A stretch of 63,350 nt of DNA, counting the filler, from Sluysia triapertura (lineage: Eukaryota), in NCBI GenBank assembly GCA_046118255.1. It is 5 parts of 5 records of this genome, joined end to end, with 100 filler letters (N's around TTAATTAATTAA, not from the genome) between each part and the next. Parts side by side here need not be neighbours in the genome. Positions count along the whole stretch, not along the records: positions 1 to 11,505 come from JBJNIA010183990.1; positions 11,606 to 27,362 come from JBJNIA010220024.1; positions 27,463 to 38,910 come from JBJNIA010184624.1; 2 more parts are not named here. The stretch is one strand, 5' to 3'. Shown here piece after piece: positions 1 through 63,350 of the stretch. Positions within the stretch are counted from its first letter, which is position 1; each line of letters opens with the position of its first letter. Below the pieces are notes generated by a model. The model saw nothing but the letters and a program-made list of their open reading frames with translations. It was not told the DNA's origin and made no database searches. The position numbers and the translations under genes are program-made.

Positions 1-50
1 ATAAATATTTAAGGAGTTCTCAGGAGTTTTATTTTTATTCTTTAATAAGA

Positions 51-400
51 TTTAAAATCATTAAAAGATTTGACTAGGCCTTACTAAGGCTAGTTTAAAG
101 TTTAAATTATATAAAATTCATTTTGTATTTGCTAGATCTTATTCGGCTAGCTTAATTGCTAATACGACTAGACCATAATTTGGCTAGTTTAATGCGATCG
201 ATTATAGTTTAAATTTAGATGATATATTTAACGGTGCGGTAGCTAATTGATTAAGAGTATAATCACATTCTTTGTAGATAAGCTTAGTTCTTTAAATATA
301 TTTAAAATCCTAATAGACCGCCTCCGGTCAGATATAAGTCGTCTCTATTAGGTGGGCTCGCCTTCAGAGTAATTTTGCATAGCTTAAGTTAAGGTTAAAA
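51..400 (+). repeat. Structured repeat, copy 1: three bulged-purine hairpins plus a GC-richer terminal hairpin
   Basis: Hairpins at 73-94, 131-151 and 167-188 (ACTAG-R-CC..GG-CTAGT type). Stem CCTAATAG/CTATTAGG at 309-352. Segment 305-390 aligns by eye to 60467-60550. Confidence 0.7.
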
Positions 401-412
401 TCCTCGCACTTA

Positions 413-1077
413 TATGGGTGATGGGAATGATGCAAAATTTATTACAGAATTATTAAATAATTACGATGTTAATTTGCATGACAATTTTCCTTTTGAACTT
501 TAGGAAAGATTATTGAACGATTTATTTCAGAATTTTAATGATAATTATGATTGGAAATAGATATTGAATTGTAAAGTATTCGATTAAAGTGTTATTGTAT
601 GACCAACTATAATATATAAAACTATTACAGAGGTATTTTGTCATGAATGTGATTATGACAAATTAATAAATCGTTACTTAAATATATTGAGTCCAAATGA
701 ACACGCTGCAAACAAAGTGACACCGAATTTTGATAGTGTTCAGAAATGGCGAAGTTAAATAAAAAATTTAAAGAAAACATAAAAGAAACGAATGCCGTAG
801 TAATTAGTAAAACATTCGTACATTCCTATCATTAATCTATCGTCGCTGTTTTAAGTACATTTGTATTAACCATCCGTACAGATCATCAATTTCAATGCAT
901 AATAAGCCATTCTATTCGAGTACAGTTTTAGTTATCAATGAATGTTTTATAAATCGTAAAGAGACAAGAATATCAAATAAGCAAATTATTCAAGCTTCCG
1001 AATTATTACATACAATCCAAGGATTATCGATGAAAGCCGTATTGATGCATATTGAAAAATTAATGAGAGTGCACTGA
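413..1077 (+). pseudogene. Unidentified decayed ORF downstream of the hairpin array
   Basis: ATG at 413 gives MGDGNDAKFITELLNNYDVNLHDNFPFEL* and continues as coding-like text with stops. No family recognised. Confidence 0.3.
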
Positions 1078-1265
1078 AGTTAAATACTACAAATTACTCT
1101 TCGTAAGAGTCTCAAAATTTAGATTCAGATTCTCAAACTTTTACTCTGACTAGATGAAAATCTATTATACCAAAAGGCTCTATCATTTCACTTGAATTAA
1201 CATCTTTTGTTTGTTCAGCTATTACACACTTTTTATTTCGTTCCGTGGAATCATAATTCTCAATA

Positions 1266-2100
1266 TTAATTACTCTTTTTGATACGCATATACAGGAACT
1301 TCGGGACATTTGAATCTAAATAAGACGTGGATAAATCTAAATTATCTTGTTTGCATTGATGTGTAGTTAAATATCTTGAATCAACCTCATAGATTCTAAA
1401 GTTATGATTACCAAATGTTTTACGAACTCGGGGTTCGTTTAAAAATTTCTTTACAATAGTGCCATTCTCAGTTTGAATTGAATTTGAACCTTGAAGATTA
1501 ACATCAATGACTCTGATACTAAGATTACTAAAAGATATAAATAAATTATTCGAATTCAACATATGCGATTTATTGGTATTAATAATATTTACATATTCAT
1601 CATCGACAGGTGACTTAATAGGTTCTTGTGCGATCGAATCAAATAATACTTGAGATTTTCGGAATTAAAACTTTCATCATCATTAAGTACTTTCAAACCT
1701 TTTATAAAATCCTTGCATGATAATTTTGGATAAATTTGACTGTGTAAATTTGTATTTAATATAATCAGAGCACAAACTAAGGTGTGACAAACGTCTTCGC
1801 CATTATACACAGATGGATTACAAATCGTATAACGTTTTGAGAAGTGATGCATAATACGTTCTCTTTCTTGCGTTTTTCCAACTAGTGTTAATTTGCTCAG
1901 AAATTGCCGTAGTGCTTTATCAATTCGTAGATTTAAAAAATCGAAAAAATTTGAAAATTCAACTGCGACAGCACGATTAAAATCATTCCTTTTTGATAAA
2001 TGAATTGCTGTCTCATATTCGGAATCCATTACAATCATACAAACGTTTTGCTAAACGCTTCGCTGATTCACGATCGACAGGTGTTGGATTTTGATGATAT
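1266..2100 (-). pseudogene. PSD: PSD/EFA6-family Arf6-GEF pseudogene (Sec7 domain plus degenerate PH start)
   Basis: VDRESAKRLAKRLYDCNGFR, frameshift, YETAIHLSKRNDF...IDKALRQFLSKLTLVGKTQERERIMHHFSKRY...HTLVCALIILNTNLH. This matches EFA6-type Sec7. A second frameshift near 1650 gives LFDSIAQEP, in frame with ORF 1266..1562. Confidence 0.88.
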
Positions 2101-2534
2101 GCTTTAATAATAGAAGTTTAATGGTGGTTTATACTTAGAGGTTTCATAGTATCATATATTGGGTTAGATATTTTAGACAAATGGAGTAATGATGAGGTAT
2201 TTACTGAAGTTTCGCATTCATCTTTATGATTTCCGGAGATGATAGATTGTATAATATCACGGTTGTATTCATCTTTTACTTTTCTCCTTCCTTAAATTAA
2301 AGAATCAGAATTTTTGACAAAATTAGATTAGTTAGTGATTTTAACTTGAATTTTTTAAATTTACCACGAGTTCTAATATTTTTTTCTTGCCTATCTTATA
2401 AACGATTACTTATTTATTTGTCTGTATTAATTACTATATATAAATTAGATAACTCGAATTTTTATTTGGTAATAGTGGTGTAGAAAATTATGTTTAAAAT
2501 GGAGCCAAAATTATTTTAAATCTTTATTTTTAAC

Positions 2535-3312
2535 CTGTCTTGTTTTTTCCATGCTGATTGGACATCCAATCAAAAAGATAAAAAGAGAACAGTGCAAAAG
2601 ACCTGATTGGGTGTCCAGTGCATTTAGACTTATGTAAAGCTGATTTAGCACACCAAGATAATTCATCTCAATGAGTGCTTTCATCGGTAGATTTGGTACG
2701 AAAATGAAGTTTAATGAAATTGTCTAGCGATGACAGACATTTAACGCAAAATTAGTTGTTGGGTTTACAAATCACTGATAACAAAATGGTGATAATGTTA
2801 ATACTGATAATAATGATAATGGTAAAATGAGAATAGTTATAATATGATAATTAAAATTAGGTACTAGAATGAATTTAATGCATAAACTTTAATAATTTGA
2901 AACTTGATCTTTACTTCTAATTGTCTTATTTCTTCAAAATAAATATTAAAATTCTTGTTTCTTGAAATATAATAATTATTTAATTGCAATTTTTAAAGAT
3001 AAAAGTGAAATTGGTGTTGTTAAAGGTCTTACAAAGTGAATGTTGAAGAATTATGACTTTATAATTTATTTTCACAATTTCTATGATGATTTGAGATGTA
3101 ATTGTGTTTCTAATATTATGGGATTTGGATGATATTTTAAATGGATTTTTGAGTGTACTTTGATATTTTTGATTGTGAGTAAGGTTTGTATGTTGAAAGG
3201 TTTTGAATTTAAATGTTTTGAATATAAAAAATTGTTTTAATAAATTTTGATGACTGCCAAATTAAAATTGAAACCCGTTTGCTTTTTGTGTTTTGATTGG
3301 GCAGCCACTCAC
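2535..3312 (-). repeat. Twin-hairpin module, copy A
   Basis: TGATTGGACATCCAATCA (2555-2572) paired with TGATTGGGTGTCCAGT, a second inverted repeat at ~2680-2740, an AAT tract and a GT-rich body similar to 19150-19400. The start motif is degenerate. Confidence 0.65.
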
Positions 3313-3423
3313 AAGATTTTTCGTCAAAATTTCTTGTCAATTTTTGTTAATTCATAATAATAAAATTCATTTTAGTGATATTTAAGTCTACAACATCAAA
3401 TTGCACTTAATAATAAAGAAGAT

Positions 3424-4310
3424 ATGGAGCTTATATTAAAAGCTCTTACAGAATCAATATATGTTAGAGATACTTTTTCAAAATTAAGATTTCAATGCTT
3501 TTCAAATGATGAATTACATGGTATAATAACCCCAAGAATTAATGATACAGAAAGTTTTGAATTGACTACTCCATCATTCGTTGTAACTGATGGCCGCAGA
3601 TCATAAGTTCAATTTACAAAATATTGGAAAATAGATGCCGAAAGACGTGATTTAACTATTAATTCTTTAATTTAGATGAAGATGATTTTATATATGATTG
3701 ATTTGGTGGCATTAAAGATTTAGAAAATAATATCCGTTTTAATCGAATTCAAGAAGATTATTTAAGAATTTTACGATATTTCAGAATTTTTGGAAAAATT
3801 CCGGAAATATCCGATTCACACGTTGAAAAAATTAAACAAAAAGTCGATGGTGTTAAAAATATTAGTGGTAAACCTGTTTGGGCAGATGTGAGTAAAGTTA
3901 TTAAAGGTAGGCACGCATGTGATATATTGAAGCGAACGTTTGAAGTAAATTTATTTCCTTATATTGATTTAGTAAAAAATAATCTCGAAACTAAGAAAAA
4001 CGATTTTGTGAGTTTTATGAAAATTTGCAGAAAAACGATGCTCAAAGTTCGATTTGTTTACGATTAATTATTGATTATGAGAACAAAGTAGAAATTATTC
4101 ACAAACGTTTTAAGCTAAATAATGACTTATTTATTATGCGTTATTTATTGAATAAACGTGATTCGAATGTGACATTAAAGGATTTACAATAAGACTTCAT
4201 TATGTGGGAAAATAAAAAACGAATTCAACATGATCGATTTCAAATGTGTCAATTTGAATCGTTGAAATTATTAGGAAGACCAGAAATAATTGAAGAAATT
4301 AAAAATTGGA
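3424..4310 (+). pseudogene. TRNT1: CCA-adding tRNA nucleotidyltransferase pseudogene
   Basis: HGIITPRINDTESFELTT..VTDGRRS*VQFTKYWKIDAERRDLTINS / FGGIKDLENN / RIQEDYLRILRYFRIFGKI / ISGKPVWAD are class II CCAse motifs. Stops and frameshifts are present; the N-terminal DxD motif was not found. Confidence 0.9.
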
Positions 4311-5605
4311 AATCAGCGGCAGTAATACTCATTGAAGAATGGTCTTTAAAGGAGAACATTGTTCAAACTGATGCTTTTACTACCGGCACTCAAATGATAC
4401 GATCAGATCTGGATGATGAGTCACGACACTTCAAGTCTGTTGGTGTCTATATCCTACGACTCTAGATGGAAAATGTACAAGGTATGGTAGTAACTGTCTG
4501 TGTGCACACAATGCAGCTGAACTCACGGATAACTTCGCCTGGATGTCACACTTAACACATCATGATCATAGAATTCAACAACTCGTTCTGTCATTGAAAG
4601 AAATACCTTTGGACAATAACAAATATCATAACTTAAAAGTATTCATAATTTCTTAATCTAACCATATTTATACTTTTATAATTCTTTTATTATTCCGTAA
4701 TATTTTATAGAAACGTGGAAAGTTTGCTTATGAAACATGCCAAGGAAATAATATGCTAGAAACGAATTTCAAAATTAATTGACAATAAATTCTTAAATTT
4801 AAATATAATACATATTAATTGTTTTATTTATTCAATTAACCTTAAGAAATAATTTTGAAATAATTAAACTTACCAAAGAATATGTAAACTTTAATGTTCA
4901 GATTTTATTTAAATTTAAAAGTTATACAACTTCTATCAAAAAATTAGGACCATTCAATTCCTTTTGCTAACATTACCTTATCTAGTCAAAAACACATGGT
5001 ACTATGCCCATATCAATCGGACGTTTTTGGAATATGCATCATGTACGGCAAATCCTGCAGTTTTTACCACAATGTTCTTCAAATGAATGAAAGTGGACGC
5101 GAATCAAGAGATCATAGGCAAATAATGTACAATCTATTGACTTCAATACGTTCAATTCATCTTGGCACAAGGTCTTCAAAAAACATTTTCAACTTGATAA
5201 CACTAATTCATGTTAGTTAGCAAAATTTCTATTAAAGTAATTGAAATTTTCTTTACCTATGTTGATTGCTTTTATTTTTATTATTTATATTTTAGGATTC
5301 TACAACTGAAAAGATCCAGCACGTGCCAAAATATATTTAGACTAATATTTAACCAAATATTTTTGACAATAAATGTAATAAAATTTCCTTGTTATATATT
5401 TAATAATAAAATTTCACTTTTTTCCTTATGTACTCATTTTAATAAGAATATAATGAAAGAAATTTTAAAAATAAATTTAATTAATTTTAATAAATGAATA
5501 AACTTTTATAAATTAAATAACATTTTAAACTATTTAATTTTAAATATCATTTAACCCCAAAAGGTCCAATGGACCTGTGTGATATGCAATACATACATAC
5601 TTTTT

Positions 5606-5623
5606 TGGTAGCCAGAAGGTTAA
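5606..5623 (-). mobile_element. piggyBac-like terminus
   Basis: Minus strand reads TTAA-CCTTCTGGCTACC, similar to the ends at 27534 and 50587. Confidence 0.3.
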
Positions 5624-6447
5624 TCGAACATTTTACATGTCACAATTGATTTATAAGAAAAATCACTCACCATTTTAAGAGTCGCATAAAAAATAACAAA
5701 AGATTTCCAATGTTTTATTTTTGTAAACAAAATGAAAAGTTAATTTTTAATATAGCTACTCTATCAACAGATATACAAATTGGTTGAATTTTTATAAGTC
5801 TCATACCGATCATGGTTTCGTATATTTTACCTTTGGATAAACTTAATATAAATACTTTCACCTTTGTTATTAAACTTTTTTTAACTTGGAACAGTTTATC
5901 GTACTATTTCTTTATCGATATTCAAATAATAATATATTATAAGAATCATGCGAAAAAAAAACAATAAAAATTCAAAATCACAATTATCCATTACTCATTT
6001 CATACCAAATATCATAAAAACATAATATATTATTATAATAAAAACTAACACTGTTGTGTAAATCACAGAACTTAACTATAGTACCACTTTTGGAACATTC
6101 GCTACAGAAATATTCCCCATTTTGTGTGCATACTTCGCATCTATTATCTTAAATATAATTTTATAAAATTAAATTGTAAACTATTTAAATAAAAGATACA
6201 TCATTTTTTATATTAACTCATTTTGCAAAAACAATTCAGTGTTCAAGTTTAAAGAAATTTTCATTTCTTAAACAATGTGTTTTATCAATGTTGCAAAACT
6301 AAATAATCGTTCATTAATTACTATGTCATTTCGATAAAAATAATAAAAAGAAATAATAACTGAGTTTTCTTTAATAAAAACAGGTATTATTACAATTTAT
6401 CTAGTAAGTGATTTTCCAATCCTTTTAATTTGGAGTTTAAATGAAAA

Positions 6448-6471
6448 CAGTGGTGTCAAACACGCGGCCCG
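6448..6471 (+). mobile_element. hAT (Buster/SPIN-type) left terminal repeat
   Basis: CAGTGGTGTCAAACACGCGGCCCG, upstream of and co-oriented with the hAT transposase relic. No partner TIR found. Confidence 0.55.
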
Positions 6472-6826
6472 AGACTTGATAACAATGTATAAAATAATTT
6501 TATTTTAGGATTAGATTAAAAAAATTTAATTTAAACTATTTTTAAGCATTTGAATATATCCCTTTTGATTCATGTTGTCGCTAAGTGGGTGAATCGTACC
6601 GAAATGTCGTGCGATCGTTTTTTAACAGTTTCTTCGCAGTTGCAAATTGCAAGTATTATTTGCCAAATTTATTAAAACTCATCAAATAATTGACCGTAAG
6701 AATTAATTAAATTAGAGAGCATTCAAATTGGAGTAAAATATCAGATAAGTAATAATCAAAAAGGTAACAGAATACGTGAAAAATCATAGTATCAGTGTTT
6801 CAAAACGCTTACAATTAAATAAAATA

Positions 6827-7764
6827 CAGTCAACCCTCATTAATCCGAACTTTAATAATCCGAAAACTTCATCTTCTGAAAAATATTTATTTATTTTGTC
6901 AATTCTCGAACCTTCCCAGACAAATGTGATTCCAAAAGAGTTAGTAATTTGCTTTTTTATTTATTATTTTTAGTTGTAGTGATTTTGAATATTATTACTA
7001 ACTTCACTGACTACAATACTATAAAATAACTTTCAAGAAACGTAATAGTCTCAAAATGTATTAGAAACTATATTTCTTGTTAGTAATATTAACTTTCAAA
7101 CGATCCACACATGCAATAAATAAATTTTAAAGCTTAAATAGTTTGAATTCCATATTCTTAAGTTAACGATAAATTTTTATGACTATATTAAAGTTCAGTT
7201 TGTGTCTCAAATCCAGCTACACTTCGTTTTTGGTATTGAAAAATTGGTGCAAATTTTATCAATAATTTTATAAACCTTCTTATTATATGATCGGATTTTA
7301 GGCAACCGACGATAGACTATAACTGCATGAATTTAACATCAAACTTGGAATAGTGAATAATTATGTTTTGTTGTTTGATGTTATTCATTATATCTGCTAC
7401 TTTATCTTTTATTTCTTATTTTCTTGTAATATAAACATAATAATGATGATGAATGTTACAATTTGTAGTATAAGAATAAAATGAGTATTATTGAAATAAT
7501 AATATAAAATAGCATGACGAATTGTGTATGTTAAACAGTGACATAAAATTTAAAATGAGTCAAAGATGATTTACAGAAATTCATTCACAAGAAAAATATA
7601 CGAAAACTTTAGATGATTTTTCAAATAAATAATTGCCTTTTTCTTAATAATTTAATCATTAATCTGGCGATGATATATAGATTTTAAATTCCTTCATTAT
7701 CCGAATTAATTCACAATTCGAAAGGAAATCGATTTCTATTTTTCGGATTAATTAAGGTTGAATA
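6827..7764. mobile_element. Non-autonomous pogo/Tigger-like element
   Basis: Left end TA-CAGTCAACCCTCATTAATCCGAA; degenerate inverted right end TTCGGATTAATTAAGGTTGA (7742-7761). Confidence 0.5.
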
Positions 7765-7899
7765 TTTAGAAAATTGGTTTAATCATAGATTTTTGTATAA
7801 AATCTTGATTATGCATTTAATTTCTAAAGACTTATTTATATTGCATATAAATTAAACAATGTTTTTCATTTTTATTATGTCTGATTTTGTCTGATTGTA

Positions 7900-9495
7900 A
7901 AAATAAAAAAAAGATCAATACAAGACGAACACAGAATTTTTCAACCAAGACGGAAGTTAAATTACTTTTTTATAGAGCTAAAAGATAAAGTTTCATATTT
8001 AATTTGTAAACAGACTATAAATGTTTTGAAAGAATATAATTTAAAACACCAATATGAAATGCATAAAAATATATGCAATATACGGGAAAATTAAGAGAAG
8101 ACAAGTTAAAAAATTAAAAAGTGAACTTAAGTCACAACAATCATTTTTAAAAATCGTTTGAAAACACCGAAGGTCAAGTTCAAACTAGTTTCATTATTTC
8201 AGAACTTATAGCCAAACGTGGAAAATGTTTCACAGACGGTGATTTTGTTAAGGAGTGCATGTTAAAAACTGCAGAAATACTCTTTCCCGAAAAGGTCAAA
8301 ACTATTCAAGGCATTTCACTATCAAGAAATTGTGTTGCTGAGAGAATTAATATCGCTACTAATATAAGTTAAAATCTTGAAAATAATTTGATAAATATTC
8401 AACATGTTTCAATTGCAATTGATGAAACTACAGATATTACCGATCAAGCGCAACTTGCTATCTTTATTCGTGCTTGTGACAAAGATTTTACTGTGACTGA
8501 AGAACTCCTCGACATTTTATCTCTTAAATACAAGTCAAGACATTTTTGAATCCGTCGACGAGCTTTTAAGTAAATATAATCTTCCTTTATCTAAATTAGT
8601 TCGTGTAGCTACAGACGGTGCGAAAGCAATGGCAGTAAGAAAAAATGGATTTAGAGCAAAATTATTAGCTAAAGAGCACGTCATTTTTTCCGATAACCAA
8701 TTTCACCCTATTCATTACATCATATGAGGAGATACTGTGTTCGAAAACGTTCTTCAATTTGTCAAAAAACTATAAATTTTATACGAGGTTTGAATCAGCG
8801 ACAATTTTCATCTTTACTGTCAGAATTGAAAATAAACATGATGGCTTAAATTATTATACAAAATTGGGTTGGTTTTCTTCACACAAAATTTTGATGAGGT
8901 TCTGGGAATTTCGTAATGAGATCAAAACATTCTTAAAAATGAAAGATCAGTCAGTTGAACAATTTAAAGATAAAAATTGATTTAACCTCTCTAACCGATA
9001 TTACAAGACATTTTAATGAGTTAAATTTAAAACTTCTTGGTCGAAATAAAGTTATCACACAGATGTGGGAGTTTATTAAGGCATTTAAATTAAAAATCGC
9101 AATTTAGAAAAAACTAAAAATTGTGATTTAGTTTATTTTCCCGCTTGTAAAAGTTATAAAGAATCATATATTTATTTAATTTTGTCAAATATACTTCATA
9201 TTTTGACGATCTGTTGTTAGAATTTGAAATAAGATTTTACAGTTTTCAAGCATGTGAAGAGGATTTGTTGTTCAATGCGCCATTTTCGTATAATGCTGAA
9301 AAGCAAGCAGCAAAGTGCAAATGGAGTGCAAACTATAACGAAGTAGGCGTACCCGAGTTTTATTCGTATTTGCCTGAAAACTTTAATTAAATGCGACTGT
9401 TTGCTTCAAGAATTATTGCGATATTTGGAAGTACTTATTTATGTGAACAGCTTTTTTCTTTGCTAAAAATCAATAAATCATCACAGAGATCACAT
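7900..9495 (+). mobile_element. Decayed hAT transposase (Buster/SPIN, GTF2IRD2-like)
   Basis: IAKRGKCFTDGDFVKECML, ISLSRNCVAERI, IAIDETTDITDQAQLAIFIR, VATDGAKAM, RFWEFRNEIKTFL, FGSTYLCEQLFSLLKINKS, with many frameshifts. Confidence 0.92.
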
Positions 9496-9989
9496 AGTAT
9501 TATTATAAAAATCGTCACATAGTATTATTAATAGTAAATTATTAAAAGTAAATTATCTCTTAAATTACATAAAATATTATATTTTATTTGCTCGTTTTTT
9601 ATAACTTGATAAATAAATATTCAATAAAACACAGGTTCCAGACTAGAACTCAAAATTTGAACTTTTATCTCAACCGACCAAATAGATTCAAAAGTACTTA
9701 TTATAATGTATAAACTTCAAGATATTTAGTTTCAGAAGCTAAAATAAAGTAAAAAATTATCTTACGGTATGTCTAAGTCAAAAATAATGATATATCTGTT
9801 TAATGTATATTTACAATAACTAAATGAATCGATATAACAAACGAGTTAAATCAAGGCACCATTAATTTTATTATTTTCTGGATTTTCTATACATTTGTTG
9901 CTTTTAATATTAATTATTGTTTTTTATTAATATTAATATAAAATAATAAAGCAGGTTGATAATTTAATTTTTAATTATTAACTATAACT

Positions 9990-10415
9990 TAAGGTGACCA
10001 GATTTTTAGATGGGCAAAGCGGGACAACTCTGAAGGAGGTGGAAGTATCAACAAAAATTTTATTACAGAATAAAAATAATATCGTAATATTTTTTATTTT
10101 TAACATAAGACTTACCTTAATTTTCTATGGTAAGTAGCATATTTGTTATATTTATTTGTTTAATTCGCTTGCTAGCACGCAGTATGAACACAAAGTGTAT
10201 CATCCGAGAGACAAATACAATGTAACTGGGTAGCAAAAGCAATATGTTCGTCGTCGCAGCCCGTAGGATTCTTAGAACGCAAAACAATAATTTTCATAAA
10301 TATAAAATTTAATTTAATTCTGAAAGTCGGGAATTTTGAAAAATGTCGCGGGACGCGGGTCAGATTGTGAAAAATCAGGAATTTCCCGCCAAAAGCGTGA
10401 CGTCTGGTCACCTTA
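9990..10415. mobile_element. MITE with hAT (Blackjack-like) TIRs
   Basis: Perfect 13-bp TIR TAAGGTGACCAGA / TCTGGTCACCTTA with subterminal CGGGA motifs. TSD is degenerate. Confidence 0.75.
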
Positions 10416-11359
10416 ATAATAACAGAGGTGCATAAAAGTATATTTATTATATAACCGCGATAATTTAATTGAGATTCCGAATTTGTTTAACTATTGGGCA
10501 ATACTTTGATAATTTAAAAATAAAAGTAACAAAGACACAATATATTAGTATAGAAGATATTTGGGGTTTATGAATGAATAATGGGAACTTTACTTGGTTA
10601 TTATGTTAATACAATATTTGATGTCTGAAAATTTTAATGAAAATTCGTTAACATGTTAAATAAATCATGAGTTACATATTTAACGATTAATTATTTGCAA
10701 GGATTAATTAACATTATTTCTAAATTTTATTGTTTATTGAAATTAATTCTTACATTAATGAGTAGAGTTCTAAATTTTAAGTCAAAAATGAAATATATTA
10801 AAATCATTTTTACAAAAAATAAGAAAGATACATTTCCAATTTATTAGGTAAAATAAAACCAGCAGAAAAAGTAATAAAAACAATTTTAAGGGTTATCAAA
10901 GAAATTTACACAATTATAAGGATTACAATCATTTCTTACTTTGGAAAGATAGGTAGATTCACAAATGATGAAGCAAACTAAGGCCATAATGAAATTGCGA
11001 ATCTCCTCAGCAACTGTAAAGAATAAGATCAAATATTTTTAACTTGTAAATAATTTTTAATTTTAATTTTAATTTTGTTTGTAAATGTGTAAAAATTTTA
11101 CTTTTTAATAAAATAAATATTTGTAATTTTTTGTAAATTTGTATAATTTAATTTTCATAGTTTATATTCTAAGCTTATAAAAACTTGTATTTTGATGGAC
11201 ACATAAAAGAATTAATGTAAATTTAATGCAGCAAAAAATAATAAAATAATTATAAAACTATAAAATTTCTTTTCTCACAAAACAGCTATCAGATATAAAA
11301 GGGTTGTTGGTGTGAAAGTTTTACACGTAAAATATAATCAAGAGTACGAGAGGAAATCA

Positions 11360-11505
11360 ATTATTGTGGAATCTAATTATTGGAAGATAAATTAAATTAT
11401 TGTGGTATCAGGTCATTCGATATCAGTTTAATTTTATCGTGGAATTTACTCGCTTTACCGTGGAATTTGCTCGTTGGGTACTGATTTTTCATTTGGAATC
11501 TTTGG
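11360..11505. repeat. Short GTGGAAT-type direct repeats at contig end, probably a transposon subterminal region
   Basis: TTATTGTGGAATC, TTATTGTGGTATC, TTATCGTGGAATTT, TTACCGTGGAATTT. Confidence 0.4.
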
Positions 11506-11605
11506 NNNNNNNNNNNNNNNNNNNNNNNNNNNNNNNNNNNNNNNNNNNNTTAATTAATTAANNNNNNNNNNNNNNNNNNNNNNNNNNNNNNNNNNNNNNN
11601 NNNNN
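11506..11605. other. Artificial contig linker
   Basis: 44 N + TTAATTAATTAA (stops in all six frames) + 44 N. Confidence 0.98.
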
Positions 11606-11639
11606 CACCATAAAAAGGGTTGCGTAACATACGCATAAA

Positions 11640-12850
11640 ATCTTGATTAAATTAATTAAATTAACTATTCAAAAAATAAGGTTAATTTGATATCTGTAAG
11701 TTAAGGTATTAAGTGAATACTAATATAAAAATTATAGTAAATCCTAATAATACGTCTCCAATTTTTGTGTAAAGCGTATATATTAGGCGAACCGACTCTT
11801 CAGGTAATTTAAGTGTAAGAAAAACACTAGCATTAAGGTCAATCAAATTATGTTTCTTGAGTTCACCAAAGGGAAAACCCAGGTAGATTATGTTTTCTCC
11901 ATCTTTCATGTTCACAATTGGTGGTATCATTGATAACAAGGAATATGAGGTTGGCAGATTTGGCATTTATAACAATTTGTTGTCAGCATATGCCGGGTAT
12001 GGAGGAAATTTCAAGTTATCAGTGATTTTGATGCAGTCATCATCCGTAAATACCCAGATAAAATAGTGCCATGGACAATGGAAATCCCTCTTTTACTCCA
12101 TACATGATCGGTACAGGTTTGATTATAATGCCGTTGCATTTATAGGTGGTGCTGCTGTTTTGGTATAGGTCATTCAAGATGTTCAGGGTTTTCTGTTAGA
12201 GTCATATACCTGAGGGGTTACGCCATTTAGATTGTGCGGCACTGAACCTAATGCATTCACCAAATTGAGAAAGAAAATGTGTAATTTGATTTTGCGCGAT
12301 TTCCTGTGATTTAATGACTCCATGATTTCCCTAAGGGAGTGGAGTAGGATGTTGTGCTCGGTGTATCAATCTGATTGGAGAAGTGCTGATGAGGTTGCCA
12401 CTTTTGACCAATGCCAGTCATTCAGGATCTTAGCGAAGACTCTATAGCTGCAGTCAACTCTAGCTATAGGTCTGCATGAAGCGACGTCATGCGCCAAGTC
12501 ACATTTATTGGGTTTTATTATCAGTAGAGTGTTGTAGTTCATCCAATCAATCGGGACTTTTTGGTTGACCAGGATTCTGTTAAAAAGTAGGACTAGAAGT
12601 TGACCAGTGGGATCAGTATTCTTTAAATTCTCGAATGTTATCTGGTTGTTACCTGGTGCTGAGTGCTTGAAGTATTTGAGAGTGGTTAGGATCTCAATCT
12701 CCAGGATGGGATCAGTAGTCATATAGTCCATGAATGATGGCAGGTGAGTGACTTTAAGTGGTTCGAACGGTGGTACTACTCCACTACTGTACTATTGTAG
12801 AATGGGATTGGTAAGATGGTTAGCTATGTTTTGGTTTGGTTTTCAGCGAA
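11640..12850 (-). mobile_element. Decayed non-LTR retrotransposon reverse transcriptase (R2/NeSL-like)
   Basis: SAPGNNQI, LFNRIL..VPIDW, RPIA..SYRVFAKIL, LVNALGSVPH, AYADN (YADD motif, ~11979-11993) and IYLGFPF. Confidence 0.85.
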
Positions 12851-13084
12851 GATCTTGTCCAAGCTGGGTTGTAAATTTTATATTTACATAAATTTTATAT
12901 TTATTCTTGTTTATCATCATTCTTACATTATCATAGAATTTTTTCTCTTTTTGAGAACTAATTGACTCTTTCCACTGAGCTATGAGCCCGTCTAACAAAT
13001 TTAGATTATTATAGTCAATTATACTAAATGGCACTTTAGGCCTGTATCTCAACAATATCAACATTTACTCATTTTTTTGAAGAC

Positions 13085-13785
13085 CTATTTTTTGCTGTCT
13101 ATTAATTCATTTCTGAAATCATCAAAAATTTGAAAGTCAAGTTATTATGCACTAGAAAGTATCTTTCCAATTCTTTTAAATAATGTACAGCATCTGCATA
13201 TCCAATCTCTGGCTCATCTTGTACTGTTTCCTCATGTTCAACAAGTTTGTTTAAAGGTTCCTGGAAAGCCATATCATCAATATTGAAATCTGCACACTTT
13301 GGGAAGTCATTCCATTCAGATATTTCAGAAACATCCATGTTGGTATGCGGTAGAGCTATATTATTAACTTCATTTTATGGAATTATGTCTGCATTATATC
13401 CTCTCCAATTATCAAATTCATGTCTAAAACAGCTGGATACAGTTTCTAAGCTAATTGAGTTCCATGCATTTATTATGAGCGGAAGGACATCAACTAGGCG
13501 AGTTTTTTTAATTGGTTCCTCATATGTAATGGTGTCATCTTCAATCTCTATAGTCATATTTCTTATAAAAGTTTTTGTGTAATGAGGTTTAGCTGTTTTC
13601 ATAATTCATTGACCAAGGGGCTGGATTTTGGAAGTACACATTATGGAACACCTCATCAGTACTGGAGCATTGTCGAGTAATAAGATTTTCCTTTTTCATT
13701 TTCTCATTAAGATTATGTAACCACCGGCCAAAAGTTTCACAGGTCATCCAAGAATTTTTGTTAATCCACAATTTCAGAATTACAA
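13085..13785 (-). mobile_element. Decayed pogo/Tigger DDE_1 transposase (C-terminal half)
   Basis: NKNSWMTCETFGRWLHNLN, LDNAP, SKIQPLGQ, AWNSISLETVSSCFRH, YADAVHYLKELERYF. Confidence 0.85.
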
Positions 13786-14612
13786 TTTGCATCTTAAACT
13801 ATCAAATATACATCTTAAAATCAATCCGAAACTTTTCAAGTTTACAATCTTTTAACATTCAATATATAATATCGCCGAAAAACATTAAATTCATACTTAA
13901 AACCATTTTAAACATTGCAATAAAAATAACATTCCTTTAACAATTTTAGTTATCCATTATTTCCTTTAAACATTCTCTTATCAGCTCTTTCCATAATTCA
14001 TAACTTTGTAATCACCAAATAAAGTCTCATTCAAAGGAAATATGAATCAAAACTAATATTGCAAAATTTATCTAGAGAAGTAAATGAACTATTGTCATAG
14101 TCAAAAGCTAAAAGAAATTCATAATTTTATCTAGAAAACTTTAATATAACAAAGATGAAAAGAACATCATTTGCGTAACTTCATTTATTTATATTTCAAC
14201 TAAAGAAATTTCATAAGTTAAAATTTTCTACAGGATTTTAAAAGAATTTTATTAAGTTTATGTTTAGAAGTATTAAGGTTTAAAAGAATCAAGTTCGTGT
14301 AACAAGTAAACAAAAGATTTATGCGGAATTTTCATAGAATTTTATTATTATTATTTTTATTTCAATTATCTATTTTATTATAATAATTATTATTAATATT
14401 AGTACCATATTTTTAATTAACATCTCAACTAATTTTAATTCATTGTCTGTCATCAGTAGACAGCTTAATTAAAGCTAATTCAACATTTCATGTCTACTGT
14501 CTACCGATGATAAATACTAATTGAAATCATTTTGGCTATAACTTGATTGGACTCCCAATTAATACTAATTTTGTACATTATATCTCTTATGGTATTGGAC
14601 ATCAAATCACTC
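13786..14612 (+). repeat. Twin-hairpin module, copy B (5'-truncated)
   Basis: CA-rich body. IR1 TGTCATCAGTAGACAG/CTGTCTACCGATGATA (~14448-14512); IR2 TGATTGG.../ATTGGACATCAAATCA (~14544-14609). Confidence 0.6.
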
Positions 14613-14757
14613 GTAAATAATAATCTCATTAACTAATAAAAATTATAAAAATCAGAATGCAGAAAAATAGTTACCACAAGTATTAAACAAAAAAGTTAAA
14701 AAATATAAAAATTTAGTTATTAAAAAAGACTCATTAAAAACTCATCTTACAAAAGTA

Positions 14758-16100
14758 ATGAATATCTCTGATAACTCAATAAATGATAACGACAATACTA
14801 ACATAAAATTAACTGAATTTCAAAACCGACGTTTGTTATCATTTCCAAGTAAAAATTGTAATCAGAATTTAATGCCTCATTTAATATGTACTTTATTAAG
14901 CGATGTTGATTATCATACAGTTTATTATGTAATGTCATTATTGAACATAAAGCATTGTCAATGTTTAGTATATGAATTAAAAGTTTCACATAATAAGCAA
15001 GTAATAACTTTTGATGTTGATACTTGCGAATTAATAGAAAACCAAGATTTATGAAAGTTAATAAAATTTATTCATTGTAAAACTCAATTTATAAAGATCT
15101 TCAATAATATTTCGTTAATATTTGCATTATTTGTTACCATTATTTTAAAGAACCAAAATGAATACTCTATACAACATTATACCAAAAATGCTCTTCAAAT
15201 TACGTCAAATGTTTAACCTACTCATTGTTTCTCAATGCATCAATAAAATTTTTGTTAATTAATTCCAGATTAACATTTAGTAAATTGATAGATAACTATA
15301 TCATATCCAAAAGAGTTCCTTCTTAACTTTGATGCTGCAAGTCTATTTTCTTTAAATGATCAAAATTTAATCTTAATGATATTCAATTAGTATTCTATAA
15401 ATGTGTCATGATGAAAAGTTCCCATGAGTATATTCAACAATATTGTTCAAGTGATAAGATGTATTATGACGTTTCTGCTAAAAGCGAAGATCAAGCATTA
15501 AAGATCGAGTTCTGTTATTGAAATTACAACTTGTAAAAAATCATGATAAATGAATGAATGTGAAGGAAGCTTCAAAATTAGAAAATGCTAATGTTCATCT
15601 ACTAAAAGAGTTGGATAGCCCGCAGTATATACTGAGTCATATTATGACGCTATTTTGTACAGCATCATCAATGAATTCAAGAGATTTTCAATTAGTTCCA
15701 CCACGGCTAAATATGATCCTTTATCCAAAGTCAAAGGTTTTAAACCAATCTATTTCCAAGTCATTCTTCGACACAATTTCTAACAATCAATTACGAACAG
15801 TACAATGCACCAGCGAACTCGATTCTTCTAATAAATGAATAATTTATGGATTACACTGCATAATATTGATTTCATTACATATTTGAAATCAATAACAACC
15901 ATGAAATAGCGTCAGAACATAGAATAAGAGTGGATAATTTGGTAACATCACTAAAACATGGAGTTCGACAATCACGCAGACAAGTCAATGCAATCACGCA
16001 GACAAGTCAATGCAATCACGCCAGATGACATCTACATAGACATTGACATTATTCATGAAGAATCTGCAAAGAGCTGGAAATATATCCGATCATAGTTGTA
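14758..16100 (+). pseudogene. Unidentified decayed gene following module B
   Basis: Co-oriented ORF pieces (14758-15054, 15554-15838) with coding-like text between them. 22-bp tandem duplication at 15969-16020. Confidence 0.4.
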
Positions 16101-17429
16101 ACAATATATGATATAGAAACTTTAAAAACATTAATATTAAAATTTAAATTAAATGTCTATAAAAATAAAACTTAATGTTTTTTTGTTTATTTTAATAATC
16201 ATTTGAACTTATAGAAATAAAATGATCAAATATAAAAGTTATTTAAAATTATTTTAATACCATATCCAAATTTCAAGATCTTATAACTGTAAATTATAGC
16301 TTACCAATTTTTATTCAATATGTAAATCATTTAAACTCAAATAATTTTCACACAAAAATTAAACTCTTTATTGTAAACTTTATCGAATGTTAATACTTCG
16401 GATGAATTATTAATTTATGTCAATATCTATTCTCACTTTTCAACGATAGTTTAAGCTGCCTTAATTATAAGTTATTACTCGTTAACAATAGTTTAGCAGT
16501 TACTTAATCTCTTATGGTTTCTTTATTGTCTTGTGTTTTAGAGTTATTTTATATAAAAAAGAACGTGTGCTCGGATACTCGTTCCAATAACCTGGAATAG
16601 AAACGAACAACGTTTAAATTCTATTATAAACTTATTTTAAATTCATTCATTAAGAGTGGTTAAGTTCAATTTTAATCGCGAAAACTATTTTCTATTTCAT
16701 TTTGTTTCTTTTGGTGTTCAAGTGCAATAAAATTTATTAACTACAAAATTTGTATGTTTTTAGCAAGCAAAATAATAAAATTAAATAATGACGTTAATAA
16801 TAAATAAATAAATTTTTTATTTAATTATGATATTACTGCGAAACTAATAATTAAAGACAAAATTTTGTTGCCATAAAATTTATATTTACAATAATGATGG
16901 ATTTTATTTAATTACAATGTTACGACAATTGTTAAATGATTACAATATAGTTCTTTTGATTTGAACTAAATATTTGTTTAATGTATATTTGTTTAATCTA
17001 ACAAAGAATCTTCAAAGTCTCCTAATCAGTCCTTAAAATTTTCAATTAAAAATAGTTGCTGAACAATTATAATATTCGTCCTTCGTTCTGGTATCCCGAA
17101 TCGTCAAGTGGCTACAAAAAATCTTCAAATTCTTGTTGATTAGTTCTTAAATGAAATTCGTAAAGATGGTGTTCTTGTAACTAACACTAAGCTAGTTTTA
17201 ATGCAAAAATTTTAATATAAACTTGAAATAAAGTTTGTTAGCTAAGTAAGAAGGTTTTTCTATTGCTATTCTAACCAATTCGTTTAAATTGTCAATTTAT
17301 TAAACTCTTTTAATAAATAAAAACTCAAAAATGAATATAATTATATTAAAAAAATCACATATAAACAAAGTAACAAAATTAACGGAATTAATAATTTCAT
17401 AATAAAAATCTTTGATTAATTTTAGTACA

Positions 17430-17880
17430 AATATCCCCCCAATAGATCAGGTTTTTGAAAATTTTCTTAATTAGTTTGAGTGTATTTTGTATTTTAACTC
17501 TGGGCCTTATAGTTTCTAAAGAATGAAACTTTTGTAATATGGCATAAAGCCTAGCTGAATAATCTGATTATTCACCTATTAATAACAAATAATAAAAATA
17601 GTTAACATAAAGGATATACAAGTAAATATTATTTACCTTGACGTTGTGGTCCATTAAAATATTGCCAGACGAAGTGGTAGAGACAACTGTAATACTCTTT
17701 AGTAATTCTGTAATTCTTTGTAAGTGTATATTACAAGCTGCTTCACCTTCTTTGCAGATTGTCAATCCATGAACAGAATGAGCGTAGCCACAGATTATTC
17801 CATGCATTAAGGAAGTCCCTTTGTTGTCGGTAGACACATATCAGTTACACGAGCAATTTATATGCATACGATGTACAGGT
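17430..17880 (-). other. Unidentified exon-like fragment
   Basis: Higher-GC ORF 17568..17837 followed by GTAAAT...TTAATAG, a short intron-like sequence. Confidence 0.3.
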
Positions 17881-18599
17881 CCCAATATAGGAAATAATTT
17901 TATTTATGTATATCGAGTCTAACTCTTCACAAGAAACGATGATCATACTTTATTCTTTTGATAATTTTCTTTAATTTTGTCACTTATCACCTAATGCTTA
18001 TCACATAATGCTTAAGTATCATAGATACTTAAAACGTTATTGTAATATAATATTTATTTTCTTATATACCTGTTATAATAAAAATTCGTATAGTATTTAT
18101 TCACCATTATAATAAACTCTAAATTCATTTAAATTTTCTACACGAGAACAAATTAAAATAAGGTAAATACATAAAAAGGTGAATATACAAAACCAAATCC
18201 GAATTAATAATATAAATTAAAATTATATTTCAAGATTTTGAGAATTTTCGTTTAAAGCAACAAAATTAAGATTAATTTTAGTAGAAAACAAAAAGATCAG
18301 AATTATTAATCAATCCTAAATTGATTGGTAATCTTAAATATCGTAGAATATTCGTTGGGAAGTAACTAAAATTCGATAATGAATTTGTCGTATCCGAATT
18401 AATAGACTTAAAATTTATCAAGACTACGTTCAAAATATCTTTATTATTATAGAAAACCAAATTAATTGAATTTAATTTAAATAATTTATGAAATTATTTT
18501 TCAAATAAAAAAACACAGGATAAAAGAACATAACTTTATTAGAAATTCATATGAATACTACATCTATTATAAATATTATTAATTGTCTTACGAAATTAG

Positions 18600-19430
18600 T
18601 GTTTTCGTTGGACTTTGGGCATACCATCAGTCTTGTCAGTTGAAAATTCCTTAAATAAAAATAATTAAGTCAAATAATTGTCTATAATAAAAATTAAAAT
18701 TTTAATTGTGACGTTATTAGTAATATCGTAATCTATTAACGATTAGTGAAAGGCAATGTGGATTGTGATTGGATGTCCAATCAAATCAAAGCAACTGAAT
18801 CAAATAAAGAAATGGAATAGATTTAATTTTTGGTTTTGCGACTGTCAGTAATTGACAGTTAATACGATAATAAAGGCTTTATTTGAATTAAAACTGTCAC
18901 TTACTAGCAGTTGCTAATATAAATTGTGTAGTGATATTAAATAATGATGTTAATAATAAGACTAATAATAAAAATGACGATAATCATAATGAAATGTATT
19001 TTAAAATAATAATAATAATAATATAAAGTAAAATGACAATATAATACAAAAACTCTTTTAAATTCTTTCCTTACATGATACTTTCTTTTATTTCTTTATT
19101 AAAAATGATTAAGAAGTGTGAGTTTAATGTTTTTCAAAGAGGTTGATGATTGAGTGTGAAAGGATTGAGAACTTGAAATGTTTTAGATTAATTTTAAAAT
19201 GTATATTTGATAATTTGAGATGTAAATTGTGATTCTAATGTTGTGAAATTGTGAATTAAGAATGTTTTAAATGAAATTTAAAATGTACATTAATGTAAGT
19301 ATAATTTTGATGTTATGAGATTGTGAATTTACAATGTTTTGAAATGTAAAAAGGTTTTAATGGATCTGAAAAAATAGATATTTCATGTGAAGTGGTAATT
19401 TGAATTTTAAGTGAAAAGGTTGGCCACCAC
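18600..19430 (-). repeat. Twin-hairpin module, copy C
   Basis: Start TGTGGTGGCCAACC (rc at ~19418-19431); 23-bp inverted repeat 18838-18915 (19/23); palindrome TGATTGGATGTCCAATCA 18766-18783. Confidence 0.75.
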
Positions 19431-19989
19431 AATGACTCAAAATTTATTTTGTAAGATTTTTTTTATAGATTGAGTGTAATTAGTTTAATATAATGATTTT
19501 TTATCTAATGTATTCAGAATATTTTTTACGAGTTTAATTTAGAGATCTAGTTCGATACTCATCCATGTTCTTAGATTTGAATGCGTTAATTAATATTTTA
19601 TAAATTATTACTTTAAGCTTTCGCAAACTTACATCTAAATCCCACTCCGTGAGTATGAACAGATAGATTACAGTCTGTATTTTATCTCAAACAGAGGACG
19701 TATCTGTAAAAATATTAACAACGAAAAATATCGAAATTATATAACAAAAATATGATTTAAATAAACATAAGCTACAAAGACTATTTAAAAAAATCAACAA
19801 CTCAATACAAATTCTAATAGACTTACAGCAATTAAATTACTCGACAACTTGACAGAAAACATTTATGTATATAACTTTTTTTCTAATACTTAATTGAAAT
19901 TTTAAAATTGTGTTAACACAATTGTTAAATTTAATTAATTTAAATGGATTTTAAGTCTTAGAGATATAAGACAGTCCTTACGGAAAATC

Positions 19990-20783
19990 TATGGTGGCCA
20001 ACCTATTACATTAATAAAATTATATCCTAAATACTTTATACATTTCATCAGAAACATTCCTTTTACATAAGTTTTGCCAACATAACACTCACCTTCAAAA
20101 CCTACCTTTTACATTCTAAAATCAACATGAAACGATATTAAACTAAATCAACACATTGTATATAAAACCATATTCCCTAACATTTTAACGTTCCCATATT
20201 TATCTCTTTTACATCCACTAAAAACATCTTCATCCGTTAAAATCAATCAAACCCACAATCGCATAACATTCAAACCACAATTACATTCAAAACCATTAAA
20301 TTACATTAAAAAATTCATCTAAAATATTTTATTCTCCATTTCTCAACAATTCAATCACAATCACATTCGAGATTAACTAAAAAACATCTTCAAAGCAATT
20401 CAAACATTCGACATGCACGATCTTTTATCATTAAATCCTAACAACCAAACATGACTCTCTTTCAAAACATTAATGCACATTTATCACTCACTTTAACATT
20501 TATACTATTCCAAAGTCCTTAAGTCATAACCTTCTACACTCTATTAACATCTCCGGTTAGAAACATTATTTTATTCGCAACATCAATGTATCTGTAAAAT
20601 CCATGTAAAATAATTATACCATTTTTAAATATTTAAATCATAAGTTTCTACATCATAATTTTAACCTCTAAACCACCAAAGATATCTAGTTTTTTTAAAT
20701 AGATTGTGACATGTTCAGAAGGTAAAGACATAAAAGAAAGATCATGTTTAAGTCACAGAATACGGAATTTATGCGTTTTTGGG

Positions 20784-20821
<38 letters not shown>
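19990..20821 (+). repeat. Twin-hairpin module, copy D (3'-truncated at AAT tract)
   Basis: TATGGTGGCCAACC start; body 20090-20410 visibly homologous to 31180-31490; (AAT)n at 20785-20821. Confidence 0.75.
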
Positions 20822-21716
20822 TGTAGTGGCCAACACCCATAATTCAAAATTTTCTAAAATCTCACAACTTTTAAATCACAATCACACTTAACATCATCAA
20901 ATCACAACAACCAGTTCACAAAAAACATAACATCTAAATTAATCACATTTCACATTATCGAATTACATTAACTGATTCATCATAAACAACATTCGACATT
21001 TATATTATTTTAACAACATATCCATCTTAAACAACTCGTCTAATAGTCTCTACCATTCATCTCACACCATACTTTGACAATTAATACGAAACAATCCATA
21101 ACATTCACTCAAACCAAATTACAATCACAACACATAATATTTAAATCACAAATGTATTAACACCATCCAACAACATTAACAAGTACCTGAAACATAGAAA
21201 ACATTTACGCTACAATCACGAATCAATTACACTAATTCAAACCCATCGCTTCTACACATAGCCATTATCAACAATCCACAATAACATTGTAAATACGCTG
21301 AGATTTATCTCGTAATCATCTTTTAAATTTAATAAACCATAACCTTTTAACAAACTTCTCAAACCATTACATTCAATGTATAAACCGTATTTTCAATTAT
21401 AAAACTTAAATAAATCTCAAGAATTTATTCTAACATTCTTTATTTTACTTACAACTCAAATCATTCTCTCATTTTCATAAACTAAATTTAATACAGCTTT
21501 AAAGAATTCATTGCCTTATGATGAAGCAACAACGATAACTTAAGCATGGCATACCACGTTACCGTTGCTCCGTCACATAATTTCAATAGTGTTATTTCTT
21601 ATCTTATTTTAATATGTAAGAAATCAAGACATAGAAAAAAAAGATCATGTTTTTAAAGATTACAAGAAATTTTATGTGATTTACTTTTATTTGATAATAA
21701 TAATAGCAATATTATT

Positions 21717-21749
<33 letters not shown>

Positions 21750-21980
21750 GTTATTATTATTAACAAATTAAAATAAAATTAATTCAATGACGATCAATCT
21801 GGTTGGTACCATCATCAGTGTTGACACTATACGTTACATTTTTCATTAAAGTGCCACCACTGATGATGGTCAATCATCAGTTTTATCGGTCTTGATTTGC
21901 CATCAATATTTCTTGCACACCACCCAATCAGAGTTCATACTATTAAATATTCTTTCCGAGACTCTGATTGGGTAAGTTAA
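20822..21980 (+). repeat. Twin-hairpin module, copy E
   Basis: TGTAGTGGCCAAC start; ATT tract; IR1 21808-21870 (19/21); IR2 21922-21973 (13/13, ACCCAATCAGAGT). Confidence 0.8.
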
Positions 21981-22154
21981 ACAATATTAATTTTATCTAA
22001 TTAAAAAATTACAATAGTCACTCAATGTTTAATTTTCAATTTTGGTCCAACACATCTTTATCAAATACAAAAAACATTTACATTCGAATAGAATTATTTT
22101 TCTATGGTTTTCATGTGTGAATTTTAACGCCGAATATTGATTCAAATTATAGTT

Positions 22155-23159
22155 ATGGAAAAAAACTTCTACGAATCGATTGATTATTGAAAATTCTGTG
22201 AAATCATTTTATATCCAAGCTTTAGTAAAATGTACTAATGTTGCTAATGATATTTTAAAACCGAATAATAAATTGTTGGCGAAGAAATTAATAAAGGATT
22301 CTCATGAGTTTGATGAAATCTATCTAGATCAAAAACAAAAAGCAGAACAAACTACAAATGTATTATCTTTTTGTAATGACAATAAAGTTAACATTCAAAT
22401 AACTACTCTTTTTGATCTTTTCGAACATAATCAATGCAATTTTTGTAGTACTCTAGAGAGTCAGAATAGTTGTAATGAAGATTCGCGTAATGCAAACGAA
22501 GATAGTTTTTACTGTGAAACACTTAGAACAAATGCTTATAAAGAAGATAAAACTGTAAGTTATGATGAATAATAATGGGAATAGTCGATCCCATACGTCA
22601 AGTCTTAAAGATTTTACCGATTTAGTTAATAGTCGAAATCTAACAAAATCAACTCATCCGTTTGCCACATCTATGATATTATTTTCTAAAAAATTTTTAT
22701 CATTAATCAATCCACAACTAGTTCAACAAAAAACAGATCGAATATCCCAAATCATGAATGAACAGTTAGTTATTAAGAGAGTATTCGAAGACGAATTAGA
22801 TAGTTATGACAACAAAGATTTAGTCAGTAGTATACGGATTATGCATAATCTGCATAATATGTCAAAGAATTATAAATTTAAACTATTTAATCACTGTCTA
22901 CCAAAGCCGACCAAAGGCCAGCACTATAATGCAAAGGAACGCAATCGATTTGTCTCTAGACAGAGTAATGCATCGCTTTAGTTTAATATTAAAAATTTAT
23001 GCTACAAATGGTTTTAAGATCTATTTCTATAAGTTTATCATACTACAAATTAGTGGGATCAACCTAATACTCCAACGTCAACAGTTAACGACGTCATCAA
23101 CAGTCAATCGAGAAAACGATTTAATCATGAAAATTAATGAACAATACTTTTTGCGGTAA
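22155..23159 (+). pseudogene. Unidentified frameshifted gene following module E
   Basis: Three overlapping co-oriented ORFs (22180-22572, 22562-22981, 22929-23159). No family recognised. Confidence 0.4.
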
Positions 23160-23744
23160 GATATTATGTGTAAGATCTTATTCTATATCTTTGTTGATTT
23201 ATATTTTAGATAATGAAATTAAGGAATGGATCTAGTGAAAGAAAACATTATATTAAAATCTAAAATTGTCGTTTCATATAATAAATTTATTGTATTTAGA
23301 ATTATTATATTTATTTTAAAAAATGAAATATATACCTATATCAATTGTTTCCAGAAAATAGAATTTTATACTGTTACATAGTTAATAAAATAAAAACGAC
23401 TTCGAAACATAAGTCATTGACATTTAATGACTTAAACGATCAAACAAAACTTACATATAAATTTATATACATAATAGTAAACACGACTCATAACCTAATA
23501 GCGTCTCACTCTGTCATCCGTCAGAACCTTCTACAAAATTTTATTATTACCATCATTGACTTGCCTATTAGATCGCAACCTAAAAATCTGAAGTCAAACA
23601 TAAACTACTTATCAAAAATAGCTCGATTTTGTCTCTACAATACTAAATTATTAAAAACGTTATTAGTTAAAAATTCAAAAATCTACATATTAACATTTCA
23701 ATTTAAAACTATAAAACCTCCAAACTTGTGCATGGACCACACTA

Positions 23745-23935
23745 CCATACTTTGTTTGTCCTTCTTTGTTATCCAATAATTTCCTGATCTTTAAAGGCAT
23801 GCCACGGATGAGCTTGGGGCACAAGTCTTTGATCTCGTCATCTTGATATCATACTTTTATCAGGGTTTCAATAAGTTCCGTCCTGGTTTAAGGGTAGAAA
23901 CTCTCCTTCTGACAATCTCCCAGGCCAGGAAAGCA
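23745..23935 (-). mobile_element. Tc1/IS630-like transposase C-terminal relic
   Basis: WEIVRRRVSTLKP / TELIETLIKV*YQDDEIKDLCPKLIRGMPLKIRKLLDNKEGQTKY resembles the Tc1 C-terminal L..SMP.R....GG.TKY pattern. Confidence 0.7.
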
Positions 23936-24637
23936 AATATTAAGAAAACCAAAGAAAACATATTTTTCCTGTTTCAGGCTAATAATTTGGCCACTATATA
24001 TATATATATATATAGTTCTTTGCATTCAAACGACACTTTTTTGACGAAATAATCGTGGTAGAAATATAAGCAAAAGAAATAATTTACCTTTCATTTAATT
24101 TGTCGGTAGTAAAATTAAATTTATAAGAGGAGAGTTTTAAAATCAGAATTAAAGTTCAAATCGAATATAAATCCATAGAATGAAATCCAAATTAAAGTTA
24201 AATCTTCTATTTTTGTACCTGAAATTACTTCTTATTATGTTTTCAGAAGTGTTTTGTCTCTTACTTCATTATAAAAGCATCAAATTTTAAAGTACGACAT
24301 TTTGGGTCATTTTAAAGAAAATACAAATTTAATGAACTTATAGTAGAAATATTCAGAGAAGCAAACTTAGGTGAAGATGTTTTTAATGCTAGATATGCTT
24401 AATTAATGTTGTAAATAAAACTTATTTGATGCAAATTCGTTTAAAACAATGTCTTTTTTCGTTTTTATTGTTGAAATATAGTGAATAAAAAAAGCAGTGA
24501 AAGAAAATCTTAAATAGAAAATATAAAAAAAGTATATCTTATTTCGTTTTCATTTTTATATTATTGTTAATAACTTTATTGTTTATTTCTATCTTTGTTA
24601 TTTTAATTTTTATTATTTTTAATTTTTTTTATCGTTA

Positions 24638-24669
<32 letters not shown>

Positions 24670-25839
24670 GCTGGGCTTTTCTTAAATTTAAACCTACGGC
24701 AAATTAAATACTGAACAGAGTCCGATTACAGTAAACGACTTACAACGTATAGTTGGCGTTTCTGTAACTTAATGTTAATATATTTATTCAAAAACCCATC
24801 TAATACATCTCTCTCTTAGCAATTACTTAAGAGGGTCTTATATAATCTTATCTAAATTAAAATTTATTGAATACAATAAAAAAATTCAACTAATAACGAG
24901 TTTATTCAATAATGATTTATACAATAACCAAAAGGCAATCAAAAAGTCAAAAAATCAAATAATTATTTTATGATTAAAATCATTGTGAAATCTTTAATCA
25001 AATCTCTTCAAATTTTAAGCTAGAATTTCCCTCTCACTATATCGCGCGGTTCTTACAATAAAATAGTAAAATTGAAATTTAAGTATATTTTAATATTTTG
25101 ATTATTAAAATAAAAATACCCTTACAATAAAATATTTAGGCTTGAAGGGACTGAAACAAAACTGGAACGATTTAATAATTTCAAAATAGCGCAACAAAGC
25201 GAATTGAAAATTTGTCACTATTAATAATTTTAAAAATGACTAATGTAAATTGTTGTTCAATCCAAAATTAAACTGGTTACTCAGTTAAACTGATGCTAGT
25301 TTATATACTAGTCATAAGCCAATAGGAATCGATGAAAGGTTCTAGAACATTTTAGAAGCTTCTATTCTGTTTTTTGTAAGCAAATTTTCTTTTTTTCAAA
25401 AATAAATATTTTTAAAGTGATTTAAACATTTTAAATGATTTTTAAATAATTTTAGAATGTTTTAGTAGCATTTAACATGATTTTAGAGGGTTGTGATGAC
25501 AACCTAACATTATTATTACTATTGCTAATGCTACTATTTTATTCCGTCATTAAAATTTTAAAATAATTATAACTATCCAATCAAATATATATATCGATCC
25601 ATTATCAGCTTCAAAAAAAATAATTGATTTAAAGTTGAATATAACATCAAATGCATTTTTTGAATTTATAGATCATACTAACTTCAAAATTGTTTTTGGT
25701 ATCACTAGAAGAAGATCTTCACTGGAATTTAAATTTTAAATATGTCTATGATTGATGGGGGAAGATTTATTTTTAGAAGGTAATAATATTATTGAATAAA
25801 TATGTAAAGGTAATATCAAAATTATTCAATGTTTAGTAC

Positions 25840-26466
25840 TAAACTTCAAGTTAAATTTAACGATGAAGATCAAGATAAGATAAAACATACTGAATGGATA
25901 TTCGTGAAATTTCAAATGTCATTCTTTACTGCCTAATATTAGTGAATATTTGTTTAAATTTCAAAGACACAAACTTAAATCGAGAATACAAAGACTACTA
26001 CCGCTTTTCTCCGAAAAGAAGACTTAGAGTGATGTTTCAGGATGATTTTAATTTAAGACCTAGCTCTAAAACAAACCCTAATTTTGTAACAAATATTATC
26101 AATCAATAACAAATATTATCAATCAATATTCAATCATATGAACTAGATGAGTTTTGGCTAATTGATTAATTGGCCTGAAAGCAGTCAAAATTTTATTACC
26201 ATGGTTTTGTGAAATTGGCTTTTCAGCATTAACTGAAATCAAGTCCAAAAAGCGAGAAAGAATTCTTAAAATTGATGATGAAATGCGAGTTTGTTGAGTT
26301 TGTTTGTCGTCCTTGGACCCTCGGTGGAGTCTAATTTGTTCTCAGAAGCAAGCTTATTTGTCGCACTGAATAAATTTTTATGATTGTTGTTGCTTGTTTT
26401 ATTATTTCTCTGAAATCTCGCGATACATTTGCACATTTTTCGCGACACACAGTTTGGGAACCACTG
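25840..26466 (+). mobile_element. hAT (Charlie/Buster-like) 3' end with right TIR
   Basis: AVKILLP..CEIGFSALTEIKSKKRERILKIDDEMRVC and QKQAYLSH*; terminus CGCGACACACAGTTTGGGAACCACTG. Confidence 0.85.
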
Positions 26467-26479
26467 GTTTAAAATATTT

Positions 26480-26585
26480 TATGCGGTAAGGTGTTTAAAT
26501 GTTTAATTGGTTGTTGGTAATGTGTGATTTTTAATTGATTTTATAAATAAGAAATTTTAAGTAAGAAGGCTTACCCACCACACTA
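26480..26585 (-). repeat. Twin-hairpin module, 5' stub (copy I)
   Basis: rc TGTGGTGGGTAAGCC followed by a short CA-rich body, cut by the hAT end. Confidence 0.35.
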
Positions 26586-26819
26586 CATTTCTAATAAATT
26601 AATTATAGTTATTTTTTTGTATATTACATGTTCGCCTCTTAAATTTAAATGTGCGTTAAGTTTTGTCTTTAATCTTTTCTTCAGTAACTCATTAAATTAT
26701 ATAATTATATAAATTGATAAAAACTAAAAGTAATATTTATTTGAAATAAAAATTGTTTTATTTAGCATTTATGTTTCAACTATTCTTCTGGATGTTCAAA
26801 TCCTCTTAAATGTTGTGCT

Positions 26820-27257
26820 ATGAAAAGTTATGGACGTTTTCTAAAATTCTTCATAGAAAAGTATAATGTTGTTCAATTAAAGCGCGTTTTTCAAACTCTA
26901 ATTCAATATTGTTTTGGAAATAATTTCTGGAAAGAACTGACAAATTTGATGTTTCTAATTCCTGGTAATCAAATGTGGAAAGAAGTTCGTATTCGATTGT
27001 TTTTGAGACGGCTCTTTCTGGATCATGTAGACTTTTGCGGTGTCAAAATAAACGGGGAATATTTGAAACTAATTTGGAACATAGATGAAGAAAATCGAAA
27101 GGAATATGATGAAAATGACGATGAAAATGGCAATGAAAATGACAATGAAAATGAGAGTTTTATTGAAGAGAGTAAAACGTTTACAACTTCTGATGGCATC
27201 GAAAATGTTCAATTTGTAAACATCGATGAGATTATCGAATATAATAAAGTATTGTAA
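26820..27257 (+). CDS. Hypothetical protein with acidic D/E/N tail
   Basis: 145-aa ORF with coding-like composition; no family recognised. Confidence 0.35.
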   Translation: MKSYGRFLKFFIEKYNVVQLKRVFQTLIQYCFGNNFWKELTNLMFLIPGNQMWKEVRIRLFLRRLFLDHVDFCGVKINGEYLKLIWNIDEENRKEYDENDDENGNENDNENESFIEESKTFTTSDGIENVQFVNIDEIIEYNKVL

Positions 27258-27362
27258 GTATTTATATTGAAGAATAAAGGTAGAAAGTCTATTTGACATA
27301 AGTTTTTAATAAATGATAATATCAGTCAAATATGTTTTAAAATTCATTTAGTACTACTACTG

Positions 27363-27462
27363 NNNNNNNNNNNNNNNNNNNNNNNNNNNNNNNNNNNNNN
27401 NNNNNNTTAATTAATTAANNNNNNNNNNNNNNNNNNNNNNNNNNNNNNNNNNNNNNNNNNNN
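27363..27462. other. Artificial contig linker
   Basis: 44 N + TTAATTAATTAA + 44 N. Confidence 0.98.
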
Positions 27463-27535
27463 TATATGTGCCGCTGGTCTCTGGTAACGAATTACAGTGG
27501 CACACATATGTGCCGGCTGGTAGCGAACGAGTTAA
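27463..27535 (-). mobile_element. piggyBac-like terminus at contig edge
   Basis: rc TTAA-CTCGTTCGCTACCAGCCGGCACATATGTGTGCC with a repeated ATATGTGCCG. Confidence 0.45.
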
Positions 27536-27660
27536 ACAATCAATTTCATAGAAACTGCAAAATGGTTTTAATATTGGAATACGATAAAAATAGTGATAGT
27601 ATTCTTAATTTAGAAGTATTTTTAAAAATTCCAGAATAAATAAAATAATTATAAAAAAGA

Positions 27661-28880
27661 ATGGTAATTTATCAATTGATTTTGCTATTAAAGAAAGTAT
27701 TAAATCAACTAATGATATTAACCAATTTAATTCTAATTACAATTTGGAAAATCCACGTGATTTTACCTGAGCTCGTAATTAATATAAGTAATGATATTAG
27801 TGATAGTGATATAATCAGTAATATTATTGATGGAAATATAAAAATTAATCGATTAATTAAAGTTGGTGAGGCTTTAAATTTTATGTTTTCTAAATCAAGT
27901 AGAGATGGATTATTCAATGCATTATTTGGTAAACAAAATGAAAATCATTTAAAAAATAAAATTACCTCAAATGACTTAATAATATTTTGTAATCGAAAGT
28001 TGAAAATACACGAAATAATATTAATAAATCAAACATTACATTAGAAATCCAACGAATCACAAAATGAATTTGAAGTTAGGAAGGTGATTTAAAAATGGTC
28101 AAAAATAAGTTCTTTTGGCCAATTCCAACCGTGCTTAGCAAAAATAATTTAACTTTGACAAAAGTTATTCCGGTTTATTGAAAATTATTAATAATTCATT
28201 ATAGAGTCACAAATTACCGTCAAGTGAAAAAGTATCCATGCATTATTTCATTTGAATAATTGCCCTTTTAAATAAAGCATTCATTGAAAAATTTTCCACA
28301 TTTTTTGAAAAAATTAAACTGCTTATAGTGCTCGAGTCTATCTGCTGAGCCTATCACTCATCAGAAACATTAACTTATGAATAAATTATGATATTTTACA
28401 TTGTTTTAGTCGTAATTAATGCGTTGTATTTCAGCTTTGGACACCACCAGTTTGATATTAGATCCACAAATACGAAATTTAGATGAAGAAAATAATCATA
28501 GTACAATTTTCAAGGAAATATTTTCTAGGCAACTGCCAATAAAATCCTCAAAACGAATAATAATTCTCGTACAAAACTTAATATCGTGCTCAATAGTTCG
28601 ACACAATCCAATTAAAAACAAAGCTACAATGAAAATATTATATCATAAATCACCAATCAATTCGAATGAAGTCAGTATGCAGTCAACAAAAAATATTTCC
28701 CAAAATAATGCATCTGGTCATAAACCCATAAAACATCAAAATACTTTTGAATTTAATGAACAAACTTTGATTAACAAATCCTTACAACATTGTTTAATTC
28801 AGTGTCATTTAAATATTGCTAATAATATTCAAAATAGTATTAAAATGATTATTAAATCAAAATTTGCAACCTTGAATTAA
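27661..28880 (+). pseudogene. Unidentified decayed gene
   Basis: Co-oriented ORF pieces 27661-28044 and 28419-28880. Confidence 0.3.
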
Positions 28881-30956
28881 TTATTGATACATTTGAAATT
28901 ACGTAGCTTTATAAAATTAAGGGTTATGATTAAATGTTTTATTTCCTTTAGAAATTTCTAAAACTCTGTTTAATATTAAAAAATGGCATTTCATAAATTT
29001 AAACTTGGTAAGAGTCATCCAGTAATAAATTTAAAGTATAACAATTAAATAAAGAATATTTTACTAGTTTAGATCACATTTTAAAAAATACTTCTTTTTT
29101 TTCAAAAGAGCATCCAAGTGGCTAATTAAATTATCAAGTTGCTTCAAAAAAATTAAAGCTGTTTTTAAATGAAACGGTGCATTATCTTAAAATAATGCTC
29201 TAAAAATATCAAATAAGTAGAGAAGCTTATAATAAATTCCTAATATTAACTGCTTATTTTCACAATTTAATTTGAACTATACAATATTCTTTTGCCGCTG
29301 TTTGACTTTTACTCTTGTACCAAATTTAGCTTATGAAACTCATTTAAAACTTACAAGTATCTATTTTAATCGTAATAAAATTAGTTTCTTATATTTGATA
29401 GTCAGAAGACTGACTTATAAACTTGTTAATAAGTCGTCTTTTAAAATGTCTAAATCATCTAAGTAATATAAAATTAAAATAGTATATTATTCCGCATTCA
29501 ACAAGATTGCTTTTCGTATTTTATTGTACAATAATATCGAAATTGAGTAATAGATCTTTACGTACTAGCAATTGTTACTAGTCATTATGTGGATTAAGAT
29601 GTAAAATTTCGGGTAAATTTTTCTTCATTCAAAAATTATTCATAAAACTCTTAAAATCAAATAAAAGTTTAAATATTTGTAAACAATTTATTTCTAATCT
29701 TTTTAAAAAATTAGCTTTATTTAATTTTTTGATTTTTTTTGAATATTATTTTATGATTTTTAAATACATTTTGTATTTTTTCGTAGTTATTTTTGGTGAA
29801 GAGAATTTTCCTGAAACTTTGATTATGGTTAATACTTATATAAGATAATATGTGCAATTCTTGAAAAATTTCTTTTACATATGGTTGTGAAATATGAAAA
29901 TGCTTTATTTCCTAACATGTATAATAACAAAAATGTGAAAGACGAGAATTATATCAGAATAAAATTGCCGCTCTAATTTCTTTATCAGTCTACAACTAAA
30001 ATTAAAACTAACTTTTTATTTGGAGTTGGTTGATGCTCCTGCTCTACAGTTGTTTCTCTCTCCTATAAATTGCAAGATCTGACTGTTATTTATTTACATA
30101 CGTGAGTTCCTTACAATCTTAGTCTTACACACTTAAGGGCTAAGTTATAAGTAGCAATCAAAAATAAATAATGGAGGTTAATATTAATTAAGTAATTATT
30201 CAATGTGTAATATTTATCCGTACAGTAATTGGAATTGTAAAGTCACAATGCGATTGATGTTTTTACAAGGTAATGTTAATGAGTTTGCTTAGCAAATTAG
30301 TTTTGAAATGATTTTTCTACTGTTCTTTTTATTAAAAACGGTTTTTTAATGAAATTTACTACTGATAAAATAGGTTTATGTTTCTAATTTTAATAAATTT
30401 ACGTTACTAGTATATGACCGAGTATAAAATCGGCACCTTATAATTCAATCAATAATAAAATAAATTCTAAAGGTATGTTAAACAAATGATAAAAATATTA
30501 TAAAAGTGCTATAAATGTATAAAATAAAAATTTATCAATTTTTTCGAAAGTTTATGTAAATTTTATTAGACAACTGAAAAATGTCTTTAAAATTAATAAA
30601 AATTTACGTAATGTTTATAATTCTTAATAAATTGAAAATGAACTTATGTAAAATTAACTAACGAAAAAATTCCTCTTTCAGAATGAAATATTTCTATGTT
30701 TGCCAAAGTCGAAGATTTTCAATAAACTTTTCGTTCCAATAAATTTATCTTTGAATATTCTCCAACTAATCTTTGTTCTGGTAGTTATTCCCTTATATAT
30801 TTTTCCAATTAATATTTGTATTTTAAATGTCTTTAGATATTTTTTCCGAATATTGTAACCCTTTTAAAATATATCTCGTGTAAATTAAGTATCTTGTGTG
30901 TGTGATTTAGAATTTGATTGCTATATAATTTTTTTTTCTTTGACCTTGAATGTATT

Positions 30957-31900
30957 TGTGGTGGCCAACCTTATAACCTTAACAAATTTTACTAAAATTC
31001 CGTCTTAAACATATCAAAATCTCACAAATCTTTAAAATACACACTACACATTTTAAATCTAGTAAAAACCAAGCCATCATATCTAAAATTATACCCTTTA
31101 ACAATATACCACAACCTTGTAAAATTCATCACAATTATTTTTATATTTCATTTCTTTGCAAATCCACAAAATCAAATACACCCTCAAAATCTACAATTCA
31201 TATTCAAAAATTAATATAAAACAATATCAAACTAAATCAACACATTGAACATAAAACCATATCCTTTAACATTTTAACATTCACATATTTATCCTCTCCA
31301 CATTCACTAAAACAGTTCATCTGCCAAAGTCAATTTATATTCACAATCTCATAACATATAAACCACAACGACATCCAATACCATCAATTTACATTAACAG
31401 ATTCATCAAAAATATTTTACTCGACATTCATAACAATCTAACGACAACCACATTCGAAATTATTTACCCAATACCTTCAAATCAATTCGAACATTTTTAA
31501 TTCAGCATTTGTTATCTAATTACCAACAGCACAAAAAACAATATCACTTAAAATTAGCAAGAGAATAAATTAGATTTTTAACATTATATAATCACCTTCT
31601 GAACATATCAAAGTTAGACTATAACTCATCTACTTTTATACGTCAAGCTACGCCTTTATAACATATTAAAAATTCATAATTTAATATTATCTTCAACCAG
31701 AAATAAGACTCCATGCAGAGTATTCTAACTTTCACACAAAAATCCTTTGCGTTTCAAAATATTTTTAATTCACATTAACAAATAGCATTAAGAAATTACA
31801 CTATACATTATAATTATTCCAAAGCACCAGCGTCACTATCACACCTTGAAGTCTTAACCAATACATTTGACATTAAGTCGTAACACCACAAATTCACTAT
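30957..31900 (+). repeat. Twin-hairpin module, copy F (5' part only)
   Basis: TGTGGTGGCCAACC at ~30957; AAACTAAATCAACACATTG..ATAAAACCATAT shared with copy D. Confidence 0.75.
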
Positions 31901-33763
31901 TTTTCAGGAGTCTTACTCTACGAATGTTTCTAATGTTCTATCTTTTACTTCATATCAATTTTTCCATTATTTGATAATTCTTTGTTCATTCTCCTTTACG
32001 GTTCCACAGTCGGGCAATACCAACAAATATATGTAATGAATTTTTAGTTGATTCTAATGATATTGATCATTAGTTCTGGATCTTACGATTGAGCGCATAA
32101 ATTATGCTTTAAAACTTGGTGTATAATTTGTTACACATTTTTTATTAGTACGTGTTCGGGGGATTTTATCACGCAACAGGGACATAATAAAAATTATCCA
32201 AATTATAATGGTAGGAATAAGTTTTGTATATTATTTTTGAAATCCCCCTTCGATTTTTTTAATAAGTGCGGAGAAATTCCCCTTGGATTTTTGTTTAATA
32301 TTATAAAATAGTTTTTAGGGAATTCCTTTTTAAATTAAATTAAAATAAGTTTTGTATATTGCGGTGTAAATTATAGATTGAATAATTTTAGGAATTAATT
32401 ATGAAGTATGTTTTTCATAAAATATAAGGATTAATATTGTTGCCAAATAAATTATGTTGTATAACCCTTAGAGTTGAATATATACTTTATAGCTTAGGAT
32501 TTCTATTTTATTTGATAATTAATGGAAATGCAGATTGTGAATAAAGTTTATTTTAAGGATTGTATTTAATCTTGTGATTATCGCAGTTTTTGATTATTTT
32601 GATTTTGTAATTCAGTTATTGTTAACAAATTTTATAAAAAAGATATGACGAATATTTAATTTTTTTGTGATTTGCTAATGTTGGTCGAAACATTTGTAGG
32701 ATTTTTAGTTTTAGATTTTAAATTCAAATCTTATTCCGTTGAAATAACAGTAGTATGTTACTTGACAATTGGTATTTATTTATTGAGATAAAGTTAAGAA
32801 TATATTGCTGAAATTAAAATGTAATTTAAATTTGAATAATTACACCAAAGTTTAATAATACTTTTACATTTATTTTAATATCAAAACCAACAGTATTGTG
32901 CAACATAAATAATGCATTTTATTCATAAATTGTTTTGTTTAATCTTCAAAAACCATTTGTTAGATAAATACGATATTAGTCTTGTAAATATCTCATTTTA
33001 AAGTTTTTTTTAATAAAAATTGTTAAGATCAACTAAACACTACGGATAAATTGTTTCCGGTTATACGTTGAAAATCAGATAATAGGGAATGTTTATGTGA
33101 CTTTTATAAATTGTACAAGATATTTAATGAACTCGAATTTACTATGTGAGAAATATTGTTCGACAAAAAATAACTAAATTCCCACATCCATAGACTACAT
33201 AGCTTGTTGTGAAAAGTTGATGATGTTTAAGATTGATAGATTATTGTTATTTTTAAAATTTAAATTTATTTTATTTTTAACTTTACAAAATTTAAAATTA
33301 ACTTTTATTAAAGATTCTCCGTTAGAATTTTTTAGTTCGAAACTAATTGTAATATCTTCCCTATACAGATATTGAAAATAAAACGTAGAGATTTATTTTT
33401 GAAAAATTTTGATTTTAATATTTGACTGTTATGTATGATACTTCTTCTGAATGTTCCTTTTGTAATGGTTGATGATGATTATTAAGTTTTGAATTAAATC
33501 TATGGTTTTTATTATCTTTATATTTTATATTATTTTTGTTTATTAAAAAAATTATGTTTTTGTCTTTCAAAACTAAAATATATGACTTCATTTTGTTGAA
33601 TGAAAAAGAAATAAACATTACAGAAAAATTTATTATTATTTATAAAAATATATAAAAATTTATTATTTTTTGTTTAGAATACAAAAGGCCGGATCCTACT
33701 TACACCTTCTAAGTTGTTATGTTCCCCATCTAAAAAAGAAATACAATTCATAATTTTATAGAT

Positions 33764-34486
33764 TTAAATAAAAGGATGAAATACTTGTTGTTTATTTTGA
33801 GTCGATTTAATGTCCGTAACACAAGGTTTTTGTGCAGTCCGACTATTCTCGAAGATTGATAACCACAAATTGACAATTCGTATGTTGTATGTGCATAAGG
33901 ACAATAACTTCTTTTTTTTAACACATGTATCGCATTCGTTAGTAGAGAATGGGCAAACTGTGATCATTTTAGCTTTAAAATCATCGTGTTTATAATCATT
34001 ATTATTGATATTGTAACTTTTAGCATTAAAATCATTGTCTTTATAAACATCATTATTGATATCGTAACTTTTAGTATTAAAATCATCGTCTTTGTATTGC
34101 TTAACATCAATACAGCAATTCTTATATCTTTCGATTCTATGATTATCAACTTTTTAATGTTTAACATAATTGTTATTATCTTTGTCTTTGTAGTACTCGA
34201 CGTCATTACTACTATCTTTACGTTCTTTAGCTTTAACATCATTAACTTCATAGTACTTAACATCGTTTAACAATTTAAAATTGATTACAATTAATTGTAC
34301 AAATTGAGACAAAATAATGCTACAAAAAATGGTTGAGAATACTCTCTTTAAAATTTTTATTGTCACCAAATTATGAAATTGAGTATAATTATTTTGTGCT
34401 AACTCTACCGTTTTAATTTTAATTTTTGAAACATCATAAAAGCAATTGTGATTAATAATTTTGTGAACCGTTATTTTTAAAATCAA
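33764..34486 (-). pseudogene. Asp/Asn/Lys/Tyr-repeat ORF with one in-frame stop, following module G
   Basis: ORFs 34154..34486 and 33764..33967 are in the same frame, 62 codons apart. The 51-bp tandem unit encodes YDINNDVYKDNDFNAKS. Confidence 0.5.
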
Positions 34487-34519
34487 TATACAAAATTTTT
34501 ATTGTTATTATGAGTAAAG

Positions 34520-35305
34520 CACTCTGATTTGTCGTCAAACCAGAGAAACATAAAGTAGCGATGATAACAAATAATGTGCATCAGCAAATGAACGAGAGAT
34601 AAACCACCACCTATGTTGACATTCATTTATACACAGTGATTAGTTATGTCAGCATGGATGGTGGTAATTGCTGATTTATTTCAAAATAAAAAACTTTTTA
34701 AAAATAATTAATAAAAATAAAAAATTAAAATGATAACAATAATAATACCAACAACAGCATTATTATTATTCTTATTACCACATAAATTCTTATTTCTTAT
34801 GTTAACACGACCTTTTCTTTTATGTTCTTTATTTTCTTGACATATTTGAATTTAGAGAAGATTAAATATGTGATAAAGATGAAGATAAAAAAGGTGATAA
34901 TGATAATAATAAACACAAAAAGTCTTTGTCTTGTAATTTAAACATAAACTTTCTTTTTTTGCTCATAAAGATATTATCAACATATTTAAATCTATTGAAA
35001 TAGGATAGCTTTTAAAGGAAAGATTATGAATTTATGATGTTAAATATCAAGATATGTTGAAAAGATTTGAAAGTGTCTACTGATTAGTTTCGAATGTGAT
35101 TGTGCTGGAATTGTTAAAAACTGAAAAATAAAATGTTTTGAATGATTTTTTTCTGTAATTTAATGGTTTGGAATGTAACTGTGATTTGAATTTTATGAGA
35201 TTGTGTATTTAGTTGGCTTTAACAGGTAAGATTGTTTTTAATGGATGTAAAAGAGAGAGTTATGAAAGTTTTCAAATGTTTAGAAGTATGGTTTTATGTA
35301 CAGTC
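34520..35305 (-). repeat. Twin-hairpin module, copy G (5'-truncated)
   Basis: IR1 34603-34665 (17/20); CTCTGATTTGTCGTCAAACCAGAG; GT-rich body homologous to 36590-36720 and to the rc of copy D. Confidence 0.75.
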
Positions 35306-35319
35306 ATTAGGGTTATCAA

Positions 35320-35870
35320 TGTTAGTATCACAATACTCGACTTAGACATTAATAACTTCGACACTGCCATCTTCAATATTGTTATTTTGTAAGTCGTTAT
35401 CTCTAATAATGCCAATCACGTTATACTGAAATTTAAAATCAAAATTATATCTCGAAAGTTTTTACTAATTTTACTAAATCATCACTAATTTTATTCTTAA
35501 CATTAATAACTTTATTGTTACATATTTGATAATTGTTATATTCATCATCATCAACTTTATTCTGACTATCTTTAGCAATCATAACTGGAACATTACCATC
35601 TTTACTATTTTCGATTAGGTTAAAGTTAACTTTATAATTGCATATTTGATAATTGTTATATTTATCATCATCAACTTTATAATGATCATCTTGAGCATTA
35701 ATAACTTTAACAGAAAACTGTTTATAGTCATCACATTGTATGAACATAATCAGAATCCAAGACCAATTTTATCACTGTTGTCAAATTTTTTAAAACTACC
35801 ATACAAAAATCTTTATTGCCAATCTCTGTAATTGCTGCCTAATTTTTGTTAGCAATGTTATTTTTACTCC
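35320..35870 (-). pseudogene. Second Asp/Asn/Lys/Tyr-repeat ORF, following module H
   Basis: ORF 35445..35747; the block KVDDD(K/E)YNNYQICN recurs at a 120-bp spacing. Confidence 0.45.
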
Positions 35871-35944
35871 ACCAGTTTTTTGTTAGAAATCTAATCTTAA
35901 AAATTGTGAAATTTTTATTGTCGTACAAAATTTTTAACCTGTAA

Positions 35945-36852
35945 CTTGATTGGTTGTCCAACCAGGAATATATAAAATTACTGAAGAATTCATTCTGGTT
36001 GGACAACCAGTAATAATGTTCAATCTAAGTGACTGAGAAATGAGCCATCATCAATGTTGACGTGAATTAATAGGCAGTAATCAGCAATGTCAACATTGAT
36101 GGTGGTAATCACTGATTTGCTTGTAAATTAGCAGTTTTAAATAAAATAACATTAATAACAATAATGATAAAAATGGTAATAATACAATATTATTATTAAT
36201 GCTTTACGTGATCTTACTTTTATGAATCTTAATTTTCTAGAAATTTCAAAAGTTAAAAGTAAAGAAGAAAACAATATTTTCTTGTATCTTTAATTTTTCT
36301 TATATATTTAACACTCTTAATGATACTTCCGCCTAATGTTAATTGTAAATAATTTTAGGTCTTAAATATTTTGAGGCACTATGTATGTGGAAGTTAGAAT
36401 ATACTTTAATGTTCTAAATATGATGTTTCTAGCTAAAATGTTATTAAAATGGTTATGACTTAAATACTATGAAATAGTGTAAACGTTAAAAAGAGTAATG
36501 AATGTACACTAGTGTTTTGAAAGAAAGTAATGTTAAACTGTTGGGATTAAATGGTACAAGATCGTGAATTTAGAAAGTTTGGATTGTTTTGAAAATGTCT
36601 GTTGATTAATTTCGAAAGTGATTGTGCTTGAATTGTTAAAAAATGAAAAATAAAATATTTTGAATGAATTTTTTATTGTAATTTGATGATATTAATGTCA
36701 CCGTAATTTATATGTTACAAGGTTGTAGATTTTAGGAGTAAAAGTTGTGTTGAGTAAAACTTATGTAAAAAGGATGTTTTGATTAAGTGTTTTGTGAATA
36801 TGTTATACAAATTTTTAATAAAATTTATTAAGAAAATAGTTGGCCACCACAC
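35945..36852 (-). repeat. Twin-hairpin module, copy H (most complete)
   Basis: rc TGTGGTGGCCAAC at ~36839-36851; IR1 36045-36105 (16/17); IR2 TGGTTGTCCAACCAG/CTGGTTGGACAACCA (15/15). Confidence 0.8.
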
Positions 36853-36979
36853 AGCTTATAATTTGTCCCGAATCTTCTATTCGAAAACCCATTAAATACT
36901 TAAATAAAATTTAAATTTTACAAAAATAAACACAAAATACGAAAAAATTTATATTTTTTTTCCAAAGACGAAATTATTA

Positions 36980-38069
36980 CTAATTTTCATTTTCTTCAGA
37001 GGTATAAAAATGAGTTAAAATTTCCGTCTTTAACAAATTGAATATTTTTCGAATTGTGTGTGCATCTTCTTCTGCTGTATGTAATTGTCCTTGTATATCT
37101 TTACCTAAAAATTCCTTAGCCATTCTTTTAAGTCCTATGAATTGATCAGAAGTGTCTAACATTGATTTAATAACAGGAGATGTTGCCAGATCAATTCTAC
37201 GGTTTAGAGGTAAGTGTTTTAAACGAAGCACTTTTAGGTCATTTCGTAAATCGGAACCTACTAAGATAAAGTGTTGTGCAATATGATGAGCAATAATTAT
37301 AGCTTTTGTTTCGTCCATCTGTCCAGTTAATTTCTTATTACTGAATTTAGTTATCCAAGGAACATAATTTTTAACTCTATTTGCTGGAGTTACCAATGTG
37401 TTTAATATTGTTTCACCACTTTCATGAATCACACAAATACTGCCAAGGCTTAATGAATTATTATCTAGTTGCACAAATTCACAATCTATAAAAACGAATT
37501 GTGGTCTTATTGAAATCAAATTTGGAATGAAATAATTCATTTCAACATGTTCCCATGGTTTGTAAATTTCTATCATAAATGAAGTTAATCCAGGAAGTAT
37601 GTGTAAATAATTCCATTTATGTAAAATACCGTAAAATTTGTAAGAATGATTTATAATCATTAAATGATTAAAACCTCGATGTTTCTTATGTCTTGATCTT
37701 AATCGTATGGATCCTTGAGCTACATGAATAATAATGGTTTCATTGAGTTCACTTAGAGATAACATTGGATATAAAGACATATTATACACTTTATGATGAA
37801 ATTGATGTACTAGAATGGATCTTCTTGCACGTGTTGTATATTTAAGATTGTTCGGTAAATAAGTATGTGATGAGAATATTTTAGTCGAATTCAAACTTAA
37901 GTAGTTTCCTATATAAGAATTTAAAGATTGATAACATTTTATAACTAGAGAATACCTGCGCATATTGAAAGTCTTATATTTATGTTTACCTTCTTTAGAA
38001 ATTTTACACTTAATATTTTTACTCATTTCATCCATTTGCATGGGATTTATATTTTCTTGCACTGATGTC
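36980..38069 (-). CDS. DEDDh 3'-5' exonuclease (REX4/ISG20-like) with an unrecognised basic N-terminal region
   Basis: FIDCEFV (ExoI D,E), LVGSDLRNDLKVL (ExoII), LKRMAKEFLGKDIQ..HTAEEDA (ExoIII H,D). Unbroken 360-codon frame; TTTTTAG acceptor just upstream. Confidence 0.9.
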
Positions 38070-38910
38070 TAAAAATAAATTTTTAAATCATATATATATA
38101 TGAATTTTTATGATAATGATTTTTAATAATGAATTTTGTAATAATGAATAATAAAAATGCTTGAAATTACAAATTATTTTAGTACTTTTTAAATATTTAA
38201 TGATCATACATTAACTGTTTATGTATTACATTTCTTTTCAATTATTTTTGTTTTAATTGTAAATTTTTGTACATTTTTTTGAAGAAATCGATTTATTAGT
38301 CTCAATTTGTAAGTATTGTCGATTGTATATCACATTTAAGTTATTGTACATCAAACGTGACCGTGGTAACCAACGGAAAACCAAAATGAAAAAGATATTC
38401 AATTGCAGAAAACAGGCTGTTGCAAATTATAAGCTGGAAAATAAATTTTTTAACAGGGGCATCTATTGTCAATAAATTTAAGATGCCGGGTAAACGAAAT
38501 TGTCAACAATCTTCTTTTCATAAAAATCAGAATATGAAAAAAGATTGCGCAATAAAAATAGCCTTTCAAATATAAAGACATACGAAATATATCCGCACCT
38601 ATGCGAATGGATATCAAGAAATAGGACGTTGAACAATACAATAACAAACTTAATGCTGGAAGAGGTGGCACTAAAAATTAGAACTTTAAAGCCTCCAGGC
38701 CATGGATATTGCTATGACTTTTAAATCAAAGGTTTAATTTAATAATCGAATGACCAATGTTATGACTTTAAATCAAATGTTTAATTTAATCAATAATTCA
38801 ATGACTAACTTTGTGTTATAAATAACCAATCACTTTATAAATAATTGTTTTAAATCAAATGTTTAATGTTTTTAAATCAATAATCACGTATTTTAAAGGA
38901 ATAATATATA

Positions 38911-39010
38911 NNNNNNNNNNNNNNNNNNNNNNNNNNNNNNNNNNNNNNNNNNNNTTAATTAATTAANNNNNNNNNNNNNNNNNNNNNNNNNNNNNNNNNN
39001 NNNNNNNNNN
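38911..39010. other. Artificial contig linker
   Basis: 44 N + TTAATTAATTAA + 44 N. Confidence 0.98.
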
Positions 39011-40469
39011 TAAAAATTCTTATTGATAATAAATTATATTAGGATTTTTTGTTTAATAGTACATCATTGTCTTAGTTTTGATTTGATATAATAGTTGTTG
39101 ACATAGTTATAAAAAAGGGATTACGGTAAAATTATATTTGATATACTAAGGATTGAAATTATTATGATTTAAACTGAAAAAGATAATAATAGTGAGTCTT
39201 AGTAATTCACAAGCTTCAAAGACGCAACAATATTTCACATCTCTACAATTTTACAGTTTTACATTTTTACAATGTTACTATCGCATAATCACTTAACTTC
39301 GTATTTATGTATTTCTATAACTCGATAAATTTTACTTTTAAATATTTATAATATATTGAAAACAAGGAGATATACCACTTCTATCTCTAAAAGAGCATCA
39401 TTAATATCATTCGGAAGACGCATGCAATAGTCAAGATAGTTCTTACTCCTCATTGAGTGATATTCGACCAACCAATACTCATCATCACCATTATCTTCAT
39501 CATTATCAAATCAAAAATTCAAATGGTCAATCACCACTAGTGATTCATAAAAAATCGTCTTCTTCACCACCATCAAAACTTCAGACTACTGATTCATTAA
39601 AAATATGATATTAGCTCATCGTCATTGTCGGATTTAAGCACCTGAACACTGAGACCACCACACAAAAGCCAGCACCAATTTTCACCCAGTTATCTACATT
39701 CAAATAAATTATATCGTTGCATTAAACCGTCATCAAATCTAACGTCAATGCATCATCGTAAATCATTACCAAATTTGTTCCTACTGGATCATAAGCGTCA
39801 GAAACCGCACTTATCAATAAATTCAAAACAATATAAAAAATGAAGCAGAAACCATATTCGAAATAATGGATTCATCTTCCAGATTCCCCGTTTGTAGTGT
39901 TGGCATTTGTTCTGAGCAAAAAGATGAAGGACAATAAGGAATGTTGCTGAATGAAGTGCGCTCCTGCTAACAAATTTAGAGTATTCAAATTGTACTCAAC
40001 GAGAATGTTCAATTTAATTAACTCAAAACAAAATTGATAGTTCTATGTGATATTCATTGACTGCATTATTTAAATACGTGTAACAATTAAATAGCTTTAT
40101 GAAGTGTCACTATAATTTTGACCTGTTTTTTTGAACTTACTAAATTTATTGTACCAAATAAGTAATTTGCATTTCTTGAACTTTATGTTACAGAAGGTAA
40201 AGTCAAGTTGAACTAATGAGCTCAATGATTTGTTTCTTAATTAATTTACACTAAGATAAAATGATGCTTAAAACAACATTTGATCGACATTTGTTATTTG
40301 TATTTTCTTCAGTTATATGTATTATTAATATAAATAAGATCTATATATTAGAAAAATTTATAATAAACAATTACTTTTTTGTTTTAATAATATTAATGGC
40401 GTAATAAGTCAAAAATAGTTTTGGATAGAATTTTTGGTTGCATTTGAAATATTTTAAAAATATTTAAAA

Positions 40470-40855
40470 ATGAATTCGGACCAGGTGCGTTATTCAAATG
40501 ATAGTAAACCTCGGAATTATGGAAATCAAGTTTATAGAGGTATCAAAGGCTTTGAATATTCAACAGAATGGGCTGATTTAATACTTAGTTTAATAGGGTT
40601 GATTAGGGCCTTACAAGCTAACGCAAAATTTATTGCTATTCCAAGAAAACAGATCACTGCAAAAGCTTATCGTCAAGTGGTGTGCAGATCAAAGCATTAG
40701 AATATTATGATGTTATATTTCGAAATATTGACCCTCAAAATTTATCTGATTTATTTATGTACTGCACGGGTTTATTTCCATTTATGTCACCAGCTACAAC
40801 AAATGTAAGAAAACCACTTTTTGATTCATACTACAATTACTGTTTACAATTGAGC
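40470..40855 (+). pseudogene. DOP1: Dopey/DOP1 N-terminal fragment
   Basis: DSKPRNY..IKGFEYSTEWADLI..LQANAKF..IPRK, frameshift with the CLHPALP motif lost, then KALEYYDVIF..DLFMYCTGLFPF. Truncated after about 125 codons. Confidence 0.9.
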
Positions 40856-40907
40856 GTTGAAGTCAAGGACTTGGTTGCTGAAGATACAGCGACTCTCGTT
40901 AAAGGTA

Positions 40908-53024: not shown

Positions 53025-56000
53025 TCAGTCAAATGTATTAATAATTTCAATTAATGACACTATAGCACCAGTAATTCCAAATACTACACCGAATGTAATA
53101 ACACAAATTCGATAAATAACTTGTAATCGTGACAGTAATGTCCATTTCAATTTCAATGAAAATAAACATGGGAAAATAAAAGTAAGACAACACCCTGTTA
53201 TGGAACCAATAAAACTCATTAACAAAGCAAAATGTGGTACAATCATTGCCAGAAATAGCGATGCAGTTTGAACAGTTGTTCGTGATAATGCCAACCAAAA
53301 GCATTTAAAAATGGGATTTTTTACTAATGCGGATTTGAAGTGCGGAAGAATGAAATTATCTATTCTTTCACAAACCACAAACATAGTTAATGGAAGACTG
53401 AAAAATTATTTTACATAAATATACTACTTTTAAAAATCAATAAATAAATTTGAATGGAAAATAGTTAATATAAGTAATATTAAATTAACAAAGTATTATA
53501 TTAAAGCTTAAAAAGTTGCATTTCAGCAACTGAAATTTTAACAATTTATTAATGATTGTTTTAATGTTTATTGAACTTTATTTGATGGTTTCTACGTAAT
53601 AGTATAACTTATAATTTTAAGTGCTTAATCTTGTGCTATTTATAGATTGTACTATTAGAACCTATTTTATTTTGATACTGAATAATAATAAGAATCAAAC
53701 TGATTTTAAGTTATTGAAACTCTTAAATAACAATTTTCATTGTTGTTTTAGTACGTTATGTACAAATTTCTTGAACTGGAACAATGTGCTATTTTAAACT
53801 CAACCTCACTCGAATATATAGTTTTTGATGGTTATTTTAAATTTAGATTTGGCGTTAATAAAATGGAAATTGTTTTTAATAATCGATTTTAATTGGTTTG
53901 AATGAACTGATTAGTTTGGGAGTTTAAAGTAATATGATTGGTTGGAATAGATCAGTGTACGATATGTATATTATATTATACTGTTTGGGTTTATATTATT
54001 AAATTCATGTTCCATTATTATAACCCTAAAATAAATGAAACATATTTTCTAAATAATTTATTAATATATTAAATAATATAAAAATAAATAACACACAATT
54101 ATTTGGTTTTCATATTCATAAACATCATACAAATACAAAATTGGAGTAAATATACTTTTTTATTCTTCTTAATATGAAGTAGTATTACATAAATTTTATA
54201 TATTCCATCAAAAACTGCAAATTTATAAATAATGTTTTGATACAGTGAACTTATTTAAATGCTTGTTGAGTGTAGTAATGTCGATTAATTGTGAATATCG
54301 ATTAATTTAGTTTCATATTTGTCATAGCTGGTTCTGAAAGTATGTAATGTATTTTTTATTTTAGTAAATATTTTTCATTGATTCATTTTGTCTTCATTAC
54401 ATACATCATTTAATAAATTATCGATTTTTTAATCAATAATATGCAAGGTGATGACGATTTTGGTAAAACTGGAACTGTTTTATCAAATATGTTTCGTTAA
54501 CTCAATTTGTGCTTGATTTACTTTATACCAAAAATGATCCAATAGAAAACATGCAGAGGAATATAAAATTTTTTATACATATATAAATAGCTACAAAGAA
54601 ATGGTATAGTCATTACGTTAGAAAATATTAATTACACAAGTCATAAATTAGCCATTAAAATTTTAATCAATGAATCCGACACAATTTGTATGCAAATTAA
54701 TTGATTATTCATTGGATATTTTTGCAAATTGTAAATACAGAATTATAGCGTTTAAGAACCTAATATAATATTGTATAGAATCATGAATAGTCACATTTAA
54801 AATTGACGATTTAGCAAGATACCAACTAAAATTGAACTTTAAATGTTTTTATTTTAATATTGCTAAATTTAAAGTTACTGATTATTTGATTGCAGTTTTT
54901 CTAGTAAAAGAAATAATTTGTTTAAATGCACCAAATTATACCGGAAAAATTGTTTTTGATCGTAGTATCAATTGGAGCACGAAGAATTGCACAAATACAA
55001 TTTAATTGTAAGATTGAAATTGTGGCTGATCACATTGTTGGTTTCTTTTTAATTTAGTGTTAACCAAAATGAACTTATTGAGGAAAATAAATTGTTGGAA
55101 ACATAATCCAGCAAATTCACTTCGTATCACTAAATAATCCCTTACTAATTGCGCACCTTATACTTTAATACTCACAATTTATAACATTCCTACATCAGAC
55201 ATTCATATCCGATACACAAATATCGAGGAATACGTGAAATTATGCGAAAAGAAAAGAATAAATACAAATACAAAAGATTCAATAGAATTACAAGCATTCT
55301 TAATTCACAGAATACTTAGAAAAGTTCATTCTCCTTTATTATCAAGATTACCACTCAAGCAATTCATGAACACTTAAATTTTAAAATTGATGAATAAACT
55401 ATTTAATTATGTAAAAAGAAAACGTTTTAATTAAGATTTAGAAAGAAAAGAACAAACTATTAAATCACCAAATAATTCTCCATGCCAAAAATATGTTTAA
55501 TTTACGCAAGATCATGTAAGTTATGAAGAAAAATTTAGAAAGAAATTTTGCGATTTAAAATAATAATTAAAAACACATGGCCGAAATCTAGGCCTTGTTA
55601 TTTAACATAACGTAATAAATGCAAACCCAATCAAATGCGAATTGGCTATTTCATTTCATCTCAATCATCCTTGTGGAAGTCCACTCCTCACTATTTTAAG
55701 CAAAAAATGATGCACCTAGTCATTTTAAAAAGGATAAGAATGCCTTAAATTCAATAAAATTAAATATCAAATATAGGATATTCATGACGAAAGAAATCTG
55801 ACCGGAAGTTTAATATTAAATCATTTTTCAGATAAATTCGTCATACAGAAAATGCAAACATACCTAATATAGAACTAAAGTACTTCCTATCTTAGTCATT
55901 TAAGATCATTTTCTAATAAATTACAAACAAATCCAATATGTAATAACTCTGCGCATCCATATTTTACTCATGGTAAACAAACATATTCCTTAATAAACCT

Positions 56001-58664
56001 TCAACTTCTGTAACATTAATTTTAATACTCAACATACTAATACACCTATTTATTCCAACCAAACAAAACTCACTATTAAAAGCCATTTCTAATTTACTTA
56101 CACCAAATCCAAATTTAATTAACTGTCATAAACATATTCGCACTCGATCAATCCACGAAATTATCTGTTGTACATTTAATTATTGGATTCTTAAAACGAA
56201 TAAATACAATTCCAATTTTTGTCGTATTTTTCAAATATCAAAATCATACCATGCTTTGATTTAAATATCAGCTGAAAATATAATATTTAATACTTTTTTA
56301 TGAATTAGATTATCTTACAATAATTAAAATTTACTACATAGAAAGTATCCGTATTTCGTTGAACGTAATTATCGAATATCTTCGAAAATAAGTTTTGAAG
56401 TATACATTTCTGAACTAATCTCTTTTGTGATAGTTGAAAATTTGTTACTACGTTGTTTTTCTTGCTTTATACTTCCTTACAATTCCCGAAAAAAAATTAA
56501 ACATTTAGCTTCAAAACTAAGTTTATTCACGAAAAAATGCCATAATAATATATAAAATACAATCAAGATACGTGAATATTGACGAAAATTCAAATTAACG
56601 AAGTTACGAGATTACATTGGTTATACAAATGAAAATGTTAATATATAATAGATAAATGTTTTATATATAATAAAAATTAACACCTCTATTTTCCGTTAAC
56701 AATTAATTTATCGTTCTAAAAATTATACATGTAAATAATATAGAAAAAATCCTTGATTTAAATGCAGTTTCGTAGGAAATTAACTTCTTGTATTTTTCTT
56801 ACATTTACTATTATTCATACGAATTTTCTATTGTTGATTTATTTTGCAGCTCTTGTACTTGTACAATAATCTAATTTGAGTATGCACAATATCGCACACA
56901 TAATTATGATAATGGAAACATCATCGAATAATATCTGGTAGTACAATATATCACAAGTATGTGATGCATCATAGTTACACAAAATTATGGATTTATCTTA
57001 TTACTAATCACTTCTTTTCAACCAATCAAGATGAGTTTAATAAATGAGTAATTCGAACAAACTTAATATCAAATATCTTAGCAAAACGTGATGCAAATAA
57101 TTCTAGAGAAATACCAGTGACTTTCCATACATAATGGATATGCAAAATGCACCCACATGGGTATAAAAAACACTTATTTTCTTCAATTCAACTGAACAGA
57201 TTGATATTAATATTTTATTTCTACTATTTTGGACTGTGAAACTACCCTAAAGACATTTCTTTCGAAAGTATCCTAGAAGTAGTTGTATCGAAATAGAAAA
57301 TCGCATTTTTGACCATAACGAATGACCTTTTTCGTTGTTCACCATTGATATGGATCAACAACACAATTTAAACTCAGAAACATATTCCAATTCATATTTT
57401 AATAAACTGTCATCTATAATTTGCATTATTATTATCATTATTATCGTTAATTTTTATATCGAGACAGTAAAAAGACAGTAGATGTCTTCAGGTCGGTGAT
57501 TCGTAACAACGTGGCCGGACTTTATTTAATGTTGATTTAAATTCTACAAATTGAATTAATTTGATTTATATAAAACATGTTTTTATTTAATATAAAAAAC
57601 AAGAAATTATTAAAATATTTGACTGATTTGATTTTGACATTTTTGAGATACAAATAATGTTAATAATAACCTGAAAAAGGTATTTATAATAACAAATATT
57701 CCAACAATTTTCTGAAATACATGTGAATCAATATTTGATGTACATTGTTGATCGGTTTGTTTTCCAAATATAACCACAAACAACGTTGGCATTGTCAATT
57801 TAACAAAAGCTGCCAAAGCAAAAGCTACTCGCATCATTATACCGAATTGTTCCGGTTTTTTCATACTACCTGAAATTTTTTTATCCAAATATCATTTACT
57901 TACAATTATAAATAGGACAAAATTAATTAAAATATAATACATACCTTCTACACCAACAAAAGCAGCATGTGCACAATATGAAAATGTTATTATACCGATA
58001 CTAAGAGGTATCTTTTTCCATTCTAATCCTGGGAAATTTTTCCATGACAAATTTTCACCATTGACTACAGCAGTATATATGCAGAAAGTTATCAATCCTA
58101 CATTAGTACCTAGTAGTCCTATAACTGCAACGAAACTGAACCAAGATACAATAGATAATTTTTTCAACATAAATAATGGTAGTGGTAAAAATCCCAGAAT
58201 GAATGAGCACCAATAAATGCTTACATTACCGAAAAATAATGATGATACTTGCTAATAATAATAATTATTATTATTATAATGATATTAACAATATTTACAT
58301 GTCCAACAACACTCAATAACACCAGATACAATGTGTTAGCACCAAACATTTCAACAAAAGATACTATTGTAACTAATTGACTGCCAAATCTGGGCCATAC
58401 AGCTTGTCCAATGGCAGGATAAGAATGGCGAACACGTTTTTTATTTCTGGGCAATTCTGGATTTTCTTGAATAGAATTATTCTTCGATGTGACATTAAAT
58501 TGATCGGAACAGTCATATATATCTAATAATTCTTCTTCTTCGTATAAACAATCAATGATCATTAAGCCGGTCGTGCATGCTGCATAAGCAGCTAAAATAA
58601 TAAAGGCAAGTGCGACGTAACTGCTTTGAGCAAGCGCATACGGAACACCTAATATCCCGATTCC
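53025..58664 (-). CDS. Vesicular inhibitory amino acid transporter-like (SLC32A1/VGAT-like), 5'-incomplete; exons 58664-58299, 58251-57945, 57869-57671, 53397-53025
   Basis: GIGILGVPYA, IDCLYEE, RVRHSY, PLSIGIITFSY, EGSMKKPEQF, VPHFALLMSFIGSITG. GT-AG introns of 47, 75 and 4273 nt; 1245 nt spliced without internal stops. Confidence 0.92.
54241..55100 (+). mobile_element. Possible highly decayed pogo/Tigger relic in intron
   Basis: TA-CAGTGAAC end followed by scattered coding-like fragments. Confidence 0.2.
55150..55900 (+). mobile_element. Probable Penelope-like GIY-YIG relic in intron
   Basis: KTHGRNLGLVI*HNVINANPIKCELA and HDERNLTGSLIL resemble the G.T.R.L..R..EH and E....R.ILE blocks. 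Confidence 0.35.
56780..57350 (-). mobile_element. Possible KDZ/HMGXB3-like transposase relic in intron
   Basis: Ordered fragments YPCGC..., LFASRFAK, YDASH, FHYHNYVC and STRAAK*INN. Confidence 0.3.
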
Positions 58665-59850
58665 CTGAATATTAAATTACATAACAAATTCCAATGTATT
58701 ATATCAATTTAACGATTGCGTTATTATTGAAACAAAAATTTAGGAATATACGAAATTTATCAATGTTCAAATTAACCCTCTCCTTAATAGGCAGGCTGCT
58801 CGTACGCAAACAAAGCAAAAAATAAAAATTATTTATTTTGTTTTAGAACAATAATTTAGCAAGAATAAAATTTAAAAACACATTCTTCTTGCATTTAGAA
58901 TGGAGTACTTTTATTACCCTTCTGTAAGTTGAGATCTTGCAATTTGAAGATGTCTCTGTGTCTATTTTTGATGCAAAATGAAAATTTCAATTGGAGTTTT
59001 GTGCAAAATGTTTCATTTTAACCTCATAGTAGAAATTGTACAGTAAAAGAACTTCCATAAAACGAACTCGTAAAATGTAATATTTTCTCTAACTTGATTA
59101 TTTTTAGTACAGAATAACTCATATTTTTACCTCTAAAATAAAATACAGTGTCTTCCTTCTTCCATAAGTTGAACTTCTTCAAATTTGAAATTTTCTCAAT
59201 ACTTACTTTAGATGTACAATGGAAATAATTCTTCATAATTAGACCAAATAATAATAAATTATGTGAGTTTCTATGTCCTGCGCATCTATATGAAATAAGA
59301 TATTCATAACACAGATAAGTGACACCCGTTTCCGGAGCAATTCGTAAGATCAGCCGTAACTCACAAAAGTTTCGTTGCGTTTTAGAAACATATTTAATAT
59401 TAATTCATGTATTCATGAATGATTAGTTTTATCAGATAATTCAGTGTTTAGAAGTGTGAGGATTGGAATGGTAAAAACATATTTTGATCATATTGACTCC
59501 ATTTTGATTACGGAAAACATTTTGATCATTTTGACTACATTTTGATTATATTGATTATATTATAAATTATACTATTTGATAATTTATTTTATTAATCTTA
59601 TTCATTATTTATTTCTTAGCTAATATTTTTATTTATTCATTTTATAAATATATTTATTATTATTATTATAAAAATAAAGAAGGATTTAAAACATAATTAA
59701 AATTAAAATCAAATCCTAAAAATGGAAACTTGATTTAAAAAAAAACTAAAATTGTCTAAATTTTTTTTGATTACAGATTTTGTTTTATTAAACTAAATTA
59801 CTATATTTTGTTTTAATAAAACAATTATTTAAATTTTATAAACACCGCAA

Positions 59851-60560
59851 TATGCCGGTTAGAAATTCTGTATATAGTTGGTGATTTGTGCAGAATTTCG
59901 AACCGACATTTGCAAGAAAATATTAATCGTCAGATCATCCTTCGATTTTCCATGAAAGTAAGTTTTCTCATCTTCTCACCGTAAAAGGGAGAAGTAAAAT
60001 CAATCTTTTTGTAATTTTGCTTATACCGTAATACGGATAAGTTAAAATCATTTAAAATCTTTCTACTAAATTCATTGAATTGAATTTAAGTAACCTAAAA
60101 TCATTATTGTTATTACATACACTTTGTATTTGTTCTTTTTTCTTTTTGTTTGCTGTGAATAAAACTTAGAACTGCTTACTAGAGTTGTCTTTTATTATCA
60201 CGTAAAGATAAAATCATTGTTAGACGCTAGACCGTAATAAGGCTAACTCAAAATCATAAAATAATATTAGAAGTTTTCAACAATTAGACTGTAATCGGCT
60301 AATTTAATATCTTATTTTACCAAAGTTAGACCGTAAAAAGGCTAACTAAAAATCATTCAAAATTCTCATAATTAAAAGTGTTACAACAACTCCAGATTCT
60401 TCGTAAGTACTCCTTATCTCCAGCCAATAACCATACGTGATTCTTCCTTAGTGAATCTTTCTATTTAAATCCTAACAGGCCGCCGTCGCTCAGACTTAAG
60501 TCGTTTTCTGTTAGGCGAACTCTCTCCAGGTTACTATTTGCATTGTAAGTTAGCTGAAAA
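59851..60560 (+). repeat. Structured repeat, copy 2: long hairpin, five bulged-A hairpins, AAAATCA motifs and terminal hairpin
   Basis: Hairpins at ~59855-59908, 59972-59994, 60020-60041, 60226-60248, 60282-60304, 60324-60347 and 60471-60515. Confidence 0.75.
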
Positions 60561-63350
60561 CCTCTTTGCAGAAGAAACGCTACATTGTGTTTAAATAATA
60601 GGACAACACTATCCAGAAATACTTAACTGAAGAGCACTAGGTAATGATTCGAAATGAGGTTCTTAAATATCAAATTGATGCAAGAGAATATACTGAAGAA
60701 CAATATTCAGATTTGAAAGACCAAATAAAAGACACTTGAATCATGATTCCAAGTATTCGAGAAACAAATCACGTAAGCGAAAGAAAATCTAAGATATTAC
60801 ACCAATTATCGATGTAATTATGACTGTAATTAAAAAGTCATTTTGGTAATACACCATCATTAAACAAAAGCATTAATTCGACTAAGCAATGAAAAGGATT
60901 GAGCACGATTTCCTTATTATCAATTTACAAATCATTTTATTTGATCATCAGTTTTTATGGATAAAATTTTTATTCGAATAAAATTACTAAATTTTTTTTG
61001 TTAAGATGATTTTACTCGTAAAAACAAAATCTTAAAATATTACGTAAATTCTTTTTATAATTCATTTTTAACACCGATTTAATGAGGAACAAAATTATTT
61101 GTTAAATAAATTAAAGGCCAAAAAGGCTTTACTTTAAAAAATTAATACATTGTTTTATATCTTCATCTACTAATTCCGAATATTCTTATTCTTAATTTTG
61201 TTGCGTATTAATTCTGATTGTTTATTAATTAAATTGTTGTTGACCAGTATTGAAGAATGTTAGACATTAATTTTGCTATTTTTAAATAAATAATAGGATT
61301 CACTGTACGAAATAGAAAAATAGCAAACTTATTTTGTCATTTTTAGTTTCAGGAATACCACTTTACGTGCAAATCATTGATTGTAACCGTATCTAACCAC
61401 AAACACAAACAACAGTTTATTCAGCGCTATTATTTACTGTAAGTACTCAGCAACTCTTAAAATAAATCATACATTATAATATTTGTGAAACAGAAATAAC
61501 TTTGTACACACATTTTATAATCGTGCACTGATTGGACAGTTTATGTTAGTTATTTGTGTAATATTAAAACATAATAGCTTATCTTATTATCATTATGGAT
61601 TCTTTAAATTATTATTCGTTTTCGTTTTTAATGAAATAACGTATAAATGAAGTATGCTATTGTGATGAGTGAGAAAATTGTACAATAAAATTTTTGTAAT
61701 CATTTTATTAGAAAATTTCATTTTTATTTTTAATTTTTTGTAAAATAATAAAAAGTTTAACAATTTTATTTTGGATTTAATTATTTTATGATTTTGTTTT
61801 CGGTTTTTATATTCGAAAGTATTTCCCCCAGAATTAGTGACACAACAAAAACAAGAAAAATAAATTTTGAAATCAGCTTTTAAACTTTTATAGTTGAGAT
61901 TTAGAAAAGAAAGTAGTTAAATAAAAAAAATTAGTTGAACACTAATCAAGCCTATTTGGACATCGATTGAAGAATAAATATTTCCGGATTTTGTCTTTTT
62001 TGTATAATTTTTTCACACTTCTTTAAAGGAAGGATTAAAATCCACTCAAATTATAAATTATAATTATTAATTTTAATATTGGTGATTTAGATTTACTCGT
62101 TAAGACTTCAATCTAAATATCACATACAAAATTTTCATTAAAAATAAATAAAATATCTTCGAATTTTGTCTTTTAGTAAGTACAAAATGCAACTTTGTAT
62201 ACATAATAAACATGACACAAAGCTGGCATAAGAATTTCATTTTTAAGATGATTTTTCGAATAGGAATACATAAAGTTATTAGTTTTAACTTAATTAAATG
62301 ACTTTAACATTTTCAAAAATGTTTTCTATGATATACACATTCTAATCTAGAAACGTAGAGACTATTGAACTTATCTAATCAGTACCTTTCCAGTCATACA
62401 TGATTCCACGATTCAAAATTCTTAGTTTAACATTGCGTTTTAGTACTCTCTACATTGTTATTCTAACATAATTTCGGACTTCAAAATATAAACACAGTAT
62501 CTACAGAAAAAGATCGTTTAAAAAATTTATAAGGTGCGGTCTATACACGGGATTTTACGATACTTAAAATGTTTTATTTTCAAATTGTTTTCTGTGTTCA
62601 GCTTTTTCTTTCTAAACAATTATGGTAAATTTTATTTCTTCGGGTTCGCCTGTGATATACTATATGTATCGCACGAAGACGTATTCACAGAATATCAAAT
62701 GTCAAAAACTATGATAAGAATTCCTTAATCTTGCGGCAATATAAATTTAATTAACTCTATTCTGAGGGTTTATATATTGTTAGGTTTTATTTTAATCTAA
62801 CTTAAACAATCAATTAATTCTGTCAAATAACTATCAAATTATATCAAATACTCTTTTAACTTAATCCTTTAATATATTTAGATTGACTAGTTTTATTCTA
62901 CCTTGCTTAGGATTTTATATCACTATTGTAAGGATGTAAATAATCTTTTAATTTTTATTTTGTGTTTTTTAAAAAATTTTTAATTTAAAGAAATTTATAA
63001 AAATATTATAAAATTTATTCAGTATAAAAAATTATTAAATTAATTAATTTAAAATAATTTTTATTATTATTATAAATAAAAAATTATGACAAACGAAACT
63101 TCTCGAAGGAAGTTTGTTTTATTAAATTAAAATAATAAAAATGTCTTTATTCATATATAAAGACTTGGAAGACATCATTAATTCACAACAAAGCATAAAG
63201 TCAATTCGTCATCAAAAACAATTTTCAACAATCGTCATTTTAGTCTGGTATCAAAATATTATTAGCGGTACAACATCATCATCAACAAATAATCTACTTC
63301 TCTTCGCAGCAATTTCAATTTGGTATTTGGTCATTAGTGAGATCCCCGCA

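Follow-up and report, generated by a model that had tools for sequence, protein, structure and literature searches.

The window, meaning the whole stretch of DNA analyzed here, comprises 63,350 nt from five contigs of Sluysia triapertura (GCA_046118255.1). On contigs 1 to 3 it holds eight arms (A to H), copies of a module of ~0.7 to 1.2 kb. For every arm, a profile built from the remaining seven found the one left out (30 to 158 bits; E ≤ 4e-10); the top score in the reversed window, which served as control, was 16.4 bits, and non-arm matches were AAT-type microsatellites of at most 13.4 bits. A ninth short tip (I, at 26582 on the minus strand) is weak (E = 0.37) and resembles arm C (1 of 200 shuffles). 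The repeated module is real, and the ~9 copies on three contigs counted in the first-pass annotation correspond to the eight arms recovered by left-out profiles plus this weak tip. The copies are clustered: three contigs are arm-dense, and a profile search of the other two (contigs 4 and 5) found no arms. The order of parts proposed earlier was borne out as well, running from tip through CA-rich body and AAT tract to the inverted repeats IR1 and IR2, with a conserved box between body and AAT tract.

Two arms are complete, E (20822..22020, plus strand; IR1 21808-21870, IR2 21922-21973) and H (35900..36851, minus; IR1 36045-36105, IR2 35951-36009). On the outer side of tip H, 128 bp away, is an intact ORF for a DEDDh exonuclease. 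Arm A (2500..3310, minus; IR1 2678-2736, IR2 2555-2617; left-out E = 8e-13) lacks a canonical tip; at its outer end lies site J (3294..3313, unstranded), a lone IR2-like or tip-like palindrome that is not a significant hairpin by itself. Arm B (13758..14640, plus; IR1 14450-14510, IR2 halves 14544-14610; left-out E = 4e-10) has lost its outer end against a pogo/Tigger-type DDE_1 remnant. Arm C (18720..19431, minus; tip at 19431; IR1 18838-18914, IR2 18766-18783) carries a 72/84-bp subrepeat. Arm D (19990..20821, plus), with the tip TATGG, stops in its own AAT tract, where E begins. Arm F (30957..31900, plus) consists of tip and body only and faces G and H, while G (34470..35305, minus; IR1 34603-34665, IR2 34522-34545) is missing its outer part and forms a tandem with H, offset by 1522 bp. 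Tip I (26470..26582, minus) is a short, weak arm remnant cut by a hAT-like end and facing D and E.

Six tips share one exact starting base next to flanks that are unrelated, and this boundary is sharp (mean pairwise identity of 0.87 over +1 to +13, compared to 0.36 upstream). They start with TGTGG, TATGG, or TGTAG (TG in five, TA in one), and the preceding base is T in three of six. The start TGTGGTGGCCAAC reported earlier was found with at most two mismatches in five of eight arms (C, D, E, F, and H) but not in A, B, or G. The claimed strand bias of the body held throughout, with a GC skew of −0.40 to −0.69 on the cargo strand in A to H. An ungapped test for the body subrepeat gave a clear result in C, a marginal one in D, E, and F, and a negative one in A, B, G, and H; profile matches are repeated within the bodies of A, C, and E.

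The hairpins also stood up, with exceptions. IR1 exceeded all 30 shuffles in six of six copies. The best IR2 hairpin failed to do so only in B; it exceeded them in A, C, E, G, and H, by a small margin in C and G. The CCAAT ascribed to IR2 is missing from that of G. No hairpins were found in D or F. Nine of the 11 strongest inverted repeats of the window fall inside arms, and fold z-scores (cargo strand, RNA parameters) ranged from −2.7 to −5.6 for B, C, E, G, and H, with only −0.8 for A. Both repeats consist of GC-richer inverted arms around AT-rich spacers of ~23 to 33 bp, mostly 59 to 63 bp in total. Among the three sequences E, G, and H, 6 of 24 pairs changed on both sides, and IR1 mismatches are mostly A-C on the cargo strand, which become G-U on the other strand. 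A core, RTTGG-N3-4-CCA, is present at tips and IR2 halves alike. Of its 16 occurrences in the window, 15 fall in the arms, which make up 11.5% of that length; the motif was picked after these sites had been seen.

Herpesvirus and baculovirus origins combine a repeat body with paired dyads. The arms may be read likewise, as replication-origin or enhancer modules of a large or segmented extrachromosomal element or endogenous virus with host-derived accessory genes; the paired ~60-bp dyads, pairing retained as the sequence changes, the strand skew, and the exonuclease ORF beside tip H are consistent with this. We consider it very unlikely, however, because no capsid, polymerase, Rep, integrase, or viral gene domain was found on contigs 1 to 3, no far junction is conserved among the matches listed, arm H matched no phage genome (a weak control), and covariation from three sequences could arise neutrally by template-switch correction of near-palindromes. 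Common regions of integrated circles, another earlier candidate, likewise find no support: no viral gene was found on contigs 1 to 3 and, among the matches listed, no shared far end.

Behind the arms, the longest downstream ORF lies on the co-oriented strand at seven of seven sites (A, B, C, E, G, H, and J), in agreement with the co-orientation noted earlier; at six of them it exceeds all 200 shuffles, the exception being C. These cargos measure 0.4 to 1.5 kb, are strongly diverged at the protein level, and all arm-driven ones in the window are broken. The PSD assignment at A was confirmed (PSD/Sec7; Pfam E = 2e-30): the cargo (1269..2108, minus) is a decayed intronless PSD/EFA6 piece comprising Sec7 and then, by eye, a diverged PH-like start. 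Its Sec7 has Lys where matched sequences have the catalytic Glu. Because this copy has a long branch (1.0, compared to a median of 0.11) and yet retains ORFs of 130 to 150 codons, there are hints that the cargos evolved as proteins before these copies decayed. Some 70 to 90 bp beyond site J, a decayed intronless CCA-adding enzyme (TRNT1-like; 3379..4310, plus; E = 7e-15 and 8e-12) runs, at a junction placed by eye, into U1, an Unkempt-type zinc finger and helix (4385..4770, plus; zf-CCCH_UNK E = 8e-5; candidate intron 4639-4710). A second Unkempt-type gene, U2 (4984..5340, plus; E = 9e-4; candidate intron 5237-5295), is next.

The cargo of B (14671..15965, plus) opens with a Dachshund homology box (14671-15051; E = 2e-8), continues through a middle without identity, and ends in a degenerate Unkempt-type finger and helix (15776-15965), weak, with a sole Pfam match at E = 0.13. 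At C (17500..18668, minus), only an intron acceptor and last exon follow IR2, with no gene start; this orphan exon (18600-18668) is similar to the last exon of U2 and precedes the Unkempt-type gene UC (Pfam E = 0.003; candidate intron 17636-17576, minus). An alignment of 63% over 214 bp (E = 7e-5) supports the assignment of this locus. The cargo of E (22153..23260, plus) has N-terminal ORFs without identity, a probable degenerate finger/helix (22763-23010) similar to UB and UC in hand-picked pieces, and a candidate intron (23156-23209); Pfam scans of it gave no informative match. The cargo of G (33700..34440, minus) is a D/N/K/Y repeat ORF with a 51-nt unit, followed by finger, helix, and candidate intron (33784-33730); its finger, C-x9-C-x6/7-C-x3-H, spans one frameshift and has no Pfam match of its own. 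That of H (35330..35770, minus) is a D/N/K/Y-rich ORF cut off by arm G.

The cargos of B, E, and G share one zinc-finger/helix module at their ends, and across the sites the Unkempt type accounts for at least three finger remnants with a Pfam match, one more connected to them through alignment, and two weaker cases; behind A and H, the search detected none. The best PDB match of a four-piece finger profile was Unkempt ZnF3 (E = 2e-4). Five candidate GTA..AG introns of 54 to 72 nt come after the finger/helix at a shared position. The Unkempt-type parts lie behind variable ones, namely the Dachshund box, the CCA-adding enzyme, and the D/N/K/Y repeat. A different cargo gene at each site, as first proposed, is thus half right: the parts vary, but the common Unkempt-type module was overlooked, and the "three unrelated unknowns" proved largely identifiable and related, including the Dachshund box of B and the Unkempt-type genes of C.

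These genes bear on two further readings. The arms could be the promoter-plus-gene cassette of an expanded host Unkempt-derived family, spread by local duplication and inversion, with processed copies landing behind the promoter and no transposon involved. The clustering of arms, the tandem genes (U1-U2, orphan exon-UC), the promoter-like makeup, and the shared intron position all agree with such a cassette; nevertheless, duplication with random breakpoints would not make six copies start at the same base, nor does it fit that E begins exactly inside the microsatellite of D, and we regard this reading as quite improbable. Alternatively, the arm could be the LTR or leader of a retroelement, host mRNAs having replaced gag-pol. 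The TG start of five of six tips, a potential primer-binding site with the motif TGG, arm parts readable as a CA-rich leader with hairpins for packaging, and the G-U pairs formed by IR1 mismatches on the other strand can be cited for it, as can, indirectly, the intronless Sec7 and CCA-enzyme cargos, since the relative P0001 has apparent exon borders at two places that the window copy crosses uninterrupted. Planarian Burro elements, giant and gypsy-like, carry many accessory domains in the available account (PMC6431247). This candidate of the first-pass annotation is nonetheless disfavored and highly unlikely: in the 550 bases upstream of the tips, only one of nine pairs (H/I) exceeded all 60 shuffles (36, compared to a mean of 25), arguing against an LTR before the primer-binding-like motif, and five cargos keep sense-strand introns. 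In addition, no polypurine tract was seen by eye, no gag, reverse transcriptase (RT), or integrase is linked to the arms, and the arms have no tRNA or Rfam match. The co-oriented D-E and H-G are truncated tandem copies rather than bounding direct repeats.

A feature not considered in the first-pass annotation is the relative orientation of the arms: in three pairs 5.7 to 5.9 kb apart (B-C, 5674 bp; E-I, 5761 bp; F-H, 5895 bp), they point toward one another, as would be expected of long terminal inverted repeats. On contigs 2 and 3, each plus-strand arm has a minus-strand arm to its right, and the cargos of facing arms converge. Paired arms are 69 to 75% alike where aligned, one partner being weak, and the bodies of B and C are reciprocal best matches (score of 140). 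Facing arms enclose the Dachshund box and Unkempt-type fingers; the Sec7 and CCA-enzyme pieces are found behind the unpaired arm A and site J. As first reported, no target site duplication (TSD) was found: none of 4 to 25 bp in three of three testable pairs against a random-pair null. Nor did scans of contigs 1 to 3 reveal a MULE, P, or integrase-type transposase, again in line with the first-pass annotation, although these scans are insensitive and missed decayed hAT-like and RT-like remnants that are visible by eye.

The main rival is a one-ended rolling-circle element of Helitron or Helentron type, the arm being a fixed 5′ end with promoter, the far end varying as replication passes the terminator and picks up downstream DNA, and the facing pairs being chance clustering. 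A single precise end with no TSD and, among the matches listed, no shared far end is what such an element would leave, and the tandem and truncated arms (D-E, H-G), the introns and bare last exon in cargo, as DNA-level capture would give, and the strong strand skew, which could reflect single-stranded replication, all fit. Capture by Helitrons is usually modeled as read-through of the terminator in the available text (PMC6431247). Helitrons, however, end in 5′ TC and 3′ CTRR with a short subterminal hairpin, and the Helentron-type alternative has subterminal inverted repeats at a TT site. Here, the tips are TG or TA, the other reading ends in CCACA, the hairpins are ~60 bp and lie ~0.5 to 1.1 kb inside, T precedes only half of the tips, and no RepHel domain was found in the window. 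Moreover, the variable part is flanked by the promoter and the resident finger instead of occupying the far end. The Helitron candidate is unlikely and lacks its defining ends.

The preferred reading, to which we assign a probability of roughly 45%, is that these are non-autonomous DNA transposons with long inverted arms carrying inward promoters, like Galileo/foldback elements or Pack-MULEs. The module would be one arm of an old family with modular terminal inverted repeats of ~0.9 to 1.2 kb, two inward-facing arms enclosing ~5 to 6 kb. A transposase from elsewhere would cut at the 13-bp tip, which starts with TG or TA, and perhaps also bind the similar palindrome in IR2, the inner end. That end would double as an inward RNA polymerase II promoter made of the AAT tract and inverted CCAAT-like boxes; in the available text, planarian tissue-specific promoters show an excess of CCAAT boxes and of A/T trinucleotide repeats (PMC10558129). 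A gene descended from zinc finger 3 of the host Unkempt, with helix and short intron, would be resident in the family, and other host gene pieces would have been copied in between promoter and resident part, probably by template switching in gap repair and in some cases from spliced templates, yielding chimeric genes whose pieces may once have formed single reading frames. Recombination between copies could later have left some arms in tandem, others solo or mismatched, and erased the target duplications.

The core motif common to tip and IR2, the sharp tip, the facing pairs, and the B/C reciprocity argue for these transposons. Against them stand the missing TSDs in three of three pairs, although a TSD can be lost in old or recombined copies, and arms that are not homogenized within pairs: F is nearer D (286) than H (108) or G (115), and the hairpins of B resemble those of A, not C. 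Tip I is weak, the tip of B is lost, and no partner of A can be seen. Chance may explain the similar spans, since E-I holds a hAT-like insertion and F-H the tandem arm G, and a simple promoter does not account for ~60-bp hairpins with covarying arms. Taken together, the data suggest that an ancient mobile element took up host genes and recombined them; the earlier idea of a non-autonomous gene-carrying element with a portable promoter fits, while its LTR variant is disfavored and its circle variant finds no support.

A bolder and quite unlikely version is an undescribed class of flatworm selfish element acting as a gene-fusion factory, the arm being both origin or transposase target and promoter, with a constant Unkempt-derived RNA-binding finger and swapped host domains. 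The paired 60-bp dyads with the tip core, and host domains diverged or catalytically altered (the Dachshund DNA-binding box, the CCA-adding enzyme, and Sec7 with Lys for the catalytic Glu), would fit it. If true, the products would have been tethered effectors that influenced how host genes are controlled during the active period of the family. Since all arm-driven cargos in the window are broken, the present biological effect is limited. The host genome looks like that of a flatworm. Planarian genomes are described as repeat-rich and quickly rearranging in the available text (PMC11410931).

Among known systems, Burro of planarians and the Terminons of rotifers are, in the text available, large mobile elements with host-like accessory domains, DEDD-type exonucleases included in Terminons (PMC6431247); the present elements differ in having no RT, gag, env, or hammerhead (none in the arms in an Rfam scan to E ≤ 1, whose single chance lncRNA match lies outside them) and other cargo domains. 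Ginger, IS3EU/GingerRoot, and IS481EU have TG..CA or TA..TA termini that match the TG/TA tips, but IS3EU/GingerRoot make 6-bp TSDs and IS481EU TSDs of ~4, 15, or 25 bp, according to the available text (PMC10045372); TSDs of 4 to 6, ~15, and ~25 bp were absent here, and no integrase-like transposase appeared in scans. Helitrons and Helentrons differ from the present arms in their TC/CTRR ends, short terminal hairpin, and RepHel. Shared with the arms are the lack of TSDs, one conserved end, gene-fragment capture, and chimeric tandem ends, in that literature as available (PMC6431247). Galileo of Drosophila, as described in the available text, has TIRs that reach ~1,260 bp and contain tandem repeats, also occurs as solo TIRs, and includes chimeric copies whose TIRs diverge and which lack TSDs (PMC3573991). 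The present arms resemble it in their length of ~1 kb and in their solo, two-arm, and chimeric copies; internal repeats are clear in C and marginal in D, E, and F. Galileo differs in its P-type transposase and 7-bp TSDs in most copies, neither of which our scans found, and the available part of its literature mentions neither captured host genes nor twin 60-bp dyads (PMC3573991). In plants, DNA transposons with terminal repeats are well known to capture genes. Promoters reside in MULE TIRs, which can flank captured genes in tandem (PMC3310237, available text), and Pack-MULEs, multi-TIR MULEs, and Pack-TIRs share with the present family captured chimeric host pieces and, on the preferred reading, long promoter-bearing TIRs, tandem TIRs, and non-autonomy. 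Captured host gene fragments are present between the arms, but Pack-MULEs and Pack-TIRs are defined with TSDs (9 to 10 bp in Ssk-FB4), and TSDs of ~9 to 10 bp exceeded the random-pair null in none of three pairs. The animal cases in the available account are mostly small and single-copy, with a median Pack-TIR cargo of 224 bp (PMC8277862), compared to 0.4 to 1.5 kb here, where the cargos mostly share a resident Unkempt-type module. A family with kilobase-size cargos and different host domains joined to one finger would be a clear case of domain shuffling in animals.

The dispersed repeated module proposed in the first-pass annotation proved real: a profile built from any seven of its copies (arms A to H) recovered the eighth at 30 to 158 bits (best reversed control, 16.4 bits), and self-BLAST matched arm to arm at 69 to 82% identity. 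The arms lie at 2500 to 3310 (A, −), 13758 to 14640 (B, +), 18720 to 19431 (C, −), 19990 to 20821 (D, +), 20822 to 22020 (E, +), 30957 to 31900 (F, +), 34470 to 35305 (G, −), and 35900 to 36851 (H, −). There is also a short ninth tip, I, at 26582 (−), as well as an isolated palindrome, J, at 3294. The sharp 13-bp tip that forms the outer end was carried by C, D, E, F, and H and was degenerate in I; identity across these six tips was 0.87 inside versus 0.36 immediately outside. Arm bodies were poor in G on the cargo strand, and a conserved AG-rich box and an AAT tract lay upstream of the hairpins. Arms C and D stand back to back across 558 bp (19432 to 19989) holding no recognizable gene; arm A and site J also have a back-to-back arrangement.

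Near the inner end of the arms are two inverted repeats, IR1 and IR2. IR1 (paired segments of 14 to 24 bp) scored above all 30 shuffles in 6/6 copies. A, E, and H have IR2 as another long dyad, and C and G have it as a short palindrome; that of B was not significant against shuffles. Nine of the 11 strongest inverted repeats of the window fell within arms, namely, eight hairpins and the AAT/TTA tract of E. IR1 occurred as three sequence types (A/B, C, and E/G/H); within the last type, both sides had changed in 6 of the 24 predicted pairs, in a small sample of three sequences. The CCAAT motif previously assigned to IR2 is usual among the copies but missing in G. A core, RTTGG-N3-4-CCA, was common to tips and IR2 halves, with 15/16 window matches in arms, and was defined after the sites were seen. 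Rfam and tRNA scans of the module gave no match, and the hairpin sequences differ among copies, which led us to reject a conserved microRNA in IR1. That the arms served an extrachromosomal or viral element as origin modules is quite improbable; arm H had no match in phage genomes. Elsewhere, a strong GC-containing inverted repeat (score, 20; loop, 20 nt) lies at 59852 to 59909, and an intron of an amino-acid transporter gene holds an inverted, strand-skewed repeat pair (53811 to 53906 and 56049 to 56140; 75% over 96 bp) that did not match the arm profiles.

The longest open reading frame (ORF) downstream lay on the arm's strand at 7/7 sites, bearing out the reported co-orientation, and the annotated PSD cargo (a decayed coding remnant) was likewise recovered behind A, as PSD/Sec7. 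Behind J come a CCA-adding enzyme and, after it, two finger genes; B leads into a Dachshund box; the ORF of H is truncated by arm G. The claim of a different cargo at each site needs correcting chiefly in one respect: an Unkempt-type finger module is common to most cargos. Three finger pieces matched Pfam zf-CCCH_UNK, all below its curated cutoff (E, 8 × 10−5 to 3 × 10−3), and a fourth, behind G, aligned with them (0/1000 shuffles against U2, the second finger behind J, and likewise against the finger behind C). The best PDB match of the joint four-piece profile was Unkempt finger 3. Weaker copies were seen at the ends of B (sole Pfam match at E 0.13; no PDB match) and, weaker still, of E (on hand-picked pieces only). 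In a search with the four-piece profile, the helix behind B was the best nontraining match yet stood at noise level (10.5 versus 10.4 bits), and the E copy was not recovered. No finger was found behind A.

Candidate GTA..AG introns of 54 to 72 nt followed 5/6 fingers; none was seen after that of B. In C, IR2 directly precedes an intron acceptor and a last exon resembling that of U2, after which comes a full finger gene, and this order points to a DNA-level rearrangement. The Sec7 and CCA-enzyme pieces are uninterrupted by introns, which may point to spliced templates for both. That the arms are a retroelement leader is very improbable. Joining the variable part to the finger takes one frameshift in G, one at the junction of the CCA-adding enzyme with the first finger behind J, and several in B, and we infer that the two were once one reading frame. 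Amplification of a gene family appears improbable as an account of the module. Small-GTPase-like motifs were noted by eye in the middle of B's cargo (15055 to 15518, +), unsupported by Pfam or PDB. On contig 4, a broken Dopey N-terminal gene copy (40458 to 40954, +) has no arm upstream, so host-gene remnants occur without the module too.

The Sec7 cargo reads GKTQ at about 1870 to 1890 (−), where 137/150 relatives read GE.Q (the other 13 did not match that pattern), placing Lys at the catalytic Glu. Glu-to-Lys at this site is a known dominant-negative change in Sec7 domains. One G-to-A substitution in an already inactive copy would account for the Lys equally well. The strongly diverged copy fell into an 8-row clade (support, 99/95) in a tree of 60 rows, comprising the window copy and 59 of the best 60 of 150 matches. 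We take the proteins of this clade to be flatworm-like from their sequence style, and together with the window's GC content of about 27% this would make the host flatworm-like. Planarian genomes exceed 70% A/T (PMC11410931, excerpt). Converging on the PSD cargo is a decayed, apparently intronless EZH2-like fragment (399 to 1074, +) with an MCSS domain (Pfam E, 1 × 10−5 to 3 × 10−5); only the MCSS piece was confirmed, its upstream stretch (399 to 755) finding no PDB support. The fragment could be cargo of a since-lost arm that once paired with A.

The five contigs, joined by N spacers, differ in setting: contigs 1 to 3 mix the module with other transposon debris, and contigs 4 and 5 carry ordinary animal genes by Pfam (TIR-SAM, the amino-acid transporter, and the Dopey remnant). 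The TIR-SAM gene (48476 to 50131, −; TIR protein domain, then SAM) has a higher GC content (∼41%). Immediately outside tip I is an open frame of 163 codons that includes an acidic tract (26766 to 27254, +), for which an atlas search gave only low-recognition ankyrin-like leads. An intact 362-codon frame (36980 to 38068, −) ends 128 bp outside tip H, with no visible arm driving it; its C terminus is a DEDDh exonuclease (ISG20L2/REX4-like; E, 7 × 10−5), and its N-terminal half had no identified match. Atlas search returned RNase_T clusters, and single-sequence structure prediction gave a pLDDT of 30. Word-index homolog searches were empty for this frame, a transporter exon, and the finger alignment, weak negatives since the conserved transporter was also blank.

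Every + arm of contigs 2 and 3 faces a − arm lying to the right of it; the pairs span 5674 bp (B-C), 5761 bp (D/E-I), and 5895 bp (F-G/H), and D-E and H-G stand in tandem. B and C were reciprocal best matches by body, F was nearer to D than to H, and the hairpins of B resembled those of A. As first annotated, no target-site duplication (TSD) was found, here in the three testable facing pairs, and arm masking left no shared far end among the matches listed. The transposase domains detected on contigs 1 to 3 were pogo/Tigger-type remnants only: part of a DDE_1 domain lies directly against the broken end of B, and part of an HTH domain at 38524 to 38721. Nested insertion, of E into D or of B-C into a Tigger-type copy, was rejected because the expected remainder was missing beyond the far tip. 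Five stretches of decayed transposons (7900 to 9500, +; 11700 to 12800, −; 13100 to 13757, −; 25900 to 26467; and 38400 to 38720, +) hold Pfam pogo/Tigger-type DDE_1 and HTH pieces as well as, by eye, hAT/SPIN-like and non-LTR reverse transcriptase-like remnants, and a hAT-like end truncates arm I. A one-ended rolling-circle element is possible but unlikely. A DNA transposon with long terminal inverted repeats (TIRs) and inward promoters would be the simplest single account of arms and cargos, and we tentatively prefer it, at a probability of about 0.45.

The module is a variant of the gene-capturing transposon, an already known kind of system, and the first reading misdescribed it in part. 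In the titles and abstract openings searched, we found no description of this particular anatomy, in which twin 60-bp dyads and a tip-related inner palindrome go together with an Unkempt-type 3′ module that stays constant while the host-derived 5′ parts are exchanged, and none joining planarian with unkempt; planarian repeat libraries may already hold the family as an unclassified repeat. The element behaves like a Pack-TIR or foldback element yet fails the TSD test, and the window alone does not allow it to be assigned to a superfamily. In the source excerpts compared here, gap filling together with template switching is the explanation given for animal Pack-TIRs (PMC8277862), Galileo TIRs reach ∼1,260 bp and the family includes solo arms as well as chimeric copies that lack TSDs (PMC3573991), and in MULEs the captured genes are surrounded by TIRs that bear promoters and occur in tandem (PMC3310237). 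AAT repeats and CCAAT boxes mark tissue-specific promoters of planarians (PMC10558129, excerpt), and the TG/TA tips of the arms resemble the termini of integrase-like DDE families (PMC10045372, excerpt).

Follow-up and report, generated by a model that had tools for sequence, protein, structure and literature searches.

An array of bulged hairpins within a probable solo LTR of a Ty3/gypsy-like element in Sluysia triapertura

Hairpins with a single unpaired adenine on the 5′ side form an array in the genome of Sluysia triapertura, and this array probably lies inside a solo LTR of a Ty3/gypsy-like retrotransposon, with the hairpins serving as repeated Gag-binding sites on the RNA of the element, a reading to which we assign a probability of roughly 0.7. 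The array is carried by a 1116-bp unit with a TG start and a CA end (59455–60570, + strand; copy B), which is bounded on the left and on the right by the tetranucleotide GAAG (59451–59454 and 60571–60574, +). Four relatives of this unit (copies A, C, D and E) were recognised in the window, that is, the whole stretch of 63,350 nt that was analysed. Copy B is quite probably a solo LTR, and the covarying RNA-type structure that it contains is real. Should the unit be a solo LTR, the specific function modelled for the hairpins, as Gag or packaging sites, falls just short of an even chance, and roles of the array in transcription, export, localisation, translation or small-RNA silencing are the alternatives. 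Within the retrotransposons, the Ty3/gypsy group is the candidate source.

The hairpin array of copy B

The four bulged-A hairpins quoted in the first-pass annotation are present on the + strand at 59972–59994 (B1), 60019–60042 (B2), 60282–60304 (B7) and 60324–60347 (B8). A strict scan, modelled on the finding itself and demanding an outer stem of at least 5 bp, a 5′ bulged A and an inner YY/GG, recovered four hairpins in 59851–60380, as against a maximum of one in 2000 dinucleotide shuffles, 27 of which gave one. Over the whole window, the scan returned 10 hairpins on the + strand, including 7 in copies A and B, and 1 on the − strand. Folded singly, the four strict hairpins each reached z values of −3.8 to −4.3. 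Of the eight hairpins counted in that annotation, the bulged-A shape occurs in five (one of them imperfect), and the other three are two plain hairpins and one long hairpin. The imperfect member, B6 (60225–60248, +), has two mismatches, C-A and C-T, and reaches only z −0.1 when folded. The plain hairpins at 60064–60092 and 60185–60211 (+), the first lacking the 5′ bulged A, are without the bulged-A CC/GG shape, whereas the long hairpin (59852–59909, +) comprises 23 positions and folds at z −6.0 on the + strand and −7.9 on the − strand. The loops of the array hairpins are variable and 6–7 nt long.

The linker AAAATCA occurs six times in the 510 nt of the array, where about 0.35 occurrences would be expected from the 43 on the + strand of the window. 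The earlier statement that most hairpins are followed by this linker applies to copy B, where it stands behind four of the five bulged hairpins (B1 and B2 among them) and behind both plain ones, and breaks down in copy A, where it follows none of the three bulged hairpins. The whole array region folds at −98.6 kcal/mol (z −2.6) and −98.9 kcal/mol (z −2.2) on the two strands. In tile folding, 59691–60130 and copy C were clearly better than shuffles, with copy B alike on both strands, and neither copy A nor the 3′ half of B gave a folding clearly better than shuffles. Three tiles elsewhere in the window (8801–9200, 21601–22000 and 34401–34800) are likewise much more stable than their shuffled versions, at z −4.9 to −6.0.

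The + strand had been assigned from U-G wobbles, an argument that survives when terminal pairs are counted (9 G-U versus 2 A-C, p=0.03) and lapses when they are left out (4 versus 2, p=0.34). The long hairpin has one C-A beside its two U-G pairs, and an unbiased helix scan, in which chance helices are included, found 1 G-U versus 3 A-C. The two strands of the region also fold about equally well. The strand evidence in favour of + is thus weak.

One string in the long hairpin, made up of its loop and 3′ arm (59877–59902, +), resembles the complement of a tRNA 3′ end as far as the T-loop, with one base in excess, and it sits in the middle of the LTR-like unit. It has two matches in the window versus 0.08 expected, the second inside a reverse transcriptase fragment, and a looser pattern of the same kind occurs 4 times versus 2.3 expected, which is chance level. 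A leader that carries captured mRNA downstream of a primer site at 59877, after the model of PMC5131818, was set aside: the string exceeds a tRNA end by one base, a similar string lies inside the reverse transcriptase fragment, the looser pattern is at chance level, and the TG...CA unit with its duplication explains the junctions as insertion sites.

Related copies, the shared 3′ module and the ends of the unit

The expectation that further copies of the array sequence exist proved correct, as four related stretches in both orientations were found, all of them, like copy B, from within the 63,350-nt window. Self-comparison showed 299–391 to be similar to 60462–60552, and copy A (1–408, +), the 3′ 408 nt of a unit cut by the window start, is colinear with 60158–60570 at 67% identity and carries three bulged hairpins, the 3′ module (309–352) and a CA end. 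Copy C (11606–11832, +) is a 3′ part found by profile search, with its module at 11743–11787 and a CA 45 nt behind; its 5′ part runs into the gap at 11506–11605. Copy D (24669–25509, −) has 841 bp from TG to CA inside an (AAT)n tract and its module at 24725–24768. Copy E (62593–63350, −; module 62649–62691) is the weakest member; the last bases of the window, read on the minus strand, resemble the start of B, so that E would have 758 bp. In a search with a covariance model of the shared 3′ block, D was found at E 2e-4 and copy E at E 0.04, with 12 weaker matches at E 0.4–5. Copy E is linked to the others by structure alone, and its sequence scores are at the null level. A descriptor written from the five copies retrieved exactly those five in the window and 0–1 matches in 30 shuffles. 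Among the five copies, similarity goes down to 60–67%. Between the 5′ thirds of B, D and E no alignment is possible, and no bulged-A array was found in D or E.

Copy A contains counterparts of three bulged hairpins of B, namely 72–95 for B6, 131–152 for B7 and 166–189 for B8, and also of the plain hairpin at 60185–60211. In B7 and B8, two stem pairs each are changed on both sides between A and B, and such compensatory pairs uphold the earlier claim that the shape is kept while the stem sequence changes. In the structure alignment of eight array hairpins, one row of which is off by a base, 90.6% of the cells are paired and 4 of 8 pairs are compensatory. Among 500 shuffles, none equalled the paired share and none the score, 11 the number of pairs and 67 the number of pair types, figures inflated by a control that ignores kinship and by structures derived from these very sequences. 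One bulge of copy A is a G, and neither the AAAATCA linker nor the GTAA loop start is kept there, so the shape is conserved more than the sequence.

The stem-loop module of 44 nt near the 3′ end is common to all five copies (60471–60515, +, in B). Here 93.1% of the cells are paired and 5 of 12 pairs are compensatory, with 0 of 500 shuffles reaching this. It is trailed by the motif YGRRCY (60516–60522, +), 49–55 nt before the end. A coding role of the 3′ block was rejected, as C, D and E do not preserve the frame. Inspection by eye against the cores of hammerhead, HDV-like and twister ribozymes led us to drop these readings too, because D and E have not retained the bases that would be catalytic and no ribozyme came up in Rfam. 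Rfam returned no match at the gathering score in the window, where only weak matches far below it lie around B, A and C. Pattern matches in viral contigs (19 + 4 loci) and metagenome contigs (2 loci) were discarded as chance, being confined to the pattern. None of the listed sequencing runs was RNA, and one run contained 0.44 of the words.

The dinucleotide CA stands behind the module in all five copies, at +56 in A, +55 in B, +45 in C, +56 in D and +56 or +54 in E, and the shorter distance in C is matched by a 10-nt gap in its covariance-model alignment. TG...CA ends are seen in B (59455/60570) and D (25509/24669). The similarity between A and B stops at the CA, the downstream score being 158 versus 158±12 for shuffles. 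The first 10 nt of B (59455–59464) agree at 9 of 10 positions with the reverse complement of the last 10 of A. When all 7197 CA dinucleotides of the window were examined for a 9/10 start with a 4-bp duplication 200–3000 nt upstream, 3 had them, the observed case included, and relaxation to an 8/10 terminal match gave 18 of 7197. The terminal motif, a pattern chosen post hoc, has three occurrences in the window, where 0.64 would be expected (2 of 100 shuffles), and all three coincide with predicted ends. The own ends of B match at 5 of 10 positions ungapped, owing to extra T residues near its end, those of D match at 6 of 10, and the 3′ end of copy E does not mirror its start. An alternative start of B at 58951 offers a 5-bp duplication but a terminal match of 3/10. 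Copy D has (AAT)n on both sides, so its duplication lies in a microsatellite, and only copy B has an informative target duplication.

Ends and duplications of this kind are made by integrase, and recombination between the two LTRs of an element leaves one LTR without gag-pol. In copy B, integrase would have made the TG...CA ends and the 4-bp target duplication, and LTR–LTR recombination would have left a single LTR between two target copies. A 20-nt tandem repeat of 3.8 copies near the 5′ end (59481–59554, +) would be U3-like, and an AT-rich hairpin with AATAAA in its 3′ arm (59780–59824, +) may be a polyadenylation hairpin. Copy B contains 5 TATA-like sequences (two of them at 59667 and 59837) and 3 AATAAA (59673, 59815 and 60158), while AATAAA occurs 3 times in D and 8 times in E; for the succession of TATA box, AATAAA and GT-rich stretch that marks an LTR, none of these stands out in such AT-rich DNA, and they are not diagnostic. 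No TGG, as would begin a primer site, was found behind any of the five ends, and no purine tract before B or D. Self-comparison revealed no paired LTR inside the window. A TRIM, in which two short direct repeats would enclose a primer site and a purine tract, was rejected, as the first and last 420 nt of B score 32 against a null of 31.5±4.8 and there are no internal direct repeats, although B does contain the primer-site-like string at 59877. No gag, pol, reverse transcriptase or integrase was detected by Pfam on 99 of the 175 stop-free frames of at least 55 aa (111 of the 175 passed the composition filter) plus further frames, no capsid or polymerase ORF in the six frames of 58351–63350, and no ORF in the copy B unit. 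Among the tested defining features of a solo LTR none failed, and those with a clear outcome are the TG...CA ends, the target duplication and the absence of a primer site behind the unit and of a purine tract before it.

Genomic setting and rival explanations

The window is AT-rich, with a GC content mostly of 0.23–0.30, and is interrupted by gaps (11506–11605, 27363–27462, 38911–39010 and 50663–50762), each consisting of two blocks of 44 N on either side of a 12-base linker with stops in all frames. A broken EZH (Enhancer of zeste) fragment at 411–930 (+) covers residues 130–314 of a Schmidtea mediterranea protein, the top match of three (44% identity, E 3.6e-15). On account of this top match the host is likely a flatworm, an assignment that rests on one gene. 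The fragment begins directly 3′ of the CA end of copy A, and it is likely a processed copy, because it continues past the point where two relatives break off. The window is unusually dense in pieces of host genes recognised by Pfam, several of them frame-broken: Sec7, three UNK-like zinc fingers, Ski/Sno and Dopey (1266–2050, −; 4420–5217, +; 14671–15051, +; 17571–17840, −; 40458–40954, +). A stretch at 3702–4462 resembles a piece of a CCA-adding enzyme by eye, without a Pfam match. A TIR_2 + SAM domain gene (48476–50131, −) has a GC content of 0.42 inside a 26% GC region. An intron-containing amino acid transporter gene (Aa_trans by Pfam; 53025–58676, −) has its first recognised exon about 780 nt from copy B, on the other strand, so that B lies upstream of it or in its first intron.

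Other mobile sequences share the window. A broken non-LTR reverse transcriptase (11870–12791, −) is most similar to R2 proteins (E 4e-4); it is oriented opposite to copy C, and some 40 nt separate its end from the 3′ end of that copy. DNA transposon debris was noted at 13378–13605 (−), 38524–38721 (+), 26150–26450 (+) and 62530–62565 (+); it includes DDE_1 and Tc5 HTH matches below the Pfam cut-offs and, by eye, what are presumably a hAT-like C-terminus and a pogo-like end. A DEDDh exonuclease frame (36980–38068, −), open over 362 codons and with one relative of similar length at 40% identity, may be carried by a mobile element. Unrelated to the hairpin units is another dispersed repeat family, with members at 20090–20531 (+), 31179–31504 (+), 35054–35302 (−), 36451–36732 (−), 19155–19381, 13758–13925 and 3066–3241; they are 250–500 bp long with 69–81% identity and are strongly C/A-rich on one strand.

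The first-pass annotation had offered the structured leader of a mobile or virus-derived RNA, or an undescribed ncRNA. Of these, the leader of a mobile RNA is largely right. Mobility is favoured by the TG...CA ends and the target duplication, but the notion of a leader before its own intact ORF did not hold, as the copies are each followed by unrelated sequence. A reading of the ORF behind the supposed leader as the gag of the element was rejected, given the broken EZH behind A and the oppositely oriented R2-like reverse transcriptase behind C. The right flank of B matched nothing and is not homologous to that of A.

Alignable 3′ ends combined with differing 5′ parts would also be produced by a non-LTR or SINE-like retroelement, in which case the units would be its 3′ ends, the module a stem-loop recognised by the reverse transcriptase, and the upstream differences the result of 5′ truncation or of different families. 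The R2-like debris in the window and the (AAT)n behind copy D agree with this, as does the occurrence of LINE/R2 elements in Schmidtea (PMC11410931). We nevertheless regard such an origin as quite unlikely. There is no poly(A) or common repeat tail, and the (AAT)n of D lies on both sides; the start of B mirrors the end of A and is accompanied by the 4-bp duplication. Moreover, the frames upstream of C and E have no R2 match, no relevant counterpart of those upstream of B, C, D and E turned up in the rest of the window, the reverse transcriptase fragment beside C is oppositely oriented, and no tRNA gene as would speak for a SINE was found in the window. The related candidate of a 3′ UTR of an R2/R4-like element received no support from the frame searches.

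TG...CA ends with 4-bp duplications are not peculiar to LTR elements, as Ginger transposons have them too (PMC2836005). A non-autonomous, Ginger-like cut-and-paste DNA transposon, with the hairpins as internal or subterminal palindromes bound as DNA, would also fit the lack of an attached retrotransposon ORF. It is very unlikely, since the same paper gives inverted repeats of 40–270 bp for Ginger1 and 50–180 bp for Ginger2, whereas B, D and E have no long inverted repeats above shuffles, and the Ginger targets, CCGG/CCGT and RTATAY, are both unlike GAAG. The asymmetric bulge and the compensatory changes suit a single strand better than duplex DNA.

An undescribed family of host ncRNAs would account for the strong covariation, as would an RNA virus whose untranslated end, with bulged-A sites like those of MS2 or L-A, was copied many times into the genome, and the wealth of processed, broken host-gene fragments in the window indicates that RNAs are often copied into this genome. 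This is highly improbable in the face of defined TG...CA ends with a target duplication and of five copies whose similarity goes down to 60–67%, within 63 kb and in both orientations. The virus-derived RNA of the MS2 or L-A kind finds no capsid or other viral ORF and no polymerase ORF in the frames scanned, and the likeness is one of shape only; a stand-alone host ncRNA is countered by the insertion hallmarks and the absence of an Rfam match, and the 25 pattern matches outside the window were due to chance. A rolling-circle, Helitron-like element, whose structure would act in single-stranded DNA as a termination or nicking signal, is scarcely plausible: CTAG or CTAA does occur in several 3′ arms, and pieces of host genes abound in the neighbourhood, but Helitrons have a 5′ TC, a 3′ CTRR and no target duplication, whereas B1 and B2 lack CTRR and the ends are CA.

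Likeness to known elements and proposed roles

Published accounts of LTR elements describe ends with TG...CA short inverted repeats and a U5 more conserved than U3 (PMC3601003), LTRs of tapeworm Saci2 with TGT...ACA and 4-bp duplications (PMC12471100), both 4- and 5-bp duplications in mosquito gypsy copies (PMC3026039), and an abundance of gypsy-like elements in planarians (PMC6431247, PMC11410931). Copy B shares with such animal Ty3/gypsy solo LTRs (CsRn1 clade and Saci2; PMC3601003, PMC12471100) the TG...CA ends, perhaps with a short inverted repeat, and the 4-bp duplication, as well as a conserved 3′ against a variable 5′ part and a tandem repeat near the 5′ end, and its start resembles the CsRN1 5′ motif TGTGGYG. 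Unlike those LTRs, four of the five copies end in GCA rather than ACA, and neither gag-pol nor a primer site was seen. As far as the excerpts of PMC3601003 and PMC12471100 go, they describe no bulged-hairpin array and no stem-loop at a fixed 3′ distance. Burro, a giant gypsy-like planarian element, offers a likeness in the probable host group and in the abundance of gypsy-like elements with decayed fragments (PMC6431247); it differs in that none of its ORF domains was found in the window, and it is set beside our copies by description only.

Repeated hairpin motifs in an LTR have a parallel in maize Sirevirus, where PMC4728375 reports fast-evolving, repeated, hairpin-forming palindromes tied to siRNA targeting as a hypothesis. 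That element, in contrast, is a plant copia with the palindromes in the cis-regulatory part of the LTR, and the excerpted description (PMC4728375) gives them no bulged-A shape.

If transcription started in the AT-rich 5′ part of the unit, the array and the 3′ module would lie in R/U5, ahead of the primer-binding site; if the array instead lay in U3, it would still be included in the element RNA, at its 3′ end. On the proposed reading as Gag-binding sites, the bulged hairpins with their A-rich linkers would present many copies of one protein site for packaging. The MS2 operator and the packaging hairpins of yeast L-A are built on a short stem in which a single A of the 5′ strand is unpaired. 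The array hairpins share this short stem and single 5′ A, and they differ in residing in a chromosomal insertion without a capsid or polymerase gene, in their variable loops of 6–7 nt and in one G bulge.

The motif that trails the module matches the complement of GUUCG, the universal sequence of the tRNA T-loop, and all four departures in its first five bases across the five copies would keep pairing by G-U, a pattern to be read against the 52 transitions among the 126 differences between A and B. The motif may pair with the T-loop of a primer tRNA, the weakest of the steps put forward here; a local 3-bp hairpin that it can form instead explains part of the motif equally well. The register would be tRNA positions 51–57, against 48–55 for HIV. 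Searches of the window and of 25 loci turned up no tRNA. In HIV-1, nucleotides 123–130 of the U5 primer activation signal pair with tRNA positions 48–55 (PMC3675109; also PMC13191261), and Ty3 pairs with the T-arm of its primer tRNA (PMC5371799). The predicted pairing would act as the HIV-1 signal does with the T-arm, and it resembles that signal and the extended pairing of Ty3 and Ty1 in being a short T-arm-pairing motif upstream of the primer site. It differs from HIV-1 and Ty3 in being predicted, in a register that includes the T-loop and in having the local hairpin as an alternative.

Maps of packaging and priming signals exist for retroviruses and for the Ty elements of yeast. In open-access full text, no such signals, hairpin array or module were found described for gypsy-like elements of flatworms, and the family may already be annotated as an LTR. 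A solo LTR with structured RNA is in its wider kind ordinary. A bolder generalisation, that a group of flatworm LTR elements carries an in-LTR replication-start module, a covarying stem-loop at a fixed 55–56 nt from the LTR end that presents a T-loop-pairing motif, joined in one subfamily by a tandem array of MS2-like bulged-A hairpins for Gag loading, is rather unlikely; if true, invertebrates would have their own equivalent of the HIV primer activation signal, with many Gag molecules loaded upstream of the primer site. The five repeats of one hairpin shape with swapped stems form a natural mutagenesis series, and this series suggests that what a protein reads is the bulge together with the inner C-G pairs and the length of the stem. 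The 3′ module finds LTR relatives that are missed by sequence search and could thus aid the annotation of unclassified repeats in AT-rich genomes.
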